This document shows, piece after piece, positions 1-64,000 of a stretch of 64,000 nt of DNA. Every line of letters starts with the position of its first letter. Positions within the stretch are counted from its first letter, which is position 1. The notes under the pieces are model-generated. The model was not told where the DNA came from. It ran no database searches and was given only the letters and a program-made list of their open reading frames with translations. Source of the stretch: Faecousia sp. (GTDB lineage Bacteria > Bacillota > Clostridia > Oscillospirales > Oscillospiraceae); NCBI GenBank assembly GCA_045614325.1, contig JAZLCU010000026.1, forward strand, positions 293 through 64,292, written 5' to 3'. A program made the position numbers and the translations under genes.

Positions 1-1
1 C

Positions 2-826
2 TCCACCTTCGACTACGAAGGCGCTCGCGAGCCCTACACTCTGGCTACCGAGAACGACATCCTCAACGGCATGAGCATGCTGATGATGCGTCTGCTGACT
101 CACCGCGCACAGATCTTCGCCGACGTTCGTACTTACTGGTCCGGTGAGGCTACCGAGCGTGTTACCGGCTACAAGCTGGAAGGCAAGGCTGCTGAATCCA
201 ACGGTATCATTCACCTGCTGAACTCCGGCGCTGCTTGCTTGGATGCTTCCGGTGTCTGCACCGACGAAAACGGCAACGCTACCATGAAGAAGTGGTGGGA
301 AGTTACCGACGAGGATATCAAGAAGATGACCGACGCTACCGTATGGTGCGAGGCCGGTCAGGACAACTTCCGCGGCGGCGGATTCTCCAGCCACTACACC
401 ACCAAGGCCGAAATGCCCTGCACCATGATCCGTATGAATCTGGTTAAGGGTCTGGGCCCTGTTCTGCAGATCGCAGAAGGCTGGACTGTCAACCTGCCCG
501 ACGAAGTTTCCGACACTCTGATGGAACGCACCAACCCCACCTGGCCCTGCACTTGGTTTGCTCCTCGCTGCGCCGGCAAGGAAGGCTCCGCATTCAAGAC
601 CGCTTACGAGGTCATGATGAACTGGGGCGCTAACCACGGCGCTATCTCCTACGGCCACATCGGTGCCGACCTGATCACCATGTGCTCCATGCTGCGCATC
701 CCCGTATGCATGCACAACGTTCCCCTGGACGATGTTTACCGTCCCGCTTGCTGGAACGCATTCGGCATGGACAAGGAAGGCCAGGATTACCGCGCTTGCG
801 CTACCTACGGCCCTCTGTACAAATAA
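2..826 (+). CDS. fucI: L-fucose isomerase, C-terminal part (5' truncated by window)
   Basis: ATENDx[17 protein letters not shown] and YGPLYK motifs of FucI; frame open from base 2; next to fucU and an aldolase. Confidence 0.92.
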
Positions 827-877
827 TTTCCCCAAAATAAGAGTGGCGGTCTTATGACCGCCACTTTTTAGAAGTAC

Positions 878-1444
878 TTATTTCATCCGATCCCGGATCC
901 AAAGGGTTTTGGCATAGTTTTCCGCTGCTTCCAGGATGCCAATGGCATCTTCCAAGTCTTCGCCCACGCACACCACGCCGTGTCCGCCCAAAAGCGCCAC
1001 CGGCCGACCGTTCAGGGCGTCTTCGATGCCTTTGTGGATATCGTGAGTGCCGTGTTCGCCGTAAGGCAGGCAAACGATATCGCCGAAGATTTTGTGCAAG
1101 AAAGTCGTGGGGTCTGTATGGAAGTCCCGATAGGCAAAGGCATAGGCCGTTAAATACGGCACGTGGCAGTGGAACACCGCATTACAGTCCGGACGGGCTT
1201 TATAAGCCGCTTCGTGCAGGAAGAATTCAGAGGACTTCTTCCCTGTGCCGTCGATCTGCTCCCCTTCCGGGTTTACGATGCAGATCATTTCCGGCTCAAG
1301 CAGGCTTTTGGCCTTATGCGAAGGTGTGATGTAGATATTGCCCGTGGCGCGGTCGATCATCGACAGATTGCCCTCCAGGCTGTTTACCATTCCCTTTTCT
1401 TCTGCCAGCCGGGAAAATTTGGCTACCAATTCTGCGTAGTTCAT
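878..1444 (-). CDS. Class II aldolase/adducin family protein (fuculose-1-phosphate aldolase-like)
   Basis: EGNLS, ITPS, SSE..LH, HCH and GHG zinc-binding motifs; start MNYAEL chosen after an AAGGA RBS. Confidence 0.8.
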   Translation of the reverse strand: MNYAELVAKFSRLAEEKGMVNSLEGNLSMIDRATGNIYITPSHKAKSLLEPEMICIVNPEGEQIDGTGKKSSEFFLHEAAYKARPDCNAVFHCHVPYLTAYAFAYRDFHTDPTTFLHKIFGDIVCLPYGEHGTHDIHKGIEDALNGRPVALLGGHGVVCVGEDLEDAIGILEAAENYAKTLWIRDRMK

Positions 1445-1518
1445 TTGATTCATTCCTTTTGTAGTTTTCTTAATCATATCATTTAAAACTGAAAAGTCAA
1501 CTTTTGGAGGTTATCATT

Positions 1519-1965
1519 ATGTTAAAGAACAACCCCTCTATCCTCTCCCCCGAGCTTTTGAAGGTTCTGGCCGAGATGGGTCACTCCGACCGCATCTGCA
1601 TCGGCGACGGCAACTTCCCCGGCGCTTCTATGGCTAAGGCAAAGAACGCCATCTTCCTGCGCGCTGACGGACACGGTGTTCCCGAGCTGCTGGATGCTAT
1701 CCTGCAGGTTATGCCTTTGGACACCTATGTGGAAAAGCCCGCAATTCTGATGGAAAAGATGGATTGCGACAAGGACCTGGTCATTCCCGTTTGGGACGAG
1801 TACAAGGCCATCATCGCAAAGCACGATGCACGCGGCGCAGAAGCCGTTGGCAACATTGACCGCTTCGACTTCTACGATGAGGCAAAGGATTGCTACTGCA
1901 TTCTGCAGTCCGGCGAAACCGCTATTTACGCCAACATCATTCTGCAAAAGGGCGTTATTAAATAA
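1519..1965 (+). CDS. fucU: L-fucose mutarotase (RbsD/FucU family)
   Basis: MLK..LSPELLKVLAEMGHSD..IGDGNFP and YANIILQKGVI signature; GGAGG RBS. Confidence 0.9.
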   Translation: MLKNNPSILSPELLKVLAEMGHSDRICIGDGNFPGASMAKAKNAIFLRADGHGVPELLDAILQVMPLDTYVEKPAILMEKMDCDKDLVIPVWDEYKAIIAKHDARGAEAVGNIDRFDFYDEAKDCYCILQSGETAIYANIILQKGVIK

Positions 1966-2072
1966 GACGCTTATAAAAAGCCGGCCGGAAACGGTCGGCT
2001 TTTCATTTTCCCTCTTGTTTTTTCGTCGGTATTAGGTTATAATACCGAAAGAATCCAATAGGAGGTCATATT

Positions 2073-2306
2073 ATGGCTGTTAAAATTGAAAAGCAAACCA
2101 TTATCGGTGATATTCTGGATATTGCGCCTCAGGCTGCTCCTTTGTTCTTCGCAATCGGCATGCACTGCCTGGGCTGCCCCTCTGCACGAGGCGAGACCGT
2201 TGAAGAAGCCTGCGCGGTTCACGGCATCGAATGCGAGCCTTTCCTGGCTCAGCTGAACCACTTCCTGGAAGCCTACGAGGCTGACCAGGCTGAAAAGGCC
2301 CAGTAA
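2073..2306 (+). CDS. DUF1858 domain protein
   Basis: IGDIL..GMHCLGCPSARGETVEEACAVHG motif; AGGAGG RBS. Confidence 0.8.
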   Translation: MAVKIEKQTIIGDILDIAPQAAPLFFAIGMHCLGCPSARGETVEEACAVHGIECEPFLAQLNHFLEAYEADQAEKAQ

Positions 2307-2362
2307 GTAACTGGTTATGCCATCCCGTTTATAGGGATGGCATATTCTTTATGAGGTGTTTT

Positions 2363-3061
2363 ATGAAAATTCCATTGTCATCACGGCTGAAGTGCTGCTG
2401 TGATTTTGTACGCCCCGGTGATCGGGTGGCAGACATCGGCTGCGACCACGGATATTTGGGCATTTATCTGCTCACAAAAGGCATCGCCTCCTCTGTGATC
2501 GCATCGGACATAAACGAAGGTCCTTTGCAGAGTGCCAAGCGCAACGGCGAGAAATTCGGCGTTGGCGACAAGATGTCCTTTCATCTTTCCGACGGTGTGC
2601 AAGGCATCCCACAGGAATTTGATACAATGGTCTGCGCCGGTATGGGCGGTGACACTATGGTGTCCATTCTCTCTGCTGCGCCTTGGCTGCGGGATAGCCG
2701 GTATCGGCTGATCCTCCAATGCCAATCCAAGACCCATCTTGTGCGGCAGTATCTGCTGGATATGGGTTGGGTGATTGAAAACGAAGTGGTCATCCGGGAC
2801 GGAAGATTTTTATACACAGTCATATCTGCATCTTGGCAGGATGTCTATTCTAACGGCCCGTTTATGGACTATTACTACTCCCCTTGCCTTCTTGAATCCC
2901 CTACCGCCGAGAGCATCGAGTATTACCATCGGCTGGTCAAAAAGCTGCGGATCTCCGTGAACGGTCAGGGTGAAAACGCAGACATTGAAGAAGAAACTGT
3001 ACTGTCCCAGCTGGAGGCGCTTGCGGAGCGCTACCCTTTCTTACAGGAGGAAGCACAATGA
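2363..3061 (+). CDS. trmK: tRNA (adenine22-N1)-methyltransferase
   Basis: LS.RL, VADIGCDHGYL, SDINEGPL, AGMGG motifs; precedes nif3 as is usual. Confidence 0.88.
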   Translation: MKIPLSSRLKCCCDFVRPGDRVADIGCDHGYLGIYLLTKGIASSVIASDINEGPLQSAKRNGEKFGVGDKMSFHLSDGVQGIPQEFDTMVCAGMGGDTMVSILSAAPWLRDSRYRLILQCQSKTHLVRQYLLDMGWVIENEVVIRDGRFLYTVISASWQDVYSNGPFMDYYYSPCLLESPTAESIEYYHRLVKKLRISVNGQGENADIEEETVLSQLEALAERYPFLQEEAQ

Positions 3062-3843
3062 CAACTGTACAAGATATTTTAGATTACATCGAGAAAATTG
3101 CGCCCGGCTATATGAAAATGGAATGGGATCGCGTGGGACTGAACTGTGGCCATGCGGACGCCCCTGTCACCAAGATTTTAGTGGCGCTTGACCCCTTTGC
3201 GGAGGCAATTGCAGAAGCCAAGGAGCTGGGTGCTGAACTGCTTGTCACCCACCACGCGCTGATTTGGGATGGTGGTTTCGTGAACGATCAAACCACTTGG
3301 GGCAAAAACGCGCTGACGCTCATCGAAAGTGGCATTGCCCACATCAATGCCCACACCAATTTGGATTGCGCCCCCGGCGGTATCAACGATGTTCTGGCCG
3401 CTAAGCTGGGTCTTAACAATATCACGGTCATCAACCCCGTTGGCACAAACGAGCAAGGTCTGCCCTATGGATTACTCAGAACCGGTCTTGTTCCTGAGCA
3501 GTCCTTGGACACATTCCTAGCCGCCGTGAAAAATGCGCTGGGCTGCGAGGGGCTGCGCTATGTGGGCTCCGGCAATGTCCATCGAGTGGCTGTAGGCGGC
3601 GGTTCTTGCGGCAGCGATCTGATGGACGCTGTCAATGCCGGCTGTGATACCTTCGTGACTGCGGATGTGAAGTATAATCAGTTCCGGGAGGCCTACGATT
3701 TGGGAATGAACCTGATCGACGCCGGCCACTTCCACACAGAAAACCCCATTTGCGCTGTTTTGGCGGTAAAATTGCAGGCAGCATTCCCTGAAATCGGCGT
3801 TTTTCTTTCAAAAAACCACACCGATCCTATGAAATTCTATTGA
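3058..3843 (+). CDS. Nif3-like dinuclear metal center protein
   Basis: WD.VGL, THH, HTNLD, GGGS, DAGHFHTE motifs. Confidence 0.9.
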   Translation: MTTVQDILDYIEKIAPGYMKMEWDRVGLNCGHADAPVTKILVALDPFAEAIAEAKELGAELLVTHHALIWDGGFVNDQTTWGKNALTLIESGIAHINAHTNLDCAPGGINDVLAAKLGLNNITVINPVGTNEQGLPYGLLRTGLVPEQSLDTFLAAVKNALGCEGLRYVGSGNVHRVAVGGGSCGSDLMDAVNAGCDTFVTADVKYNQFREAYDLGMNLIDAGHFHTENPICAVLAVKLQAAFPEIGVFLSKNHTDPMKFY

Positions 3844-3907
3844 TTTTCTTGCATTTTTTTGCTAAAATAGATAGGAAATTTTTAAGTAGAACAGGAAGGA
3901 AATGACT

Positions 3908-4636
3908 ATGTCCGGACATTCCAAATGGCATAATATTCAAAAAACCAAGGGCGCACAGGACGCTAAGCGCGCTGCCGCCTTTACAAAAATTGCAAAAGAA
4001 CTGATCGTTGCAGTTAAGGAGGGCGGCGGCATCACCGACCCTGCCAACAACTCCCGTCTGGCAACCATCATCACCAAGGCCAAGGCGGCCAATATGCCCA
4101 ACGACAACATCAAGCGTTGTCTGGAGAAGGCTGCCGGTGCCGGCGGCGGTGACAGCTACGAAACCATCACCTACGAAGGTTACGGCCCCGGCGGTGTTGC
4201 TGTGATCGTAGAGGCTATGACCGACAACCGCAACCGCACCGCAGGCTCTATGCGTCACCACTTCGACAAGTTTGGTGGCAATCTGGGCGCTTCCGGCTGC
4301 GTGGCCTGGAGTTTTGTCAAGAAGGGCGTGCTGGTTATCGACAACGAAGATGGCGACTACGACGAAGAAGAAGTGATGATGGACGCCATGGAAGCCGGCG
4401 CTGACGATTTTGAGGCCGAGGAAGACTGCTTCACCATCTACACCCTCCCCGACGATTTCAACGATGTGGTTGCAAAGTTGGAGAAGTACACCTTCGTTTC
4501 CGCACAGATTGAAATGGTTCCCCAGAACTATCAGAAGTTGGAATCCGAAGAGCAGGCAACCATGATGCAGAAGCTCATCGACGCTATGGAAGACGACGAC
4601 GATGTGCAGAACGTCTGGCACAACTGGGAAGAATAA
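3908..4636 (+). CDS. yebC: YebC/PmpR family protein
   Basis: MSGHSKWHNI, YEGYGPGG, TDNRNRT, DDDVQNVWHN. Confidence 0.93.
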   Translation: MSGHSKWHNIQKTKGAQDAKRAAAFTKIAKELIVAVKEGGGITDPANNSRLATIITKAKAANMPNDNIKRCLEKAAGAGGGDSYETITYEGYGPGGVAVIVEAMTDNRNRTAGSMRHHFDKFGGNLGASGCVAWSFVKKGVLVIDNEDGDYDEEEVMMDAMEAGADDFEAEEDCFTIYTLPDDFNDVVAKLEKYTFVSAQIEMVPQNYQKLESEEQATMMQKLIDAMEDDDDVQNVWHNWEE

Positions 4637-4644
4637 AACAAAAC

Positions 4645-4673
4645 AAACCCTCCCTATTGCAGGGAGGGTTTTT
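4645..4673 (+). terminator. Intrinsic terminator
   Basis: aaaccctccct-att-gcagggagggttttt hairpin with T tail after yebC. Confidence 0.75.
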
Positions 4674-4684
4674 CTATGCGCATA

Positions 4685-5113
4685 TCAAAATGATGCCTCA
4701 AACCAAAACCAATTTTCCGTTATGCGAACGGAAGTTCCGTGATTATCCGTGCTATCTGTCCACGATACTGTGTTTTCGTCTGTTTGCGACAGGGTTACCG
4801 CATCATTGGCGGCATAGGGCTTATGGGTATCGTCGGCAGAATAGTAAAAGCCCTTATAGGTGGAGTTGGGCGCAAGGCCCGCGCCTGCCGTCAGAAACTC
4901 TACCATACCTGCATCGGGATAACAGGTGGTTTTCCAAATACCGTAGCGGCCGGTGGTGTTTTCCTGTTCCAACTGTTCCTGCGCGTAGGTCTGCAAGGAA
5001 TCATTGCATAGAGAAACAAAACTACGGGTCAAATTGTCCTTGAATTTAAGCCCGATCACAGTTGCTGTGAACAGCAAGATCAAAACGCAAAAGGCGATCC
5101 TCTTCTTTCTCAT
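4685..5113 (-). CDS. Hypothetical exported/membrane-anchored protein
   Basis: Basic plus hydrophobic N-terminus; AGGAGG RBS. Confidence 0.65.
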   Translation of the reverse strand: MRKKRIAFCVLILLFTATVIGLKFKDNLTRSFVSLCNDSLQTYAQEQLEQENTTGRYGIWKTTCYPDAGMVEFLTAGAGLAPNSTYKGFYYSADDTHKPYAANDAVTLSQTDENTVSWTDSTDNHGTSVRITENWFWFEASF

Positions 5114-5191
5114 ATGTACCCTCCTCTCTTATAAATCCCATTATACACGCTTAAAGCCGGTGACGCAAGTCACCGGCTCTGTGATTCTTTA

Positions 5192-6136
5192 TTACAGGTT
5201 GATTTGGGCGATGACGGACTTCAGTTTGTCAGCGCTGGCCTGCAGTTTGGCAACTTCTTCGTCAGTCAACTTGTTCAGGATCTTGCCGCGGACACCGGTG
5301 CGGTCAACGATCGCCAGAGTAGACAGGCAGACATCGTCAACACCGTATTCGCCGTGCATCATGGTGGACACGGTCAGGGCTGTGCCTGCGCCGTTGAACA
5401 CGCACTTGCAGATATGGCACACGGACATAGCAACCGCATAGAAGGTCGCGCCCTTGTTCTCGATCACGATAGCGCCGGACTTCTTAACAAAGGTCTCAAC
5501 TTCCTCGTAATCCTGATTCCACACGATACGATCCTTATCGGGAGAGTTTTCCTTATAGGCATCGATGTGGTTGTTGGCAATGGTAGCCAAGGACCAAGGC
5601 ACGAAAGAGCTGTCACCGTGCTCACCATAAACATGAGCGTGGACATTCTTGGGGCTGATGCAGAAACGCTTTGCCAGCTCGGACTGCAAACGGCTGGTGT
5701 CCAGAATGGTGCCGGAGCCGATGATCTGATGCTCGGGCAAGCCGGAGACCTTGTGGAACACATAGGTCAGCACATCAACAGGGTTGGATACGATGACATA
5801 AATGGCCTTGGGCGCATACTGCACCACATTTTTCGCCACATCCTTCAGGATGTTTACATTGGTCTGTGCCAGATCCAAACGAGTCATACCGGGTTTTCTG
5901 GCAATGCCGCAAGTGATCACAACGATGTCAGAGTCTGCTGCATCCTCGTAGTCGCCGGAGCGCACGATGGCCGGAGAATGGAACGGTGCGCCTTGGTAAA
6001 TATCCAGTGCCTCACCCATTGCCTTTTGCTTGTTTACATCGATCAAGACGATCTCAGAAGCTACGCCCTGTACCATCAAATCATTTGCGATCGTTGCGCC
6101 AACATTACCTGCGCCGATAACGCTAATTTTACCCAT
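5192..6136 (-). CDS. ldh: L-lactate dehydrogenase
   Basis: IGAGNVG, RKPGMTRLDL, SNPVD, GTILDTSR, GEHGDS, KGATFYA; start MGKISV after an AAGGAG RBS. Confidence 0.92.
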   Translation of the reverse strand: MGKISVIGAGNVGATIANDLMVQGVASEIVLIDVNKQKAMGEALDIYQGAPFHSPAIVRSGDYEDAADSDIVVITCGIARKPGMTRLDLAQTNVNILKDVAKNVVQYAPKAIYVIVSNPVDVLTYVFHKVSGLPEHQIIGSGTILDTSRLQSELAKRFCISPKNVHAHVYGEHGDSSFVPWSLATIANNHIDAYKENSPDKDRIVWNQDYEEVETFVKKSGAIVIENKGATFYAVAMSVCHICKCVFNGAGTALTVSTMMHGEYGVDDVCLSTLAIVDRTGVRGKILNKLTDEEVAKLQASADKLKSVIAQINL

Positions 6137-6258
6137 TTTTATTTGCTCCTTAACGACATAAATTCCGAAGTTTCGCGCCTTCGGTATCGATACCATTATA
6201 TCGATAGTTTCGTACCTTGTCAAGGGAATTTCTGTGGTTTTTCCCACTTTTACGATGC

Positions 6259-7464
6259 TTACAAATTGGTTAAAATCTCCACCAATAATTTGGTGCAAAG
6301 TTCCATATCCTCCACCGGAACATACTCAAATCTACCGTGGTAATTCTCGCCACCGGTGCAAAGATTGGGGCAAGGCAGGCCCATAAAAGAGAGCCGTGCG
6401 CCGTCAGAGCCGCCTCGGATGGGGACGGTGATGGCAGTCATACCAACAGCTTCCATAGCCCTGACGGCTCTATCGACGATATACATACAAGGCTCGATCT
6501 TCTCGCGCATATTGAAGTAGCTGTCCCGGAGGGTCAGCTCAACGGTTTCCTGTCCGTATTTGGCGTTGATAAATTCAGCCGCGGCGGTCATCAGAGCCTT
6601 CTTCTCTAAGAATTTCTCCATAGAGTGGTCGCGGACAATATAGCGGAGGGTAGACTCCTCCACCTCGCCTGCCATATCTGTCAGGTGGATAAAGCCCTCG
6701 TAGCCGGTGGTATGCTCCGGACGCTGGTCTGCAGGCAGCAGGCCGTGGAACTCCATAGCAATCTGCTGGGAGTTAACCATCTTGTTCTTAGCGGCACCGG
6801 GGTGGATATTGCGGCCGTGGAATACAGCCTTTGCAGAGGCTGCGTTGAAGTTTTCGTACTCCATCTCGCCGATGCTGCCGCCATCCACGGTATAGGCATA
6901 GTCAGCGGCAAAGGCCTCTACATTGAACTTATCTGCGCCGCGGCCGATCTCCTCGTCGGGGGTAAAACCGATCTTCAGGGTGGCGTGGTTCATTTTGGTG
7001 GTCAAAAGGAACTCAGCAGCAGTCAGAATCTCAGCGATACCGGCTTTGTTATCTGCGCCCAGCAGAGTGGTGCCGTCGGTGACGATCAGGTGCTTGCCGT
7101 GGTGGTTTTTCAGGCTCTCGAACTCGGCCTCTTTCATATAAATGCCCTGCTCTTCGTTCAGCAGAATGTCGCCGCCGTTATACTCCACGATCTTGGCCTT
7201 GATATTCTCGCCGCTGGCACCGGGCGCTGTGTCCATATGGGCGATCAGGCCAATGGTGGGCAGGCTGGGATCGCCGGGTACTGTGCCGTACACATAGCCG
7301 TTTTCGTCCATATGGGCATCTGCGATACCCATAGCCAGCATTTCTTCTACCAATGCTGCGCCCAGCACCTTCTGCTTGTCAGTTGAGGGGCAGGTTTCGG
7401 AAAACTCATCAGATGTGGTGTGGTAACCAACATAGCGCAAAAAGCGCTCAGATACACTTATCAT
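6259..7464 (-). CDS. pepT: Peptidase T
   Basis: AHMDT, GTTLLGADNKAG, TPDEEIGRGA, IRGGSDGA motifs. Confidence 0.93.
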   Translation of the reverse strand: MISVSERFLRYVGYHTTSDEFSETCPSTDKQKVLGAALVEEMLAMGIADAHMDENGYVYGTVPGDPSLPTIGLIAHMDTAPGASGENIKAKIVEYNGGDILLNEEQGIYMKEAEFESLKNHHGKHLIVTDGTTLLGADNKAGIAEILTAAEFLLTTKMNHATLKIGFTPDEEIGRGADKFNVEAFAADYAYTVDGGSIGEMEYENFNAASAKAVFHGRNIHPGAAKNKMVNSQQIAMEFHGLLPADQRPEHTTGYEGFIHLTDMAGEVEESTLRYIVRDHSMEKFLEKKALMTAAAEFINAKYGQETVELTLRDSYFNMREKIEPCMYIVDRAVRAMEAVGMTAITVPIRGGSDGARLSFMGLPCPNLCTGGENYHGRFEYVPVEDMELCTKLLVEILTNL

Positions 7465-7519
7465 ACTATCCTCCAAAAAGAAAGAGGCGGGTCATCCCCG
7501 CCTCTTTGGTTCGTTTCAA

Positions 7520-8710
7520 TTACTTGGCAGCCTTTACCAATTCGGCAGTATCCTGTGCGATCATCAGTTCTTCATTGGTGGGAACAACCCAAACCTGAAC
7601 CTTGGAATCGGGAGTGGAAATAACCATTTCCTTGCCGCGCTTGGAGTTCAGCTCGGGATCGATCTTAACACCCAGGAAGCCCAGATATTCGCAGACAGCA
7701 GCACGGACAGCGCAGTCGTTCTCGCCAACCCCGGCGGTGAAGGTCAGAACATCGATGCCGTTCAGCGCAGCAGCGTAAGCGCCAACATACTTAGCAACCT
7801 CGTAGCAGAACTTGTCACGAGCCAGAGCGCAGTTCTCATCGCCGTTCTTTGCGCCGTCTTCCAGATCGCGGAAGTCGGAGGAAACACCGGACATAGCCAG
7901 CATACCGGACTTCTTGTTCAGCATATTCAGGCACTCGTCAACGCTCATACCGTACTTATTGCAGATGAACTGCACGACAGCGGCGTCGATGTCGCCGGAA
8001 CGGGTACCCATAGGAACACCGGCCAAGGGGGTCAGGCCCATGGTGGTATCCTGGCACTTGCCGTCCTTCACAGCGGACATGGAAGAACCGTTGCCCAGGT
8101 GGCAGTTGACCATCTTAAATTCCTTCTTGCCAACCAGCTCGGCGGTACGCTTGGCAACATACTTGTGGGAAGTGCCGTGGAAGCCGTAGCGGCGGATGGA
8201 ATCGTTCTCGTAGTACTCGGTAGGGATAGCATAACGATATGCCTTAGCGGGCATAGTCATATGGAAAGCAGTGTCGAACACAGCAACCTGAGGAGTGGTG
8301 GGCATAACAGCCTGGCAAGCGCGGATACCCATCAGGTTAGCAGGGTTGTGCAGGGGGCCCAGAGGGATGCACTTCTCGATAGCCTTGATGACTTCGTCGT
8401 TGATGATGCAGGAATCGAAGAATTCCATACCGCCGTGCAGAACGCGGTGACCAACTGCATCGATTTCGGCAACGGACTTAATAACGCCGTGCTCAGCATC
8501 CTGCAGGATCTCCAGAGTAGCTGCAATCGCCTCAGTGTGAGTGGGCATAGGAATGTCCTTAACGACCTTATTTTCACCGACCTTGTGGTTCAGACGGCCG
8601 TCGATGCCGATACGCTCGCACAGACCCTTTGCGGAAACCACACCGGTATCGGGATCCATCAGCTGATACTTCAGGCTGGAGGAACCGGCATTGATAATCA
8701 GAATGTTCAT
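7520..8710 (-). CDS. ackA: Acetate kinase
   Basis: INAGSSSLKYQL, GHRV.HGG, PLHNP, RRYGFHGTSH, PTNEELMIA. Confidence 0.96.
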   Translation of the reverse strand: MNILIINAGSSSLKYQLMDPDTGVVSAKGLCERIGIDGRLNHKVGENKVVKDIPMPTHTEAIAATLEILQDAEHGVIKSVAEIDAVGHRVLHGGMEFFDSCIINDEVIKAIEKCIPLGPLHNPANLMGIRACQAVMPTTPQVAVFDTAFHMTMPAKAYRYAIPTEYYENDSIRRYGFHGTSHKYVAKRTAELVGKKEFKMVNCHLGNGSSMSAVKDGKCQDTTMGLTPLAGVPMGTRSGDIDAAVVQFICNKYGMSVDECLNMLNKKSGMLAMSGVSSDFRDLEDGAKNGDENCALARDKFCYEVAKYVGAYAAALNGIDVLTFTAGVGENDCAVRAAVCEYLGFLGVKIDPELNSKRGKEMVISTPDSKVQVWVVPTNEELMIAQDTAELVKAAK

Positions 8711-8850
8711 GAGATTTGCCTCCTAAAATAAATAATGATTTTCTTTTTTGCAAGTATGTGGTAATATAACCATAGATAAGCTTATTATATAATACATTTA
8801 CAAATATCTCAAGTCCGAAAACGGATATTTTTCACAAAAGGAGGGATATT

Positions 8851-9999
8851 TTGGACATCACCGGCATCATTTGCGAATATAACCCCTTCCATTTGGGACA
8901 TCAAAAGCAAATGCAGCACATCAGAGCCACAAAACCGGATAGTGGTATTGTTTGCCTGATGAGTGGAAATTATGTGCAGCGCGGTGCGCCGGCTATTGTA
9001 GACAAGTCCATACGGGCGCAGGCTGCGGTGGAGTGCGGCGCAGATCTGGTGCTGGAGCTACCGGTTACCGCTTCCCTTTCTTCCGCTGAGGGCTTTGCAC
9101 AAGAGGGCGTACGGATTTTGGGTGACTTTTGCAGCGCTTTGAGTTTTGGTGCAGAGACCGCTGACACCGGAACGCTGCTTACCACCGCCAAGGCGCTGCT
9201 GAGCCGCGATTTTCCCGACGCGCTACACAGAGAGCTTGACAAAGGGTTGTCCTTCCCTGCCGCCCGTCAGGCCGCACTGCAGGCTATGGGGTTGGAAGGT
9301 GATACATTGACCCTTCCCAACGACATTTTGGCGACAGAATACTGCAAGGCCATTGTGCAGCAAGGCGTGGCAATGATGCCTATGCCTATGCTCCGGGAGG
9401 GCAGTTATCACGACACGCAGGCCGACCGGCAGAACCCCTCTGCTACCGCCGTGCGAGAACTGATGCTGAAGCAAAACACATATAGTGCCTATATCCCTGA
9501 CAAGGCTTATGATATTTTCGCGCAAGCAACCTTGCATAGCCTTTCTGCCGGCGAGCAGGCCATTCTCTATCGGCTTCGCACTATGACGGACGAAGAATTC
9601 GAAGCCCTTCCGTATGGTAGCGAGGGTCTTTGGCGAAAGTTGATGCATAACGCAAGAACACACACTACCTTGGAAGAGATCTTGACCGCCACCAAATCAA
9701 AGCGTTACACACGCACCCGTTTGGACAGAATGGTGATGTGTGCCTTTTTGGGTGTTACCGCTGAGGACATCGCCTCTCCTGCCCCCTATACCCGCGTGCT
9801 GGCTTTCAACAACACAGGTCGGGAAATTTTAAAAACCGCACGGCAAGCCGGGCTGTTCCCAAATGTCGGCGAGAACATTGACCACCCCTATCAAAAATTG
9901 GAGGAACGGGTCGGACGGCTCTACAGCTCGTTCGCTCTTCGCGGTAACGAAGCGCCCTTTGACGAAGGCGACCGCAGAATTTTCTATAAAGCCGATTAA
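8851..9999 (+). CDS. tmcAL: tRNA(Met) cytidine acetate ligase (HIGH nucleotidyltransferase)
   Basis: GIICEYNPFHLGH, MSGNYVQRG, PNDILA.EY, SATAVR, SKRYT.TR; divergent from ackA. Confidence 0.85.
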   Translation: MDITGIICEYNPFHLGHQKQMQHIRATKPDSGIVCLMSGNYVQRGAPAIVDKSIRAQAAVECGADLVLELPVTASLSSAEGFAQEGVRILGDFCSALSFGAETADTGTLLTTAKALLSRDFPDALHRELDKGLSFPAARQAALQAMGLEGDTLTLPNDILATEYCKAIVQQGVAMMPMPMLREGSYHDTQADRQNPSATAVRELMLKQNTYSAYIPDKAYDIFAQATLHSLSAGEQAILYRLRTMTDEEFEALPYGSEGLWRKLMHNARTHTTLEEILTATKSKRYTRTRLDRMVMCAFLGVTAEDIASPAPYTRVLAFNNTGREILKTARQAGLFPNVGENIDHPYQKLEERVGRLYSSFALRGNEAPFDEGDRRIFYKAD

Positions 10000-10029
10000 A
10001 AAAACGGGTACCCGATGGGTACCCGTTCT

Positions 10030-10917
10030 TTATTTGATTTCCCAAAGCTTGATTTGGCTGGATTTTTCATACAGCCGCAGATAGCTGTCATAGCGGGTTT
10101 GCTCCAGCGCACCGCTTTCCACCGCCTGCCGCACTGCGCAGCCAGGCTCTGAGCGGTGAGAGCAATCGTGAAACTGGCAATTGCCCAAATGGGCGGCAAA
10201 GTCCGGGAATGCGTACTGCAGATTTTCTTTCAAAATCACATCCATCTGCTCCGTGTCGAAGGAGGCGAAGCCCGGTGTATCCGCCACATAGGTATTACCG
10301 CCTAAGTCGTACAGCTCCACATGCCGCGTGGTATGGCGGCCGCGGCCCAGCTTTTCCGACACCTCACCGGTAGCCAGCTGCAGCTGGGGCATCAGAGCAT
10401 TGAGCATACTGCTTTTACCTACGCCGGTGTTGCCGGTAAAGGCGGTGAATTTACCTGTGATCAGCTGCCGCAATTCCTCAACGCCCTCGCCTGTTACGGT
10501 GCTGGCCTGAATGACGGGAAAGCCTGCGTTACGGTAGATCTTCGTCAGATCCGCTGCCGGATCCAAGTCGCATTTATTGATGCAGATATGCACCGCGACT
10601 CCCTGGTCACCGGCAATGGCCGCAACCCGATCGATCAAAAACGGTTCTGTGACAGGGTTCACATTGGAGGCAAACACCACCAACGCATCCATATTGGCCA
10701 CCGCAGGGCGGACAAAACGGTTTCGGCGAGGCAGGATTTTTTCGATCATACCCTTGCCTTGTTCTACGGTGATCTCCACCAAATCGCCGGTAAGAGGTAC
10801 TTCCGGCCCACGGCGCAAACTTCCACGGCCGCGGCAGGTGATGCGGCCATCTTCTGTCTGCACATCGTAAAAGCCGCTGAGGGAGCGCAAAATTCGTCCG
10901 TTTGCTCGTTTAACCAT
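10030..10917 (-). CDS. rsgA: Ribosome small subunit-dependent GTPase A
   Basis: RPAVAN, NKCDL, GNTGVGKSS, GRHTTR, DTPGF, C-terminal Zn motif CQFHDCSH..EPGC. Confidence 0.95.
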   Translation of the reverse strand: MVKRANGRILRSLSGFYDVQTEDGRITCRGRGSLRRGPEVPLTGDLVEITVEQGKGMIEKILPRRNRFVRPAVANMDALVVFASNVNPVTEPFLIDRVAAIAGDQGVAVHICINKCDLDPAADLTKIYRNAGFPVIQASTVTGEGVEELRQLITGKFTAFTGNTGVGKSSMLNALMPQLQLATGEVSEKLGRGRHTTRHVELYDLGGNTYVADTPGFASFDTEQMDVILKENLQYAFPDFAAHLGNCQFHDCSHRSEPGCAVRQAVESGALEQTRYDSYLRLYEKSSQIKLWEIK

Positions 10918-13150
10918 TACTCTTTGTATTCTCCCCGTTTTTGGCGGTCGCAGCCTTGGTAAACACTTCTTCTACTTCCCAGGCCCGTTCACCGTTGATA
11001 TGGATCACATATTTCACGGTGCCTGCGCCGGTTTGTTCGCTCATCGTAATGCTCTTTGTTCCCTTGGGCACAGATTCAAAGTGAACGATTTTGCCATCCC
11101 GGAAAACAGAAATATCGCATCTATCCTCCATAGTGGCATCCTTCAGGTCAACGACCACATCCTTGGTGATCTCCATATCACCGTCGGGGCCTTTGGACAC
11201 TCGCAGGATCACATCCTCGTGGACCTCGTATTCCTTGCCCTTTTCGTGAGATTGGCCGATAACAGTATTTTCAGGCTCTGTGCTGAATTCATAGGTGATC
11301 TTGGGCGGCTTGAAGCCCATAGAGGTCAGCAGTTCAGAAGCCTGCGTATGCTCCATACCTACCAGATCCGGCATAGATTTCTTCTCTACGCCCTTGCTGA
11401 CATAGAGTTTCACAACCTGACCGGTCTTCAGGCGCTCGCCGCTGGCAGGCTCAGTTTCCAGGACCAGACCTGCCTTGACATTGATGTTGTAGGTTTCCTC
11501 GATTACAATATCCAGCGCCATATCCTGCAGATTCAGAATGTTGCGCGCCTGTTCCTCTGTCTGGTTGACCACATCGGGCATTGCAGAGAACTGTACCTTT
11601 TTGCCCTTGCTAATCCACAGAGTGATGGTCTGACCGTTTGTCAGCTCCGTCCCTGTTTTCGGCTCGGTACGAATCACATGGCCTTCGGCAACAGAATCGT
11701 GGTTCTCTTCCTTGATGGTAAACTTCAAATTGAAGTCCTGACACTCCAGGAAATCCAACGCCCACCCCTTGGAGCGATTCGACAGATCTGTCATTTTTAC
11801 TACCCTGGGGACAGAACCTAAGCTCACCGTGACAACCACGCCCGAGCCTTCTACTACCTTATCGCCGGCGGCAGGCCGCTGCGTTATGATAATGCCCGGC
11901 TCCACAGAGTCGTTATAGACCTCTTCCTTTCGCAAAACCAGACCGTCATAGTTGGGCAATTCTGCGTACATCTGGCCGGTCAGCTTGGGGATGGTGACCA
12001 GCTTCTCACCCGGGGTCAAGCGGCCGCTGAGGATAAACCACAAAGATACCGCAATGGCCAAAACAGCCACCACAGAGCAGGAAATGATCGCAATCGTGGT
12101 GATCCGATTGCGCCGGATCTCCTGTTGGGTTCTGCGAGGTCTTCTTCTGGACGGTGTCTGAGAGGTAGGTCTGCGCGGTGTTGTGGGACGCGGCTGCGTC
12201 TGTGGTCTGGGCGCAGGCTGATCCGGCTTTGCTTCCGGTTGGGGATTGAGCACCAGCGGAGGCTTTTGCACACGAAGTCCCTCGTCCACAGAAAGACCCG
12301 TATAATCAAACAGCATCGTGGGGTCCTTGCGGAACTCATCCATATCCGCGAGCATTCTGGTAGCGGAGGGGTAGCGGCCGGCAACGCTGCGCGCCATCGC
12401 GCGCATAATGATCTGCTCTAAGCCGCCGGGAATATTGGGATTAAATACGGAGGGCATTGCTGCACCGCCGTTGATATGCTGAATGGCAACAGATACGGGG
12501 GATTCGCCCTCATAAGGCGGACGGCCCGTCATCATTTCGTACATAACAACGCCCAGAGAGTAGATGTCCGAACGGTTATCCACCCGGCCGCCCTTAGCCT
12601 GCTCGGGAGAGATGTAATGTACAGAGCCCAGTGCTTCCTTGGTCAGGGTATTGCCCTTGGAGATCAGCCGAGCAATACCAAAGTCCATGACCTTGACTGA
12701 ACCGTTTTTCAGCACCATCACATTGTGAGGCTTAATGTCCCGGTGGACGATACCCTTGCTGTGGGCGTGTTCCAGCGCCTTTGCGATCTGTATGGCAAAA
12801 TGCAGGGTTTCCTTCCAGTTGAGGACGCCTTTTTTCTTCATATATTGCTTTAAGGTAATGCCCTCGATCAGTTCCATAACGATATAGTCCGCCATCACAG
12901 AGGTGGACACATCGTACACGGAAACGATGTTAGGGTGGCTGAGCATGGCAACAGCCTGACTTTCCGCGTGGAAACGACGGCGGAAGTCTTCATCGCCCAG
13001 ATTGTCGTCTTTCAAAATCTTAATGGCCACCAATCGGTTCAAACGATGACAGCGGGCCTTATAAACAACTGCCATACCGCCGGTACCGATCACTTCGAGG
13101 ATCTCGTAGCGATTGTCCAGCAGACGGCCTATGTATTTATCGTGATCCAT
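10910..13150 (-). CDS. pknB: Stk1/PrkC-family PASTA-domain Ser/Thr kinase
   Basis: IGTGGMAVVYKA, HRDIKPHN, DFGIA, SPEQA; TM segment followed by PASTA repeats. Confidence 0.93.
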   Translation of the reverse strand: MDHDKYIGRLLDNRYEILEVIGTGGMAVVYKARCHRLNRLVAIKILKDDNLGDEDFRRRFHAESQAVAMLSHPNIVSVYDVSTSVMADYIVMELIEGITLKQYMKKKGVLNWKETLHFAIQIAKALEHAHSKGIVHRDIKPHNVMVLKNGSVKVMDFGIARLISKGNTLTKEALGSVHYISPEQAKGGRVDNRSDIYSLGVVMYEMMTGRPPYEGESPVSVAIQHINGGAAMPSVFNPNIPGGLEQIIMRAMARSVAGRYPSATRMLADMDEFRKDPTMLFDYTGLSVDEGLRVQKPPLVLNPQPEAKPDQPAPRPQTQPRPTTPRRPTSQTPSRRRPRRTQQEIRRNRITTIAIISCSVVAVLAIAVSLWFILSGRLTPGEKLVTIPKLTGQMYAELPNYDGLVLRKEEVYNDSVEPGIIITQRPAAGDKVVEGSGVVVTVSLGSVPRVVKMTDLSNRSKGWALDFLECQDFNLKFTIKEENHDSVAEGHVIRTEPKTGTELTNGQTITLWISKGKKVQFSAMPDVVNQTEEQARNILNLQDMALDIVIEETYNINVKAGLVLETEPASGERLKTGQVVKLYVSKGVEKKSMPDLVGMEHTQASELLTSMGFKPPKITYEFSTEPENTVIGQSHEKGKEYEVHEDVILRVSKGPDGDMEITKDVVVDLKDATMEDRCDISVFRDGKIVHFESVPKGTKSITMSEQTGAGTVKYVIHINGERAWEVEEVFTKAATAKNGENTKSNG

Positions 13151-13171
13151 TGTTACACTCCTTTCAAAGCA

Positions 13172-13903
13172 TCAGACACGCACGAGCAAGCTTGTGACAT
13201 TGTCCGGTGCTCCCCGGTTCTTCGCGATCTCAAGCAAGCGCTCGCAGCACTGCTCATCGCCTTGGCCGTAGGCCACCTCAAAGAGGATCTCCTGATCGTC
13301 TACCAAGTTGGACAAGCCGTCCGTACACAGCAGGAAATGGTCGCCCCGCTGAACATCTGTATGGAAAACATCGCAGGAAACTTCCGCTTCCGTACCGATG
13401 GCCCGGGTGATCAGGTTCTTTCCGGGGTAATGCTTGGCGCGTTCCTTGGACAGCTCGCCCCGGGCGATCATCATCTGCACCAGCGAATGGTCCTTGGTTA
13501 CCTGACGGATTCCGTCTGCGCCGATTTGGTAGGCACGGCTATCGCCCACATTTACCACCGTGGCGGTTTTGCCCTGAATCAGGAGCGCCACCAGCGTCGT
13601 GCCCATACCTTGAAATTCTTCAAATTGCTGGGCTTGGTCAAACACGGTAAAGTTTGCAAGCTTCACTGCCGCCTCCAGCACTTGATCGACTTTTTCTGTG
13701 GACATATCCGATCTCCACATTCTTTTCACTTCCTGAGTGAAAACATCTGCTGCAAGGGCACTTGCCACATTGCCGGATTTTGCGCCACCCATACCGTCAC
13801 ACACAACGCACAGCAGCGTGTTTCTGTTTAAGGACTCAACTTGGTAGGCGTCCTGATTTTTATCTCGGGTCAAGCCGGGATCTGTCAATGCCCAATATCG
13901 CAT
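13172..13903 (-). CDS. stp: Stp1/PrpC PP2C-type Ser/Thr phosphatase
   Basis: NQD, CDGMGG, GMGTT, NVGDSR, LCTDGL, DNVT. Confidence 0.9.
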   Translation of the reverse strand: MRYWALTDPGLTRDKNQDAYQVESLNRNTLLCVVCDGMGGAKSGNVASALAADVFTQEVKRMWRSDMSTEKVDQVLEAAVKLANFTVFDQAQQFEEFQGMGTTLVALLIQGKTATVVNVGDSRAYQIGADGIRQVTKDHSLVQMMIARGELSKERAKHYPGKNLITRAIGTEAEVSCDVFHTDVQRGDHFLLCTDGLSNLVDDQEILFEVAYGQGDEQCCERLLEIAKNRGAPDNVTSLLVRV

Positions 13904-13928
13904 AAGATCTCACTCCTTTCAAGTGTAA

Positions 13929-14966
13929 TCAGTCGTTTTCTGTTTGCTTGGTATATTTTCGCCGTAGCTGGCCGCAGGATGCATCAATATCGCTGCCCAA
14001 GGTGCGGCGGACGGTGGCAGTCACGCCGCCGTCTTCCAATATCTTTTGAAAGGCCGCTACCGCAGCTTTGGTGCTGGGTTTATAGGGACTTTCCTCCACG
14101 TGGTTTAAGGGAATCATATTCACATGAGAAGGCAGACCCTTGAGGAGCGCCAGCAGTTGCTTGGCGTGCTCCGGCGTGTCATTGACCCCTTGAATCATCG
14201 CATATTCAAAGTGGATGCGCCGGGATGTCTTTTCATAATACCGCCGGCAGGCCGGAAGCAGCTGCTCGATGGGATAGGCTTTATTCACCGGCATAATGCG
14301 GTTGCGGATCTCGTTATTCGGGCCGTGCAGAGAGATGGCGAGGCTGATTTGAAGCTTTTTATCGCCCAGCTCGTCGATCTTCGGCACAAGACCGCAGGTG
14401 GACAGGCTAATATGGCGCATAGAAATGTTCATACCATCCGGGCTGTTTACCAGTTCCAAAAACCGCAGTACATTGTCCATGTTATCCAGCGGTTCACCGA
14501 TGCCCATCAGCACGATGTGAGAGACCGGCAGGCCGGAATCCACTTGGGTGAACAGCACCTGATCGATCATCTCAAAAGGCTCTAAGGGGCGCACCAAGCC
14601 ACCTAAGGTAGAGGCGCAGAACGCGCAGCCCATACGGCAGCCCACCTCTGTGGAAATGCACACGGTATTGCCGTAGTGGTAGCGCATCAGCACCGTTTCT
14701 ACACAATTGCCGTCGGAAAGCTTCCAGAGGTATTTGATCGTGCCGTCCTTTTGGGAAACCTGCTTGCGTACCACCTCCGGGGCGCAAATAGGATATTTGC
14801 TTTCCAGCGTGTCTCGCAAGGCCTTGGGCAGATTGGTCATTTCCTCAAAGCTTCGCACGCCTTTGTGCAGCCAGGAAAAGACCTGCTTGGCCCGGAAGGC
14901 CGGCTGCCCCAATTCTTTTAGTACCACACCGATTTCCGATATGGTCATAGATTTCAAATGGTTCAT
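13929..14966 (-). CDS. rlmN: 23S rRNA A2503/tRNA C2-methyltransferase (radical SAM)
   Basis: CxxxCxxC (CRMGCAFC), MGIGEP, DIDASCGQL. Confidence 0.95.
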   Translation of the reverse strand: MNHLKSMTISEIGVVLKELGQPAFRAKQVFSWLHKGVRSFEEMTNLPKALRDTLESKYPICAPEVVRKQVSQKDGTIKYLWKLSDGNCVETVLMRYHYGNTVCISTEVGCRMGCAFCASTLGGLVRPLEPFEMIDQVLFTQVDSGLPVSHIVLMGIGEPLDNMDNVLRFLELVNSPDGMNISMRHISLSTCGLVPKIDELGDKKLQISLAISLHGPNNEIRNRIMPVNKAYPIEQLLPACRRYYEKTSRRIHFEYAMIQGVNDTPEHAKQLLALLKGLPSHVNMIPLNHVEESPYKPSTKAAVAAFQKILEDGGVTATVRRTLGSDIDASCGQLRRKYTKQTEND

Positions 14967-16276
14967 TGTTTTCTCCGCAGGCGGCAGATAAAGAAGCCGT
15001 CTGTGTCATATTCCCCGGGCACCAAGGCCAGCATACCGCTTTCATTTTTGGGAAAGGGTGCGCCAAGTGGCAGGGGTTCGGTTGTAAAGTCAGGATGGGT
15101 TTGGAGAAATTTTTCCACCACATCTTCGTTTTCTGCCCGCACCAAGGTGCAAGTGGAGTACAAAAGCAGGCCGCCGGGTTTTACATAACGGGAGACATTA
15201 TTTATAATCTCCGTCTGCAATGTCGGGAGTTCAGCCATTGTTTTTAAATCCTTATAGCGGATGTCCGGTTTTTTGCGAATGATGCCCAAGCCGGAGCAAG
15301 GCACATCGGCGATCACCGCATCCATTTTTTCTTCCCATTGGGATTCAAAATCCGTTGCGCTATGTAATTTGGCCGTAATCATAGCAAAGCCCAGTCGTTC
15401 AGCGCCGCGGGCAATCAGTTCGGTTTTATGCTCGTGAATGTCGCAGGAGGTGATGCTTCCCTGCCCCTCCATGGCGATGGCCGCGGCAAAGCTCTTGCCG
15501 CCGGGCGCGGCACAGCAATCCAGCACAGTTTGGTCGGGTTTCAGTTCCGCGCACAGAACACTTAATTTTGCCGCCGAATCCTGCACATAGTACAGACCGT
15601 CCTTAAAGCTGGGAAGCTGCTCCATATTGCCGGTGCCGGTCAAAATCAAGCAATCTGCAAGCCACGGGTGGTTTTCAGCCGTTACGCCCTCGTCGGCAAG
15701 TTTGTTCTGCAAGGCTTCCCGGGTCGTCTTCAGGGTATTGACCTGCACCGCAAGGGGCGCGATGGCGTTATTGGCTTTGAGCATAGGCTCTAAGCGTTCT
15801 TTGCCCACATAGGACTTCAGCAAGTTGATCAGATCGCCGGGGTGGCTGTACTTATCTTCGTAGGAATTGGGCTCTTTTAAGGCGCCTTTGGTACGAACTG
15901 CATTTCTGAGGACGCCGTTTACAAGGCCGGAGGCGGTGTGCTGCTTCTTGCAGTACTTTTTTGCCAGCTCCACCGACTCATTGACCGCGGCAGATTCGGG
16001 AATCTTGTCCATTTGGTAGATCTGGTACAGACCGATATGGAGAATGTCCCGAATGATCGGGTGTAGGTCCTTGATGCGGCCGGTGAGCAGTTGTGCAAGG
16101 TAAAAGTCCAGATAGTTCCGGTTCTGCATTACGCCGTAGCACAGCCGGGCGGCCAAGGCGCTGTCCCGGCTATCCAGCCGGTCACGGCGTACATATTCCT
16201 TCAGCACACCATTGGACCAAGCACCGTTTTTACGGCAGGCGATCAGCACATTCAGCGCGGTTTCCCGGGCGCTCAT
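14963..16276 (-). CDS. rsmB: 16S rRNA (cytosine967-C5)-methyltransferase
   Basis: NusB-like N-terminus, DCCAAPGGKS, DVPCSGLG, YSTCT. Confidence 0.93.
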   Translation of the reverse strand: MSARETALNVLIACRKNGAWSNGVLKEYVRRDRLDSRDSALAARLCYGVMQNRNYLDFYLAQLLTGRIKDLHPIIRDILHIGLYQIYQMDKIPESAAVNESVELAKKYCKKQHTASGLVNGVLRNAVRTKGALKEPNSYEDKYSHPGDLINLLKSYVGKERLEPMLKANNAIAPLAVQVNTLKTTREALQNKLADEGVTAENHPWLADCLILTGTGNMEQLPSFKDGLYYVQDSAAKLSVLCAELKPDQTVLDCCAAPGGKSFAAAIAMEGQGSITSCDIHEHKTELIARGAERLGFAMITAKLHSATDFESQWEEKMDAVIADVPCSGLGIIRKKPDIRYKDLKTMAELPTLQTEIINNVSRYVKPGGLLLYSTCTLVRAENEDVVEKFLQTHPDFTTEPLPLGAPFPKNESGMLALVPGEYDTDGFFICRLRRKQ

Positions 16277-17193
16277 TTGGTCTCCTCCAAGGGATGGCCA
16301 CGGAAATAGTCGGGGGCTGCCATACGCTTGCCGCCCTCAGCCTGCAGTTCGCGGATCTCAACTGCGCCTTCGCCGCAGGCAATCTGCAGGCCGGTCTTGG
16401 TCAGGCCAAGGATGGTGCCGGCAGGAGCATTGGCAGTGTTTTCCACGATCTTGGTGGCATAAACCTTGAAATTCTTGCCACCGATCTGGGCAGTTGCAAC
16501 AGGCCACGGATTCAGGCCGCGGACCTTATTATGCACCTGCTGAGCGGTCATCGCAAAGTCGATGGGACACATGGTCTTATCCAGCATAGGCGCGTAGGAC
16601 ACCTGCGACTCGTCCTGACGGGTACGGGTAGCAGTTCCGTTTTCCACTGCGGCGAGGGTCTCACTGAGCAGGTCAGCGCCCAACTCTGCCAGCTTGTCCA
16701 GCAGCTGGCCGGCGGTTTCGTCCGGGCCGATGGGGGTCTTTTTGCTATCAATCATATCGCCGGCATCCATTTCCCGGCACAGATACATTGCGGTCACGCC
16801 GGATTCTGTCAGACCGTCCAGCACCGCCCACTGGTAAGGGGCAGAGCCGCGGTACTGAGGCAGCAGACTTGCGTGGATATTGATGAAGCCCTTGGGGGCA
16901 ATATCCAGCACCTTTTGGGGCAGGATGCGGCCATAGGCCACCACCGCCACCACATCCGGCGCTAAATCACGCAGCTGCTGAACAGTTTCTTCCTCACGGA
17001 AGTTTTCCGGCTGGAACACGGGAATATCATTGGCAAGCGCCACCTCCTTGACGGGAGAGGCTACCAGCTTCATGCCACGACCCTTGGGGCGGTCCGGCTG
17101 GGTATAGACGCCAACAACCGTGTAGTTGTCCGCTAAAATCTTTTTCAGGCAGGTCGCCGCAATATCCGGCGTACCCATAAACACAACGCGCAT
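16273..17193 (-). CDS. fmt: Methionyl-tRNA formyltransferase
   Basis: FMGTP, TQPDRPKGRG, NIHASLLPQYRGSAP. Confidence 0.96.
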   Translation of the reverse strand: MRVVFMGTPDIAATCLKKILADNYTVVGVYTQPDRPKGRGMKLVASPVKEVALANDIPVFQPENFREEETVQQLRDLAPDVVAVVAYGRILPQKVLDIAPKGFINIHASLLPQYRGSAPYQWAVLDGLTESGVTAMYLCREMDAGDMIDSKKTPIGPDETAGQLLDKLAELGADLLSETLAAVENGTATRTRQDESQVSYAPMLDKTMCPIDFAMTAQQVHNKVRGLNPWPVATAQIGGKNFKVYATKIVENTANAPAGTILGLTKTGLQIACGEGAVEIRELQAEGGKRMAAPDYFRGHPLEETK

Positions 17194-17210
17194 AGGATGC
17201 CTCCTAAAGT

Positions 17211-17687
17211 TTACTCGCAGTACTCCATCAGTTCTTCATCGGTCAGCAGACGCTCCATCACCTGCGTGTAGATGATGCCGTCCAAGTGATCCAGCTCGTG
17301 GCAGAAGCAACGGGCAGTCAGTTCCTCACCGTCGGTCTCAAACCAGTTGCCGTGACGGTCCTGAGCGCGAACCTTGGCATAGAAGGGTCTTTTTACCAGA
17401 CCGTATTTGCCGGGTACGCTGAGGCAGCCCTCCGGGCCTTCCTGCTCGCCGTCGGTCTCCAGAATGGTGGGGTTGATCAGTTCCAAGATCTGCTCGCCGT
17501 TGTCCACCAACACCGCCCGGCGCAGGATACCAACCTGAGGCGCAGCCAAGCCAACACCGCCGGAGTCCACAAGGGTCTCGTTCATATCGTCCAGCAATTT
17601 ATGGAGTTTTTCATCAAAGTCTACCACCGGCTTGCACACTTTATGCAAGGCGGGGTTTTTGTCGCTTAAAATTCTACGCAGTGCCAT
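17211..17687 (-). CDS. def: Peptide deformylase
   Basis: GVGLAAPQVG, EGCLS, HELDHLDG. Confidence 0.96.
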   Translation of the reverse strand: MALRRILSDKNPALHKVCKPVVDFDEKLHKLLDDMNETLVDSGGVGLAAPQVGILRRAVLVDNGEQILELINPTILETDGEQEGPEGCLSVPGKYGLVKRPFYAKVRAQDRHGNWFETDGEELTARCFCHELDHLDGIIYTQVMERLLTDEELMEYCE

Positions 17688-17700
17688 CTTTTTCTCCTAT

Positions 17701-20148
17701 CTATTCAAAGCCGTTTATATCAATAAAGGCCGATACGCCCCGATTCTCTCTGTCTTGAGAGAACTGCCGCAGCAGGTGCGCCAAAAGCAGACGCAGGGGC
17801 TTTGTCATTTTGCATCGCACCGTCAGGCGGTAACGGTAATTATAATTGATCTTCGGTACAGGGCAAGGCGCAGGGCCAAGAACTGTGCAACGCTCGGATG
17901 CGTACTCCGGCTGCTGCAGAAGGTTCTCAAGGCTACCCTTTAGCTTGGCAGCACCGTGAAGGAGTCTTGCCTCATCCTGACCTGTAACAGTGATCACCGC
18001 AACATCTCCGAAGGGAGGCGTTTCCAAGTGTTTGCGCAGGCCGATCTCCAGGTTATAGAAGCCGTCATAATCCTGCTTGGCAGCAAGGTTGATGACTGCG
18101 TGCTCCGGCACAAGGGTCTGGATCATTGCGCGGCCGCTGGTGTCGCCCCGGCCTGCACGACCCACCACTTGGGTGAGCATATTGAAGGTGGTCCCCGCCG
18201 CCCGATAACTGTCCGTATATAGGTTCAGATCGCCGTCCAAGACGCCCACCAAGGTCACATCCGGCAGATTCAGGCCTTTCGCGACCATTTGCGTTCCCAC
18301 AAGCACGGGGATGCGGTCTTTTTGGAAACGATCCAAAATCATTTCGTGGGTATTGGATGCAGAAACGGTGTCTGCGTCCATGCGTTCCACAGGAATATCG
18401 GAGAAGCGCTCCTGCAATTCCTGCTGAACCTTTTGGGTGCCGGTGCCCACCCGCTTCATCGGGCCGCCGCAGCTGGGGCAGCGCTTGGGGGCAGGCATTG
18501 AGTGGCCACAGTAGTGGCACATCAGCCGTTCGTTGGCACTATGGTAAGTAAGTCTTGCGCTGCAGCGGGGGCATTCGGGAGATTCCCGGCACTCCACACA
18601 CACAAGGGCACGGCTGTTGCCACGGCGGTTTAAGAACAAGATGGCTTGCTTGCCGGCTTGCTCTGTGTCACGGATGGCATTTTGCAGAGCGTTGCTTAAA
18701 GAAAGGTCATTGCCCAGCTTCAGCTCCTGCGGCATATCCACAATCTCCACCTCAGGCAGCGGACGGCCACCGAAGCGGTTACGCAGACGGTAAAGCTGAT
18801 AGATGCCGGACTTGGCATAGTACATACTCTCCACGCTGGGGGTTGCAGAGCCCAGCAGCACCAAGGCTTTTTCCTTGATGCCACGCCACAGAGCCACTTC
18901 CCTTGCGTGGTAGCGAGGGGCATTTTCCGATTTGTAGGAATGCTCCTGCTCCTCGTCCAAAATGACAAGACCCAAGCTGGCGCAGGGGGCAAAGACCGCA
19001 GAGCGCGTGCCTACTACCAGTTTGGCTTCTCCGGAACGGATGCGCTTCCACTGGTCATAGCGCTCGGTGGCCGGCAGGCTGCTATGCAGCACCGCCACAC
19101 GGTCGCCAAAATGCGCTGCCATCAGGCCCAAAAGCTGGGGTGTCAGTGCAATTTCGGGGACCAAAAGAATCGCTTGCTTGCCGCTGTCGACACAATCGGC
19201 AATGAGCTTAATATACACAGAGGTCTTGCCGGAGCCGGTCACACCGTAAAGCAGAGTCGTTCCCGGGGCATCTGTGTGCATTTGTGTTTTTAAGCCGTCA
19301 AAGGCTGCCGCCTGCTCTTCGTTCAGAACAAGAGGGCCATTTAACTTGGCAGGTCGGATTTCTCTGCAGCGCAGCACCTCTTTTTCGGTGAGCGTTGCAT
19401 AGCCCAGCTCTGCCAGCCGGCGCACAGTGGTCGGCTTTGCGCCGGTAAAATAACAGACCTCTTTCACGGGGGCAGAGCCAATGCTGCACAACAGTTCCAA
19501 AACGCTGCGTTGCATAGCCGCGGACTTGGGACGGGTGGCCGCATAGGCCATCGCCTCCTCCGTAGAAACTGCCAAGGTCACAATTTCCTGCTGTTTATCG
19601 CCGGTTCGGCGCAGGAAATCACGCTCAGCCGTGATCCACTTGTTTTTCAGCAGGTAAGACACGGCTTTTTCGAATTTTTCCTCGTCGGTCACCGTTTGGC
19701 GCAAGATGGTGCCTTGGGCGGTGCCGCCAAGGGACTGAAGCTGCTCCAGCAAAAGCTTTGCATCCGTCTGGCGGATGGTTTTCTCCTGCCAGCTGCAGTC
19801 ATCGGTCAGGCTATAGGTATCCTTGCTTTGGAACCAAAGACCGGCCGGGAGCATCGTCCGAATGGCATCGTAGAAGGTACAAAAGTAGCGTTCGCGCATA
19901 AAGGCCGCCAGGCGGAGCATCGTGCCGGAGAGCATCGGCTCATCGTCCAAAGGACGAAAAACCGGCTTTAAGCCATCCGCCTCCCCTGCTTCCACCGCAA
20001 GCACCACACCTTCGGTCTGGCGATTGCTGCGACCAAAGGGAACCATCACCCGCATACCGGGCTGGATTCCCATCCCCTCGGGAACGAAATAAGAATAGGG
20101 CTTATCAATGGCAAAATTTGCCGCTGAAACAGCGATTTTGGCAATCAT
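17701..20148 (-). CDS. priA: Primosomal protein N' (replication restart helicase)
   Basis: GVTGSGKT, DEEQE, SATPS, Cys-rich Zn cluster, QVVGRAGR; ends in TAG used as a genuine host stop. Confidence 0.95.
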   Translation of the reverse strand: MIAKIAVSAANFAIDKPYSYFVPEGMGIQPGMRVMVPFGRSNRQTEGVVLAVEAGEADGLKPVFRPLDDEPMLSGTMLRLAAFMRERYFCTFYDAIRTMLPAGLWFQSKDTYSLTDDCSWQEKTIRQTDAKLLLEQLQSLGGTAQGTILRQTVTDEEKFEKAVSYLLKNKWITAERDFLRRTGDKQQEIVTLAVSTEEAMAYAATRPKSAAMQRSVLELLCSIGSAPVKEVCYFTGAKPTTVRRLAELGYATLTEKEVLRCREIRPAKLNGPLVLNEEQAAAFDGLKTQMHTDAPGTTLLYGVTGSGKTSVYIKLIADCVDSGKQAILLVPEIALTPQLLGLMAAHFGDRVAVLHSSLPATERYDQWKRIRSGEAKLVVGTRSAVFAPCASLGLVILDEEQEHSYKSENAPRYHAREVALWRGIKEKALVLLGSATPSVESMYYAKSGIYQLYRLRNRFGGRPLPEVEIVDMPQELKLGNDLSLSNALQNAIRDTEQAGKQAILFLNRRGNSRALVCVECRESPECPRCSARLTYHSANERLMCHYCGHSMPAPKRCPSCGGPMKRVGTGTQKVQQELQERFSDIPVERMDADTVSASNTHEMILDRFQKDRIPVLVGTQMVAKGLNLPDVTLVGVLDGDLNLYTDSYRAAGTTFNMLTQVVGRAGRGDTSGRAMIQTLVPEHAVINLAAKQDYDGFYNLEIGLRKHLETPPFGDVAVITVTGQDEARLLHGAAKLKGSLENLLQQPEYASERCTVLGPAPCPVPKINYNYRYRLTVRCKMTKPLRLLLAHLLRQFSQDRENRGVSAFIDINGFE

Positions 20149-20178
20149 AACGCCCCTCCTTACATCTTTCTTTTGGGA

Positions 20179-20385
20179 TTACTTTTTGTATTCTTCTCTC
20201 AGGTCAGCGGTCAGCGCGCCGGCTGCCACTTCACGGATAGCCAGAGTCACGGGCTTTTCTTCCAGCTCTACCTGCTGCTCGTCAGCCTCGATGGCGATCT
20301 GTCTTGCACGCTGGGCAACAACATTTACCAGCAAATAACGGCTGCTGATGTTCTTCAGCAAATCTGCTACGGGGGGGTACAACAT
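20179..20385 (-). CDS. rpoZ: RNA polymerase omega subunit
   Basis: MLYP..DLL..SRYLLV..A.RARQ..KPVT.A..E; follows gmk. Confidence 0.9.
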   Translation of the reverse strand: MLYPPVADLLKNISSRYLLVNVVAQRARQIAIEADEQQVELEEKPVTLAIREVAAGALTADLREEYKK

Positions 20386-20404
20386 ATCGGTTTCCTCCAA
20401 TTTC

Positions 20405-20962
20405 TTATCTCGCCTCACGGGCGATGATTTCTAAAATTTCACGGACACAATCGTCCACTTTATCATTCACTACGACATAGTCATAGTGTTTGCTTTGTTC
20501 AACTTCCCAAGCAACGCGCGCCTGTCTGACAGCAATTTGCTCTTCGGATGTATCGCCGCGGCCGCGGAGGCGGTCGGTCAGCACTTCCAAGGACGGTGGC
20601 GCAATGAAAATAAGTACTGCGTCTTCCTTCTCCCGGCGGACATTGAATGCACCGTTAGGCTCAATGTCCAAAATCACGCTGCCGGATTCCAGCTTTTCCT
20701 CCAGCTGGGCACGGGGTGTGCCGTAGTAGTTGTCCATATGGGCATCGTATTCCAGAAATGCGCGCTGGGCGATCATTTCCTGAAACTTGTCCTTGGTGAC
20801 AAAGTAATAGCTGACGCCATCTACTTCACCTGCCCGGGGGGCACGGGTGGTTGCGGATACAGAGAAGCTTAAGTCCGGGCGGCTTTCCATCACCTTGCCC
20901 AGCACAGTGCTTTTTCCAACACCGGACGCACCGGAGATCACAAACAGTTTACCCTTCGACAT
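20405..20962 (-). CDS. gmk: Guanylate kinase
   Basis: [34 protein letters not shown]. Confidence 0.95.
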
Positions 20963-21212
20963 TGTCTTTATCCTCCTGCTTGTCCTCCCAACGGGCAGCC
21001 AGCACATCGGTAGTGAGCGCTGACAAAATCACGTGGTCTGTATCCATCAGGATCACTGCCTTGGTCTTGCGGCCGTAGGATGCATCAATGAGCATTCCCC
21101 TATCCCGGGCCTCCTGCACCACACGCTTGATGGGGGCAGAGTCCGGCTCAACGATGGCCAGTACGCGCCGGGCGGCAATCATACTGCCAAATCCGATTCC
21201 AATCAGTTTCAT
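20949..21212 (-). CDS. remA: DUF370 / RemA family protein
   Basis: [34 protein letters not shown]; between yicC and gmk. Confidence 0.88.
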
Positions 21213-21219
21213 AGCGTCC

Positions 21220-22098
21220 TCACTCGATGTTCTGGGTCTGTTCCCGAATCTTTTCCAGCTCTGCCTTGATGTCCACCACCACACGGGCCAGATTCACATC
21301 TGTGCACTTAGAACCGATGGTGTTGGCTTCCCGGTTCATCTCCTGAAGCAGGAAATCCAGCTTGCGGCCAACTGCGCCGCCGGCGGTGAGCATATCGTTC
21401 ATCTGCTGCAGGTGGCTGCGCAATCTGACGGTTTCTTCGTCCACTGCCACCTTGTCGGCGAAGATCGCCGCTTCGGTCAGGATACGGCTTTCGTCGATCG
21501 CGGTGTTAGCCAGCACTTCCTTCAGCTTATTTTCCAATCGGGTGCGGTAATCGATCACCGTCTGGACGTTGCCCTTTTCCACTTGGGTCACCAGCTCCAG
21601 AATGGTATTGCCGCGGCTGCGCAGGTCGCGGTCAAGGGCTTCGCCCTCATTCTGACGCATCTTGTCGTATTCTGCCAACGCTTTTGACAAAACGCCCATC
21701 ATATCGGCAAGCAGCTGCTCTTCATTCACCTGCGGTTTCTCTAAAGAGAACACTTCAGGCAGGCGGGACACGGTGGAGACGCTGATATCGTCTGCCACCT
21801 GAAATTCCTGCACCATCTCACGCATAGCGGTCAAGTAGCTTTCCAAAACCGCTTTGTTCAGGTTGACCTGCACCTCGTCGCCGTTTTCGCTGCGAACGGA
21901 GATGAACACATCCACCTTGCCGCGAGAAATAACATTTTTCACAGCCTGCTTGACAGCCTCCTCACCAAAGGTGAGGATTCTGGGCAGGCGCACGGAGCAA
22001 TCCAGATAACGGTTGTTCACGGATCGCAATTCTACGGTAAATTCCCGACCGTTCACCGTTTCCACGGCGCGGCCGTAACCGGTCATACTTTTAATCAA
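21220..22098 (-). CDS. yicC: YicC/YloC family endoribonuclease
   Basis: [36 protein letters not shown]. Confidence 0.93.
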
Positions 22099-22119
22099 GG
22101 CTTTTTCCTCTTTTCTCTA

Positions 22120-23334
22120 TCACTGGGTAACGGTGGCAGTTATGGGATAAACACCAACCGCGCCAACGCCTGCAAAGGCGCTGCCTACTGTAATCGTACC
22201 GTTAATGGTAACGGCGCCGACCTGTGCCTGGGAGCAATCGATTGTTGCAACGATGTCAGAATCCTTCAGCTGCTTGATGAGCTTTTCAGGGCCGCGCATC
22301 GTCACGCGCAGCGACTTGGTCACCAGTTGCACCTTCATGCCGGCAGGCGCATTCACAGGGGTGATGGTGGAGACTTTGAATTCCTTCTTTACTAGCTTAT
22401 TGAATTTGATTTCTACCGTTACCTGATCCACACCCGTCTGGTTGGTGACACCATCCGGCAAGGTAATGGGGAAGGTAAGCACGGAATCCTCAGCAATTTC
22501 AGCCAAATTGATCGTGCCCAGATCCAGAGATTCCATTTTCTCAAGCAGCGTGTCGCTACCGGAGACCTGCAGGGTGGTCTGGCTCACATTGATCGTGGTG
22601 TTCGAATCGGTTGCGCCGCCACCGTAGACAATGTTCAGGTTCAGAAGGATATCCTTCAGCCGTTCGATCTTAATCAGCAGGTTGACCTTTTCCGTGTTGG
22701 TGGATACCTTTTCTGCATCCACAGGATTGCCTGCATCATCACAGAGAACATACTGGTACTCGCCAACCAAGGATTTGGTCTGATTGGTCAGATCTACACG
22801 GATCACGGCTTGGGTGATCTTATTCATCACAGGCTCAGGGCCGGAGATCTCAATGCTGGTCTTATCCAGCTGAGGTGCGCTTGCGATAAAGCCCTGAGGC
22901 ACGGATGTATCGCCGTCTTCAATGACAACGGGAACGATCTTGCTGATCTTGTTCTCCACCTCTACGGTGATGGAGTCGGTACTGCTGCTCTGTACAGAGA
23001 TCTCATTACCGGACACATTGCCGGGATAAGCAATATCGTAGGTCAGCCTATGGATGCCGGGGCCTTCGATATTGGCCACATTGGTGATAACATTGATGTT
23101 TGCTTCGTTCAAGTCGTTCAGCGTGGTGCGGTTGCCCTTCAGAACCAAGGTGACTGTGGGTGTATCGCTGACAACCATAAGGCCGCGCTCTGCCAAAATT
23201 TCTTTGTTTTGCAGAACCACGGGAATTTCGTAATATGTTTTTTCAGACTCGGGGCTGACCACCGTAATGACATACAGCCACAAGCCAAATGCGACAACAG
23301 CGGACAACAGAATCGAGAGAATTTTATTTTTCAT
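22120..23334 (-). CDS. cdaR: CdaR/YbbR-repeat diadenylate cyclase regulator
   Basis: N-terminal TM (LS..VAFGLWLYV), beta-rich repeats, overlaps the cdaA stop. Confidence 0.78.
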   Translation of the reverse strand: MKNKILSILLSAVVAFGLWLYVITVVSPESEKTYYEIPVVLQNKEILAERGLMVVSDTPTVTLVLKGNRTTLNDLNEANINVITNVANIEGPGIHRLTYDIAYPGNVSGNEISVQSSSTDSITVEVENKISKIVPVVIEDGDTSVPQGFIASAPQLDKTSIEISGPEPVMNKITQAVIRVDLTNQTKSLVGEYQYVLCDDAGNPVDAEKVSTNTEKVNLLIKIERLKDILLNLNIVYGGGATDSNTTINVSQTTLQVSGSDTLLEKMESLDLGTINLAEIAEDSVLTFPITLPDGVTNQTGVDQVTVEIKFNKLVKKEFKVSTITPVNAPAGMKVQLVTKSLRVTMRGPEKLIKQLKDSDIVATIDCSQAQVGAVTINGTITVGSAFAGVGAVGVYPITATVTQ

Positions 23335-24193
23335 TCGGCTTGCCTCCTTTGTCCTTCTTCTGCAGCTTTTGATAGAGCTTTACTACCAAATTCTCCTGCT
23401 CAGGAGCTTCCTCCTGACACAGCTCGTTACGTAACAGACGCTCCAGCGTCTGAGGAGCCAAGTGGCGCTTGAGCATACCGCCAACCGCCACAGAAATTGC
23501 GCCGGTTTCCTCGGAAACCACCACAACCACCGAATCGGACACCTCGCTGATGCCAACGGCTGCTCTATGTCTTGTACCAAGGTCCAGGCTCAGGCGGTTG
23601 GTTTCGGAAAGGGGCAGAACGCAACCGGCTGCTGCAACCATGCCGTTATGAACGATCATAGCGCCATCGTGCAGGGCGGCCTTGGGGAAGAAGATGTTGC
23701 GGATCAGCTGTTCAGAGACCTTACCCTCGATCATGGTGCCGGTCTTGTAGTATTCGTCCAGATGGTCTTCACGGGAGAAAACGATCAGCGCGCCAACGCG
23801 CTCCTTGCTCATCTTCTCGCAGGCGCTGACCGTCTGCAGGATCACAGGGATCATCTCCTGCTGGGGTTTTTCTGTGCCTAAGAAGCGGCGGAGCTTTACA
23901 TTGCTGATCCGGTCAAACATACGGCGCAGCTCCGGCTGGAACAAGACGACCAGTGCCAGCAAACCGACGGTGAACAGCTCTGAGAAAATATAGCTCAGCG
24001 CGTGCAGCTTCAGAACGCCGGTAAGCCAGGCCACCACAATGACGACCACGACAACTCTGGCGATCCGGACGATACCGGAGGAGCGAAACAGGGGCAGTAA
24101 TTTGTAGATCAAATATGCGACGATAACGATGTCCAGATAGTCTGACCATCGCATACCCTGAATTTGTTGCCATACGAATTTTAACGATTCCAT
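23324..24193 (-). CDS. cdaA: Diadenylate cyclase CdaA
   Basis: Three TM segments, FQPELRR, LHDGA, LGTRHRAA, VSEETG. Confidence 0.93.
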   Translation of the reverse strand: MESLKFVWQQIQGMRWSDYLDIVIVAYLIYKLLPLFRSSGIVRIARVVVVVIVVAWLTGVLKLHALSYIFSELFTVGLLALVVLFQPELRRMFDRISNVKLRRFLGTEKPQQEMIPVILQTVSACEKMSKERVGALIVFSREDHLDEYYKTGTMIEGKVSEQLIRNIFFPKAALHDGAMIVHNGMVAAAGCVLPLSETNRLSLDLGTRHRAAVGISEVSDSVVVVVSEETGAISVAVGGMLKRHLAPQTLERLLRNELCQEEAPEQENLVVKLYQKLQKKDKGGKPNEK

Positions 24194-24320
24194 AAAAGCC
24201 CCTCTTTCTTCGTTTTCTTACTTGTAATGCCATTGATTTTTCATTTTTGGCATACCTACCCTATTATCTTTTTATTATAACGGATTTGGCCGATAATGGC
24301 AATAGCTTTTCACAAAAATT

Positions 24321-25427
24321 TTACGCAATAACCGCCAGTTTTTCCGCCTCCAACAAAAGGTTTCCCGTCTGCCAAGCCGCCGCATCGTGACCGAAGCTGA
24401 CGCGCACCGTTCCGCTGTCTAAAGTTCCCGCACTTTCGTGGGCAAGCGGCGCACAATGCAGGCCGGCACGCACGGCAATTCCATTGTCCGCAAGGGTCTT
24501 TGCGGCCTCCTCGCAGTCCATAGGCGGAACGAACGAAACCGTCCCTCCCTGATGGGGGCCGCGGAACACACGGAAGCCTAATTTCTCAAGTCCGTCTGCC
24601 GTATGGTGAGCCTGCTTCTGCTGCTTGGCCAGAATCCGCCTCGGCTCTTGCTGCCGCACATAGGCAATACCGGCGGCTAAACCTGCGATGCCCGGCACAT
24701 TCAGCGTACCTGCCTCCCCTACATCCGGCAGAAAATCCGGCATTTCCTGACTGGCAGAAAGGCTGCCCGTTCCGCCCTGCAAAAGCGGCTTTGGCAAATC
24801 CTTGCAAAGGAGCAAGCCTGTGCCTTGTGGACCGAGGAGTCCCTTATGGCCGGGCATTGCAATAAAGTCCGCCCCCAAAGCCTGCATATCGATGTCCAGC
24901 ATCCCGGCCGATTGTGCCGCGTCCAGTATAAACGGCACACCGTATTGCCGGCACAGGTATGCCATTTCCTCAACCGGAAGGATATAACCAATCACATTGG
25001 AAACATGGGTAAAAACCGCCGCATCCACGCCTCGACGCAACCCGTCTTCAAATTCTTCCAAGGTATTTTCCCAATCGAACAGTTTGCGGCCGGCTACGGT
25101 TATTTGGGCCTTTCGGGCATACAAGGGTCTTGTGACCGCGTTATGCTCAAAGCCGGAGATCAGGACTCTTGCGCCCGGTTTTACCAGCGTGTTGATGGCC
25201 ATATTCAGGCCGTAGGTGCAGTTGCTGGTCATCACCACCTGCTCCGGTGAACAATGAAAGAGCGCCCCGGCCTGCTCCCGGCAGCGCAGCACGGTTTTGG
25301 CCGCGGCCATAGCGGCTTTATGACCGCCACGGCCCGGGTTGGCGCAATTTTCCAAGGCGCATCGCATAGCCCGATACACCGATTCCGGCTTGTGAAAAGA
25401 GGTTGCGCCGTGATCCAAATAGGTCAT
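24321..25427 (-). CDS. Class V aminotransferase / cysteine desulfurase-family enzyme
   Basis: YLDHGATS, EHNAV, DAAQSAG, PGHKGLLGPQG, RAGLHCAP. Confidence 0.88.
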   Translation of the reverse strand: MTYLDHGATSFHKPESVYRAMRCALENCANPGRGGHKAAMAAAKTVLRCREQAGALFHCSPEQVVMTSNCTYGLNMAINTLVKPGARVLISGFEHNAVTRPLYARKAQITVAGRKLFDWENTLEEFEDGLRRGVDAAVFTHVSNVIGYILPVEEMAYLCRQYGVPFILDAAQSAGMLDIDMQALGADFIAMPGHKGLLGPQGTGLLLCKDLPKPLLQGGTGSLSASQEMPDFLPDVGEAGTLNVPGIAGLAAGIAYVRQQEPRRILAKQQKQAHHTADGLEKLGFRVFRGPHQGGTVSFVPPMDCEEAAKTLADNGIAVRAGLHCAPLAHESAGTLDSGTVRVSFGHDAAAWQTGNLLLEAEKLAVIA

Positions 25428-25678
25428 AGGCGCAGTTCCTCCGGTGTACCGTTTTCCCGCAGGTTATAGGCCTTTCGGAACTGTATTCCGGCCTGTCGCA
25501 ACAGCATTGACGCGGTCATCATATCTTCACAGTCCATTTGCAGGCTGTAACCGCAGCCTTTTTCCTCCATCCATTTCGGCGTACGCTGTATGGTACATCC
25601 CACTCCCGCTCGACGCAAGACCTCCTCCGCCCGTTGGGCTGGGGTCACAGAGCGGAAGGTTATGATACATTTTCTCAT
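25424..25678 (-). CDS. DUF3343-like small protein
   Basis: ITF.S...A..AE..L, P......GCG pattern; overlaps the desulfurase start. Confidence 0.7.
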   Translation of the reverse strand: MRKCIITFRSVTPAQRAEEVLRRAGVGCTIQRTPKWMEEKGCGYSLQMDCEDMMTASMLLRQAGIQFRKAYNLRENGTPEELRL

Positions 25679-25733
25679 AAACAAACCCTCCCGAACCAAT
25701 TTATGTCCGAGAGGGTGGTTTTGTGTAGTTTTC

Positions 25734-26204
25734 TCATTCTTCCAGCAGGCAGACAGCGTGGCAGGCCATACCGCTTCCGTCGCCGGTGAAGCCTAAATGC
25801 TCCTCTGTGGTGGCTTTCACATTGACACGCGTCCGATCAATGCCGATGGCCTCAGAAATGTTCTGCTCCATTTGAGAAATGTAGGACTTCAGCTTGGGTG
25901 CTTGGGCGATCATCGTCACATCCACATTGCTGACCCGATAGCCTGTGGCGTGTACCTTTTCGGCTACAGCTGCAAGCAATTTCAGAGAGTCTGCGTCCTT
26001 ATAAGCTGGGTCGGTATCCGGAAAGTGTCTGCCGATGTCGCCAAGTCCGGCTGCGCCCAAAAGGGCATCGGAAACCGCGTGGAGCAAAACATCCGCATCG
26101 GAATGACCCAAAAGCCCCTTCTCATAGGGAATGTCCACGCCACCAAGAATCAATTTCCGGCCTTCAGTAAGCCGGTGTACATCATATCCGTGTCCGATCC
26201 TCAT
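25734..26204 (-). CDS. ispF: 2-C-methyl-D-erythritol 2,4-cyclodiphosphate synthase
   Basis: [27 protein letters not shown]. Confidence 0.95.
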
Positions 26205-26923
26205 TGCATTTCCTCCAGCAGGCACGCTGCAATTTTCAAGTCCATAGGAGTGGTTACTTTGATGTTTCGCTCGTCACCTTCCACGATTTTCACCGTCATA
26301 CCGACGGCTTCCACCGCAGAGCAATCGTCAGTGATGGGAAGACCATCCTTTTCTGCCTTTCCAAGCGCTACCTTCAGCAGGTCGATATCAAAGACCTGCG
26401 GTGTTTGAATGGCTTGCAGAGCGCTTCTGTCAGGGGTAGCGCGGACAACGCCGCCTTTTACCACCTTGACGGTGTCTTTTACAGCCACGCCCGGCGCGGC
26501 GGCGCTATAGGTATTGGCTGCGCGGACAGTTCGTTCAATAACCTCTTCTGTAACAAGGGGTCTTGCGCCGTCCTGAATGGCCGCAAGGCGCACCTTGGAG
26601 GACAGTGCATTTAAGCCGTTTTTGACGGATTCCGGGCGGTCAGCTCCGCCGGCAATAACTGCGGTCACCTTGGAAAAGCCGGTGCACAATTCCATAATTT
26701 GGCTGATCAGATCCGGACGGGTCACTACCACGATTTCCCGAATCACATCACTGTTTTGGAATGCCCGTACCGTTTTCACGATCATCGGCTCACCAGAAAG
26801 CTCTGCCATCACTTTATCAATACCCTGCATACGGGATGCGCTTCCGGCTGCCACGATCACCGCGCCGCAATACTGCAGAGGCAGGATTTTACGGAGGGTG
26901 TTTGTCAGTTTGTTGATCAGCAT
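26201..26923 (-). CDS. ispD: 2-C-methyl-D-erythritol 4-phosphate cytidylyltransferase
   Basis: [30 protein letters not shown]. Confidence 0.93.
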
Positions 26924-26924
26924 A

Positions 26925-28292
26925 TTACAACTCCTTAACAAGTCGCTTGAAGTAATCACCTCTGACCATAAAGTTCTTGAACTGATCAAAGGCTGCGGAG
27001 GCCGGTGACATCAGTACCACATCGCCGGATTTGGCATCCGCAGCTGCCTGCTTAACCGCGGTGGAAAAGTCACCGCAATCTACGATTTGGGGGCAGCCGG
27101 GGGTATACTCCGGCGCGTTTTCCACGGCCGTGCGAATGGCTGCGGCGGTTGCACCGTTTAAGTAAAGTTTCTTCACATGCTTGCAGATGACAGGGCCAAG
27201 CACATCATAGGGAATATGCTTATCGTAACCGCCGGCAATCAGCAGCACCTTCTCAGAAAAGCTGTTCAGGCCTGCGATGGTACGGCTGGGAGAGGACGCG
27301 ATAGAGTCGTTATAGAACTTCACGCCGTCCTTGACGCGCACCAGCTCGATACGATGCTCCACCCCGCCGAATTCCCGTGCTACTTTGTGGATATTTTCAT
27401 CGGACACAAGGCCCTCGACAGCCAAGATGGCAGCCATATAATTTTCGATATTATGCACGCCGGGAATTGCGATTTCCTCTGTATTCAGAACGGGTTTTCC
27501 GTCCCGGCAAATCATATTTCCATTCAGACAAACGCCCTTTTCGGTCTTACCCACACGGGCAAAAAACCGGGTCTTGCCGTTGCCGCTAAAGGCCGCTGTG
27601 ATGGCATTATCTGCATTCAAAATCAAGGTGTCTTCTGTGCCTTGGAAACGGAAGATATTCTTTTTTGCCTCCACATATTCGTCCATATCCTTGTGGACAT
27701 CCAAGTGGTTGGGGGCAAGGTTTGTGACCACCGCCACGGAAGGACTGCGGCGCATATCCATCAGTTGGAAGGAGCTGAGTTCCACCACCGCAAAATCGTC
27801 CTTTACCATATCGTCCAAAAGGGGCAGCAGGGGCGTGCCGATATTGCCGCCAAGCCATACGGTTTTTCCCTCGGCTTTCAGCATCTCGGAGATGAGAGTG
27901 GTAGTGGTTGTCTTGCCGTCAGAGCCGGTCACCGCCAAGGTGGTACAGGGGCAAAGCTCAAAAAACACTTCCATTTCGCTGGTAACGGATGCGCCCTTTT
28001 GGCGGAGCATTTCCAGCGCCGGATTGCCCGGGTGCATACCGGGGGTTCTGAACACCAAATCGGCAGTGACATTCTCCAAATATCCGTCGCCGGTCTGCAG
28101 GCGGCAGCCAAGCCGCTCCAACTCCAGCACTTCTTCGTCCAATTTCTCATAGGGGGTCTTGTCGCAGCCGATGACAGTACAGCCATAACGCAGCAAAAGG
28201 CGCACCAAGGGCCGATTGCTGACGCCCAAGCCCAGCACAGCGATTTGCTTGCCCTGCAAAGATGTAAAATAGGATTCCAAAATGCTTGCCAT
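26925..28292 (-). CDS. murD: UDP-N-acetylmuramoyl-L-alanine--D-glutamate ligase
   Basis: GLGVS, TGSDGKTTT, GGNIG, ELSSFQL, NHLD.H, SPASAAFDQF; real start near 28,292. Confidence 0.92.
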   Translation of the reverse strand: MASILESYFTSLQGKQIAVLGLGVSNRPLVRLLLRYGCTVIGCDKTPYEKLDEEVLELERLGCRLQTGDGYLENVTADLVFRTPGMHPGNPALEMLRQKGASVTSEMEVFFELCPCTTLAVTGSDGKTTTTTLISEMLKAEGKTVWLGGNIGTPLLPLLDDMVKDDFAVVELSSFQLMDMRRSPSVAVVTNLAPNHLDVHKDMDEYVEAKKNIFRFQGTEDTLILNADNAITAAFSGNGKTRFFARVGKTEKGVCLNGNMICRDGKPVLNTEEIAIPGVHNIENYMAAILAVEGLVSDENIHKVAREFGGVEHRIELVRVKDGVKFYNDSIASSPSRTIAGLNSFSEKVLLIAGGYDKHIPYDVLGPVICKHVKKLYLNGATAAAIRTAVENAPEYTPGCPQIVDCGDFSTAVKQAAADAKSGDVVLMSPASAAFDQFKNFMVRGDYFKRLVKEL

Positions 28293-28418
28293 AGCCATTC
28301 CCCTTTTCTTCGTGCTATCTTCTTGGATATAGTATATCCTTTCTTTTGAAAATTTGCAAGATATTTGACAAGCGAGGGTACGGGGTATAAAATATAGAAA
28401 ACCCCAAGGAGACTGTTT

Positions 28419-29189
28419 ATGACAGAAAATTATCACACCCACACCGTCAGGTGCCGCCACGCCGCCGGCGCGGAGGAAGAATATGTTTTGAAGGCAATTG
28501 AGGGCGGACTTCAGGTGCTGGGTTTTTCCGACCACACGCCCTTTCTGTTCCCCGGCGACTACTACTCCACAATGCGTATGTACCCTCACCAACTGGAGGA
28601 TTATGTGACCACGGTTTTGGCGCTGAAAGAGAAATACAAGGACAAGATCGACATTCGTTTGGGCCTGGAAGTGGAGTACTATCCCGACAGAATGGATGGA
28701 CTGTTTGAACTGATCAAACCCTACGATATTGAATATTTTATACTGGGTCAGCATTGGTGCGGAAATGAGCAAAACGAACCCTATAACGGCCGCCCCACCG
28801 ACGACAATTCCCTTTGGGAGCGGTACTGCACCCAGGTGATTGAAGGTATGAAAACCGGACTTTTTACCTATGTTGCCCATCCGGATTTGCTGTATTTTAC
28901 GGGAAATTCGAACTTTTACAAAAAACACGCCGAACGGCTGTGCCAAGGGTCAAAAGAGTATGACATGCCATTGGAAATTAACCTTTTGGGCATTCGGTCC
29001 GGGCGGCACTACCCCCGGGAAGACTTTTGGGAAGTTGCCGGTAAGGTCGGGTGCAAGGTGGTTTTGGGCTGCGATGCCCACTCCCCCGAAGAGGTGGATG
29101 ACCCTGCGTCGGAAGCAAAAGCGTTGGAACTTGTTAGGAAGTATCATTTGAATCTTTTAGACCACATTCCTCTGCGGCCTTGCAAGTGA
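28419..29189 (+). CDS. PHP-domain histidinol-phosphatase family protein
   Basis: NYHTHT.RC.HA, GFSDH, AHPD, GCDAH. Confidence 0.85.
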   Translation: MTENYHTHTVRCRHAAGAEEEYVLKAIEGGLQVLGFSDHTPFLFPGDYYSTMRMYPHQLEDYVTTVLALKEKYKDKIDIRLGLEVEYYPDRMDGLFELIKPYDIEYFILGQHWCGNEQNEPYNGRPTDDNSLWERYCTQVIEGMKTGLFTYVAHPDLLYFTGNSNFYKKHAERLCQGSKEYDMPLEINLLGIRSGRHYPREDFWEVAGKVGCKVVLGCDAHSPEEVDDPASEAKALELVRKYHLNLLDHIPLRPCK

Positions 29190-29190
29190 T

Positions 29191-29219
29191 TTGACAATCG
29201 GGCGCATTTGCAGTACAAT
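29191..29219 (+). promoter_or_regulatory. sigmaA promoter of rnpB
   Basis: TTGACA-N17-TACAAT ending 8 nt before the RNase P RNA. Confidence 0.8.
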
Positions 29220-29226
29220 AAAATCC

Positions 29227-29565
29227 GCGACCGGGTCGGACAGCCGCGGCTGGGTTCCGAAAGGACCCAGGTGAGGAAAGTCCGGGCTCCACAGGGCAAG
29301 GATAACGGGTAACGCCCGCCGGGGGTGACCCCAGGACAAGTGCAACAGAGATATACCGCCGTAAGGCAAGGGTGAAAAGGTGCGGTAAGAGCGCACCCGG
29401 CCCATAGAGATATGGGTTTTACGATGTAAACTCTATCCGGAGCAACACCGTGTGTGGGACAATAGGCTAGCCCGGCCGTCCCCAAGAGGTGGCTTGATTC
29501 CGTGAGCAATTGCGGAACTAGATAGATGGCTGTCAAGACAGAACCCGGCTTACAGACCCGGTCGC
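29227..29565 (+). ncRNA. rnpB: RNase P RNA (type A)
   Basis: GAGGAAAGTCCGGGC, AGTGCAACAGA, GGTGCGGTAAGAGCGCACC, ACAGAACCCGGCTTA; terminal P1 helix gcgaccgggtc/gacccggtcgc. Confidence 0.96.
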
Positions 29566-29650
29566 AACTAAAAAACAAAAGCACTGCCAAATGGCGGTGC
29601 TTTCATCTTACAACCTAACCTCCCTTCGATTTTTCGCAGGGAGGTTTTTA

Positions 29651-30526
29651 TTAAATGCTTTTCACGGGGTGCAGCTCAATATATCCTCTCGCACCAATGG
29701 GTTCCAGCTGAATACGGGGGTTGGATGTATCCCAGCGATAACCCACGGTTTCCGGGTTGTATTTTTTGATGGCATCCCACATCTGCAGGATTGCTTCTTC
29801 AAAATTTTCCTCTGCAAAGGGTTCACCCTGGAACATCATATATTTGCATTTGGGAAGCTCGATGATGTCAAATCCTTCCGGAATTCGGCCGTCAAAATCC
29901 ATAGCCACTTCCACGCCCTGCACATATTCACTGGTTCCTTCCGCAATATACTGCTCCGGAAGCCACAGGCACACCGGCTCATCGCTGATGGACTTCATGC
30001 TACACAGAAGTCCCCACACGTCGCAGCCGACTTCCTCGCAATATTTGAAATATTCCTTCGCGGTCTTTCCCCGTTTGATAACCAGTTTTCTGGCCGGCTT
30101 TTCCACGATTTGAACAAATACGCTTTTTACCTCGCTCATTTCCTTACTGTCCTTTCGTTTTGAATATTTTACGCCGTAGGGCTTGAACAGATAAATGGGC
30201 ATCGGGTTTACGGAGTACTCATAAGGGTTGCAGCCGAACTCCTTATAAAATGCTCGCTGATAGCCGTCCACGCTTTCAAAGCCGGAATCATACGCCACAT
30301 CGATGATTTTTACCTTTTCGTCCCGTAATCGCAACGCAGAACGGGAAAGTCGCAGCCGTCGGATGTAGACGGCCGGGGTCATGCGAAGCAGACTATGAAA
30401 GAGCCTATAAGAATACCAAGGAGAGTACCCGGCGGCATTGGAAAGGTCTGCCATAGAGATATTCTGTTCCAAATTGCTTGCGATATAGTCCTGCATTCTT
30501 TGCACGGCTTCAATACGCTCATCCAT
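29651..30526 (-). CDS. AraC-family transcriptional regulator with C-terminal GyrI-like effector domain
   Basis: N-terminal AraC HTH pair (YIRRLRLSRSA, GFES..YQRAFYKEFG). Confidence 0.82.
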   Translation of the reverse strand: MDERIEAVQRMQDYIASNLEQNISMADLSNAAGYSPWYSYRLFHSLLRMTPAVYIRRLRLSRSALRLRDEKVKIIDVAYDSGFESVDGYQRAFYKEFGCNPYEYSVNPMPIYLFKPYGVKYSKRKDSKEMSEVKSVFVQIVEKPARKLVIKRGKTAKEYFKYCEEVGCDVWGLLCSMKSISDEPVCLWLPEQYIAEGTSEYVQGVEVAMDFDGRIPEGFDIIELPKCKYMMFQGEPFAEENFEEAILQMWDAIKKYNPETVGYRWDTSNPRIQLEPIGARGYIELHPVKSI

Positions 30527-30641
30527 CTTTGTTCACCACCTTGCCCCTAAATCATAAAACATACAGGTAGTTTTTTCTCGACTTTATTTGCTGAAATATT
30601 GTAGCCGCCTCTGTGGAGGCGGCTATAATATCTGTATTTGT

Positions 30642-30974
30642 TTATTTGGACTGCTCGGGCAGTTGCACCAAGCCGGCCACATCGGACACAGGCAGAGAGA
30701 ATGCAATACCCTGTGCCTTTTCGCCCATACCCATACGGCTGTAGAGGGTATTGAGCACCTTATCGCGGATAGATTTTTCCACCACCATCAAAAGGATTTC
30801 CTTTTCCGGGTGGATGGTGATGCCGAAGAATGCCGCTTCCTTTTCACGAGCCACGCCACGGGCGTTCAGGATCGTGCCGCCGCGGACACCCTGCTGACGA
30901 GCCAAATCCATAGCCTCCTCAGCGAAGCCCGCATTTACAATTGCAAAAATCACTTCGTGATTGTCTGTTTTCAT
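30642..30974 (-). CDS. P-II family nitrogen regulator-like protein
   Basis: GGTILNARG, EKEILLMVV, GIAFSLPV. Confidence 0.78.
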   Translation of the reverse strand: MKTDNHEVIFAIVNAGFAEEAMDLARQQGVRGGTILNARGVAREKEAAFFGITIHPEKEILLMVVEKSIRDKVLNTLYSRMGMGEKAQGIAFSLPVSDVAGLVQLPEQSK

Positions 30975-31345
30975 CCTAAACCCTCCCTTTTCTGACGGTG
31001 GTTACTCAAAAACTGGTACATATTTACACCGATCACGCTGGACATCGGCACTGCAAAAGCAACGCCTTTTCCCTTGCGGATTGTCTCAAATTTTTCTGTC
31101 AGGCAGTTCATAACCGGGTCGACCATATCCTCCCGGACCACGCTGAAGATCACGGCCTTATGGGGGTTAAGACCCAGCATATCCACCAGCTCCGTATTGG
31201 CTGTGCCTTTTCCGGGGATCACCATCTGGCAGTTGATCTCAAACTGGCTGAGCACATCCAAGTAAAACTCTGCCTTGGGGCGATCTACAATGGTAAATAG
31301 CAATTTCAGTTTTTTGATGGCCGATTCGTTGATTGAATTTTCCAT
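30971..31345 (-). CDS. P-II-like protein
   Basis: GKGTA, GKGVAFAVPMSSVIG; tandem with P-II and DUF1538 genes. Confidence 0.7.
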   Translation of the reverse strand: MENSINESAIKKLKLLFTIVDRPKAEFYLDVLSQFEINCQMVIPGKGTANTELVDMLGLNPHKAVIFSVVREDMVDPVMNCLTEKFETIRKGKGVAFAVPMSSVIGVNMYQFLSNHRQKREGLG

Positions 31346-31358
31346 ATAGACGCCCCCT

Positions 31359-32882
31359 TTACATAAAGTTGATGATCTGCTGATCGTCTGCATCCAAGAT
31401 CCGCTTCATAGCCAGTTTATGCTGGATGCGGTTATGGATAATGGCGCGGAAGCCTAAGAACTGAATGGTGATCAGCGGCGCCATCGCAACCATTGCCACA
31501 ACGCCGAAGGCATCCCGCAGAACAGCACCTTCACCGTGCAGACCAATGCAAGCGCCGATGGCAAAGGGCAGGATAAAGCCGGAGGTCATGGGGCCGCTGG
31601 CCACACCGCCGGAGTCAAAGGCAATTGCCGTATACACAGGCGGCACAAACAAAGATAGCGCAAGGGAAATAAAATAGCCGGGGACAATGTAGTAGGCAAG
31701 TGAAAAGTCGAAGATGATTCGCACCAGCGACAGGGCGATGGCGCCACCCACACCGATGCACAGGCCTGTGAGCATCGCTTTTTTGGTGATATAGCCGCCG
31801 GTGACTTCCTCCACCTGTTGGTTCAATACATGGATTGCAGGCTCTGCCAAAACCACCAAAATGCCCATCACAAGGCCAAGACCCACGATCAAGGCGCGGT
31901 TCATTCCGGCCAGCGCAACGCCCAGCTTATAGCCGATGGGCATAAAGCCCACATTGACACCGGTCAAAAACAACACAAGACCAACAAAGGTCAGGATAAC
32001 GCCCATACCGATACGGACTAGCTGTCGCTTGGGCAGCTTTAAGAAGATGATCTGGCACACAAAGAAGAACAAAACGATCATTCCCAGCGCCAAGCCAACC
32101 TCCTTACAGGTATGGATGGCGGTGTGCAAAAATGCGCCCAAAACATCGTTATCAACCGCAAAATTCGGCACGGTATATGTAAGCTCCGAACGGGAGAAGG
32201 CACCCAGCAGCAGAACCGCCAGAATAGGACCTACGGAACATAGGGCCACCATGCCGAAGCTGTTCTGCTGGGAATGGCGGTCGCCCAAAACGCCGGAAAT
32301 ACCCACGCACAGAGCCATAATAAACGGCACGGTGATAGGACCGGTGGTCACACCGCCGGAGTCAAAAGCCATCGGCATCAGAGCCAGATTGCCATTTGCA
32401 GACATCAGCAGCGCCACGGCGAACATCAGCATATAAAACAGCATCAGGATCATAGCCAGCCGACGCTGAAATACGATACGCAAAATAGATACGATCAGGA
32501 AAAGGCCTACGCCCACACCCACCGTAACGACCAGCGCCGTGCCATTCATCACGGACGCCACCTGCTTTGCCAGCACCTGCAGATCCGGCTCTGCAATGGT
32601 GATCAAAAGACCCATTACAAAGCACACGATCAAAAGCAAGCTCAGCTTCTTTTGCCGGGAAAGGCCAGCGCCCACATGGGTTCCCATAGGGATCATCGCA
32701 AGATCCGCGCCCATATTAAACAGGCCGATGCCAACGATCAACAGCACCGCACCTACGGTAAAACTGATTAATTCCGCCTGCGAAAACGAAAACCACGGCA
32801 GCAACGAAACCAAGTATACAATTATGGTAATCGGCAGAGCCGAACGAAGGGCTTCCCAAATTTTATCACGAAGCTGTATCAC
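31359..32882 (-). CDS. DUF1538 duplicated-domain membrane protein
   Basis: Two internal repeats with AEP and AFDSGGV(T/A)(T/S)GP motifs. Confidence 0.85.
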   Translation of the reverse strand: MIQLRDKIWEALRSALPITIIVYLVSLLPWFSFSQAELISFTVGAVLLIVGIGLFNMGADLAMIPMGTHVGAGLSRQKKLSLLLIVCFVMGLLITIAEPDLQVLAKQVASVMNGTALVVTVGVGVGLFLIVSILRIVFQRRLAMILMLFYMLMFAVALLMSANGNLALMPMAFDSGGVTTGPITVPFIMALCVGISGVLGDRHSQQNSFGMVALCSVGPILAVLLLGAFSRSELTYTVPNFAVDNDVLGAFLHTAIHTCKEVGLALGMIVLFFFVCQIIFLKLPKRQLVRIGMGVILTFVGLVLFLTGVNVGFMPIGYKLGVALAGMNRALIVGLGLVMGILVVLAEPAIHVLNQQVEEVTGGYITKKAMLTGLCIGVGGAIALSLVRIIFDFSLAYYIVPGYFISLALSLFVPPVYTAIAFDSGGVASGPMTSGFILPFAIGACIGLHGEGAVLRDAFGVVAMVAMAPLITIQFLGFRAIIHNRIQHKLAMKRILDADDQQIINFM

Positions 32883-33044
32883 GAAAGTATCACCTCACAT
32901 ACGCTGTTATTATACCATAAGGCAGTGAAAAATCCAACCCAAAACTTTACATTTCTCTTAATAAAGTATGTCCTTATTATAAAAATATTGCCATCTGCCC
33001 GGGAATATGGTATGATGACAAAAACAAAAAGGAGGCGACAGAAT

Positions 33045-33686
33045 ATGATCAAAAAAGCAATCTTTTTTGACTTAGACGGCACGCTCACCGATTCCGGTGA
33101 GGGTATCATCAACTGCGCAAGCTTGGCCTTGGAGCACTTCGGCATCCCCGTTCCTTCCAGAGAGGAAATGGGCGTTTTCGTCGGCCCTCCCTTGGATAAG
33201 ACCTTTATTCAGTTCGGTGTACCGGAGGACAGAGTGCAGGAGGCTATCGATGTTTTCCGCAGCCGCTACCTTGTCACCGGCAAATGGGAAAACGCTCCCT
33301 ACCCCGGCATCCACGATTTGCTTGACACCTTGAAACAGCAAGGTCATCGGCTGTTTGTTGCCACCTCCAAACCGGAAGTTACCGCGCTGGAAGTGCTTGC
33401 CAAATTTGAGTTGACCGATTATTTTGAAATGATTTGCGGCGCTACCTTGGACGGCACACGGGTACACAAGGCCGATGTGATCACCTATTTGCTGGATAAA
33501 ATCGGCTCGATGCAGGACATCGTTATGGTAGGTGACACGGAATTTGATGTGATCGGCGCAGCCTCCCACGGCATTCCCACCATCGGTGTTTCCTGGGGCT
33601 ACGGCAAGGTCGAGGCTATGGTGGAAGCCGGCGCGATCGCCATCGCCCACACGATGGATGAGCTGCTTGCCATTATCAATCAATAA
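33045..33686 (+). CDS. HAD-family hydrolase
   Basis: FDLDGTLTDS, ATSK, MVGD..D, WGYG. Confidence 0.88.
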   Translation: MIKKAIFFDLDGTLTDSGEGIINCASLALEHFGIPVPSREEMGVFVGPPLDKTFIQFGVPEDRVQEAIDVFRSRYLVTGKWENAPYPGIHDLLDTLKQQGHRLFVATSKPEVTALEVLAKFELTDYFEMICGATLDGTRVHKADVITYLLDKIGSMQDIVMVGDTEFDVIGAASHGIPTIGVSWGYGKVEAMVEAGAIAIAHTMDELLAIINQ

Positions 33687-33723
33687 AAAAAGCGAACCGA
33701 GCAACTCGGTTCGCTTTTTTGTT

Positions 33724-34089
33724 TCAGAACATATTGATGATCCACAGCAGCACGGGCAGCGCCAAGGACAGCACGCTGATCAGCCACGGATACAGGATCT
33801 TTTTTGAGCAGGCCATCAGCAGCAGGCAGATCACCGTTACCGTCAGCGGGCCCAAAACCGCAATGATCCGATCCACCATCCACTGATACTCGCCGGTGGC
33901 CAAAATGTTGATTCCCACAGACGGGGGCAGCATTGCCGCGTTTCGGATCGCAAGGCAGACCGCGCAGACAAAAACAGGGATCGCCAAAATCAAGCTGCGC
34001 AGCTGATAGGAGAATTTGCCGGTCATTTTCAGCACGGACCAAATATCCTTCAGCACCTGCTTAAAGCTTTTTTTCGTTTCTTTTTCCAT
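33724..34089 (-). CDS. Hypothetical membrane protein
   Basis: Three hydrophobic segments; GGAGG RBS; shared terminator at 33,684-33,720. Confidence 0.65.
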   Translation of the reverse strand: MEKETKKSFKQVLKDIWSVLKMTGKFSYQLRSLILAIPVFVCAVCLAIRNAAMLPPSVGINILATGEYQWMVDRIIAVLGPLTVTVICLLLMACSKKILYPWLISVLSLALPVLLWIINMF

Positions 34090-34302
34090 AAGCCACCTCC
34101 GGGCAGAACATTTCTTTGCATACTATTTTACCACGAACCCCTTGCAAGCGCAAGGGGGCTTTTCATTCGGGTCGGCATATCTGTTTTCCAAAAAGCATAT
34201 ATCTTTACTACCGCCAAACGGCATTTTTATAGTCCCGTTTATTGGACTGTTTTAAATTTATACTGTTGGTGTAAGAAAGATATTAACTAGGAGGTAACCA
34301 AA

Positions 34303-34467
34303 ATGAAAACTGCTACTTGCAAACCGAACAACCGCTTTGCCACGCACCCTGCCTACCCGAACGCCGCCACGCGCAATGAGATCCTGCACAAGGTTTTGGA
34401 TCTGCTGCTGGTGGCTGCCAGCGGCATGGGCATCGCCGCAATGCTTTTGTACCTCACGATCGCGTGA
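34303..34467 (+). CDS. 54-aa small membrane protein (below the ORF-track cutoff)
   Basis: AGGAGG RBS, MKTATCKPNN...VLDLLLVAASGMGIAAMLLYLTIA, host-like codon usage. Confidence 0.65.
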   Translation: MKTATCKPNNRFATHPAYPNAATRNEILHKVLDLLLVAASGMGIAAMLLYLTIA

Positions 34468-35235
34468 TCACTTTTTATTGTCCCGGTAAAGGGCGGCAAG
34501 GCCCTTGATGATCAGATCCTTGTCATAGATCATAGGTGTTTTGCACAGGGGCGCGATGAATTTTGCGATGCCGCCGGTGATGATCACCGTGGTTTTATAA
34601 CCCAATTCCGCTTCCATTCGCTCCACCATTCCGTCCAGCATACAGGCTGCGCCGATCATAATGCCGGAACGCATGGCATCCACGGTATTTCTGCCAATGG
34701 CGCGCTTAGGCTGATCCAGCTGCAGGCCGGGCAGCAGCGCGGTTTTTTCGGTCAGCGCGTCCATAGATAGCTTCACGCCGGGAATGATACAGCCACCGAT
34801 ATGGGCGCCGTTTTGATCCAAAACCGCCATTGTAGTGGCTGTTCCCATATCAATCACGATCAGAGGCGGCTTATGCTCACGCAGGGCAGCCACATCCGCC
34901 ACCACTAAGTCCGCGCCGGTCTGCGCAGGATTCTCCAGGCGGATATCCAGTCCCGTTTTGATGCCGGGGCCTACTACCAGCGCGTTTTTGCCGGTGAGCT
35001 TTTTGATGGCTGTCTGGAAGGAGTTCAGCACCTGAGGCACAACGGATGCAATAATGCAGCCCTCGATGTCCTCAGCGGAAATTTTATATACATCCAGAAG
35101 AATTTTCAAGTCGACGCAATATTGGTCTGAGGTTTTGGTGGCCTCGGTGCGAAGTCTTGCCTCGAAAACGATTTGATCGTCCTTCACGCCACCCAGCACG
35201 ATATTTGAGTTGCCGATATCAACGGTTAAGATCAT
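34468..35235 (-). CDS. coaX: Type III pantothenate kinase
   Basis: MILTVDIGNSN, GAD, DMGTATT, GG.I.PG, TGG. Confidence 0.92.
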   Translation of the reverse strand: MILTVDIGNSNIVLGGVKDDQIVFEARLRTEATKTSDQYCVDLKILLDVYKISAEDIEGCIIASVVPQVLNSFQTAIKKLTGKNALVVGPGIKTGLDIRLENPAQTGADLVVADVAALREHKPPLIVIDMGTATTMAVLDQNGAHIGGCIIPGVKLSMDALTEKTALLPGLQLDQPKRAIGRNTVDAMRSGIMIGAACMLDGMVERMEAELGYKTTVIITGGIAKFIAPLCKTPMIYDKDLIIKGLAALYRDNKK

Positions 35236-35729
35236 TGTAAGTCCTCCAATTCGGTTTGGGATATCAGGTAACAGGCCGTTACACTTTGGCCGTCTGTTTC
35301 CACTATGCCGGCTGAGCCGCCTGCGTGGCCTGCGCTGCCGGGATTTAAGACCCAGATGCCGTCCGCCTCTTGGTGGCAATCTGCCACATGGGTATGGCCG
35401 TACAGCACCACCTTGGCATCGTAGCGACGGGCTTCGCTGAGCAGACCGCCGATGCCGGATTTTACCTGCTGCTGGTGGCCGTGGGTCATAAAGGTCATCA
35501 CGCCACCCAAATTATAACACAGCATTGTCCTTGCGTGAATGGGTGCGCGGTACTTGTCACAATTGCCGGCTACTTGGTGCAGCCGAATGTGGGGGAACAA
35601 TTCTGCCAGCGCTTCTGCGTCGTCGTAGTAATCACCCAAATGCACTACAGCATCGGGCTTGAGCACCTCCACGCACTTGCGCATAAAACGCAGGCTTGCG
35701 TGAGAATCGGACAAAACAAGCACCTTCAT
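35232..35729 (-). CDS. YfcE-family metallophosphoesterase
   Basis: SDSH, HLGD, GNCD, THGH, GHTH, NPGS. Confidence 0.88.
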   Translation of the reverse strand: MKVLVLSDSHASLRFMRKCVEVLKPDAVVHLGDYYDDAEALAELFPHIRLHQVAGNCDKYRAPIHARTMLCYNLGGVMTFMTHGHQQQVKSGIGGLLSEARRYDAKVVLYGHTHVADCHQEADGIWVLNPGSAGHAGGSAGIVETDGQSVTACYLISQTELEDLQ

Positions 35730-35807
35730 CGTTCACCACTCACTTCCTTTGTGCATATAGTATCTGTAGGTATATTATAACAGGCTTTTGGACAGGAGGC
35801 AATCATC

Positions 35808-36035
35808 ATGCAGAAAAAATCTCAGGATTTTTCAATGGAGGACATTATGCGCGTGGCCCGAAGCCCTGTCGGGCAGCAGCTGCTGGCTATGCTGCAGCAA
35901 AGCGATAACAGCAAGCTGGAGCAGGCCGCGGCGCAGGCAAAGACCGGCAATTACGCTGAGGCCGGTGAGGTTTTGCGGTCGATGCTCTCCTCGTCGCAGG
36001 CACAAGCCCTATTGAAGGAATTGGGGGATAAATAA
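35808..36035 (+). CDS. Hypothetical protein
   Basis: AGGAGG RBS; first of three coupled small ORFs. Confidence 0.6.
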   Translation: MQKKSQDFSMEDIMRVARSPVGQQLLAMLQQSDNSKLEQAAAQAKTGNYAEAGEVLRSMLSSSQAQALLKELGDK

Positions 36036-36358
36036 TGGAAGATATGGAATCCAAATTGGGTGCCATTTTAAGCAATCCGCAGATGATGCAGCAAATTATG
36101 TCCATTGCACAGAATTTTCAGTCAGACCCGGAGCCGGCTCCGGCAAAAAATGAGCCTATGCCGGAAATCGATATGCATATGGTACAAAAGCTTACCTCAC
36201 TGATTGGCAAGACCGGTATCGATCCCCATCAAAAGGCGTTGCTCCACGCGCTGAATCCGTACCTGAACACCGGGCGGATCCAAAAGCTGGAAAAGGCTAT
36301 GCGAGCCGCGAAGCTGGCCAGTATGGCCACGGTGGTATTTGGCAATTTAGGCAGGTGA
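36035..36358 (+). CDS. Hypothetical protein
   Basis: TAATG stop/start overlap; LL.AL.PYL...R..KLEKA motif. Confidence 0.62.
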   Translation: MEDMESKLGAILSNPQMMQQIMSIAQNFQSDPEPAPAKNEPMPEIDMHMVQKLTSLIGKTGIDPHQKALLHALNPYLNTGRIQKLEKAMRAAKLASMATVVFGNLGR

Positions 36359-36362
36359 TTCC

Positions 36363-36662
36363 GTGTATAATCGCTATATTCCCCAGCAAGACGGCACCCA
36401 TAAGCGCAACCGGGTGGAGGAACCGCCCCAACCTGCTCCGAACCCCCAGCCGGTGGCATCAGAAGCGTCATATTCCTATGGAAATCCGGAACATCGGCCG
36501 CCACCGGCCATGAACATCGGCGGGTTTTTAAAAAATCTGATCCCCCGGGATTTCGACACCGGCGACCTGATCGTTGTGCTGCTTCTTCTGCTGATGGCCG
36601 GCGACAAGCCGGAGGACAAAAACACCGCGCTGCTGACGCTGGCGCTGTATTGCTTTTTATGA
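36363..36662 (+). CDS. Hypothetical Pro-rich protein with hydrophobic C-terminus
   Basis: MYNRYIP start, DTGDLIVVLLLLL motif. Confidence 0.6.
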   Translation: MYNRYIPQQDGTHKRNRVEEPPQPAPNPQPVASEASYSYGNPEHRPPPAMNIGGFLKNLIPRDFDTGDLIVVLLLLLMAGDKPEDKNTALLTLALYCFL

Positions 36663-36710
36663 TGCTCCTATATGCAAAAAGACGATTGCACACGCAATCG
36701 TCTTTTTATT

Positions 36711-37442
36711 TCAGGCGTACTTCTCCGCAAATTCGATGATGGGGGTGGGGTCTTCCAGACCGTGGGGGTGGTGAGCGCAGCCGGGTTTTCCGATGGTGAT
36801 GATGGTGCCGCCGTTTTCCCGGTAGTATTTCTCCAGCAAGGCACCGTTTTCCTCGTAAGGAACCACATCGTCAGCATCGCCGTAGACCAATATGATGGGG
36901 ATATTGTTCTGAAGAAGTAGGTGCATTTTGTCAATGGGGTGGTTTCTGTAGGAAAGCAGCTGGGACACATCCATCTTCGTCACGCTGATGAACTCGGGCA
37001 GCAGCACTTTCCGCACGATATCCCCTGCCTTGCCCAAGCCAGCCGGACAGGACAACAGGTTCATCACCGGCGCGTCCAAATAAAGAGCGGAGATCATATC
37101 CGGGTGCTTGGCTGCCAGCTCCACGGCGATCATACCGCCGCAGCTCATACCTACAGGGAAGCACTTTTCGCAAAGGCCGTAGGTTTCCTGCAGGTGCTTT
37201 GCAAAACGCTTTTTGATATCTAAATCCTCGGCAAAGTCCCAGCGGGATTTATTGCACAGGAAGGCAAGGTGCCAGCCTCGCGCCAGCATTTGCAATTCAA
37301 AGCCCTGAAACGCCTCGAAATATTCTGTTTTTAAGAGCCAGTTTTTCTTCTCATTGGGTTCGTTGGGAAAAACAAGAATTGCCGATTTTCCTTCAAAAGT
37401 AAAGTCAATGCGCTTATAGCCTTTCCAGATGGACTCCGTCAT
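36711..37442 (-). CDS. Alpha/beta hydrolase
   Basis: GMSCGG nucleophile elbow, GDAD.VV, HHPHG. Confidence 0.8.
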   Translation of the reverse strand: MTESIWKGYKRIDFTFEGKSAILVFPNEPNEKKNWLLKTEYFEAFQGFELQMLARGWHLAFLCNKSRWDFAEDLDIKKRFAKHLQETYGLCEKCFPVGMSCGGMIAVELAAKHPDMISALYLDAPVMNLLSCPAGLGKAGDIVRKVLLPEFISVTKMDVSQLLSYRNHPIDKMHLLLQNNIPIILVYGDADDVVPYEENGALLEKYYRENGGTIITIGKPGCAHHPHGLEDPTPIIEFAEKYA

Positions 37443-37589
37443 AAAAACGCCGCCTTTCGTGTCTGTTTTCTGCTATTTTACTGTAAAGAGGTTCGAAAAT
37501 CAATGTATAAATGTCGGTTTTCCTTCTCAAACGGAAGCAAAAAAGACCAACCGGGCAGGCTGGTCTTCTGTTTTTATGTAGGTGTCAGC

Positions 37590-38081
37590 TTATTCTGCTT
37601 GCTGGAGCACATAGGAAACTGCGCTTAAAACCTCGATCTTATCCAAGCTGCCACGGCAGTGCATTTTGCTCTCGCCGTCCTTGATCTCGCAAAGGGCATA
37701 AACGCCTTCCCGTCTCTCAACCAAGAAGTAGCGGACCGTGCCTGCAACGATGTCACAGGCAAAAACATACCGCACGGTACACATATTTTCGTCGTCGTTC
37801 TCCGGCAGCGTTACATAGAGAAACACCATGCTGTCATCGCCTTGTGCCATCATAGAAGACACGGTGAATTCATCGGCGGCAAACACGGGAACATCGTCAT
37901 CGCTAATGCCCATTTCCTTCGCCACAGTCATCACATATACGTTCAATAAGTGGGCGAGAAATTCGTCGCCGTTTTTATTGATCTGATTGACAAACGCCAT
38001 CATATCCTCACCCTCGAGATGATGGGGAATCAACTCGTGATCGAAAGAAAAACGAATGTCGGCAATTATTTTCTTATCCAT
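37590..38081 (-). CDS. Hypothetical protein
   Basis: AAGGAG RBS before MDKKII; terminator-like hairpin at 37,541-37,568. Confidence 0.6.
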   Translation of the reverse strand: MDKKIIADIRFSFDHELIPHHLEGEDMMAFVNQINKNGDEFLAHLLNVYVMTVAKEMGISDDDVPVFAADEFTVSSMMAQGDDSMVFLYVTLPENDDENMCTVRYVFACDIVAGTVRYFLVERREGVYALCEIKDGESKMHCRGSLDKIEVLSAVSYVLQQAE

Positions 38082-38216
38082 ACGATAACTCCTTTTCCTG
38101 CACAGCATCCTTCGTTATGCATCGAGATAATTTCAAGAATCGTCGTTTCTTGTGCTTTTATTGTAACATTTGCGGATTTATCTGTCAAATCATTTGAGAT
38201 TTTGCTCATTGTTTAA

Positions 38217-38232
38217 GAGGAGGACGGATTCG
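38217..38232 (-). repeat. tRNA-Tyr 3'-end fragment (att-like scar)
   Basis: gaggaggacggattcg is identical to 39,479-39,494 and one mismatch from the tRNA-Tyr T-arm/acceptor. Confidence 0.6.
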
Positions 38233-38361
38233 CTTTTGAAGCGGAAAAGCCACGGTGTTTCGACGCCCATACTTTAATAAAACAGCCAGCCAAAATCCCC
38301 ACACCTTGCGATGTGGGGATTTTCCTCAATTAGTCAACAAATATCCGTTCTGCAGTTCGAA

Positions 38362-38724
38362 TTAGTCTGTAACTTCGTAATCAATTTCAACATGCTTTGT
38401 TTCCCATTTTTGGTAGTTGATGGGCCACCACAAAGTAAATACACCAATGGTAATAATTCCTAGGAAAGTCCACAGGATATACTTGCCGAAAAGCTGGGCT
38501 CCAGTTCCTGTAAATTTCAATCTGTAGCCGTTAACAACAGTACTTGCATAAATCCAGCGCTTCTTAAAGCAATACATTGCCGGATAAGCAAAGCCCAGGG
38601 TGATTGCCGAAACCAATGCTGTCAGCAAATTGATGCCAATAAGTGCAATCAACTTGCCGTCGAAATAAGAAGGCTTCTTCTTAATTTCATCAATTGTCTT
38701 GACGCAGATCGCTTGATTTTCCAT
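38362..38724 (-). CDS. DUF898/YjgN-like small membrane protein
   Basis: ITLGFAYP, F.G.GAQLFGKYI.W..L.IITIG pattern; own TTGACA-N17-TACAAT promoter and downstream hairpin. Confidence 0.68.
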   Translation of the reverse strand: MENQAICVKTIDEIKKKPSYFDGKLIALIGINLLTALVSAITLGFAYPAMYCFKKRWIYASTVVNGYRLKFTGTGAQLFGKYILWTFLGIITIGVFTLWWPINYQKWETKHVEIDYEVTD

Positions 38725-38824
38725 AATATTTCTCCTCAGTTTAATTTCCTGACATAATGCAGGATATGTTAATTGTATAACACCTCTGATGGCTTGTCAA
38801 TCTTCTGCCCAATAATCTCTGGTG

Positions 38825-38922
38825 GCAGCAACACCCCACCGGGGTGTTGCACTGCTATGGGTTCGAATCCTACTCCCCTAAACCACAAAAAAGACACACC
38901 AAACGGTGTGTCTTCTTTGTGG
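38825..38922. repeat. 98-bp palindromic tRNA-linked repeat, copy 1
   Basis: 94/98 identical to 39,549-39,646. Confidence 0.85.
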
Positions 38923-38963
38923 CTGTTACGAACTATTATGATGCCGAAATATAATTAAAAAAC

Positions 38964-39341
38964 TTATAAATAATTTTTGATTAACGCTATAATTACAATA
39001 AATATGACACCACAAATAACAAAAGCGATTTTCCCACCAATTCCATTTCCAACTTTTTCGGGTTCAGTAAAACCTTCGATTTCTTTCATTTCCTTGACAG
39101 TAACGTGCTTTTTGCAATTTGGACATTCAAATTCTTTCCAAATAAATTTTATATTACCTATCAACCAAGTTTTATTTGGAGCAATTCCTAAACCAAAATC
39201 AAATTCTTTTGCTTCAGGCGCTTTCCAATTAACAACTTTTGAAACTTTGACGGTTTCAAGTTTTGTTTTACAATCGGGACAAAAATGTTCTTCTTTTAAA
39301 TATTTCACATCGTCATTGAAATATTTTACACCATGTATCAT
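38964..39341 (-). CDS. Hypothetical AT-rich protein with two CxxC pairs and a C-terminal TM helix
   Basis: CPDC..CPNC, hydrophobic tail. Confidence 0.62.
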   Translation of the reverse strand: MIHGVKYFNDDVKYLKEEHFCPDCKTKLETVKVSKVVNWKAPEAKEFDFGLGIAPNKTWLIGNIKFIWKEFECPNCKKHVTVKEMKEIEGFTEPEKVGNGIGGKIAFVICGVIFIVIIALIKNYL

Positions 39342-39473
39342 ATACTCACCGCCTTTGTGATAATTATAGCATAAAATGATAAATCAAACAAGATGTATTG
39401 TCATTTCGATGGTCTTTATCAAAAATCACCAACGCAAAACAAAAACACCACCCTATTGGGTGGCGTTTTTGTT

Positions 39474-39646
39474 TGGTGGAGGAGGACGGATTCGATTTGC
39501 ATTTTGCCTTTGGTAAAATTAAGGTACCCACCAGTGTTTGCACTAGTCGCAGCAACACCCCACCGGGGTGTTGCACTGCTATGGGTTCGAATCCTACTCC
39601 CCTAAACCACAAAAAAGACACACCATTTGGTGTGTCTTTTTTGTGG
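39474..39646. repeat. tRNA-3'-end-derived element (tRNA fragment, hairpins, inverted T-arm/acceptor mimic, terminator), includes repeat copy 2
   Basis: 39,474-39,495 is 21/22 identical to the tRNA-Tyr 3' end; 39,584-39,609 ggttcgaatcctactcccctaaacca is an inverted mimic. Confidence 0.8.
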
Positions 39647-39728
39647 TGGGGGAGGACGGATTCGAACCATCGAAGCGATACGCAGCAGATTTACAGTCTG
39701 TCCCCTTTGGCCACTCGGGAACTCCCCC
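39644..39728 (-). tRNA. tRNA-Tyr(GUA)
   Basis: Cloverleaf GGGGGAG..CTCCCCC-A-CCA, anticodon loop CT-GTA-AA, long variable arm. Confidence 0.96.
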
Positions 39729-39752
39729 ATATTCAATTCTCTACCGTCTGCT

Positions 39753-39828
39753 TGGAGCCGGTAGACGGACTCGAACCCCCGACCTGCTGATTACAAATCA
39801 GCTGCTCTACCAACTGAGCTATACCGGC
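39753..39828 (-). tRNA. tRNA-Thr(UGU), prophage integration target
   Basis: GCCGGTA..TACCGGC-T-CCA, anticodon TGT, 76 nt. Confidence 0.96.
39786..39828. repeat. att site, left (5' half of the intact tRNA-Thr)
   Basis: gctgattacaaatcagctgctctaccaactgagctataccggc, identical to 61,760-61,802. Confidence 0.95.
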
Positions 39829-39934
39829 AAAAAAGTTATTGATTTTCAAGGGGTTTTTGAATCGCACGCGCTGATTTTTGCCGCCTTAACCTACTTATTC
39901 GGTTACTTATGGTTTGCGCTCTTGACAGTTGGGA

Positions 39935-39963
39935 ATTATAGCAGAAGGGGCTTATTTTGTCAA
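39935..39963 (-). promoter_or_regulatory. Phage-borne consensus sigmaA promoter now facing tRNA-Thr/tRNA-Tyr
   Basis: Minus-strand TTGACA-N17-TATAAT. Confidence 0.82.
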
Positions 39964-39991
39964 TACCTTTTTACAAATATTCTAAAAATTT

Positions 39992-40684
39992 TTAGTCTAA
40001 CCCATAAAAGCCGCGCATTTCATCCAAGCGCTCTTCCTTTATGTTTTCCAGCTCTTCTTCTTTTGGTTTATATATATCTTTCCAGTTGTTTCTTATGCTA
40101 GCGTCTAGCATTTCTTTTTCTACTCTTATATTACCCTTAGAAAGGCGCTTAGCGCGCGCTACAAGGCGTTCTAAGCCCTTTTCGCTTAGTGGTGATTTAA
40201 TACTTTCTCTAATTTGTATATACTCTTTGTACAGCTCTATCAGTTCCAAATCTTTAGTGCTTAATAAATATAGTAATTTATTAAATAAGTTATTTAATGG
40301 ATTAGTATTTAATAGTTGCGTGTTTTCCGCTATGGGTTTTTCCTCATTCGCATTAGCCAATATAGGTTTTTCCGCTATTGGTTTTTCCCGTTGCGGTTGC
40401 TCATAAATATTATAGTTTATTCCGCTAAATTGCCCCTTTTCGTTTACTTCCCTTTCCCTTGTTAAATATCCAAATTTTTCTAACTCTGCTAATGCGCTCA
40501 TTACGCTGTCTTTACCATCTTTGGATAGGGTAACAAGCCCACTAACGCTGTAGTTCCAATCATCGGGCAAGCTTAACATTAACGATAAAAGCCCTTTTGC
40601 TTTAAGGCTCATTTTCTTTTCCCTAAAGTGGTGATTACTCATTACTGTAAAATTCTTGGTTTTATGTACTCTAACAATACCCAT
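39992..40684 (-). CDS. Phage HTH replication-initiator/replisome-organizer-like protein
   Basis: N-terminus RVHKTKNFTVMSN..LKAKGLLS.MLSLPDDW..ELEKFGYL; internal EKPIAE repeats. Confidence 0.72.
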   Translation of the reverse strand: MGIVRVHKTKNFTVMSNHHFREKKMSLKAKGLLSLMLSLPDDWNYSVSGLVTLSKDGKDSVMSALAELEKFGYLTREREVNEKGQFSGINYNIYEQPQREKPIAEKPILANANEEKPIAENTQLLNTNPLNNLFNKLLYLLSTKDLELIELYKEYIQIRESIKSPLSEKGLERLVARAKRLSKGNIRVEKEMLDASIRNNWKDIYKPKEEELENIKEERLDEMRGFYGLD

Positions 40685-40824
40685 TATTTTAACAACTCCC
40701 TTTTATTCAACAATACCACAGCACCGGCGGAAAATCCACTTGCGGTTTAACTGTTATTGGAATTGTAGTTAACTCTAGTAAGCAAAAATAAAAAGGGGTA
40801 GGTGTTACCCTACCCCATAAAAGT

Positions 40825-41016
40825 TTATTCTGTGTTTTGCTCGTTTTTCTTTTGTGCTTGTGTGCCAAAATAGAACGCTATAACTGTAGTAAATACTGCC
40901 ATAAACAGTTCCGGCGCGATTGCACCACTCAGCGCCAATACACAAAATACAATGGTTAGCAATATAGTTACTATTGTTTTTACCTTTAATAGGTTTGCTA
41001 AATTCTTTAGAAACAT
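40825..41016 (-). CDS. Putative holin (2 TM)
   Basis: 63 aa, two hydrophobic helices, VIAFYFGTQ, charged tail; end of late operon. Confidence 0.65.
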   Translation of the reverse strand: MFLKNLANLLKVKTIVTILLTIVFCVLALSGAIAPELFMAVFTTVIAFYFGTQAQKKNEQNTE

Positions 41017-41030
41017 AGTATAACCCCCTA

Positions 41031-41285
41031 TTATTGCTTAATCTGTAAAGTTTCTTTAATATCTTTTACATCGTTTTTAATTTCGCCTAGTGTAATTTCG
41101 TATTGCGCGATAATTCCCGCAAACTTCGTGTTGATTTGGCGATTTTCCTTTATCTCTGCCATTAGCGTTTCTTCTCTGCGTACCGATTGCTTATAGATAA
41201 TCCATATAAAAACACCTAGCGCAATGGCTACCGCGATTGGAAAGCCAACAGTAGTAATAATTTCTACAAATGCTGCAACTTCCAT
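41031..41285 (-). CDS. Holin-like protein (BhlA/UviB-like)
   Basis: N-terminal TM with VGFPIAV followed by coiled coil. Confidence 0.6.
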   Translation of the reverse strand: MEVAAFVEIITTVGFPIAVAIALGVFIWIIYKQSVRREETLMAEIKENRQINTKFAGIIAQYEITLGEIKNDVKDIKETLQIKQ

Positions 41286-41297
41286 TAGTTCGCCCCC

Positions 41298-43028
41298 TTA
41301 CTTCCATCTACCTATAGCGTGTGCGTAAATAGTGCAACTGGCTTGATTTGATATATTTTGGTTACTAGCCACATAGAAATTAAATCTATCCCAATAGTTT
41401 CCTATTTTTCCGCATAAATCAATACCACTACTTACATAGCAAGAATAAGTAACTACTGGGCGTTCTACAAAAGTAAATGGAAAATATAATGTACCATAAC
41501 TAACATAAAACGAGCCTACAAGTCCGCTATAATAAAGTGCGGCGCCAGTATTTACCCAGCATTCTGCAATACCGCTATTCCATTTTCTATAATACCAACC
41601 ACCACTTGTTCCTTGCTCCACTATAAAGTCTGCCATTGGTGTGCCATTAAATGATACCGGCACATTAAAATTAAAGTCAGTATTACTCCAATCAAACACC
41701 GGCACAGCCCTTAGCGTGTTAGATTCGACGCTAAGCGCTATAATACTATCTGCTATATCTACATATACAATATAGGATTTTTTATAATCTACGCTTTCGG
41801 CAAGGTTTATTTCTACCTCATAGGCGCTTAAAGTTATTGCACTATCGGGTACGCTCATTATATCCTGCTCTATTAGGTTTCCGTCCTCGTCTTCCACCCT
41901 ATAGAACAAACTAATAGTATTATTCTTAGCACCAAAAGAGCCTTTATAACAGTAGCCACTTACAGTAAATCCTATATCTGCTTTCGTGCCGTCAGTATCG
42001 TTTAGTTTAATCTTAGCATTTACATTACAAGTAAGCGGTACATAGTGAATAATAGGCACAGTAACATCCTGGGTAACTGTATTGCCTCTATTGTCTGTAG
42101 CGCTAAAAGTAAATACATTACTTGTAGCGTTAGTAAAGTTAACTACTGCACCCGTTTTTGTAACGCCGCCGCAGGTTACGCTTTGGCTAACGATTGTAGC
42201 GCCCTTGCGCCCCTCTGCGCCCCCTTGGCAATCCATACTGTTATAGTACTTAATCATTGTTTTGTCGTTTCCAGTAAGTTTTGTGGCGCTGTTAGATATG
42301 TCTAATACGCTTGGATTTAATACTGGCTCACCGAAAAGAATACTAAAGTTTTTCTTAGTTGTACTATATAAAGTATTGCCGCCAATTACAGTTTTTAGGT
42401 AAAAAGTTACTTCCATACTATTACTACCAACTACAGCAGCGCGCATTTTATTGCGCTCCGCCTCGGTTAGCGGAAATTCATATGTAGCGTTTTTCGTTCT
42501 TGGTACATCTCTATATGCAATATCTGCGCCACCCGTCCAAGAAATACACGCTTGCAAACTTGTTACCGCGCTTTCCGCTGGATTTGTATAAATAATATAT
42601 GGGTTGTCCTCGTCCGTAAAATGCGAGGCGGTTGTAATCTGTGCAGCTCTTGGTATAGCATCAAGCGTAATTGTGCCGCTGCAGCTTGTGCTTGTGACAG
42701 AAGACGGTGGGATAGCACCGGCACAAGAAATAGTAATAGTTTTTGTACCATCTACATTATGATATACCCTTGTGGTAGCAGTTAACGCTACTGTATTCGA
42801 ATTATAAGATACTTCGATGTATTTACTTCCAGTAGAGGTTGTACCATTGATTGTAATACTTCCACTAAAAGTACCGCTAGTAGTATATCCGCTATTGGTG
42901 CGCGAATAAGTTAAAGTTGCTGTTACATCTGAGTAGTTGCCGCTAACCGATTGGGTAGCGCTCCAAGTTATTTTAGGTTGTACTGCGCTATTGCTAGTAG
43001 TACCCGTAAAACTTCCACTTAATGCCAT
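41298..43028 (-). CDS. Tail fiber / receptor-binding minor structural protein (DUF859-like)
   Basis: Ser/Thr-rich beta protein, C-terminal WYYRKWNSG.AECW...AIGRWK domain; last tail gene. Confidence 0.72.
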   Translation of the reverse strand: MALSGSFTGTTSNSAVQPKITWSATQSVSGNYSDVTATLTYSRTNSGYTTSGTFSGSITINGTTSTGSKYIEVSYNSNTVALTATTRVYHNVDGTKTITISCAGAIPPSSVTSTSCSGTITLDAIPRAAQITTASHFTDEDNPYIIYTNPAESAVTSLQACISWTGGADIAYRDVPRTKNATYEFPLTEAERNKMRAAVVGSNSMEVTFYLKTVIGGNTLYSTTKKNFSILFGEPVLNPSVLDISNSATKLTGNDKTMIKYYNSMDCQGGAEGRKGATIVSQSVTCGGVTKTGAVVNFTNATSNVFTFSATDNRGNTVTQDVTVPIIHYVPLTCNVNAKIKLNDTDGTKADIGFTVSGYCYKGSFGAKNNTISLFYRVEDEDGNLIEQDIMSVPDSAITLSAYEVEINLAESVDYKKSYIVYVDIADSIIALSVESNTLRAVPVFDWSNTDFNFNVPVSFNGTPMADFIVEQGTSGGWYYRKWNSGIAECWVNTGAALYYSGLVGSFYVSYGTLYFPFTFVERPVVTYSCYVSSGIDLCGKIGNYWDRFNFYVASNQNISNQASCTIYAHAIGRWK

Positions 43029-43031
43029 TTA

Positions 43032-44588
43032 TTACCCCCCAATCCAAAAGCAAGCAGTTCGCGTTCCGTCCATATCCTCAAATCGGCTATTGTTGCCGAT
43101 AATTAAATAGGTTGTTGCGTGTAAGTCTACCGCCTTTACGCCTTTATTGCTTGCCGTAAGCATTTCTTTATTATCTTTATATACGCTCATACCATCTTCC
43201 GTGATTTGCGTTTTCATTTCGCTGTCACTATTAGTAACTGTTAAGCCGGTATCATCAAAAGTAAATCCCGTGTTAGTTTGTACTTTTGCTACGCCGTTGC
43301 TTATTTCTTTTTGTATTTCTAATGTAACTTGCTCCGTGGTTATTTGTGCTTTTACGCCCTCTGTAAGTGTAGCAAGTTCGCCATTAATGTTTCCTAACGC
43401 CTCTGTAGTAATTTCTTCGATTTTCTGTACAGATGCGTTAATGCTGTTCGTGTTGATTTGTAGCGCCGCAATATCCTTTTTATTAAGTTCGTTTTCGTTA
43501 ACTACAAGCTCAATCTGTTTATTAACCTTATCCACCTTTGCGAAAGTCTGCGTTAGCGCCTCTCCGATTGTAGCAGGGTTAGTGTGCGTTTCGTTACTTT
43601 TGGCAAACTGCCAACTTGATTTCTGCGAATATCCGCCGGTATAAGTAATAGTATCATTTAGCAAGTAAGTTTCTATTGTACTACCATCTTTGGCGGTTAG
43701 TGCTATCTTATCGCCTAATTCTACTAAGTAATTACCGCGCCAGTTGCAGTTATAAGGTGTAATACTTAGCCCACCTACTGCGGCTAGTGCATCTTGCACA
43801 AGTGCGCCCACATCATCGCGCAAAGCCCAAAGTGCGTTATCTCTAATATACTGGGTTTCACCATCGCCGTTTTTAGCCTCTACATTATCACCCAACTCTG
43901 TAGCGCTTACGATTGCTGCAAGCCGCTTTGCGCTTTCGCTAGTAAGGGTAAAGTATTTACTTTTGTCGATTGCGTACGCAGGCGCGCCCGTTGCATCTAG
44001 GCGCTTAAATACAAGTTGGTTATTGTAGTTAATATAGTAAATGGTTTGCGTTACTTCTGCTATATCGTTTAATACTTCTCTAATGGTTTCAGTACCACTA
44101 AAGTTTGCGCGAGCCGCAAAAGATGCGCTCCAATCGTACATATCAGTTAGCAACACTCCAAAAGCGCCAATAGCATCTGCACAAGCCGCCGCCAGTTCTT
44201 CTAGTGTGTATTCTCCTAGCCCCAGTTCCTCATAAGTGTGCGCCGCTGCCTTTTCTATTACATCAAAAGCAGTTATAGTAAGGCTGTTTGTGTTTTCATC
44301 TCTTTTAATATCTGTAACATAAAATACAGGCATAGTAGAGGAATTATTAAAAGCAATACCAAGGGCATCGTTTTGGTTAATATATATGGCGCGCTCTTTG
44401 TCTAGCAGTTTAATAGTTGCCTTTTGGCTAATGCCATAACCGAAAAATTTGTTTTCGCCTACTCTATCAATAAGTATGCTTTGCAGCTTATCGTGCGCCG
44501 TAAAGGCTAAGGTAGAGCCAATTACTTCTACCTTAGCCGTAATAGTTCTTGTAGGGGTGTTAAAAATCTCACTATTTCCATTAATCAT
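43032..44588 (-). CDS. Phage tail/baseplate hub protein
   Basis: Position after distal tail gene; coiled-coil C-terminal half. Confidence 0.62.
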   Translation of the reverse strand: MINGNSEIFNTPTRTITAKVEVIGSTLAFTAHDKLQSILIDRVGENKFFGYGISQKATIKLLDKERAIYINQNDALGIAFNNSSTMPVFYVTDIKRDENTNSLTITAFDVIEKAAAHTYEELGLGEYTLEELAAACADAIGAFGVLLTDMYDWSASFAARANFSGTETIREVLNDIAEVTQTIYYINYNNQLVFKRLDATGAPAYAIDKSKYFTLTSESAKRLAAIVSATELGDNVEAKNGDGETQYIRDNALWALRDDVGALVQDALAAVGGLSITPYNCNWRGNYLVELGDKIALTAKDGSTIETYLLNDTITYTGGYSQKSSWQFAKSNETHTNPATIGEALTQTFAKVDKVNKQIELVVNENELNKKDIAALQINTNSINASVQKIEEITTEALGNINGELATLTEGVKAQITTEQVTLEIQKEISNGVAKVQTNTGFTFDDTGLTVTNSDSEMKTQITEDGMSVYKDNKEMLTASNKGVKAVDLHATTYLIIGNNSRFEDMDGTRTACFWIGG

Positions 44589-44600
44589 TTTTTAGCCCCC

Positions 44601-44957
44601 TTACAGTTCAATAAAATTTAGGCTCATTGGTTTATAAATTGTGCCATTTGGGTTAATGGTGTAGTACTCAGGCTCAGGCGTTCCAGTATAAGCGCTAATG
44701 GTGCTTAGTTCGCCGGTAGTAGGGTTTAGGTATGTAGCGCTTACTACATACCCACTAACCTCATTTAAAATACTTTGCATTTCGTCTGCGGTTGTGTGTC
44801 TAAATGTAATATAAAGTTTTACCTTTTTATTAACTATATCTATAACAGTATCTCCAGCCGCGTTTCTGCCGCTATTATCGCTTACTAAGGTTTCGTAGCC
44901 CACCTTTAAACCACTAACCATTGCGGAAAAGTCCGTGTTGTTAATTTTAAAATACAT
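44601..44957 (-). CDS. Distal tail-like protein
   Basis: Directly after tape measure; SGRNAAG and FIEL end typical of this slot. Confidence 0.6.
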   Translation of the reverse strand: MYFKINNTDFSAMVSGLKVGYETLVSDNSGRNAAGDTVIDIVNKKVKLYITFRHTTADEMQSILNEVSGYVVSATYLNPTTGELSTISAYTGTPEPEYYTINPNGTIYKPMSLNFIEL

Positions 44958-44971
44958 AGGCTATTACCCCC

Positions 44972-47464
44972 TTAAATCAATCTTAATTGTAATTGTCCCG
45001 TTTGCTGTGTTATGCCGTTAATGCTATTAATATTAGCCCAGCCCAGTTCTTTTTCATCTAGCATTAATACAATCTTGCTTGGTGTGTTCATTCGTGCGGC
45101 TAACTTGTCTACAAAGGTATCTATCCATTGGGTATTGTTTTCTAATGGTATAACAGCCTCAGCGCCAGCCTCACCAATGTTAACTAGTGTGCTTTGGGTT
45201 ACAATGCCGCCTTTGGCTAAGCGTGGTATTTGCACCGGCTGACTAGGTAACGAAAAACCCCAATCTTTGCCGAACAAGTCACCAATTGCGCCGGCTACCT
45301 TGCCTACAGTATCTACAATTGCTTTTACAGCCTTGTATACACCGCCTACCAAACTATTAACACCATCGATAATTAAGTTAATAATACCCTTGATAGTTCC
45401 CCAAAGTGCTTGCCACCAACCGCCGGCAATGTCTTTTATACCTTGCCACGCCTTATTCCAATCGCCGGTAAAAACACCCGTAATAAAGGCAACAATACCC
45501 TTAATTATCTTAATAATACCTTGGAATAAGTTAGAAATAGAATTAAGCAAAGTGCGTAAAACTGCCAAAATATTGTCAATTACTTGTTTTACAACTGGGT
45601 AGATTTTCGCTAAAATCCAGTCTACTATAGGCTTTAGTATCTTGTTCCAAAGAATAGTAATATTGTTAGAAATGTCTAATACAGCATCTACCAGGTTATC
45701 CCACAGCGGTTTTAGTGATTCATTCCAAACTTGATTAACCCACTTTAAAAGCGTATCAATTAAAGGCTTTAGGAATTTGTTATAAAAGTTTTCCAGCGTA
45801 TCTCGCATACCTTGGAAAGCAGTACTTAGGTTTTCTTTTAGCTCGCCGCCTGTCTTGTTCCAAGCCTTACTTACGCTCTCTAAACTATCGTTATTAATGG
45901 TTTGGAAAGTATCTAAACTAGGTTTAATTACATTTTCTACAACATCTTTAAAAATGCCGCCTAACCACTCAAAGTCTTTTCCTAGTTCCTCAATACCAAA
46001 AGCGGTAACATCACCTAATATAGGTAATATGTTCTCGCTCCAACTGTTTGTAAAGTTTGGTATAAACTCTTGTCCTAAGTAAGTTAGTATACTTCCAAAG
46101 CCTTGTTTAAAGCCCTCTAAGCCCTCTTGGAAATTAGGCAAGGATTCTTTAACTGCTCCGGCAATCTTTAAGCCAAATTCTTTAAAGCCGTTAATAGTAG
46201 GCGCGAACAAGGTTTTAATACCATTTAATGCGCTCTTTATCTTAGCAATAAATTTATCTATTGATTTACTAGTATTGTCTAAAGCATCTGTAACGCCGCT
46301 AGTATCAATGGCTACACCGCCGCTAGGCAATGCGCCTAAGCTGCTGCCGGTAGCCGCACCACTTGTAGCGCTTTCGCTTTCACTATTGGGATTACTCAAA
46401 ATATTTAATTCATCAAATCCTGCCGTTACTTTTTTAAGTTTCTCTGCTTGCTTGGTTGCATCTGTTAAGCCGCTACCTAATGCACTTGCACCCGTAGCCG
46501 CTTTACCTAATCCAGTAGAAACAGTACCAACGCTAGCCGCTGCATCTGTAATAGCATCTACTTTAGCGCTCTTGCCACCAAGAGCTGCGAAAAATTTACT
46601 TACCCAAGCAAACGCCCTACTAACTGCATTAATTAGCCATTCTAGCGCCTTTGCTACTACTTCTATAGCAGGTGCAAGCGCTGTTAATAGTGTATTAGAA
46701 AGGTTGGCTAGTGCAGTAATTAAAGGCGTTACTGTTTTACCTAATTTCGCTGTGGTAGCATCTAGGCGAGCTTGCGCCTCATTCTGCGCGATAATATCAG
46801 CGTTGTTCTTTTCGTAAAGTAAAGCCGCATCGCTATATAGTCCGTTTAAGGTGTTGCGTATCATTGCTTGCCGTTCGCTTTCGCTATTGGCTGTTGCTAA
46901 TTGTGCATTAAACGCATCTTCACTAACACCTGCCCAGTTAAGTGCATCGGCTAAAGTACCCGTTACAGCGCCCACCTTGGCTGTTTCGTTTGCCGCCTCT
47001 GTTAGTCCCTCTATAGGTAAAGATTCGCCAAAAGTCGCGTATACGCCTTGCAGCGCTGTTGTCCATTCGGCTAGCTCTTTTTCGTTTGTTGTCAGCTTGG
47101 CTAAGTGTGCGCCTGCCTCTGTAGCCTTACCGCTATCACCTAAAAACCTATAAAGATTTTTATAACTTTCTGCGGCTTGTTCGGTACTACTGCCGGCAGA
47201 AAGGAAAGCGGCATTTAAGCGAGCTTGTTCTTCTCTAAATTGTTTAGTGTTGTTGCCTAGTGCTACAAGGGCAGCGCCAACTGCGGCTATCGTGCCTACT
47301 GCAACACCGGCGGCAACTCCAACGGCTTTAAAGGCTTTACCAAGGCTTTTGCCACTTTTGCCGCCCTCTTTGCCTAAGCCGTCTACTTCTTTCTTTACAT
47401 CTTGTATATTCTTTTTAGCGCTGTCTGTAATCGCGCTAATTATAATTTTTAGTTCTTCATTCAT
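44972..47464 (-). CDS. Tail tape measure protein
   Basis: 830 aa, Ala/Gly-rich helical, W/F-spaced repeats, IPRLAKGG..GEAGAEAVIPL. Confidence 0.9.
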   Translation of the reverse strand: MNEELKIIISAITDSAKKNIQDVKKEVDGLGKEGGKSGKSLGKAFKAVGVAAGVAVGTIAAVGAALVALGNNTKQFREEQARLNAAFLSAGSSTEQAAESYKNLYRFLGDSGKATEAGAHLAKLTTNEKELAEWTTALQGVYATFGESLPIEGLTEAANETAKVGAVTGTLADALNWAGVSEDAFNAQLATANSESERQAMIRNTLNGLYSDAALLYEKNNADIIAQNEAQARLDATTAKLGKTVTPLITALANLSNTLLTALAPAIEVVAKALEWLINAVSRAFAWVSKFFAALGGKSAKVDAITDAAASVGTVSTGLGKAATGASALGSGLTDATKQAEKLKKVTAGFDELNILSNPNSESESATSGAATGSSLGALPSGGVAIDTSGVTDALDNTSKSIDKFIAKIKSALNGIKTLFAPTINGFKEFGLKIAGAVKESLPNFQEGLEGFKQGFGSILTYLGQEFIPNFTNSWSENILPILGDVTAFGIEELGKDFEWLGGIFKDVVENVIKPSLDTFQTINNDSLESVSKAWNKTGGELKENLSTAFQGMRDTLENFYNKFLKPLIDTLLKWVNQVWNESLKPLWDNLVDAVLDISNNITILWNKILKPIVDWILAKIYPVVKQVIDNILAVLRTLLNSISNLFQGIIKIIKGIVAFITGVFTGDWNKAWQGIKDIAGGWWQALWGTIKGIINLIIDGVNSLVGGVYKAVKAIVDTVGKVAGAIGDLFGKDWGFSLPSQPVQIPRLAKGGIVTQSTLVNIGEAGAEAVIPLENNTQWIDTFVDKLAARMNTPSKIVLMLDEKELGWANINSINGITQQTGQLQLRLI

Positions 47465-47483
47465 TGTTTAGATTTGCCGCCCC

Positions 47484-47888
47484 CTACCTTTTTAATTTCT
47501 CATTGTGTAAGTTAGCAAACTGTTTAAAACGCGCCACCGCTAATTCTGTGGCTAGTTCTTCTTGTTTTCGTTTATTTTCTTTTGCTTGCTCTTCAAACAA
47601 ACTGCTATAAACTTCTTCTAGTTTTGGCATTTCTACCTCTTGAGAGAATAAACTAGCAATATTTCTACCTATTAGCCCTGCTAGTATGTAGTTATGCGCC
47701 GCTATTTCTTGCGCCCGTTGCTTTTCGCGCCGTTGCCAACTCTTTGTATAGCGGTTTAATTCGGCTATAGTCATTTCCCAAAAGTCAACTTCTCTTATGC
47801 CGCAATCTAAGGCAATATCTAAATAACTATAAAGAAATTCTTCGAAAGTGCGGAAAGGCTCTTGCGCCTCTCCCTCAGTTAGTTTTTT
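47484..47888 (-). CDS. Tail assembly chaperone, -1 frameshift extension (gpGT-like)
   Basis: -1 frame open from the slippery site A AAA AAC (47,888-47,882) into MTIAELNRY. Confidence 0.8.
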   Translation of the reverse strand, partial: KKLTEGEAQEPFRTFEEFLYSYLDIALDCGIREVDFWEMTIAELNRYTKSWQRREKQRAQEIAAHNYILAGLIGRNIASLFSQEVEMPKLEEVYSSLFEEQAKENKRKQEELATELAVARFKQFANLHNEKLKR

Positions 47889-48208
47889 TCGGTGTCAACC
47901 TCTTTAGGGATTAGTCCGCTTTCTTTATAAATATCTAAGATAATATAAATAAACTCGTCTATAGTGTGTCCGTCTTCAATGTAAGCATCGAAAATATCGT
48001 AGGCATCATTTATACTTACGCCGTGGTTATACTGCTGCAATGCTGCGTGTAATACAGTAACCATTGCTGTTACGCTTGGCAGCATTTCCCCTTGTACATC
48101 AAAGATAGATAGGGGATTAGCGCCCAATGCCTTTTCTAGTGCTACTACATTGCGCGTATTCAAACGCAGTTTATATGTAGTGTTGTTTACTTCAAAATTC
48201 ACAAACAT
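47879..48208 (-). CDS. Tail assembly chaperone (gpG-like)
   Basis: Between major tail and tape measure genes; ends EKN-stop on the slippery heptamer. Confidence 0.8.
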   Translation of the reverse strand: MFVNFEVNNTTYKLRLNTRNVVALEKALGANPLSIFDVQGEMLPSVTAMVTVLHAALQQYNHGVSINDAYDIFDAYIEDGHTIDEFIYIILDIYKESGLIPKEVDTEKN

Positions 48209-48290
48209 TTTGTAATACCTCTTTTTCTAAAAATTTGTGGGGTAAAGGGCAAGAGGTTTAACCCTCTACCCCACCCCATATATGGGTTAA

Positions 48291-48674
48291 TTAGGCTTTA
48301 GCGCCCCATACCATTTCGGTATTAGGCTTAATGCCCAAAGTGTAAGTTAAAGCAGCGTTTACGCCAACGCCATCCAGCTTTACAGAACAAGTGCCACCGA
48401 AAGTGCAAGTAACGCCATCCGGCAACTCTACTTTCCATTCGCTCTGCTCACCGGCAGCGCTGTTCAGCTCTTGGAATTGTGCAGCCTCATATAGGAATTT
48501 AAAAGCAAGGCTATCGCCATAGTTTTTAATACCATCTGTGTAGGTGTGCGCTGCATCTGCCAAAGTAGTAATTTCGATAGCCTCAGTATCGCCGCCCAGT
48601 TCGGGAATTTCCATAAGGTTAGTTAATTCTACTTCGCCTTTGTATAATTTAATGTCCTTTGAAATAGTAGCCAT
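48291..48674 (-). CDS. Major tail (tube) protein
   Basis: IPELGG..E.IEITTL.D....Y..GI motif; terminator-like hairpin downstream. Confidence 0.8.
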   Translation of the reverse strand: MATISKDIKLYKGEVELTNLMEIPELGGDTEAIEITTLADAAHTYTDGIKNYGDSLAFKFLYEAAQFQELNSAAGEQSEWKVELPDGVTCTFGGTCSVKLDGVGVNAALTYTLGIKPNTEMVWGAKA

Positions 48675-48688
48675 AATAAGTAGCCCCC

Positions 48689-49033
48689 TTAATAGTTTTC
48701 TAAGGCTAACGCCTCATAAGTCATAATTTTCTGTATCATTGCGCTGTTGGTATCGTACAATTCGTTACTGCTAGTACGCTTAAAACCAATAGCGCGCAAA
48801 GCGTTATCTACTTGTACTGCGTATTTCATAATATCGGCTATATTGTTAGCCCATACTTTAACAGTAAAACTAATAACGCTATAGCCTCTTGTATTGCCAG
48901 TAGTAGAAACATAATTGTTTCGCTCTTGGTAACTGATACAAGGGGTTTTAGTTTTGCTTGTTAGCGCTAGTTCATAATGAGTAGGCAATACTGTATTAAG
49001 CGCGCTAACCACTTCTTTATTATAATCAATCAT
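48689..49033 (-). CDS. Tail terminator-like protein
   Basis: Size, P.ISY.E motif, position before the major tail gene. Confidence 0.6.
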   Translation of the reverse strand: MIDYNKEVVSALNTVLPTHYELALTSKTKTPCISYQERNNYVSTTGNTRGYSVISFTVKVWANNIADIMKYAVQVDNALRAIGFKRTSSNELYDTNSAMIQKIMTYEALALENY

Positions 49034-49451
49034 TGCCCTTTATACCCTCTCTAAGTATCTGTAGTATCTGCTCTCTATTCTCATCGATTGCAGGGCGCAT
49101 ATAGGGGTGTGGGTGCATACCACAAGTAGCAACAAACTCGCCCGTTTTTATATCTTTATATATCCACGGCACATCTTTTCTTCCGCCCATTGGGTGTACG
49201 CTAAAAATGCCCGTTCCGTATTCTATGTACGGCGCATACTCTAGGTTAGTAAATACAATACCTTGTAGGTTTTCTACTTTACTCTGTATGCTATTTCTTA
49301 ATTCGCCGCTTACCTTTGGTGCTTTCTGCTTTGCCGCCCTTTCCACAAGCAAACAAGCCTTGGTAAGCGCTTTATTTACTGTTTCTTCGCTTACCAAACT
49401 ATCTAGGCTTTCTAATATTTCGTCTAATCCCTCAAATTTAATTTCACTCAT
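49026..49451 (-). CDS. HK97 gp10-like neck/tail completion protein
   Basis: AP..SGELRNSI, EYAPYIEYGT, PYMRPA. Confidence 0.82.
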   Translation of the reverse strand: MSEIKFEGLDEILESLDSLVSEETVNKALTKACLLVERAAKQKAPKVSGELRNSIQSKVENLQGIVFTNLEYAPYIEYGTGIFSVHPMGGRKDVPWIYKDIKTGEFVATCGMHPHPYMRPAIDENREQILQILREGIKGND

Positions 49452-49734
49452 ATTTTGCTAAAAACACTTGTTTTAATCTGCCAGTAGGGTTTACATACAA
49501 AACCTTTAGTTTGCTTTCTCCAAACTGTATTAAGTATGTATCATCTACATTTGCGTTTGTTAATCCTATATAGTTAGCGCCAGTATAGTTAATATTACCT
49601 TGTACGGATTGACTAGTAACATAAATAGCCATTTTGATAGTACCTTGTGCTTGTTTGCTTAATTGTGGTTGTCCGTATGCGTCATTGCCTTGGTATAGAA
49701 AATAGTCATAGTTACGCATATCGTTATTAATCAC
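49444..49734 (-). CDS. Head closure-like protein
   Basis: Position and size; GTG start. Confidence 0.55.
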   Translation of the reverse strand: MINNDMRNYDYFLYQGNDAYGQPQLSKQAQGTIKMAIYVTSQSVQGNINYTGANYIGLTNANVDDTYLIQFGESKLKVLYVNPTGRLKQVFLAKYE

Positions 49735-49737
49735 CGC

Positions 49738-50031
49738 TTACACCACCTTGATTTTGCGCTTTCGGTTTAATACCTCTACAATATCTGCAGGTAAGCCATC
49801 GGTATAGGTTTCGCTAACGCCGCTAAAGTTCTGCGCGCTTATACCCTCTGTTCCCATTCTGTTTAGCTTAATAATAGTAATTCTTTCTGCCATTAATTCT
49901 AAAACGCTATCCGCGCTGCGGTTGCAGTATTCCTCTACCTCAGCTAATGCCATTCGATAACAAAGGTTAATTTGCGCGTCTGTATAGTTTGCGGCGGCAT
50001 CACCTAATAAAAGCTTAATTTCTTCTATCAT
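49738..50031 (-). CDS. Head-tail connector protein
   Basis: EEYCNR, NRMGTEG.S....GVSETY motif. Confidence 0.75.
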   Translation of the reverse strand: MIEEIKLLLGDAAANYTDAQINLCYRMALAEVEEYCNRSADSVLELMAERITIIKLNRMGTEGISAQNFSGVSETYTDGLPADIVEVLNRKRKIKVV

Positions 50032-50080
50032 TGTTTAGCCCCCTATTCTTTAAGGCTAAAGGGGTAGTAGTTACCCCTTA

Positions 50081-50857
50081 TTAACCAATAGTAATAGCGC
50101 AAACTTTGGTAGCATCGGTAAGTGCGACAATACCAAACTTACGCACCCAGTACATATTGTGGCGCTTGTCTGCATCGCGCTGGTACTCGGTTTCGGTGTC
50201 TTTCTTAATAAAGACAGTAACAGCCTCTTTAGTTGCTAAATAAGCCTTACCGGCAGGGATAGCCTTGGAAACGATAACGGGAACACCGCAAACAGAGCCG
50301 ATATAACCAGTACGCACAAAGCCCTCGCTGTACTTCAGATTATCGGCAAGAGCCTTGCGGATTTCTGCCTGCTCAGCAGGAGAAACAAGCATAAATAAGT
50401 TGCTCTCATCTTCCAAGTTCAGCTTGGCAATAGCATCTACAACAGTATCAAAGCCCCAAGCGTCATCGGTATGCTTAATAGTAGCCTTTTCATATTCTGC
50501 AACAGCCAAAGCGGTAAAGGTGTTTACCATAGAATCGGCGCTGTGCTGCAAGCCGGTATCAACTACCATAGCGTCTTGCATTTCCTGCTCATCATAGAAA
50601 GCAAACTTGCCTTGGTAAGTCTTAACTTCATATTCTGCCGGTACAAAGCTTACCTCGATTTCGGTGCTGTTACCGGCGCCCATTGCCAATTCTTCTACAT
50701 TGCCGGTAGAGGTATAGGTGTTAATCACCTTTTTCATACCTGCGCCCTCTGCTAAAGAGGTGTCAACAGTAAGATAGTTGTTTAAGTTAACCTTAGTAGT
50801 TAAAATATCGTTAATCTTGTTAGAAAGAATAACATTCTCGTATACTTTATGTGCCAT
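50081..50857 (-). CDS. Major capsid protein
   Basis: Follows scaffold; G.IG..CGVPVIVSK, ETEY.RD motifs; highly-expressed codon bias. Confidence 0.8.
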   Translation of the reverse strand: MAHKVYENVILSNKINDILTTKVNLNNYLTVDTSLAEGAGMKKVINTYTSTGNVEELAMGAGNSTEIEVSFVPAEYEVKTYQGKFAFYDEQEMQDAMVVDTGLQHSADSMVNTFTALAVAEYEKATIKHTDDAWGFDTVVDAIAKLNLEDESNLFMLVSPAEQAEIRKALADNLKYSEGFVRTGYIGSVCGVPVIVSKAIPAGKAYLATKEAVTVFIKKDTETEYQRDADKRHNMYWVRKFGIVALTDATKVCAITIG

Positions 50858-50874
50858 AATAAATAGCCCCCTTA

Positions 50875-51435
50875 TTAGTTATAAAGATTGTTGTATAGTT
50901 CGGGATTGGTACGCTTTAACTGCGCCAGTTCCGCTACACTCATTTTTTTAGCGCTCTCTTTTGTAATCTCTGCGCTGTTGCCGCCGTTGCCTCTTGGCGC
51001 ATTACCGGCAAGGCGCTTTTCCACCTCTGCCTTTACTGCGGCTTTAAAAAGTCTGTCCAGTTTGTCAATGTTTGCTTGGCTTGCCTCAATATCATCTGTA
51101 ATTGCTACAATATCGGCAAATTCGGCGCTTAGTCCTCTAGTAGAAAGTACTGTCTTTAATTCGCTCTTGTTCTTGTCAATGTTCATCTGTGCAACTAACT
51201 GTTCTAGTTCTGCGATTCTGTCAGCCTGTTCTGCCTTTACTCTTTCTTCGCCGTCAAGTTTAGACAAACTAATTTCTTTTTCGTGTTTCTTTTGCTGCGT
51301 TTTTAACGCTTGTGTTACGCGCTTATCGGTTTCGCTTTGGATAAGTGCTAATACTTCTTCTTGGGTATAAGTCTTTTGCTCTTGGGTTTCTGTAGTTTCT
51401 ACAGTTTCTACGCTAGCGTTTTCTACATTTTCCAT
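50875..51435 (-). CDS. Capsid scaffolding protein (DUF4355-like)
   Basis: KTYTQEEV, coiled coil, AVK.EVEKRL..P, NPELY. Confidence 0.78.
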   Translation of the reverse strand: MENVENASVETVETTETQEQKTYTQEEVLALIQSETDKRVTQALKTQQKKHEKEISLSKLDGEERVKAEQADRIAELEQLVAQMNIDKNKSELKTVLSTRGLSAEFADIVAITDDIEASQANIDKLDRLFKAAVKAEVEKRLAGNAPRGNGGNSAEITKESAKKMSVAELAQLKRTNPELYNNLYN

Positions 51436-51540
51436 TGTTAAAACTCCTTTAAGTTGCGGCATTATGTAAACCGCCCCTTTTAAATAAAATTTAGTTGTTT
51501 CTTTAACGCCTAACCCCTATACAAAAGGCAATATAATTTT

Positions 51541-52317
51541 TTACTCAATTACCGGCAGCAAAGAGCATCTACAATTAGGATGTGCTGGGATTGGTAACTT
51601 TTCGCCCACTCGGTAAACCTTTCTATGCAGTTTGCCGCAAATCTCGCAGCGCCGCTCGTCTTTGTCTGCCCATACTTCTACAAAATTTACCCCACTATCT
51701 AAATATCTATCCTGGGCTGCTTTAATTTGTATATGCGCCATTTCAGTTCTAACTAACATATCAGCCCTGCTATAACTCACATTAAAAGAATCCATAAGCA
51801 TTCCCTTTAGAAAGTCGGGGTTTTTACCAGTAAGTAAACAATCTAGTAAATTATCATTTAGGGATTGGTGCAAACGCTCTGTATTTTCCCATATGCGTTC
51901 GCTCCAGCTCTTACCATCAGCGCACCAAATGGTATTTATCATACTTTCGATTGCTTTAGTATCTAGTTGGGTATAGTGTGCCTCACCTTGTACCGCCAAA
52001 CTATCATATATTTGTTGGTACTGCATAACGAAAGCCCTATTTAAAATACCGGCTTGTGCCTTTCCCAGTTTCTCTAGTTCTTTCGCTACATCGGCTTGCA
52101 TTTTCCAGTAGGTATCTAGTTTATATAAATCTGCCGGCGTTGGCTCTCTGCCCTCTGCTATACTTAAAAGTACTCTATTATAAGTTTCTCTAAATTGCCC
52201 AATAATTTTATATTGTGCTTTGTTATAATACATTGCTACTCTATCTTCTATATGCTCTATGCTCTTTTTGGTTAGTTCCGCTTGTGTTGCGGCTTGCCGT
52301 TCTTCCCAATAGCCCAT
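51541..52317 (-). CDS. Minor head protein (SPP1 gp7 / Mu F-like)
   Basis: YWEER, WSERIW, LVRTE, C..C, P.HPNCRC. Confidence 0.85.
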   Translation of the reverse strand: MGYWEERQAATQAELTKKSIEHIEDRVAMYYNKAQYKIIGQFRETYNRVLLSIAEGREPTPADLYKLDTYWKMQADVAKELEKLGKAQAGILNRAFVMQYQQIYDSLAVQGEAHYTQLDTKAIESMINTIWCADGKSWSERIWENTERLHQSLNDNLLDCLLTGKNPDFLKGMLMDSFNVSYSRADMLVRTEMAHIQIKAAQDRYLDSGVNFVEVWADKDERRCEICGKLHRKVYRVGEKLPIPAHPNCRCSLLPVIE

Positions 52318-52318
52318 A

Positions 52319-53656
52319 TTAGTTTACCTCTTGCGCCTCTGTTTCTTCGGTATCAGTACCAAAAGCACCAAAGCCGTATAAACTCATATTGGCTGCTTTT
52401 TGCTCTTGTAGCGCCTCTAACTCTGCGTTAACATCATCAATAAATGGCAGTTGCGCCAGTAGGGTAGCATCACTTACAGAGCCTTTTAGCGCGTTAACCA
52501 TATTGATAAGTGCCGTTTCGTCTTCGGGAATATTGCGCTTAAAGTCTATGGTAATATCTCTAAATACTTCTTCTCCATATTTCAAAGTAGCAACACCGCA
52601 AATAATCTCTACTCTGCGTTGTAGTGCTTTCTTCATAACTGCCTCAATCTTACCTGCGCGCGTTTCCATACCAGTTAAGCGGTATCTAATAGCAATACCA
52701 CTTGATACGCCGCCCACAAAAGTTTCTGCGCTAAAGTCGGGGCATTGCGCGATTCTATATATACTATCGTGTAGCCGCTTAATAATGTTTTCTACTTGCG
52801 TATCATTAGCGCTCTTGGTTAAGTAGTACATTTTAGCGCCGGTAGGAACACTAGCAGCTCTGTTTGCGCGCATAGCCGCAATATCGTCCGCATCTGCGTC
52901 TACGCCCTCTAGTACTAAATAGGCATCACAGAAAGCGCTAAAATCATCAATTTCTGCGCTTACCAATTCGTTTACTGCATCTTGTAAGCTCATAATGCAA
53001 TCAAAAATACTTTTTTCGTCTTGCAGTACCATAATATTGGCTGGGCATTGATTGAAAAAGTGCGGCTCTTCTCCTACAAAAGAAAGCGCGCCATTTAGCC
53101 CAAGCATTGTATAGTGCTTAATATCATAGTCGCTATATACATCTACATTGTATTTGTCGGTATCGCTCCATTCGTCTGCCTTGTACATACGCACAAAGTA
53201 CATTAAATCACCGGCTAGGCTATCATCATAAACGCCAAAGCAGGTATTAGGGCTAATCAACTTAAAGCGCGTTTGTCCATCATTATCAAAGTACATTAGT
53301 TCCGCAGCTACTCCATAAATTAGGGCATCTAGCAATAAGTCGGCGTCTTGTGCTTGGTAATCGTTATAGCGCAGTATCTGCATAATTTCCTCAATATCGT
53401 TTTTGCTGCTGTAGCTAATGTAACTTGGCGTTGCCAGGTAGCCGGTGTAAGAATCACAAATGTTCTTACAGTAGTTAATTACCGATTTATTACAAGGCTT
53501 GCTTTCATCTGCATATGCTTTCTGTAAAATCTGCTGCTTTCCATCGTAATAGTTTTTATATCGTTGTAACTTAGGCTTTACATTTAGGTTAAATCTACTA
53601 ATCATCTTTTGTAATAATTCTGTAGTTAATGTTGTATTTCTGTTTAAATAAAACAT
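52319..53656 (-). CDS. Portal protein (SPP1 gp6-like)
   Basis: YYDGKQ.IL, NY...I.D...GY, SG.AIRYRL, LQRR, S..TLL..LPF. Confidence 0.9.
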   Translation of the reverse strand: MFYLNRNTTLTTELLQKMISRFNLNVKPKLQRYKNYYDGKQQILQKAYADESKPCNKSVINYCKNICDSYTGYLATPSYISYSSKNDIEEIMQILRYNDYQAQDADLLLDALIYGVAAELMYFDNDGQTRFKLISPNTCFGVYDDSLAGDLMYFVRMYKADEWSDTDKYNVDVYSDYDIKHYTMLGLNGALSFVGEEPHFFNQCPANIMVLQDEKSIFDCIMSLQDAVNELVSAEIDDFSAFCDAYLVLEGVDADADDIAAMRANRAASVPTGAKMYYLTKSANDTQVENIIKRLHDSIYRIAQCPDFSAETFVGGVSSGIAIRYRLTGMETRAGKIEAVMKKALQRRVEIICGVATLKYGEEVFRDITIDFKRNIPEDETALINMVNALKGSVSDATLLAQLPFIDDVNAELEALQEQKAANMSLYGFGAFGTDTEETEAQEVN

Positions 53657-53670
53657 CTATTGTAACCCCC

Positions 53671-54894
53671 TTAAAATAAGTTTTTATCTAGGGCTTTTAA
53701 CTTTGTTCCTACGCATTGTAAACTGTAGCGTAAAGCATCTATATAGTGGTTAAAATCGTCTATAGGTTTGTTAATATAAAGCCCCGTGTTTTTGTCTTTT
53801 TGGTAGGTGTAATTTTCAAACTCCGTTATAATTCCAGTACAGTTAGGGTGAATAATAATTTGGTAGTTTTGCAGCTTTTGTATGCCGTGCATTATACTAT
53901 CCGCTCCCTTAGTGCAAGGTTTAATCTTTTGTATGCCCTCTGCCTTAATTTCTGCAATACTCTTAGGTTCTGCACAATCTGCCACTATTACGGATTTACT
54001 AAGCCCCATACTCTTTATAATGTTTGCTAAGTCTTTATTGGTTTTACCAGTAGAGCCGTACTCTTTAAATACATATATGCGCCCTTGCTCTTCACATAGT
54101 AGCGCCGCCGTTATCGCGCTTAAATCGTGGATATAACCGAAATCCAAGCCTACCATTAACTGCCCTTGCTTTTCTTCGTGGTTAAAATCTTCTACTTTCC
54201 AGTTTTGGAATATAAGCCCCTCTGCATCTACACCCCATTCGCCATCGCAGAATACGCGCGCTTTCTGTGGGTTTCTTGTGTATAACTCCTCTAGTTCTGC
54301 TATATATTCAGCATTTAAAAAATGATTGTCCTTATATGTGCTGTGGGTAAATATATAGTTGCTAGGTGGGTTTACCTCGCAAAAATCGTATAGCCAATGG
54401 TTTTTACTAATAGGGTTAAATGCCATTAGTATTTGTTGGTTGGGTGTATCACCGCGCAAACGCAGGTTAAGTTGCTCTACTATTGGCTTGGGTACTTCAA
54501 AAACTTCCTCTATGAATATGCAGCCAATATTATTTAAAGAAAGTAGTTTAGTTTCTTCGTCCAATCCAATAAATATAATTTCACTACCATTTGGAAAGCG
54601 TATATTAAAGTCGGTTTCGCGTATCTTTACGAATTGTGTTAACTGCCATTTGGCTAGTATGTCTTTAAATAGGCTAAAACAAGTGTTTCTAAGCGTTGCG
54701 CCGGTGCGCCTACATACTAGAATCTTAATTTTTTCTCTACAAGCACGAATGATAAGTTTTTGCGTTATAAAATAACTTTTTGCGCTACCTGCGCTACCCA
54801 TATAAATTTCCCATCTGTGGGAATAGTCCAATAGCAAAGGGAAGAATTTAGGCACAAATAAATTTTTGTTTAAATTTAGTTGTATTTGTGCCAT
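53671..54894 (-). CDS. terL: Terminase large subunit (PBSX family)
   Basis: GSAGSAKS Walker A, IFIEE Walker B, FNP, HSTYKDN, GLDFG, NHYIDALRY. Confidence 0.93.
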   Translation of the reverse strand: MAQIQLNLNKNLFVPKFFPLLLDYSHRWEIYMGSAGSAKSYFITQKLIIRACREKIKILVCRRTGATLRNTCFSLFKDILAKWQLTQFVKIRETDFNIRFPNGSEIIFIGLDEETKLLSLNNIGCIFIEEVFEVPKPIVEQLNLRLRGDTPNQQILMAFNPISKNHWLYDFCEVNPPSNYIFTHSTYKDNHFLNAEYIAELEELYTRNPQKARVFCDGEWGVDAEGLIFQNWKVEDFNHEEKQGQLMVGLDFGYIHDLSAITAALLCEEQGRIYVFKEYGSTGKTNKDLANIIKSMGLSKSVIVADCAEPKSIAEIKAEGIQKIKPCTKGADSIMHGIQKLQNYQIIIHPNCTGIITEFENYTYQKDKNTGLYINKPIDDFNHYIDALRYSLQCVGTKLKALDKNLF

Positions 54895-54901
54895 TACTCA
54901 C

Positions 54902-55591
54902 TCACCCCCACTGTTCCGCCATTGCCAGCGCAACACCCTCAAAAGTTTTAGAGCGCTCTTTCTGTCTGGTTTTGCCGCTACCCTCGTTATACCAACGGCT
55001 CATAGTTCTTGTACTGCCGTCTTTAGCGGTATAGCTATATATATCAGGCGCAACAATATTAGTTGGGGTTAAGGGCTGCACACCTTTTAACCATAAGCAA
55101 GTAGCTTTTCTTGCGTTATGCCCATATTCGTATGGTTGGATAATTTGTGTGGGTTTCACCGGCAAGCCATACTCTTTGCATAAGTCCGGAAACCATTTTT
55201 TTATGTAATCCCCACTCATAATGCCTATGGGGTTTTCTATAACTATTTTGTCGCAATCAGCTTTTAAGAATTGAGCAAAAAACCTTACACCCTCTTCTTG
55301 CCGTCCGTCTGCTCTCTTTTTCTCAAAATGTCTTGCTCCACTAACTGCTAAATGGGTACAAGGTGGGAACGCTATAATCATATCCCATTTGCCCTCTTGC
55401 CGGTGGTGTACACCATCGCAAGTAGTAAACTCACAATTACCATTTAATAGCGGTAATACATCTTGTTTAATATGCCACTCAGGATAGCCCCCACTACAAT
55501 CTTCAATATCGCAGCTAAAAGCAATATGCCCCTTATCTCTAAACGCTTTGCACACTCTTTGGCTTTCTTCACAAGCCACTAAAACATACAT
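54902..55591 (-). CDS. Phage DNA cytosine methyltransferase-like protein
   Basis: VLVACEES, SCDI, FPPCT (PC catalytic motif), IENP, K.TCLW. Confidence 0.72.
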   Translation of the reverse strand: MYVLVACEESQRVCKAFRDKGHIAFSCDIEDCSGGYPEWHIKQDVLPLLNGNCEFTTCDGVHHRQEGKWDMIIAFPPCTHLAVSGARHFEKKRADGRQEEGVRFFAQFLKADCDKIVIENPIGIMSGDYIKKWFPDLCKEYGLPVKPTQIIQPYEYGHNARKATCLWLKGVQPLTPTNIVAPDIYSYTAKDGSTRTMSRWYNEGSGKTRQKERSKTFEGVALAMAEQWG

Positions 55592-55601
55592 CTACATTTC
55601 T

Positions 55602-56369
55602 TCACCCCTTTAGTAGCGCGCCCCAAGTCTTAGCGCCTACAATGCCATCTTGTTCTAACCCTCTAGCCTTTTGAAATGCAATAACCGCATTATAGGTTGC
55701 TTGTCCAAAAGAGCCGTCTACGCCATAAGTGCGCCCATTGTTCTGCATCTTATAACCAAGAGCCAATAACAAACGCTGTAGGGTTTCTACCTGCGCGCCC
55801 TTGCTATTCTTTCTAAGTGTATCTAGTTCAATCATTACCTTTTTTACCTCTGCTTTCTGCGGCTGCGGCGTTGCTACTGCGTCAAGTTTAAGCGCGCCAA
55901 AGCCTCTAATATAGCGCCCATTAACCGCGATTGTGCGGCGCGCTACACTCTCTTTTATATTTCCCTCAATAACAGTAATAACGCCGTTTTCTACCTTTTC
56001 TACAATGCCAATATGTTCGGGGCTGCCTAAGTTATCACCCTTGCCGCTGTCTTGCCAATCATAAATAATCAAGTCCGCAGGCTGCGGTATATAGCCATCG
56101 TTCTCTATCCAAGTGCCATTTGCTTTTAGTAACTCAATCATTTTAATGCAGCTACACTCTACTGGCATAATGCCCACAGCACCACAAGCAACGGCAACTG
56201 CGCTTGTAAAGGTAGCGCACCATTCATCTGTATTATATTTAACCTTGTAGCCTCTTGGTAAAGGCTTTAGCGTATTGTAAGTATCAATAATTACTTTATA
56301 ACTTCCGTCTTTTTCGTTGCGCCCTAACCATTGCTGCGCTTGTTTTACAATATCGTTTCTCGTTACCAT
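55602..56369 (-). CDS. Endolysin: CHAP domain plus C-terminal peptidoglycan-binding domain
   Basis: WCATF, HIGIV, IEGN; VDG.FG..T..AV.AFQ..GL..DGIVG.KTW. Confidence 0.88.
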   Translation of the reverse strand: MVTRNDIVKQAQQWLGRNEKDGSYKVIIDTYNTLKPLPRGYKVKYNTDEWCATFTSAVAVACGAVGIMPVECSCIKMIELLKANGTWIENDGYIPQPADLIIYDWQDSGKGDNLGSPEHIGIVEKVENGVITVIEGNIKESVARRTIAVNGRYIRGFGALKLDAVATPQPQKAEVKKVMIELDTLRKNSKGAQVETLQRLLLALGYKMQNNGRTYGVDGSFGQATYNAVIAFQKARGLEQDGIVGAKTWGALLKG

Positions 56370-56372
56370 TAC

Positions 56373-56702
56373 TTATTCTCCAATCTCTATAACAATATCT
56401 GTTCTTAAATCTGCCTCTATCTTTTGCGCCGGTGCATATCCAAGGGAATCAAGTATATATTTATTGGCTTGAAAGCAGCCCTCGTTAGCCAGTTCTATCA
56501 TTTTCTTTTGCGCGAGGCTTTCCGCGTTTTTCCATTGCTCGGCTAATCTTTTCTTTAATTCCTCTTGAAATTCCGGCATCTTACGCCACTTGCCAACAGT
56601 TTTATTATTAAGGTTTAGTAACTCTGCTAGTTTTGTGTCGGGCATCATTGGATTGGCTAGCATTGTTTCTAATAGTTCTATCTGTTTGGGTTTTAAAGCC
56701 AT
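56373..56702 (-). CDS. Putative terminase small subunit (HTH)
   Basis: N-terminal HTH (LAELLNL..TV.KWRK.PEF), A.KYILD..GY; first gene of the late operon. Confidence 0.68.
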   Translation of the reverse strand: MALKPKQIELLETMLANPMMPDTKLAELLNLNNKTVGKWRKMPEFQEELKKRLAEQWKNAESLAQKKMIELANEGCFQANKYILDSLGYAPAQKIEADLRTDIVIEIGE

Positions 56703-56708
56703 TACTAC

Positions 56709-56765
56709 ACCCCCTCACACTTATGTGAATTTTGCCTATATATGATTTGCTTTTTTCGTCCAAAA
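56709..56765 (-). promoter_or_regulatory. Phage bipartite motif copy A (putative late promoter)
   Basis: GGAC-N28-TTCAC..GGGG, same spacing as copies B and C. Confidence 0.55.
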
Positions 56766-56771
56766 GCCTAT

Positions 56772-56810
56772 AAAAAAGGGGAAACAAGCCTAATTTGCTT
56801 GTTTCCCTTT
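56772..56810 (-). terminator. Intrinsic terminator separating early and late regions
   Basis: gggaaacaagc-aaattag-gcttgtttccc followed by a T run. Confidence 0.78.
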
Positions 56811-56872
56811 GCCCTATATGTTATTTGTTAGTATTATACCAAAATATTTTTCTAAACGCAAATTTTCAATGT

Positions 56873-56959
56873 TTACTTTGATAACAATTTACCAATAGCG
56901 CAAACAATGCAAAAGCCAACTAATCCTAGTACAATTCCTGCCGCGATTGTAAAAACCAT
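56873..56959 (-). CDS. 28-aa single-TM peptide
   Basis: AAGGGGG RBS; MVFTIAAGIVLGLVGFCIVCAIGKLLSK. Confidence 0.55.
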   Translation of the reverse strand: MVFTIAAGIVLGLVGFCIVCAIGKLLSK

Positions 56960-56973
56960 TATATTGCCCCCTT

Positions 56974-57450
56974 TTAATAATCCAGTAGCGCAACTAAGCC
57001 GCCAAGCCGTTTAATCTCTTTTAACGGGAATAAGTAAACGCAACTAATATTGTCATTGTGTTTTATCTCTTTATACTAATATTTTTTATAGTGTTCGCGC
57101 ATTACCTTAAAGTCTATAACAACTATCTTGCGCGCTGCCTCACTAACAATACAATAATACTAATAGTTACTATACATATTGCCCTTAGTATAATTGCCTT
57201 TATCAAACCAATAATTTTCTTCTTCGCATAACACATTGCCGGTTTCGTGTATGCGGCTATCGCCTTTTACTTCTAGCATATACTCTGTGCCATCTGCCGC
57301 TATTGCTTTTATATCGCCTTTATGGTAATATTCTTCTTGGTTGCTAACATCGATATAACTATGTTCTGCGTCAAGGTGCTGGAAAACTTCTAGCGCCTTT
57401 TGCTCTATCTTTTTAGCAGCGCTTAAATCATTCCAAAAGTCATAACTCAT
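56974..57450 (-). CDS. PD-(D/E)xK-like nuclease, 158 aa, requires readthrough of 2 TAG
   Basis: GD..LEVK.D..TGN motif; frame continues past TAG 57,162-57,160 and 57,078-57,076 to a TAA abutting the next RBS. Confidence 0.75.
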
Positions 57451-57626
57451 AGTAACCACTCCTGCAGCTCTGCGCCATCCATCATACCGGCTTGTGCCTC
57501 TAACTCCAGTAGCAGTAAATCAGCCTCTAATGCTTTTACTACTTTTTTCTTTGTTTCCAGCGCATCTATATAAATTGTGCCGCGAATAAGTGCCTACTCC
57601 ATAGGTGTATAAATTTCTTTTTCCAT
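57447..57626 (-). CDS. 59-aa hypothetical protein, requires readthrough of 1 TAG
   Basis: AAGGAG RBS; MEKEIYTPME*ALIRG..QEWLL; TGA overlaps the next ATG (ATGA). Confidence 0.72.
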
Positions 57627-57661
57627 TGTAATTTCTCCTTTTGTTTTTATTTGTTGGGTTT

Positions 57662-57716
57662 CCCCTACATCTATAAGTGAAAATTGCGAAAGTACACTTA
57701 ACAAAATTTGTCCCAC
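57662..57716 (-). promoter_or_regulatory. Phage bipartite motif copy B
   Basis: GGAC-N28-TTCAC..GTAGGGG upstream of the 57,626 gene. Confidence 0.55.
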
Positions 57717-57900
57717 AATTTCGAAAAATTTTTAAACTTTTCTAAACTTCTCTATTCTGCGTTAAAAAGTAGGTTGTGGGGCTGTGTGCGCCATCGTAAG
57801 CGTCTTTTATATTTTTTGGTATACTTACCGCCCCTATTTTTTCTCCTCTTGTGGGGACGCTGTGAGCCTGAGAGCCAAAAGCCAAAGAAAAAAGAGGCAG

Positions 57901-58095
57901 TTAGCCTCTTTCTTCGTAACTTTCTTGCAGGTATTGCAGCAACGCAGCTCGCTCTGCATCTGTAATTGCTTTTATTTCGTGCGCTAAGTCCATCATACCC
58001 AAGATATAATTATAACTGGCTTGGTTGCGTATCGCCTTAAAAATTGCGGCGGCAGCGTCCATTGTGCGCCGGCGCTTGGGAAAAAGTATTAGCAT
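57901..58095 (-). CDS. Hypothetical protein (TAG-free)
   Basis: GAGGGGG RBS, overlaps upstream stop; followed by gaggc-taact-gcctc-T6 terminator. Confidence 0.6.
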   Translation of the reverse strand: MLILFPKRRRTMDAAAAIFKAIRNQASYNYILGMMDLAHEIKAITDAERAALLQYLQESYEERG

Positions 58096-58358
58096 TTACG
58101 CCCCCTCTTTCTTTTGCGCTCCGGCTCTGCCTTATCCCAGGTTGCCATCTGTTCAAACGCTCCAATAGCGTAATTGGTTTGCTCAACTATTAAAGCGCTA
58201 TCGCAGTTAATAATTACGCGCCCAGTAAATCCGTCTTTTGTAAGTAGAAAAGTAACATTGTAACCGTCTATGCTTTCTTCTTCATACGAAATTCCGCGCG
58301 CCTCAAACATTTTGCAAGCTGTTTCGTATGCTGCCATTTGGCTTGTGTATTCTACCAT
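58089..58358 (-). CDS. Hypothetical protein (TAG-free)
   Basis: AAGGGGG RBS before MVEYTS; own sigmaA-like promoter. Confidence 0.62.
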   Translation of the reverse strand: MVEYTSQMAAYETACKMFEARGISYEEESIDGYNVTFLLTKDGFTGRVIINCDSALIVEQTNYAIGAFEQMATWDKAEPERKRKRGRKC

Positions 58359-58383
58359 AAATACTTCCCCCTTTTCTACTCGC

Positions 58384-58412
58384 CTTATATCACAATTTCC
58401 AGTATTTGTCAA
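58384..58412 (-). promoter_or_regulatory. sigmaA-like promoter
   Basis: TTGACA-N17-TATAAG with TG extended -10. Confidence 0.68.
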
Positions 58413-58426
58413 GCCCTTTTCTTGTG

Positions 58427-59128
58427 TTATACTAGTCTTACTAATTCGCCGCTAATCCAAAAGCAATTAGGCTTTCCTGTAGCCACTCTATTGGCGCAAG
58501 CGGTTAGCCCATACTTTTTAATCGCCTCTTTAGCGGTTAGTATTTGCGCGCTTTCCCCCTCTATCTCTATTTGCTCTAAGATTGCAACTGCGCCGCGCGC
58601 TGTTGCGGAATTACTGCCGCAAGGCAGTAATTCCAAATCTGTATTATCTATTGTATTATCTAATGTAGTATTTGTATTATTTCTTATTTCTTTTGGTAAT
58701 AACGCGTTATTACTTTTGGGCATAACGGCGTTATTACTTTTTGGTATAACCGCGTTATTACTTTTGGGCATAACGCTATCTTTTTCGTCATTACCTTTTG
58801 GTATAACGGCGCTTTCCATAAATAAATAACTATTGCTTTCGCCTTGTTGCACCAAGTAGCCCTTTTCTATTAGTTCTTCTATAGCGTTGTTATACTGCTT
58901 AATCTTAATACCAAAGTTAGCCTCTATTTCTTTACTGCTTAGCGCAAATTCATATCCGTGTTGGTTTTTCGCAAAGTATACCCAAAGTTTAAAAGCGCCA
59001 GCCGCCAGTTCCTAAGCGGCTTTTTCCATTGCTGTTATATTGATTGTTGCGTAAATGTTTTGCTTGTTGCAAACTTCCTTGTTTACCTTTACTACCTTTT
59101 GGTTAGGTACTGTTTTATAATTTGCCAT
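58427..59128 (-). CDS. Replication initiator-like protein, 233 aa, requires readthrough of 1 TAG
   Basis: AGGGGG RBS; MANYKT..AMEKAA*ELAAGAFKLWVYF..AIEELIEKGYL winged-HTH-like; TAG at codon 39; internal 24-bp repeats. Confidence 0.75.
58691..58812. repeat. 24-bp tandem repeats (putative origin iterons) inside the rep-like gene
   Basis: Repeated ttgg(g/t)(c)ataacNgcgttattact units encoding (V/L)(I/M/L)PKSNNA. Confidence 0.7.
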
Positions 59129-59144
59129 ATCTTGTTACCCCCTA

Positions 59145-59333
59145 TTATTGGTGTTTTCTTCTTTGGGTTAGTTGTCTAACCGCTATATGCAAGTCCAAGT
59201 TATCTTCAAATACATATGTTATAAACTATGGGAAATTCGGGTTAATGCCGGTGCGAATCAATCTAAAGCCCTATTCCCTCAGCTTTAGCGCTAACCACTT
59301 AGTATAAATTGTGTACTCTTTTTCGTTTGCCAT
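59145..59333 (-). CDS. DUF5659-like small protein, 62 aa, requires readthrough of 2 TAG
   Basis: GAGGT RBS; IYTKWLALKLRE*GFRLIRTGINPNFP*FITYVFED; TAG at codons 21 and 36; ends TAA. Confidence 0.72.
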
Positions 59334-59343
59334 TTTAGTTACC

Positions 59344-59484
59344 TCACTTTTTAAAGTATTCTTTTAGTGCTTGGCGCATAAGCTCACTAACTGTAATACC
59401 CTACGCCGCGCAATATTCTTTTACTTGCTGCTCTTGGCTTGCAGTAAGTCTAAATTTAATTTGCTTTTCTTTGCTTTCTTGCAT
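59344..59484 (-). CDS. Ribbon-helix-helix (CopG/Arc-like) DNA-binding protein, 46 aa, requires readthrough of 1 TAG
   Basis: QIKFRLT strand, helix, AA*GITVSELMRQALKEY second helix; TAG at codon 28. Confidence 0.75.
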
Positions 59485-59634
59485 CTTAATCCCTCGTTTT
59501 CTTGTCCCCCAAATTTTCTTATAAATATTGTGGGGGCTAGTGTTTGCTAACCCCCTATAAGAAAAAAGGAGAAAATATAATGTTCAATGGCTATGCTCTG
59601 TTCACCACTATTTATAAGTAGGAATACTGCCCTA

Positions 59635-59688
59635 CCCCTACAATAAATTAGAAAATTCCAGCTTATCAATTTTCCTCTTTTGCCCAAA
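59635..59688 (-). promoter_or_regulatory. Phage bipartite motif copy C
   Basis: GGGC-N28-TTCTA..GTAGGGG upstream of the RHH-DUF5659-rep unit. Confidence 0.5.
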
Positions 59689-59747
59689 GTTCGGTGCAGC
59701 CTAACCATTTTTATCTAAGTTTTTTTCACTCTAGCGCGCTCCAACCC

Positions 59748-59775
59748 TTGACAACTCCCAATTACTGCATATAAT
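59748..59775 (+). promoter_or_regulatory. sigmaA promoter for two plus-strand phage genes
   Basis: TTGACA-N16-TATAAT. Confidence 0.72.
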
Positions 59776-59822
59776 GTACAGTAGCACATACCCAAATTTT
59801 AACAATAAGAGAGGAATTTATT

Positions 59823-60035
59823 ATGGCTAACAAGTATTTCACAGTTAAAACCGATGCCAAGAGCGGCAAGCAGATTGTCACTATTGACGCTAGCGTTATT
59901 CCCACTCAGGCAGAAAAGGATGTAGCACAGATGTATGTTGCTACCGGCGCTACTGTGCGTTTCAAGAGCGAGGCTCGCGCAACTATCGCTAGACAGCGCG
60001 CTAAGAAAAACGGCTTTGGTGCTAAAAAGGGCTAA
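59823..60035 (+). CDS. Small basic hypothetical protein (TAG-free)
   Basis: GAGGA RBS, 70 aa, Lys/Arg-rich C-terminus. Confidence 0.68.
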   Translation: MANKYFTVKTDAKSGKQIVTIDASVIPTQAEKDVAQMYVATGATVRFKSEARATIARQRAKKNGFGAKKG

Positions 60036-60044
60036 TATTAACTT

Positions 60045-60341
60045 ATGGATTTTAAGAATTTACAGTACGAAAAGGTAAAGTTCCCTTTAACCGATAAGGA
60101 ATTAGCCGAATTTTACAAGACATTAAACAAGATTGATTTTGGCTACTTCGAACAGTGCCTAGATGCCTCTTGTATCTATGAAGAGGATTTGGAGAAAATC
60201 GCACTTGTTAAGCGTATGTTGGAGCAGTTTAACGATGTTATCCGCCTCCGCCTTATGTGGCTCGAAGATAGTTGCGATGTTGTTTTGCCTTGTGATGAGG
60301 ATTCTATGGATAAAATCCTAGATAAATATTATAATCTCTAA
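60045..60341 (+). CDS. Small acidic hypothetical protein (TAG-free)
   Basis: 98 aa, follows the 59,823 gene; terminator downstream. Confidence 0.65.
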   Translation: MDFKNLQYEKVKFPLTDKELAEFYKTLNKIDFGYFEQCLDASCIYEEDLEKIALVKRMLEQFNDVIRLRLMWLEDSCDVVLPCDEDSMDKILDKYYNL

Positions 60342-60401
60342 GCCTCTAGCAAGCCCTATAAGCCGTTTTAGGCTTACCGGCTATCCCATTACCCTAAAAA
60401 G

Positions 60402-60451
60402 AATAAAACCCCTCTAGCGTGAAAGAAAAAGCCGCTAGAGGGGGTTTTATT
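60402..60451. terminator. Bidirectional terminator-like hairpin
   Basis: aataaaaccccctctagcg...cgctagagggggttttatt. Confidence 0.75.
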
Positions 60452-60590
60452 TTGCTAATCATAACCTATAAGCATATATAGTGCGGTATACACTCTTTAC
60501 CATTCACTAACTATATTTTACCAAAAATTTTTCGCTTTTTCAAATTTGCGCGCTTTAAACCCCCTGCTATTACTAGCAAGGGGTTTTGTT

Positions 60591-61568
60591 TTAGTAGTCT
60601 GTTCTTTTTACTGTAAGTGTGCGCTTTTGCTTACGCTTGATATTATCGAGGGGGTTAAATCTGTCGAAATCTTCCTTTAAGTCTTCGCTAAACAGTTTTA
60701 TGTATCTACGCGTCATATCAAGGGTAGCGTGTCCCAGTATGCGCTGTAGCCGTGCTATATCGCCGTTGTTTCTAATCCAAGCCTTAGCAAAGTTGTGGCG
60801 CAGTCCGTGTATGTTTGTACGCTCTACTTCGCGTTCCTTGCAGTACTTACTAAAAGATAATCTTAGCGCATTTGTGGTTAACTGCTCTTCGCCTACATTA
60901 CAGAACAGCCAAGCGTCTGCACCTGCGTTTCTGCGCCATACTCTAATATACTCTTTAATAGCGGTTTCTAGGCTACTGGAAAGTGGGATTACTTGTGCTT
61001 TCTTGTTCTTAGTATGTCCCAATACAATTTCCTTATTCTTAAAATCAATGTCACCAAGTTTTACATTGCAAATTGTGCTTGCTCTATTGCCCGTACCAAG
61101 CACCCAGTTTACAATGTAGTATGAGCGCCAAGTAGTAAAACTGTCTTGTTTACGGGGCTTTTCCAAGAGCATTTCTAGCTCCTCATCATCAAACAATTTA
61201 ATTTGCTCTTCTTGCGCCTCTATTTCGTGAATCTTAAACACCGGCATATACTCGCGCAGCTCGTCCATACACCAATAGAAAAAGGCTCTACAATCGCGCA
61301 AGTAGTGATTTATAGAGGTTGCCTTTACGCCGTCCAGTTTTAGTGTGTTCGCCCATTCATAGAACATAGACGGCTCTACCTTATCTATTGTGTCTGTTGG
61401 CTCTAGTTCGTGAAATGCCATAAAGAAAGTGTAGGATTGGTTATAGTTGCGTAGGGTTGCTTGGGATTTGTTGCGTCCCTCTTTCTCTGCCATAAACTCT
61501 TCGAAAGCCTCTCCAATGGTTATTGCATCTGCTTCGGCGCTTCTTTTGATTGTTCTTTTAACTCTCAT
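60591..61568 (-). CDS. int: Tyrosine integrase
   Basis: TGNR, K, HGLRH, LGH, TRRY catalytic residues; adjacent to the att repeat. Confidence 0.93.
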   Translation of the reverse strand: MRVKRTIKRSAEADAITIGEAFEEFMAEKEGRNKSQATLRNYNQSYTFFMAFHELEPTDTIDKVEPSMFYEWANTLKLDGVKATSINHYLRDCRAFFYWCMDELREYMPVFKIHEIEAQEEQIKLFDDEELEMLLEKPRKQDSFTTWRSYYIVNWVLGTGNRASTICNVKLGDIDFKNKEIVLGHTKNKKAQVIPLSSSLETAIKEYIRVWRRNAGADAWLFCNVGEEQLTTNALRLSFSKYCKEREVERTNIHGLRHNFAKAWIRNNGDIARLQRILGHATLDMTRRYIKLFSEDLKEDFDRFNPLDNIKRKQKRTLTVKRTDY

Positions 61569-61759
61569 AGTTTTTTCCTTTCTTTTTGTTTGTACCGAAA
61601 AAAGAGGGATAAGTTGGGAAAATCAGCGTTTCCATATGCGAAACACTTATTAACCCCTTGATACTAAAAAAATCAGCGCTTTTAACTTTTCTTTCAAAAT
61701 GTGAATTTACATTGGAAATACTGGGTTTTAACGCTGATTTTTTAGGTTTTTTTGCTAGC

Positions 61760-61802
61760 GCTGATTACAAATCAGCTGCTCTACCAACTGAGCTATACCG
61801 GC
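61760..61802. repeat. att site, right (orphan 5' half of tRNA-Thr)
   Basis: 43-bp identity with 39,786-39,828; lacks T-arm and 3' acceptor strand. Confidence 0.95.
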
Positions 61803-61822
61803 GGCTCAAACAGAACATGCTT

Positions 61823-61851
61823 ATTATAGCCATGCGCACCTCTTTTGTCAA
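61823..61851 (-). promoter_or_regulatory. Original host tRNA promoter, now reading into the integrase
   Basis: Minus-strand TTGACA-N17-TATAAT, 20 nt upstream of the tRNA-Thr 5' fragment. Confidence 0.85.
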
Positions 61852-61995
61852 GCCTTTTTTCTACGCAATTTTAACATTTTAGTGTCCTTTGCAAAAATCG
61901 CAAAATATTCTCCCTCGACTACCTGCGGCTGTTGTTTTTTGTGGGCAAATGTGGTACACTAACCACAATCTTGTTACTTTTCGGAGGCATTTTCC

Positions 61996-63885
61996 GTGAA
62001 AATCGCATCTATCATTCAAAAACTGGCTCGCAGGCTGTCTGTTTGGGTCTACCCCATTGGCTTTGCAACCATTTATGCAGCCTTTTTCCTGATCGAGCTG
62101 GTGGGCTTTTTGCTTTTGAAGCCGCAAGGTCTTACCGCCCTCGCCTTTGGCGCCCTTTGGTCGCTGCTGCTTACCTGCTTCATTTTCTGTCTTCCGCGGC
62201 TGGCTGCCAGAATCACCTTCGGCTTGCTTTATTTTCTGATGCTGCTTTGGACCTTGGCGCAGGTCGGCTATTATCTTTATTTTGGTAAGATGATGTGGCT
62301 TTCCACCATTGGGTACGCCGGCGAAGGCGCGGTCTTTCTGGGCGATGTGCTTGGCGGCTTCCCCTTGCTGTGGTGGCTGGCGCTGATTTTTTTGCTGGGC
62401 TTTGGCGTTGCGATCGTTTGCTTTTTTCCCCGTACGCCAAAGAGTATTTTATGGCGGATCCCCTGTGTCTTGGGCATCGCCATTTCCATCCTTTCCATTT
62501 CTATATTGCCGGAATACATTTTCCAGAGGGACAAGGACATATGGGGAACCAAGTCTGAATATGCCCAATCGTCCTCCTATCGGGCAGCCTACACCACTAT
62601 GTTTGACACCAAGCGAGTCTACGATATGACCGGCATTTATCAGTTGGTTATGCGGGACATTTGGGTCAACGAGCTTTATCCTCACACCCCGGCCTATCAA
62701 AAGGCTCTGAAGCAACAAACCGCGACCATCAACGAGTATTTTGATCAGCGTGGTGAGGCCGCTGACAATGATATGACCGGCTTATTTGCCGGCAAGAATG
62801 TGATCTTGGTGCTGATGGAATCCATTGACGATTGGATGGTCACAGAGCAGGACACGCCCACCATTTCAAAGCTGATGAGTGAGGGCATCAACTTCACCAA
62901 CTTCTACACCCCCGGTTACGGCACCGCCCGGACATTAAATTCTGAGTTTTGCATGAACACCGGCATTTATCTGCCCACCACCGGCCGCTATGTGTTCGAC
63001 TATGTGACCAACGACTTTAATCAGTCCATCGCCTCACAGATGACTACAAACGGCTACAGCAGCTATGTGTTCCACTACAACGATCCGGATTTTTATAGCC
63101 GTGGCGTATTTGAGCCGGCAATGGGCTATGCGGATTATGTGTGCTACGCAGATTACAAGAACGAAAAGAACGCCCTTTACAGCGACACCCTGCTTTTCGA
63201 TCTGCCTGAGGTGAAGGATCTCTTCTTCCGGGAGGGGCAAACCTTTAACACCATCATCACCCGCTCCGCTCACCTGAGCTACAAGTACAACGAGGTCCTC
63301 AGCCACTACGCGCTGAAGCAATACCCCGGGTACAAGGGACTTTACGGCAGCGAGGAAGAGGATTGCGCCCGGGTAAAAGCCAAGCTGGTAGACGATATGT
63401 TCGCCCGGCTTCTGCAGGAGCTGGAGGCTGCAGGTGAGTTAGAAAACACTGTGATCATTGCGATGACCGACCATTACACCTACGGCTACAAAAACATGGA
63501 GGAGTTATATGCCCACTCCGGCGTGGAGGAGGAAATGCTACTGGAAAAGACTCCCTGCTTTATTTGGTCAGCAAACGGTCCGCAGCTGGAGGTCACCAAG
63601 ACGCTGAACACCTCCGATTTTCTACCCACGGTGCTGAATCTTATGGGTATCGATTCTCCCTACAATTACTTGGGGCAGGATGCATTTGACCCTAACTACA
63701 AGGGCTACGCGCTCTTCCCTGACGGCAGCTGGATCTGCAACGGCGTTGCTTATCAAAAAGGAAACATTTTGATGAATCAACAGAATCGGGTCGTTTCCGA
63801 CGAAGAAATAGAGGAGATGGCACAGCTTTCCGAGGAATATCGGAACATCAGCAATCTGCTACTGACCGCCAATTACTACCGATAA
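61996..63885 (+). CDS. LTA synthase family / sulfatase-like membrane protein
   Basis: N-terminal TM helices, KNVILVLMES, T..SEF, HLSY, DH motifs. Confidence 0.85.
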   Translation: MKIASIIQKLARRLSVWVYPIGFATIYAAFFLIELVGFLLLKPQGLTALAFGALWSLLLTCFIFCLPRLAARITFGLLYFLMLLWTLAQVGYYLYFGKMMWLSTIGYAGEGAVFLGDVLGGFPLLWWLALIFLLGFGVAIVCFFPRTPKSILWRIPCVLGIAISILSISILPEYIFQRDKDIWGTKSEYAQSSSYRAAYTTMFDTKRVYDMTGIYQLVMRDIWVNELYPHTPAYQKALKQQTATINEYFDQRGEAADNDMTGLFAGKNVILVLMESIDDWMVTEQDTPTISKLMSEGINFTNFYTPGYGTARTLNSEFCMNTGIYLPTTGRYVFDYVTNDFNQSIASQMTTNGYSSYVFHYNDPDFYSRGVFEPAMGYADYVCYADYKNEKNALYSDTLLFDLPEVKDLFFREGQTFNTIITRSAHLSYKYNEVLSHYALKQYPGYKGLYGSEEEDCARVKAKLVDDMFARLLQELEAAGELENTVIIAMTDHYTYGYKNMEELYAHSGVEEEMLLEKTPCFIWSANGPQLEVTKTLNTSDFLPTVLNLMGIDSPYNYLGQDAFDPNYKGYALFPDGSWICNGVAYQKGNILMNQQNRVVSDEEIEEMAQLSEEYRNISNLLLTANYYR

Positions 63886-63887
63886 CA

Positions 63888-63927
63888 AAGCAAAAAGGCA
63901 GGCACTTATGTGTCTGCCTTTTTTGTT
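63888..63927. terminator. Bidirectional terminator
   Basis: caaaaaggcaggcac-ttat-gtgtctgcctttttg between convergent genes. Confidence 0.75.
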
Positions 63928-63999
63928 TTAAAAGTTACAGATTTCGCCAATTTCGGGTATAATGACCTTCAAATCAGTTGCCTGCGATACCGCTTCTTC
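63928..63999 (-). CDS. C-terminus of a gene cut by the window edge
   Basis: EEAVSQATDLKVIIPEIGEICNF-TAA ending at the terminator. Confidence 0.4.
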   Translation of the reverse strand, partial: EEAVSQATDLKVIIPEIGEICNF

Positions 64000-64000
64000 C

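Follow-up and report, generated by a model that had tools for sequence, protein, structure and literature searches.

Probable glutamine TAG codons in the middle genes, and a late operon without internal TAG, in a small Faecousia prophage and several of its relatives

The window analysed here is a stretch of 64,000 nucleotides of contig JAZLCU010000026.1 from Faecousia sp. (GCA_045614325.1). It contains a prophage of 21,974 bp from att to att, inserted at a tRNA-Thr gene and inside the Topaz size range (22 ± 3 kb). At one att junction, the host promoter is followed by the initial 43 nt of tRNA-Thr(TGT) (61760..61802, minus strand; partial tRNA match in Rfam), and the other junction holds the intact tRNA-Thr(TGT) (39753..39828, minus strand), which is fed from the phage side by TTGACA-17-TATAAT at 39963-39935; positions 61760-61802 and 39786-39828 form a 100% direct repeat. 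Related prophages sit in Oscillospiraceae, Faecousia and Clostridia genomes.

A tyrosine integrase of 325 aa is encoded at 60591..61568 on the minus strand (PF00589, E 1e-33). On the plus strand, a promoter-like site, TTGACA-16-TATAAT (59748..59775, 12/12 consensus), drives a divergent sigmaA-type unit of two TAG-free ORFs. The first (70 aa, 59823..60035) matches in position the TAG-free divergent genes of relatives; its Atlas search was empty, and comparison with the divergent gene of locus L065 revealed no significant similarity. The second (98 aa, 60045..60341) gave nothing above cut-off in Pfam, PHROGs and NCBIfam. All following genes are on the minus strand, starting with a three-gene unit: an RHH (Arc/CopG-like) regulator of 46 aa with TAG at codon 28 (59344..59484; PF01402 above cut-off across the TAG; phrog_876), a DUF5659-like protein of 62 aa with TAG at codons 21 and 36 (59145..59333; PF18903 at E 4.5e-4, below cut-off, the alignment covering both TAGs), and rep1, an HTH_36 replication-initiator-like gene of 233 aa with TAG at codon 39 (58427..59128; phrog_270, E 6e-7), whose interior holds 24-bp iteron-like repeats (58705-58811). 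Two TAG-free ORFs follow. The 89-aa ORF (58089..58358; TAG-free homologue in L275) has its own sigmaA-like promoter, TTGACA-17-TATAAG, which was read from the sequence and is absent from the promoter-scan list; the 64-aa ORF (57901..58095; TAG-free homologues in L195 and L275, another homologue in L055) is followed by a terminator-like hairpin (57915-57887). The nuclease unit consists of a 59-aa ORF with TAG at codon 11 (57447..57626), where L053 has Gln and three other TAGs of its own, and a predicted nuclease of 158 aa with TAG at codons 97 and 125 (56974..57450). The late operon (40825..56702) comprises terS, CHAP endolysin, methyltransferase-like, terL, portal, head, tail and holin-like genes. 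A second HTH_36 initiator-like gene, the TAG-free rep2 (39992..40684, 230 aa; PF13730, E 1e-9; phrog_4707, E 3.5e-25), carries three GGAAAAACC repeats in its interior and was not weighed in the earlier reading of this DNA.

The product of 57450-56974 is a predicted nuclease of PD-(D/E)xK type, with a structure modelled at pLDDT 92.8. The best folds, which belong to this superfamily, were D212, I-Ssp6803I and Hjc (match probability 0.8-0.99, all E > 0.01), and residues D46/E60/K62 are conserved among homologues. No gene of the family is recoded more consistently: TAG is present in 26/26 recoded loci having the nuclease. Locus L103 carries 10 TAGs inside one 158-aa nuclease, which requires fairly efficient read-through.

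A promoter- or operator-like motif, GGRCAA-N25-TTTYATAT..ATG, lies before the RHH-rep1 unit (59635..59688, minus strand, PWM 35.8) and before the nuclease unit (57663..57716, minus strand, PWM 21.8), and a PWM scan of the 39-kb host flank gave no match. The first-pass annotation had placed all TAG-bearing genes behind these copies, which is correct for the TAG genes; however, a weaker copy (56711..56764, minus strand, PWM 15.2), preceded by a terminator-like hairpin (56807-56779), also leads the TAG-free late operon, and the motif therefore does not predict TAG. Between the strongest copy and the RHH gene lies a leader with a pyrimidine (anti-Shine-Dalgarno-like) tract and a GC hairpin (59532..59575, minus strand). 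The leader is predicted to pair with a downstream purine tract (fold z −3.2 for 59480-59690), is present in 21 loci and aligned in 18, and is likely an attenuator or translational leader.

In-frame TAG occurs once each in the RHH gene, rep1 and the 59-aa ORF and twice each in the DUF5659-like and nuclease genes, thereby occupying 7/29 Gln slots in the middle genes and 0/224 elsewhere (Fisher p 1.3e-7 for six middle genes against the other 27 curated genes, groups drawn after seeing the data). The confinement of TAG to early lytic units, as originally proposed, thus holds for this window. The integrase has no TAG in 9 slots and the two small sigmaA-type gene pairs have none in 13 together, the latter count being weak alone. 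The TAG-free genes do contain many TAG triplets outside the reading frame (243 in frame 2, 147 in frame 3), and the absence is therefore specific to the reading frame. The roughly 16 kb of late genes (56702-40825) have no internal TAG. Their sole TAG (47484..47486, minus strand) ends the tail-chaperone frameshift ORF; read-through would extend the ORF by only 9 codons, as far as its ATGA overlap with the tape measure gene, which makes this terminal TAG harmless in either code. The late genes can indeed be translated under either code. The gain in coding density from TAG recoding is 4.3 points.

These TAGs likely stand for glutamine, as the homologous sequences suggest. At the rep1 codon-39 site Gln is present in 75/120 homologues, and family-wide the residues aligned to TAG are Gln in 44.5% of cases, against 51.4% for residues aligned to Gln codons; database homologues may be translated in either code, so Gln there shows the residue and not the codon. 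That the TAGs might be nonsense mutations or assembly errors of a dying prophage is suggested by several sites at which Gln is rare in homologues (RHH 28, DUF5659 21, nuclease 125), but this explanation is barely credible and already largely refuted. The in-frame stops of the window are TAG alone, without TAA, TGA or frameshift, and the middle-gene alignments of relatives (n = 82) contain 91 TAG, 2 TAA and 0 TGA. No gene of the 22-kb prophage is broken, the gene set is full and the att repeats are perfect. P0055, a near-identical full-length sibling of rep1, is conserved beyond the TAG site, and the family-wide Gln share argues in the same direction. Two database homologues (P0024 and P0032) stop exactly before the TAG at 57160-57162; a contig of run X2, 93% identical over 57046-57260, leaves this TAG unchanged among the differences listed, an observation that is weak alone. 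The TAGs are not assembly errors.

RF1 terminates translation at TAG. The host prfA is intact and 81/1,097 long host ORFs end in a TAG stop, so RF1 would end the translation of rep1 after 38 aa, short of the HTH. No tRNA(CUA) was found in the prophage, the host assembly (87% complete) or 29 relatives using ARAGORN, Rfam and an anticodon stem-loop scan. A relaxed 'tRNA-Pyl' match (60389-60476) carried a pseudogene flag and is a terminator hairpin, with similar matches in standard-code relatives, and the tRNA-Ile(TAT) of L001-L003 was ruled out as a suppressor by its anticodon. The motif and leader, considered as a read-through signal, are tied to recoding but are found in standard-code elements too. 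No upstream protein family specific to recoded loci was found; the divergent gene family is present in 7 fully recoded, 5 middle-only and 6 standard loci. Fully recoded relatives need sustained read-through yet lack such a tRNA, an indication that the factor is borne by the phage.

The family was represented by 64 dereplicated terL-related loci, of which 28 were standard, 18 full, 11 middle-only, 1 leaky and 6 unclear, the classes being set from the TAG counts themselves. The closest terL of a GenBank phage shares 42% identity, and a rep1 search of viral contigs gave no match. The late TAG share over the recoded loci is bimodal (0 in 11, 0.04 in 1 and at least 0.10 in 18). When TAG was counted per module, the inverted pattern was clear in 8-9 other phages. 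An even spread of TAG over all modules had earlier been named as an outcome that would speak against the amber-gated switch; late TAG is present in 18 of 30 recoded loci and absent from the middle-only relatives. All 18 late-recoded loci also carry middle TAGs and no locus is late-only. Of the 18 fully recoded loci, 15 have a higher TAG share in their middle genes than in their late genes (p 0.0016; the loci are kin and not independent). Across the window and 8 clear middle-only relatives, none of the 924 late Gln slots holds a TAG, a count that leaves out the two doubtful middle-only calls: L105, where the TAGs look like true stops and reading them fuses neighbouring genes, and L214, with TAG in only 2/14. 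Integrase slots are free of TAG in full (0/138) and middle-only loci (0/37), as are terL slots in middle-only loci (0/157). In full loci TAG occupies 17/93 slots of capsid genes and 10/32 of tail-tube genes, and leaks of TAG into late genes appear earliest in the lysin and close to gene ends.

Between the window and L195, 62/150 Leu first positions differ, which means that synonymous C/T sites are saturated. The late genes stay TAG-free despite this saturation, and the middle-only pattern is accordingly heritable. A passing stage or a mosaic, in which a recoded middle module was swapped into a standard-code phage or the late genes reverted, without regulatory meaning, would agree with the scatter of the three code states on a quick terL tree (17 changes over 58 rows, no shuffled control) and with a standard clade nested within a fully recoded clade. 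We consider it highly unlikely, because the neighbours L195, L053, L203 and L169 (terL identity 75-84%) are all middle-only and keep this state across the saturated divergence with a shared middle-gene order, and because the late CAG excess expected from simple reversion is absent (residual −0.05).

Pooled middle families show TAG:CAG ratios of 40:13 in middle-only and 81:34 in full loci, near the T:C ratios at two-fold sites (383:167 and 787:328, respectively). The late genes of full loci, by contrast, have a ratio of 234:332, and weak selection against TAG persists there. The TTG:CTG control in middle genes of middle-only loci (11:12, small numbers) lies below TAG:CAG and hints at TAG enrichment in these genes.

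The boundary between the two gene sets is sharp at the operon level and includes the low-copy terL on its TAG-free side. It could arise if read-through were efficient and limited to the middle phase or to mRNAs bearing motif and leader, with late mRNAs read in the standard code. The 10 TAGs tolerated in one middle gene would fit such a limit, and so would the distribution of the motif, which is present in 23/28 full or middle-only loci against 8/28 standard loci (9/14 against 6/26 when the 16 training loci are left out). This explanation is nevertheless distinctly unlikely. The late operon is itself led by a motif copy; the host genome contains a standard-code element (C43:14402) with this motif and leader, and standard relatives have them too; and the late-gene terminal TAGs of middle-only loci are backed by a further stop within 0-14 codons in 9/10 cases, as if they met read-through.

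The first-pass annotation had further proposed that amber termination itself maintains lysogeny. If this reading is developed further, read-through from outside, by RF1-lowering stress or a co-infecting suppressor phage, would induce the prophage, and the late genes would be code-neutral because the trigger is short-lived. Part of the proposal stands: the host has an intact RF1, and rep1 carries its first TAG at codons 6-41 in 12/12 TAG-bearing genes (p 0.014; genes not independent), at several non-homologous sites, with no early-TAG bias in 430 control genes. This hints at positive selection beyond tolerance, although older conserved Gln sites may also account for the bias. The lack of any tRNA(CUA) leaves room for a source in trans, with the caveat of an 87% complete assembly, and no cI/XRE-S24 repressor was matched in Pfam, PHROGs or NCBIfam, as had been stated. 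Sensing of co-infecting recoded phages, as part of a lysis-lysogeny code switch, is already raised in the available text of Borges et al. (bioRxiv 10.1101/2021.08.26.457843).

As the means by which lysogeny is kept, however, amber termination is opposed by several findings. rep2 is TAG-free in the window and in 5/6 middle-only loci having it (in the sixth, a single TAG stands at codon 210 of 222), and the RHH-DUF5659-rep1 unit of the recoded L053 has no TAG. The RHH gene carries TAG in 14/22 genes, which is the chance level. Integration is also seen in L185 and L183, two relatives free of TAG, and none of 54 relative proteins, a set that covers L185 and L182, belongs to a cI/XRE family among the matches listed; a missing cI thus needs no amber gate. 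The sustained read-through of fully recoded relatives argues for a phage-borne factor instead of an outside trigger. We therefore regard primary amber control as rather unlikely. We judge with similar reserve the broader proposition of a class of temperate phages, hidden from coding-density screens and with amber codons confined to the lytic initiator and nuclease, that would wake without a suppressor tRNA when UAG reading changes (owing to a factor that blocks RF1 or to co-infection by a recoded phage), the code being the induction signal.

The best reading is that the prophage represents the low-efficiency end of Topaz-type recoding, to which a back-up lock is added. We give an even chance to the recoded middle genes being such a lock on replication in dormancy, with the lysis-lysogeny choice made by transcription control; control parts other than amber codons are present (motif, leader hairpin, RHH regulator and TAG-free divergent genes). 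In the lysogen, leaky transcripts of the five TAG-bearing middle genes would yield a rep1 stub of 38 aa, an RHH stub of 27 aa and a nuclease without its last 62 residues. Upon induction, some factor other than a recognisable phage or host tRNA(CUA) would permit UAG read-through, with Gln probably inserted, as homologues support. Read-through would be partial, at an efficiency that we purely infer, and each TAG would lower the product yield. This cost may be tolerated or even useful in low-dose middle genes and purged from the 16-kb high-output late operon, with the integrase and sigmaA-type genes also free of TAG; Topaz-like, fully recoded relatives would form the high-efficiency end of the same scale. 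Protein dose alone fails to rank the genes, since the low-copy terL is TAG-free in middle-only loci while TAG does occur in the capsid and tail-tube genes of full loci; an operon-wide TAG cost is therefore needed. The 10 TAGs in the L103 nuclease, the early position of TAG in rep1 and the low TTG:CTG control also count against this reading.

The rule 'early standard, late recoded' is overturned for one widespread family of small phages. Late recoding occurs only together with middle recoding, a nesting which suggests that the replication and nuclease operon is where recoding begins or is retained. Middle-only genomes pass as standard code; annotation then breaks their rep and nuclease genes into fragments, and counts of recoding come out too low. 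Three code states at short distance, in 22-kb genomes that lack a suppressor tRNA and have only a few early genes free of TAG, make the switching of host code by small phages directly testable in this family. A literature search, with many subscription papers and the supplements of Borges et al. outside its reach, found no publication on middle-only recoding.

RHH-rep operons with a structured leader are known from copG-repB plasmids and P4-type RNA-controlled replication operons, and we know of no recoded codons in them. The window resembles them by analogy in its small RHH gene before the initiator and the predicted leader hairpin upstream; the likeness concerns gene order and leader, not antisense RNA or attenuation. 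The Topaz clade of Oscillospiraceae, as far as described in the available text of Borges et al. (bioRxiv 10.1101/2021.08.26.457843), shares with the prophage a size of about 22 kb, a temperate lifestyle, a TAG-free integrase and TAG read as Gln (in the window by homology only) in a standard-code host. The likeness rests on size, integrase, Gln reading and layout, not on terL tree placement, and fully recoded Topaz-like relatives with the layout of this prophage belong to the same terL family. Topaz phages have their structural and lysis genes recoded as a single unit, whereas only middle genes are recoded here, which confirms that the distribution is opposite to that of published recoded phages. 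The screen in that text used a 10% coding-density cut-off, and a gain of 4.3 points would leave middle-only genomes scored as standard. Suppressor tRNAs drive the code 15 phages (crAss-like, Lak), unlike this prophage without a detectable CUA tRNA. In the dual-coded crAss-like phages, according to the accessible parts of the reports by Yutin et al. (PMC7886860) and Pfennig et al. (bioRxiv 10.1101/2022.06.29.495998), 225/303 carry a Sup-CTA tRNA, the early/replication block is dual-coded and the late block is recoded. These phages and the window both have one block readable either way and another that needs code 15; in the window, where no suppressor tRNA was found at default thresholds, the polarity is reversed and the late block is the dual-coded one.

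The low-GC block of the window (approximately 40% GC versus 50–57% in the flank) was identified as a prophage lying between two perfect 43-nt repeats (61760–61802 and 39786–39828, spacing 21,974 bp), each being the 5′ part of tRNA-Thr(TGT). Read on the minus strand, its genes are ordered as follows: an integrase and a divergent two-gene unit with a perfect sigmaA-type promoter; RHH, DUF5659 and the initiator gene rep1 (59128–58427); a cassette of two genes that has a promoter and a terminator to itself; a 59-aa ORF, then a nuclease and a membrane ORF of 28 aa; and a 16-kb late operon from terS through holin-like genes, followed by rep2 (40684–39992). Another perfect sigmaA-type promoter on the phage side (39935–39963, minus strand) feeds the restored tRNA-Thr and tRNA-Tyr, and in the excised circle would read over attP into the integrase. 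The methyltransferase-like gene at 54902–55591 is accessory, being missing from a related strain in run X2 (joint 54895–55606). Across 39830–61760, the dinucleotide TC is strongly depleted on the coding strand (observed/expected 0.35), GATC is absent throughout 22 kb and CTAG occurs 76 times versus 7 times in the 39-kb host flank, which suggests that a site of host restriction or modification is being avoided.

Seven in-frame TAGs were detected, all in five middle genes (RHH, DUF5659, rep1, the 59-aa ORF and the nuclease), where they occupy 7/29 Gln slots versus 0/224 in the other 27 genes (p = 1.3e-7, with post hoc grouping). These counts bear out the first-pass annotation, which had confined TAG to the early lytic genes. 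In the late genes TAG occurs once, as the stop of the tail-chaperone frameshift ORF, with a TGA nine codons downstream. The motif GGRCAA-N25-TTTYATAT..ATG was found at 59685, 57713 and 56761 and nowhere in the host flank; its third copy heads the TAG-free late operon. No TAA, TGA or frameshift breaks any of the prophage genes, and decay is a highly improbable account of the TAGs. Judged from homologues, TAG is Gln in the middle genes. Gln stands at rep1 codon 39 in 75 of 120 homologues, including a near-identical full-length sibling, and is the most frequent residue at nuclease codon 97, right before which two homologues end. Family-wide, Gln accounts for 44.5% of residues aligned to TAG versus 51.4% for true Gln codons; at three window sites the homologues are variable, so Gln there rests on this family signal. 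The host RF1 gene is intact, 81 of 1,097 long host ORFs end in TAG, and no tRNA(CUA) was found in the 87% complete host assembly.

Scans with terL yielded 140 loci plus the window at at least 41% identity, and 64 were kept after coverage filtering and dereplication: 28 standard (TAG-free), 18 fully recoded (middle and late), 11 middle-only (window counted), 1 leaky (L169) and 6 unclear. The TAG counts themselves served to define these classes; the non-circular results are a gap in late TAG share (0, 0.04, then 0.10–0.59) and the finding that every late-recoded locus among the 64 has middle TAGs too. L105 and L214 were dropped from the middle-only loci as doubtful. In eight clear middle-only relatives (L195, L053, L203, L103, L014, L179, L019 and L001), 56 of 184 middle slots are TAG; in these and the window, none of 924 late slots is. 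Synonymous C/T sites are saturated between the window and its neighbours, and the late genes are therefore actively kept TAG-free. L275, from a separate nuclease scan, has the window's layout gene for gene; its integrase, divergent gene, sigmaA-type pair, terS, lysin and terL are all free of TAG. The module-by-module tabulation that the annotation had proposed reproduced its pattern in these eight relatives but not in the 18 loci recoded late as well, in 15 of which the middle TAG share exceeds the late share. On a quick terL tree the code states are interspersed, but the four nearest neighbours of the window share its state; that the pattern is a passing mosaic is improbable. Middle-only recoding is a real, heritable inversion within an already known recoding phenomenon.

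In the lysogen, RF1 biology predicts that translation terminates at middle-gene TAGs; a lock would thus be present whether selected or not. The annotation had proposed that amber termination in rep and its regulators maintains lysogeny; such a lock in the dormant state is likely real as a back-up, whereas its role as the switch is unproven and unneeded. Amber termination as the primary trigger is unlikely, although in 12/12 TAG-bearing rep1 genes the first TAG falls within codons 6–41, ahead of the HTH (threshold-free p = 0.014), a bias absent from 430 control genes. The nuclease carries TAG in 26/26 recoded loci, which is not significant because only 0.7 TAG-free genes were expected. Against this trigger, the prophage has in rep2 a TAG-free initiator-like gene that contains internal repeats of its own, the rep1 unit of L053 is TAG-free with TAGs only further on, and RHH TAGs are at chance level. 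Moreover, standard-code members L185 and L183 are integrated in host chromosomes, and no cI/XRE was found among the matches listed for 54 proteins (of 129 candidates, 18 selected loci); it follows that the family can stay lysogenic without cI and without amber codons. Control of this state may lie with the TAG-free divergent genes, with the motif or with a leader that is conserved ahead of RHH and comprises a pyrimidine tract and a GC hairpin.

For the inverted pattern, we favour, with about an even chance of being right, incomplete UAG read-through that would impose an operon-wide cost. No suppressor tRNA for reading UAG in lytic growth was found in the prophage, host and relatives searched, in line with the only 13% of 285 TAG-recoded genomes given such a tRNA in the available text of PMC9610469. 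No upstream protein family specific to recoded loci was found. A limit on switching set by time or transcript is doubtful.

Before RHH or the nuclease gene, the conserved order is motif, pyrimidine tract, GC hairpin with T run, and purine tract; the pyrimidine tract resembles the 16S 3′ end and the purine tract could pair back. This architecture, without an Rfam family, occurs in the window (59480–59690, minus strand), L195, L053, L103, L179, L222, L226, L065, L001, L061 and others; the strand opposite the window leader reads like a ribosome-binding site with a 13-codon ORF ending in TAG (59580). At 56869–56779 (minus strand) and in relatives, terS is closely preceded by a sigmaA-like site with a terminator-like hairpin immediately behind it, an arrangement that might produce a short constitutive RNA or shield the late operon. 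L001 (7747–7823), L002 and L003 carry tRNA-Ile(TAT) immediately ahead of motif, leader and TAG-bearing nuclease gene. L053, L179, L278, L231 and L001–L003, with rep2 or a RepB-type initiator and no integrase found in the stretch examined, are possibly plasmid-state prophages with a TAG-free maintenance initiator. A second integrative element in the host (G000:C43:13844-21009), with integrase-like (tyrosine), resolvase-like and XRE-like genes by eye, bears the prophage's motif (score 32) and leader hairpin and no in-frame TAG. A compact standard-code head-tail-lysis cluster adjoining host genes (G000:C67:36-10196) shares tail, receptor-binding and holin homology with the prophage.

In the available text of Borges et al. 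(bioRxiv 10.1101/2021.08.26.457843), the 22-kb Topaz prophages are recoded in their structural and lysis genes, variably recoded in their replication genes and free of TAG in the integrase, and a lysis-lysogeny switch and co-infection sensing were already proposed. Coding density of our prophage under recoding is 90.1% versus 85.8%, and this 4.3-point gain is below the 10% required in their screen. The reverse pattern was not reported in the literature searched and is apparently undescribed, the supplements of that preprint aside, which may hold evidence on whether the prophage belongs to Topaz and whether such genomes are counted among its 'standard relatives'. Late-biased recoding also appears in the available texts of Yutin et al. 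(PMC7886860), Pfennig et al. (bioRxiv 10.1101/2022.06.29.495998), Lou et al. (bioRxiv 10.1101/2023.08.07.552389) and Ibrahim et al. (bioRxiv 10.64898/2026.08.21.746148). As far as these texts describe them, known recoded phages are late-biased, whereas the window's prophage, which is complete and encodes a virion, is the reverse, with recoding in the middle genes only.

Follow-up and report, generated by a model that had tools for sequence, protein, structure and literature searches.

Among the recoded phages described to date, three groups offer the closest comparison with the locus analyzed here. In the Topaz phages, the alternative code extends across the entire structural and lysis unit, and nearly every gene in the prophage is fragmented when called in code 11 (Borges et al., 10.1101/2021.08.26.457843). 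The Agate phages are large virulent phages that read TGA as Trp, carry a recoded homing endonuclease and present recoded late genes as well (10.1101/2021.08.26.457843). In block-coded crAss-like phages, a dual-coded block is expressed early and a recoded block late, and a CTA suppressor tRNA was present in 225 of 303 code-11/15 genomes (Pfennig et al., Mgcod, 10.1101/2022.06.29.495998); in these crAss-like phages, the use of code 15 was proven by proteomics (Peters et al., PMC9523058).

The window, i.e., the whole stretch of 64,000 nucleotides analyzed, carries a complete temperate siphophage-type prophage, delimited by a 43-bp identical att core, by its GC profile (about 40% in the prophage vs about 52% in the host) and by its gene map. 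The features are the following:

39,753–39,828 (−), intact host tRNA-Thr(TGT), containing the second att core (39,786–39,828)
39,829–61,802 (−), the prophage, 21,974 bp
39,992–40,684 (−), second replication-initiator-like gene, 230 aa, TAG-free (phrog_4707, PF13730), with its own short repeats
40,825–56,702 (−), late module of 21 genes: terminases, endolysin, portal, head, connector, tail and two holin-like membrane genes
54,902–55,597 (−), DNA methyltransferase (phrog_757), start ATG-TAG-ATG, readable in either code
56,974–57,450 (−), predicted PD-(D/E)XK nuclease, 158 aa, TAG at codons 97 (57,160–57,162) and 125 (57,076–57,078); a TAG-free ORF of 28 codons comes after it
57,447–57,626 (−), 59-aa protein with no assigned function, TAG at codon 11 (57,594–57,596)
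57,901–58,358 (−), two small TAG-free genes, 89 aa (58,089–58,358) and 64 aa (57,901–58,095), with a terminator-like hairpin after them
58,427–59,128 (−), replication-initiator-like HTH protein, 233 aa (phrog_270/345), TAG at codon 39 (59,012–59,014)
59,145–59,333 (−), DUF5659-like protein, 62 aa, TAG at codons 21 (59,271–59,273) and 36 (59,226–59,228)
59,344–59,484 (−), RHH/Arc-like regulator, 46 aa, TAG at codon 28 (59,401–59,403)
59,823–60,341 (+), two divergent small genes, 70 aa (59,823–60,035) and 98 aa (60,045–60,341), TAG-free, with no assigned function
60,591–61,568 (−), tyrosine integrase without TAG (phrog_1)
61,760–61,802 (−), att core, a copy of the 5′ part of tRNA-Thr(TGT)

The original prediction held that five tightly coupled minus-strand genes with proper ribosome-binding sites contain seven in-frame TAGs and no other lesion. 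The ORFs, their positions, the RBS-like motifs and the TAGs are all present in the sequence, while the coupling does not extend to the 233-aa initiator gene, which is followed by a 68-bp gap. The five genes, totaling 558 codons, hold no TAA, TGA or frameshift, and under a single-base mutation null the probability that all seven nonsense codons would be TAG is 5e-4 to 1e-3. As to the further claim that readthrough completes the RHH and HTH-like folds, the models for RHH (PF01402/PF21983), DUF5659 and HTH_36 were matched across or beyond the TAG after readthrough, the latter two below cut-off. In contrast to these early genes, the 5,129 codons of the late module include 198 CAA/CAG and a single near-terminal TAG (47,484–47,486), placed 8 codons ahead of the TGA of gene 47,457–47,774, which is the one other TAG-ended phage gene that had been anticipated. 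TAG vs CAR counts were thus 7 vs 22 in the five early genes and 1 vs 198 in the 21 late genes (Fisher p=2e-6). The "holin-like" label used here is based on hydrophobic sequence and position, and the family matches name no holin. The host uses the standard code, its RF1 scoring above the TIGR00019 cut-off (code 11), and the predicted use of TAG as a stop was verified in priA (TIGR00595); the statement that host genes lack internal TAGs proved not to be absolute, since one kinase-like ORF on C31 presents an apparent internal TAG.

Comparative analysis indicates that TAG is very probably a sense codon for Gln in this prophage. At clade level, the column profile at 86 TAG sites was nearest to Gln (KL 0.07), followed by Glu (0.35), and TAG occupied 5 of 23 conserved Q columns, 4 of 123 E, 3 of 137 K and 0 of 153 Y columns. 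The early-gene alignments of 14 lineage groups held 66 TAG vs 8 TAA/TGA, and inspection revealed that those eight were gene ends. Of the seven TAGs in the prophage, four stand in columns that also have TAG in other phages. The residue columns come from proteins, the codons of protein-level homologues not being visible, and the Gln expected in homologues was found at four of the seven sites, being rare or absent at RHH codon 28, initiator codon 39 and nuclease codon 125. Both columns of the 62-aa gene, whose full-length homologues reach 97% identity, showed Q in 40/40 homologues and have TAG likewise in L010/L102 and L025/L086; among the 17 homologues closest to the nuclease, 13 have Q at codon 97; and the sole homologue of the 59-aa protein (L131) presents CAG at the TAG site and its own TAGs elsewhere. 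Otherwise, the RHH column held H in 5/8 homologues and Q in 0/8, and the initiator column was variable, with Q in 0/19. Downstream of the TAGs, a dN/dS of about 0.02, obtained from one close pair (L001/L148 vs L002/L145), points to purifying selection; similarly, of the differences listed for a 93.5% identical contig (run X2), none fell on the codon-97 TAG of the nuclease, and five of the six downstream of it were synonymous. No sequence motif was found around the TAGs, the +4 base being like that of CAR codons. A pyrrolysine reading was rejected given the Gln-like column profile, with pylS and pylB not found in the 87%-complete host assembly. The prediction of recoding to Gln instead of decay is therefore sustained by the Gln-like and shared columns, the TAG excess and the dN/dS.

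As to the TAG-bearing proteins themselves, the 158-aa protein is predicted to be a PD-(D/E)XK nuclease, with D46 and K62 invariant and E60 near-invariant among homologues; its predicted structure (pLDDT 93.5) had I-Ssp6803I, D212 and Hjc as best fold matches (best E=1.1e-3, TM 0.47; none with E<=0.001), the top matches belonging to the class with a restriction-endonuclease-like fold. A protein 100% identical to it has been recorded from an ENA contig, which may be a CAR-bearing twin. Viral scans with the nuclease or the 233-aa initiator as the only query retrieved no relatives, and a nuclease profile search of 300 same-genus genomes gave one match (G075) carrying two TAGs, which was left out of the counts as a probable duplicate of a locus they already included. 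The 233-aa initiator gene contains internal repeats with 24-bp spacing (58,668–58,811), a predicted origin. The ATG-TAG-ATG start of the methyltransferase gene (55,597), common to L058, L144 and L160, possibly represents an eighth TAG.

The same partition recurs among relatives. The 29 lineage groups with enough coverage comprised 14 with TAG in early genes only (including this prophage), 7 with TAG in both early and late genes, 8 with neither and none with late TAG only, and 13 of the 14 early-only groups had their own Fisher p<0.01. The other 13 early-only groups stand at roughly 60–84% terminase identity. On sequence comparison, the early-only use of TAG is a clade-wide state, which the original prediction, in filing the locus as a known code-15 prophage, had missed together with the reversed distribution. 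Two gene classes that took no part in defining the groups, terS (0 TAG across 17 genes, with 110 CAR) and holin-like genes (0 TAG in 9), agreed with it. Within the early genes, nucleases were the richest in TAG, with 58 TAG vs 50 CAR against 20 vs 88 in the other early genes (p=1e-7, overstated by pooling over lineage groups that are kin), and the L149 nuclease alone carries 10 TAGs. Late-operon accessory genes presented four sense-like internal TAGs (L070, L137 and twice in L147), and all nine terminal TAGs among 194 late genes were followed by TAA/TGA within 8 codons; this gives a weak hint that readthrough persists late, the terminal TAGs of non-recoded phages having similarly short tails (7/7 within 8 codons). 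Where a single "supported" TAG turned up in a non-recoded group, the gene caller had in most cases produced an artefact at a gene junction. A quick terminase tree, in which the prophage was intermixed with fully recoded 22–24 kb relatives, required at least five changes for full recoding and four for the early-only state, and gives no direction. Among 400 same-family genomes, no terminase relatives were found at E<=1e-80.

The means by which the code would be switched was sought in the prophage, in the host assembly and in the relatives, fully recoded ones included, and no suppressor tRNA was found in any of them. CTA suppressor tRNAs are reported in about 40% of code-15 phage genomes and are not obligatory. 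ARAGORN detected no CTA tRNA in the window or 60 loci, none at the default or 90% threshold in 118 sequences, and none in 22 further loci; at the 80% threshold, 7 of 537 matches were CTA, which is noise level. One CTA match in the window (60,389–60,476) was a single long hairpin with no cloverleaf and was discarded, and Rfam matched only the att tRNAs. Neither a protein family nor, among the matches listed, a conserved non-coding element tracked the TAG state. The divergent 70-aa and 98-aa genes are candidates for encoding immunity or a code-switch factor; as a protein switch, however, divergent small genes were set aside, since they belong to at least three families also present in phages without TAG, and the Atlas gave no usable match for two of them.

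The interpretation that we favor, with a probability of about 0.6, combines a TAG lock on the early and nuclease genes with an incomplete readthrough that keeps the virion genes free of TAG. During lytic growth, TAG would be read as Gln by means of a switch probably shared with the fully recoded clade-mates, while in the lysogen RF1 would truncate the products of the TAG-bearing genes, imposing a translational lock on the genes that would be most dangerous if leaky, namely those that cut DNA and start replication. Upon induction, readthrough would be substantial yet incomplete, a condition that low-dose early proteins could tolerate and high-dose structural proteins could not; for this reason, selection would keep the late module TAG-free and readable in either code. 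In that case, TAG in no genes, in early genes only, or in early plus late genes would form a nested series, with the early-only state as one of its tiers. The ten TAGs of the L149 nuclease need a high per-codon readthrough and so put strain on the "incomplete" part of this scheme.

It is possible, though unlikely, that the prophage has no switch of its own and senses the code instead, its TAG-bearing early module being translated only in cells whose code has been converted by a co-infecting recoded phage, whereas the integrase, the second initiator and the late module would form a complete code-neutral lytic programme on the host code. Such sensing was raised as a possibility by Borges et al. 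(10.1101/2021.08.26.457843), and it would fit both the failure to find a suppressor and the distribution of the TAG-free second initiator, present in nine early-only groups and missing in the three of three fully recoded groups with the junction covered. However, a suppressor is not visible in the fully recoded relatives either, so that the lack of one does not tell the classes apart; phages in which no TAG was seen (L062, L074, L097, L180 and L181) have the second initiator too; and all three classes keep the nuclease gene ahead of the terminase genes, a conservation that points to a core role. Moreover, a search for a second recoded element in the host assembly, which is 87% complete, covered five candidate regions, and none of them was recoded. 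If true, this alternative would make the widespread early-only state a distinct lifestyle and likely an intermediate that gave rise to full recoding on several occasions.

It is improbable that readthrough is supplied by the host, with gut Clostridia reading UAG as Gln in some state, such as RF1 limitation, that these elements exploit. Near-cognate Gln insertion at UAG under RF1 limitation is established in E. coli, no phage-borne switch was found in any class, and just 66 of 1,011 long host ORFs have TAG as their stop. On the other hand, the host RF1 is intact, with PxT and GGQ motifs present; at least six host TAG stops are in frame just upstream of the next gene, where reading through would yield fusions; ordinary UAG leak is about 1% or less, from which a 10-TAG protein would be impossible; and the same assembly yielded neither PylS nor PylB. 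Still less probable is a reverse temporal switch, with TAG read as Gln early and the standard code restored before late translation: the sharp partition, including the TAG-free terS and holin-like genes, is what it would produce, but the late genes can all do without TAG as a stop, given the nine backed-up terminal TAGs, the accessory genes of the late operon carry internal TAGs, and late reading of TAG is obligatory in the fully recoded clade-mates. Least probable of all and largely refuted is that the five genes have decayed to pseudogenes, the second initiator having rendered them dispensable, or that their TAGs are assembly errors, since the highly similar full-length homologues (97% for the 62-aa gene, 100% for the nuclease) and the three non-Gln columns that could speak for it are opposed by lesions that are only ever TAG, by the identical partition in the 13 other groups, by the shared TAG columns and by the purifying selection downstream of TAG.

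Compared with the described systems, the prophage is a variant of known code-15 phage recoding with an early-only layout. It resembles the Topaz clade in its size (22 ± 3 kb there), prophage state, standard-code Firmicutes host, TAG aligned with Gln and TAG-free integrase, and its fully recoded relatives, with terminases 53–63% identical, fit the Topaz description; unlike in Topaz, the structural and lysis unit is here TAG-free, the near-terminal codon excepted, and TAG is confined to early genes. The crAss-like phages likewise combine a recoded block with a block that reads alike under both codes and use TAG as Gln, but the two blocks are here swapped and a CTA tRNA was not found. As with the Agate endonuclease, the recoded stop is found preferentially in a family of nucleases, which can be read as a brake on premature expression, although the stop is here TAG and the core late genes are not recoded. 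Since the coding-density gain in code 15 is at most 7.7%, below the 10% threshold of Borges et al. (10.1101/2021.08.26.457843), such genomes would score as standard code; consequently, recoding is likely undercounted in surveys based on coding-density thresholds, and the early genes are annotated as fragments. That late recoding never occurred without early recoding in the 29 groups bears on the origin, loss and purpose of phage recoding, and, with few TAG-free small genes in its 22 kb and no suppressor tRNA found, such a genome leaves very little space in which to search for a tRNA-independent switch. The layout is the reverse of that of published recoded phages, with TAG in early control, replication and nuclease genes and not in core virion or lysis genes: where the published model has recoded stops timing late and lysis genes and leaves early genes readable by the host, the contrary is seen in this whole tier of small gut phages.

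Re-reading of the sequence placed the five minus-strand ORFs and their seven in-frame TAGs exactly at the predicted coordinates. They code for an RHH protein of 46 aa, a 62-aa DUF5659-like protein, a 233-aa initiator-like protein, a 59-aa protein and a predicted nuclease of 158 aa. Their 558 codons comprise 7 TAG, 4 CAG and 18 CAA, with no other lesion, and the probability that all seven nonsense codons would be TAG, if they arose randomly from these codons, is 5e-4 to 1e-3. The observation is real, and TAG is most likely recoded to glutamine (Gln) in this prophage, a unit of 21,974 bp with a GC content of about 40%, against about 52% in the host, bounded by an att core of 43 identical bp corresponding to the 5′ part of a tRNA-Thr(TGT):

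39,786-39,828, att core, prophage boundary
61,760-61,802, att core, prophage boundary

Since the integrase, terminases, endolysin and the portal, head, connector and tail genes are present, the prophage looks complete. The phage duplicated the 5′ part of the tRNA-Thr and not its 3′ end (39,829-39,965 and 61,760-61,802, minus strand), so that phage DNA with a TTGACA-17-TATAAT-like site (about 39,964-39,936) now stands in front of the host's intact tRNA-Thr/Tyr pair; relatives used Thr(CGT) or another tRNA half likewise.

The host uses the standard code: RF1 is intact, a second release factor was found beside it in the same search, and TAG terminates 66 of the 1,011 host ORFs of at least 200 aa, several in frame preceding the next gene. 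Neither a CTA tRNA, PylS or PylB nor a second recoded element was found in the 87%-complete host assembly. On its contigs (G000:C), a kinase-like ORF presents an apparent internal TAG, with the reading going on into an ATPase-like domain (G000:C31:35087-35881, minus strand). Two standard-code elements were also observed: a small element, which we read as filamentous-phage-like, adjoining a tyrosine recombinase and encoding an ATPase with a Walker A motif and short membrane proteins (G000:C56:1-4300), and a gene cluster with head, tail and lysin-like members (G000:C67:1-10400).

In the window, TAG is partitioned between early and late genes. The late module (21 genes, 5,129 codons) contains 198 CAA/CAG and one TAG (Fisher p=2e-6 versus the early genes), placed in the gene at 47,457-47,774, 8 codons ahead of a TGA, where it functions as a stop either way. 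TAG is absent from the integrase, from four small genes (the divergent pair and the pair at 57,901-58,358) and from a second initiator-like gene (39,992-40,684). The methyltransferase gene starts with ATG-TAG-ATG, as in the relatives L058, L144 and L160, and is therefore readable in both codes.

Both replication-initiator-like genes (39,992-40,684 and 58,427-59,128) carry internal repeats, and in the relatives L131, L070 and L062, possibly plasmid-like forms, the second initiator has no adjoining integrase. A motif of the GGACAA...TTCAC(A/T)TA...GGG type, possibly a phage promoter or operator, has similar copies ahead of the 59-aa gene (about 57,630-57,720, minus strand) and of terS (about 56,705-56,770, minus strand); its GGACAA part precedes the RHH gene (about 59,490-59,530, minus strand), and the motif recurs in relatives. 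Another non-coding motif, preceding the scaffold gene (51,463-51,545, minus strand), is kept in about 22 relative groups whatever their TAG state, and the covariation of its short arms (GCCT/AGGC versus GTCT/AGAC) suggests an RNA hairpin or an operator for the head genes.

To recover relatives, collections of viruses, metagenomes and genomes were scanned with the terminase and the portal at a cut-off of at least 45% identity, and the resulting 117 loci formed, with the window, 68 groups. Twenty-nine were scorable (at least 5 Gln-type codons early and at least 40 late), the other 39 being excluded for too low coverage, and a TAG was scored only if the flanking sequence on both sides aligned with identity to another group. 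TAG was found in early genes only in 14 groups, in both early and late genes in 7 (late fraction 0.05-0.52), in neither in 8, two of them with one doubtful late TAG each, and in late genes only in none. The early-only groups were:

window, L001, L002, L014, L019, L058, L070, L104, L106, L131, L133, L137, L147, L149

The individual p was below 0.01 in 13 of these 14, and 0.053 in L002, the sister of L001; because the groups are kin, they are not independent events. In a quick terminase tree the TAG states were intermixed, with at least five changes for the full state, at least four for early-only and no direction, and the TAGs that two lightly recoded close relatives have in common at terminase 141 and portal 16 fit gain or loss alike. 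Genomes carrying relatives bear the titles Faecousia sp., Acutalibacteraceae and Clostridia, and near-identical pieces were found in two bovine metagenome runs.

When 17 early-type groups were pooled, TAG was present in 13/13 genes of the nuclease (43 TAG, 41 CAA/CAG, or CAR) and in 4/4 genes of HNH/GIY-type nucleases (15 TAG, 9 CAR), an enrichment of 58:50 versus 20:88 in other early genes (p=1e-7, inflated by kinship). The virion core had TAG in 0/131 genes, but this class was itself used to define the groups; terS (0/17 genes, 110 CAR) and holin-like genes (0/9) are independent of that definition. Four TAGs lie in accessory genes of the late operon of relatives, and all 9 terminal TAGs in late genes have a short backup stop, likewise in non-recoded phages. 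None of the relatives, fully recoded ones included, yielded a suppressor tRNA, and no gene family among them was restricted to recoded phages. The TAG-free second initiator, present in 9 early-only and 4 unclassified groups and missing in 3/3 fully recoded and 2/2 non-recoded groups with the junction covered, shows a distribution suggestive of a relation to TAG state, with few genomes behind the signal. In the sister phages L001 and L002, a tRNA-Ile(TAT) lies immediately upstream of the TAG-bearing nuclease gene (L001:7747-7823, L002:3208-3283). Within the otherwise recoded head operon of two fully recoded relatives sits a TAG-free insert of two small proteins and an RHH protein (L018:14377-15138, L084:16430-17191), which we take to resemble toxin-antitoxin-type cargo.

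That the TAGs reflect recoding rather than decay, as originally predicted, was supported by the early-gene alignments of the 14 groups, with 66 internal TAGs against 8 TAA/TGA, the latter being, on inspection, gene ends or spacers crossed by the alignment. Selection was evident 3′ of the first TAG, where pN was far below pS in 15/15 comparisons, most of them saturated; in the L001/L002 nuclease pair, which differs in TAG at three sites, dN/dS was about 0.02 downstream of the first TAG. A contig from metagenome run X2 (215 nt, depth 3.5), with 14 differences from the prophage nuclease, nine of them listed, covers the codon-97 TAG, the second TAG lying close to the contig end; none of the listed differences falls at this TAG, and 5 of the 6 listed downstream of it are synonymous.

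Regarding the encoded residue, the aligned-residue profile of 86 TAG sites in early-type phages was closest to Gln (KL 0.07; Glu 0.35, Lys 0.37), and TAG occupied 5/23 conserved Gln columns, 4/123 Glu, 3/137 Lys, 0/153 Tyr and 0/22 Trp; fully recoded relatives behaved alike, with TAG at 83/438 Gln columns. For the window's own TAG columns the Gln prediction fared unevenly among homologues, of which the protein-level ones show the residue but neither its codon nor the genetic code used. It agreed with both columns of the 62-aa gene (Q in 40/40 homologues), nuclease codon 97 (Q in 13/17 closest homologues, 22/53 overall) and the 59-aa gene, whose sole homologue carries CAG, and disagreed with nuclease 125 (Q in 3/53), RHH 28 (0/8) and initiator 39 (0/19). 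Two database proteins terminate precisely at the codon-97 column, and one ENA record, identical to the 158-aa read-through protein, stems either from a CAR twin or from a TAG twin translated under code 15 (TAG as Gln). At the DNA level, 4/7 window columns are also TAG in other phages (L010/L102, L025/L086, L136, L149).

In the lysogen, RF1 would truncate the regulator and the predicted PD-(D/E)XK nuclease, as well as the initiator, which would end ahead of its HTH (residues 52-92), and this truncation would add an extra lock on genes whose leak would hurt the host. Upon induction, a switch common to the fully recoded clade-mates would let Gln be inserted at TAG. If readthrough is incomplete, as is probable, this would account for the lack of TAG in structural genes, which are required in bulk and at full length, for the TAG enrichment of nucleases and for late recoding never having been seen without early recoding. 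The accessory-gene TAGs and the backups after terminal TAGs are weak signs that readthrough may continue into the late phase.

Published recoded phages present another arrangement. According to Borges et al. (10.1101/2021.08.26.457843), all eight clades, including the 22-kb Topaz, recode structural and lysis genes, replication genes being 'variable', and the threshold was a 10% coding-density gain, compared with at most 7.7% in this prophage. Pfennig et al. (10.1101/2022.06.29.495998) and another study (10.64898/2026.08.21.746148) describe dual-coded early blocks and recoded late blocks; Peters et al. (PMC9523058) proved by proteomics that two crAss-like phages read TAG as Gln in their structural proteins, and Kienbeck et al. 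(PMC10879173) tie the switch to suppressor tRNAs. No description of the early-only pattern was found in the literature searched, which covered a minority of subscription papers. The prophage most likely shares the code of Topaz-type prophages, with the opposite TAG placement; its virion module is complete, and with its relatives it forms a nested series of TAG states.
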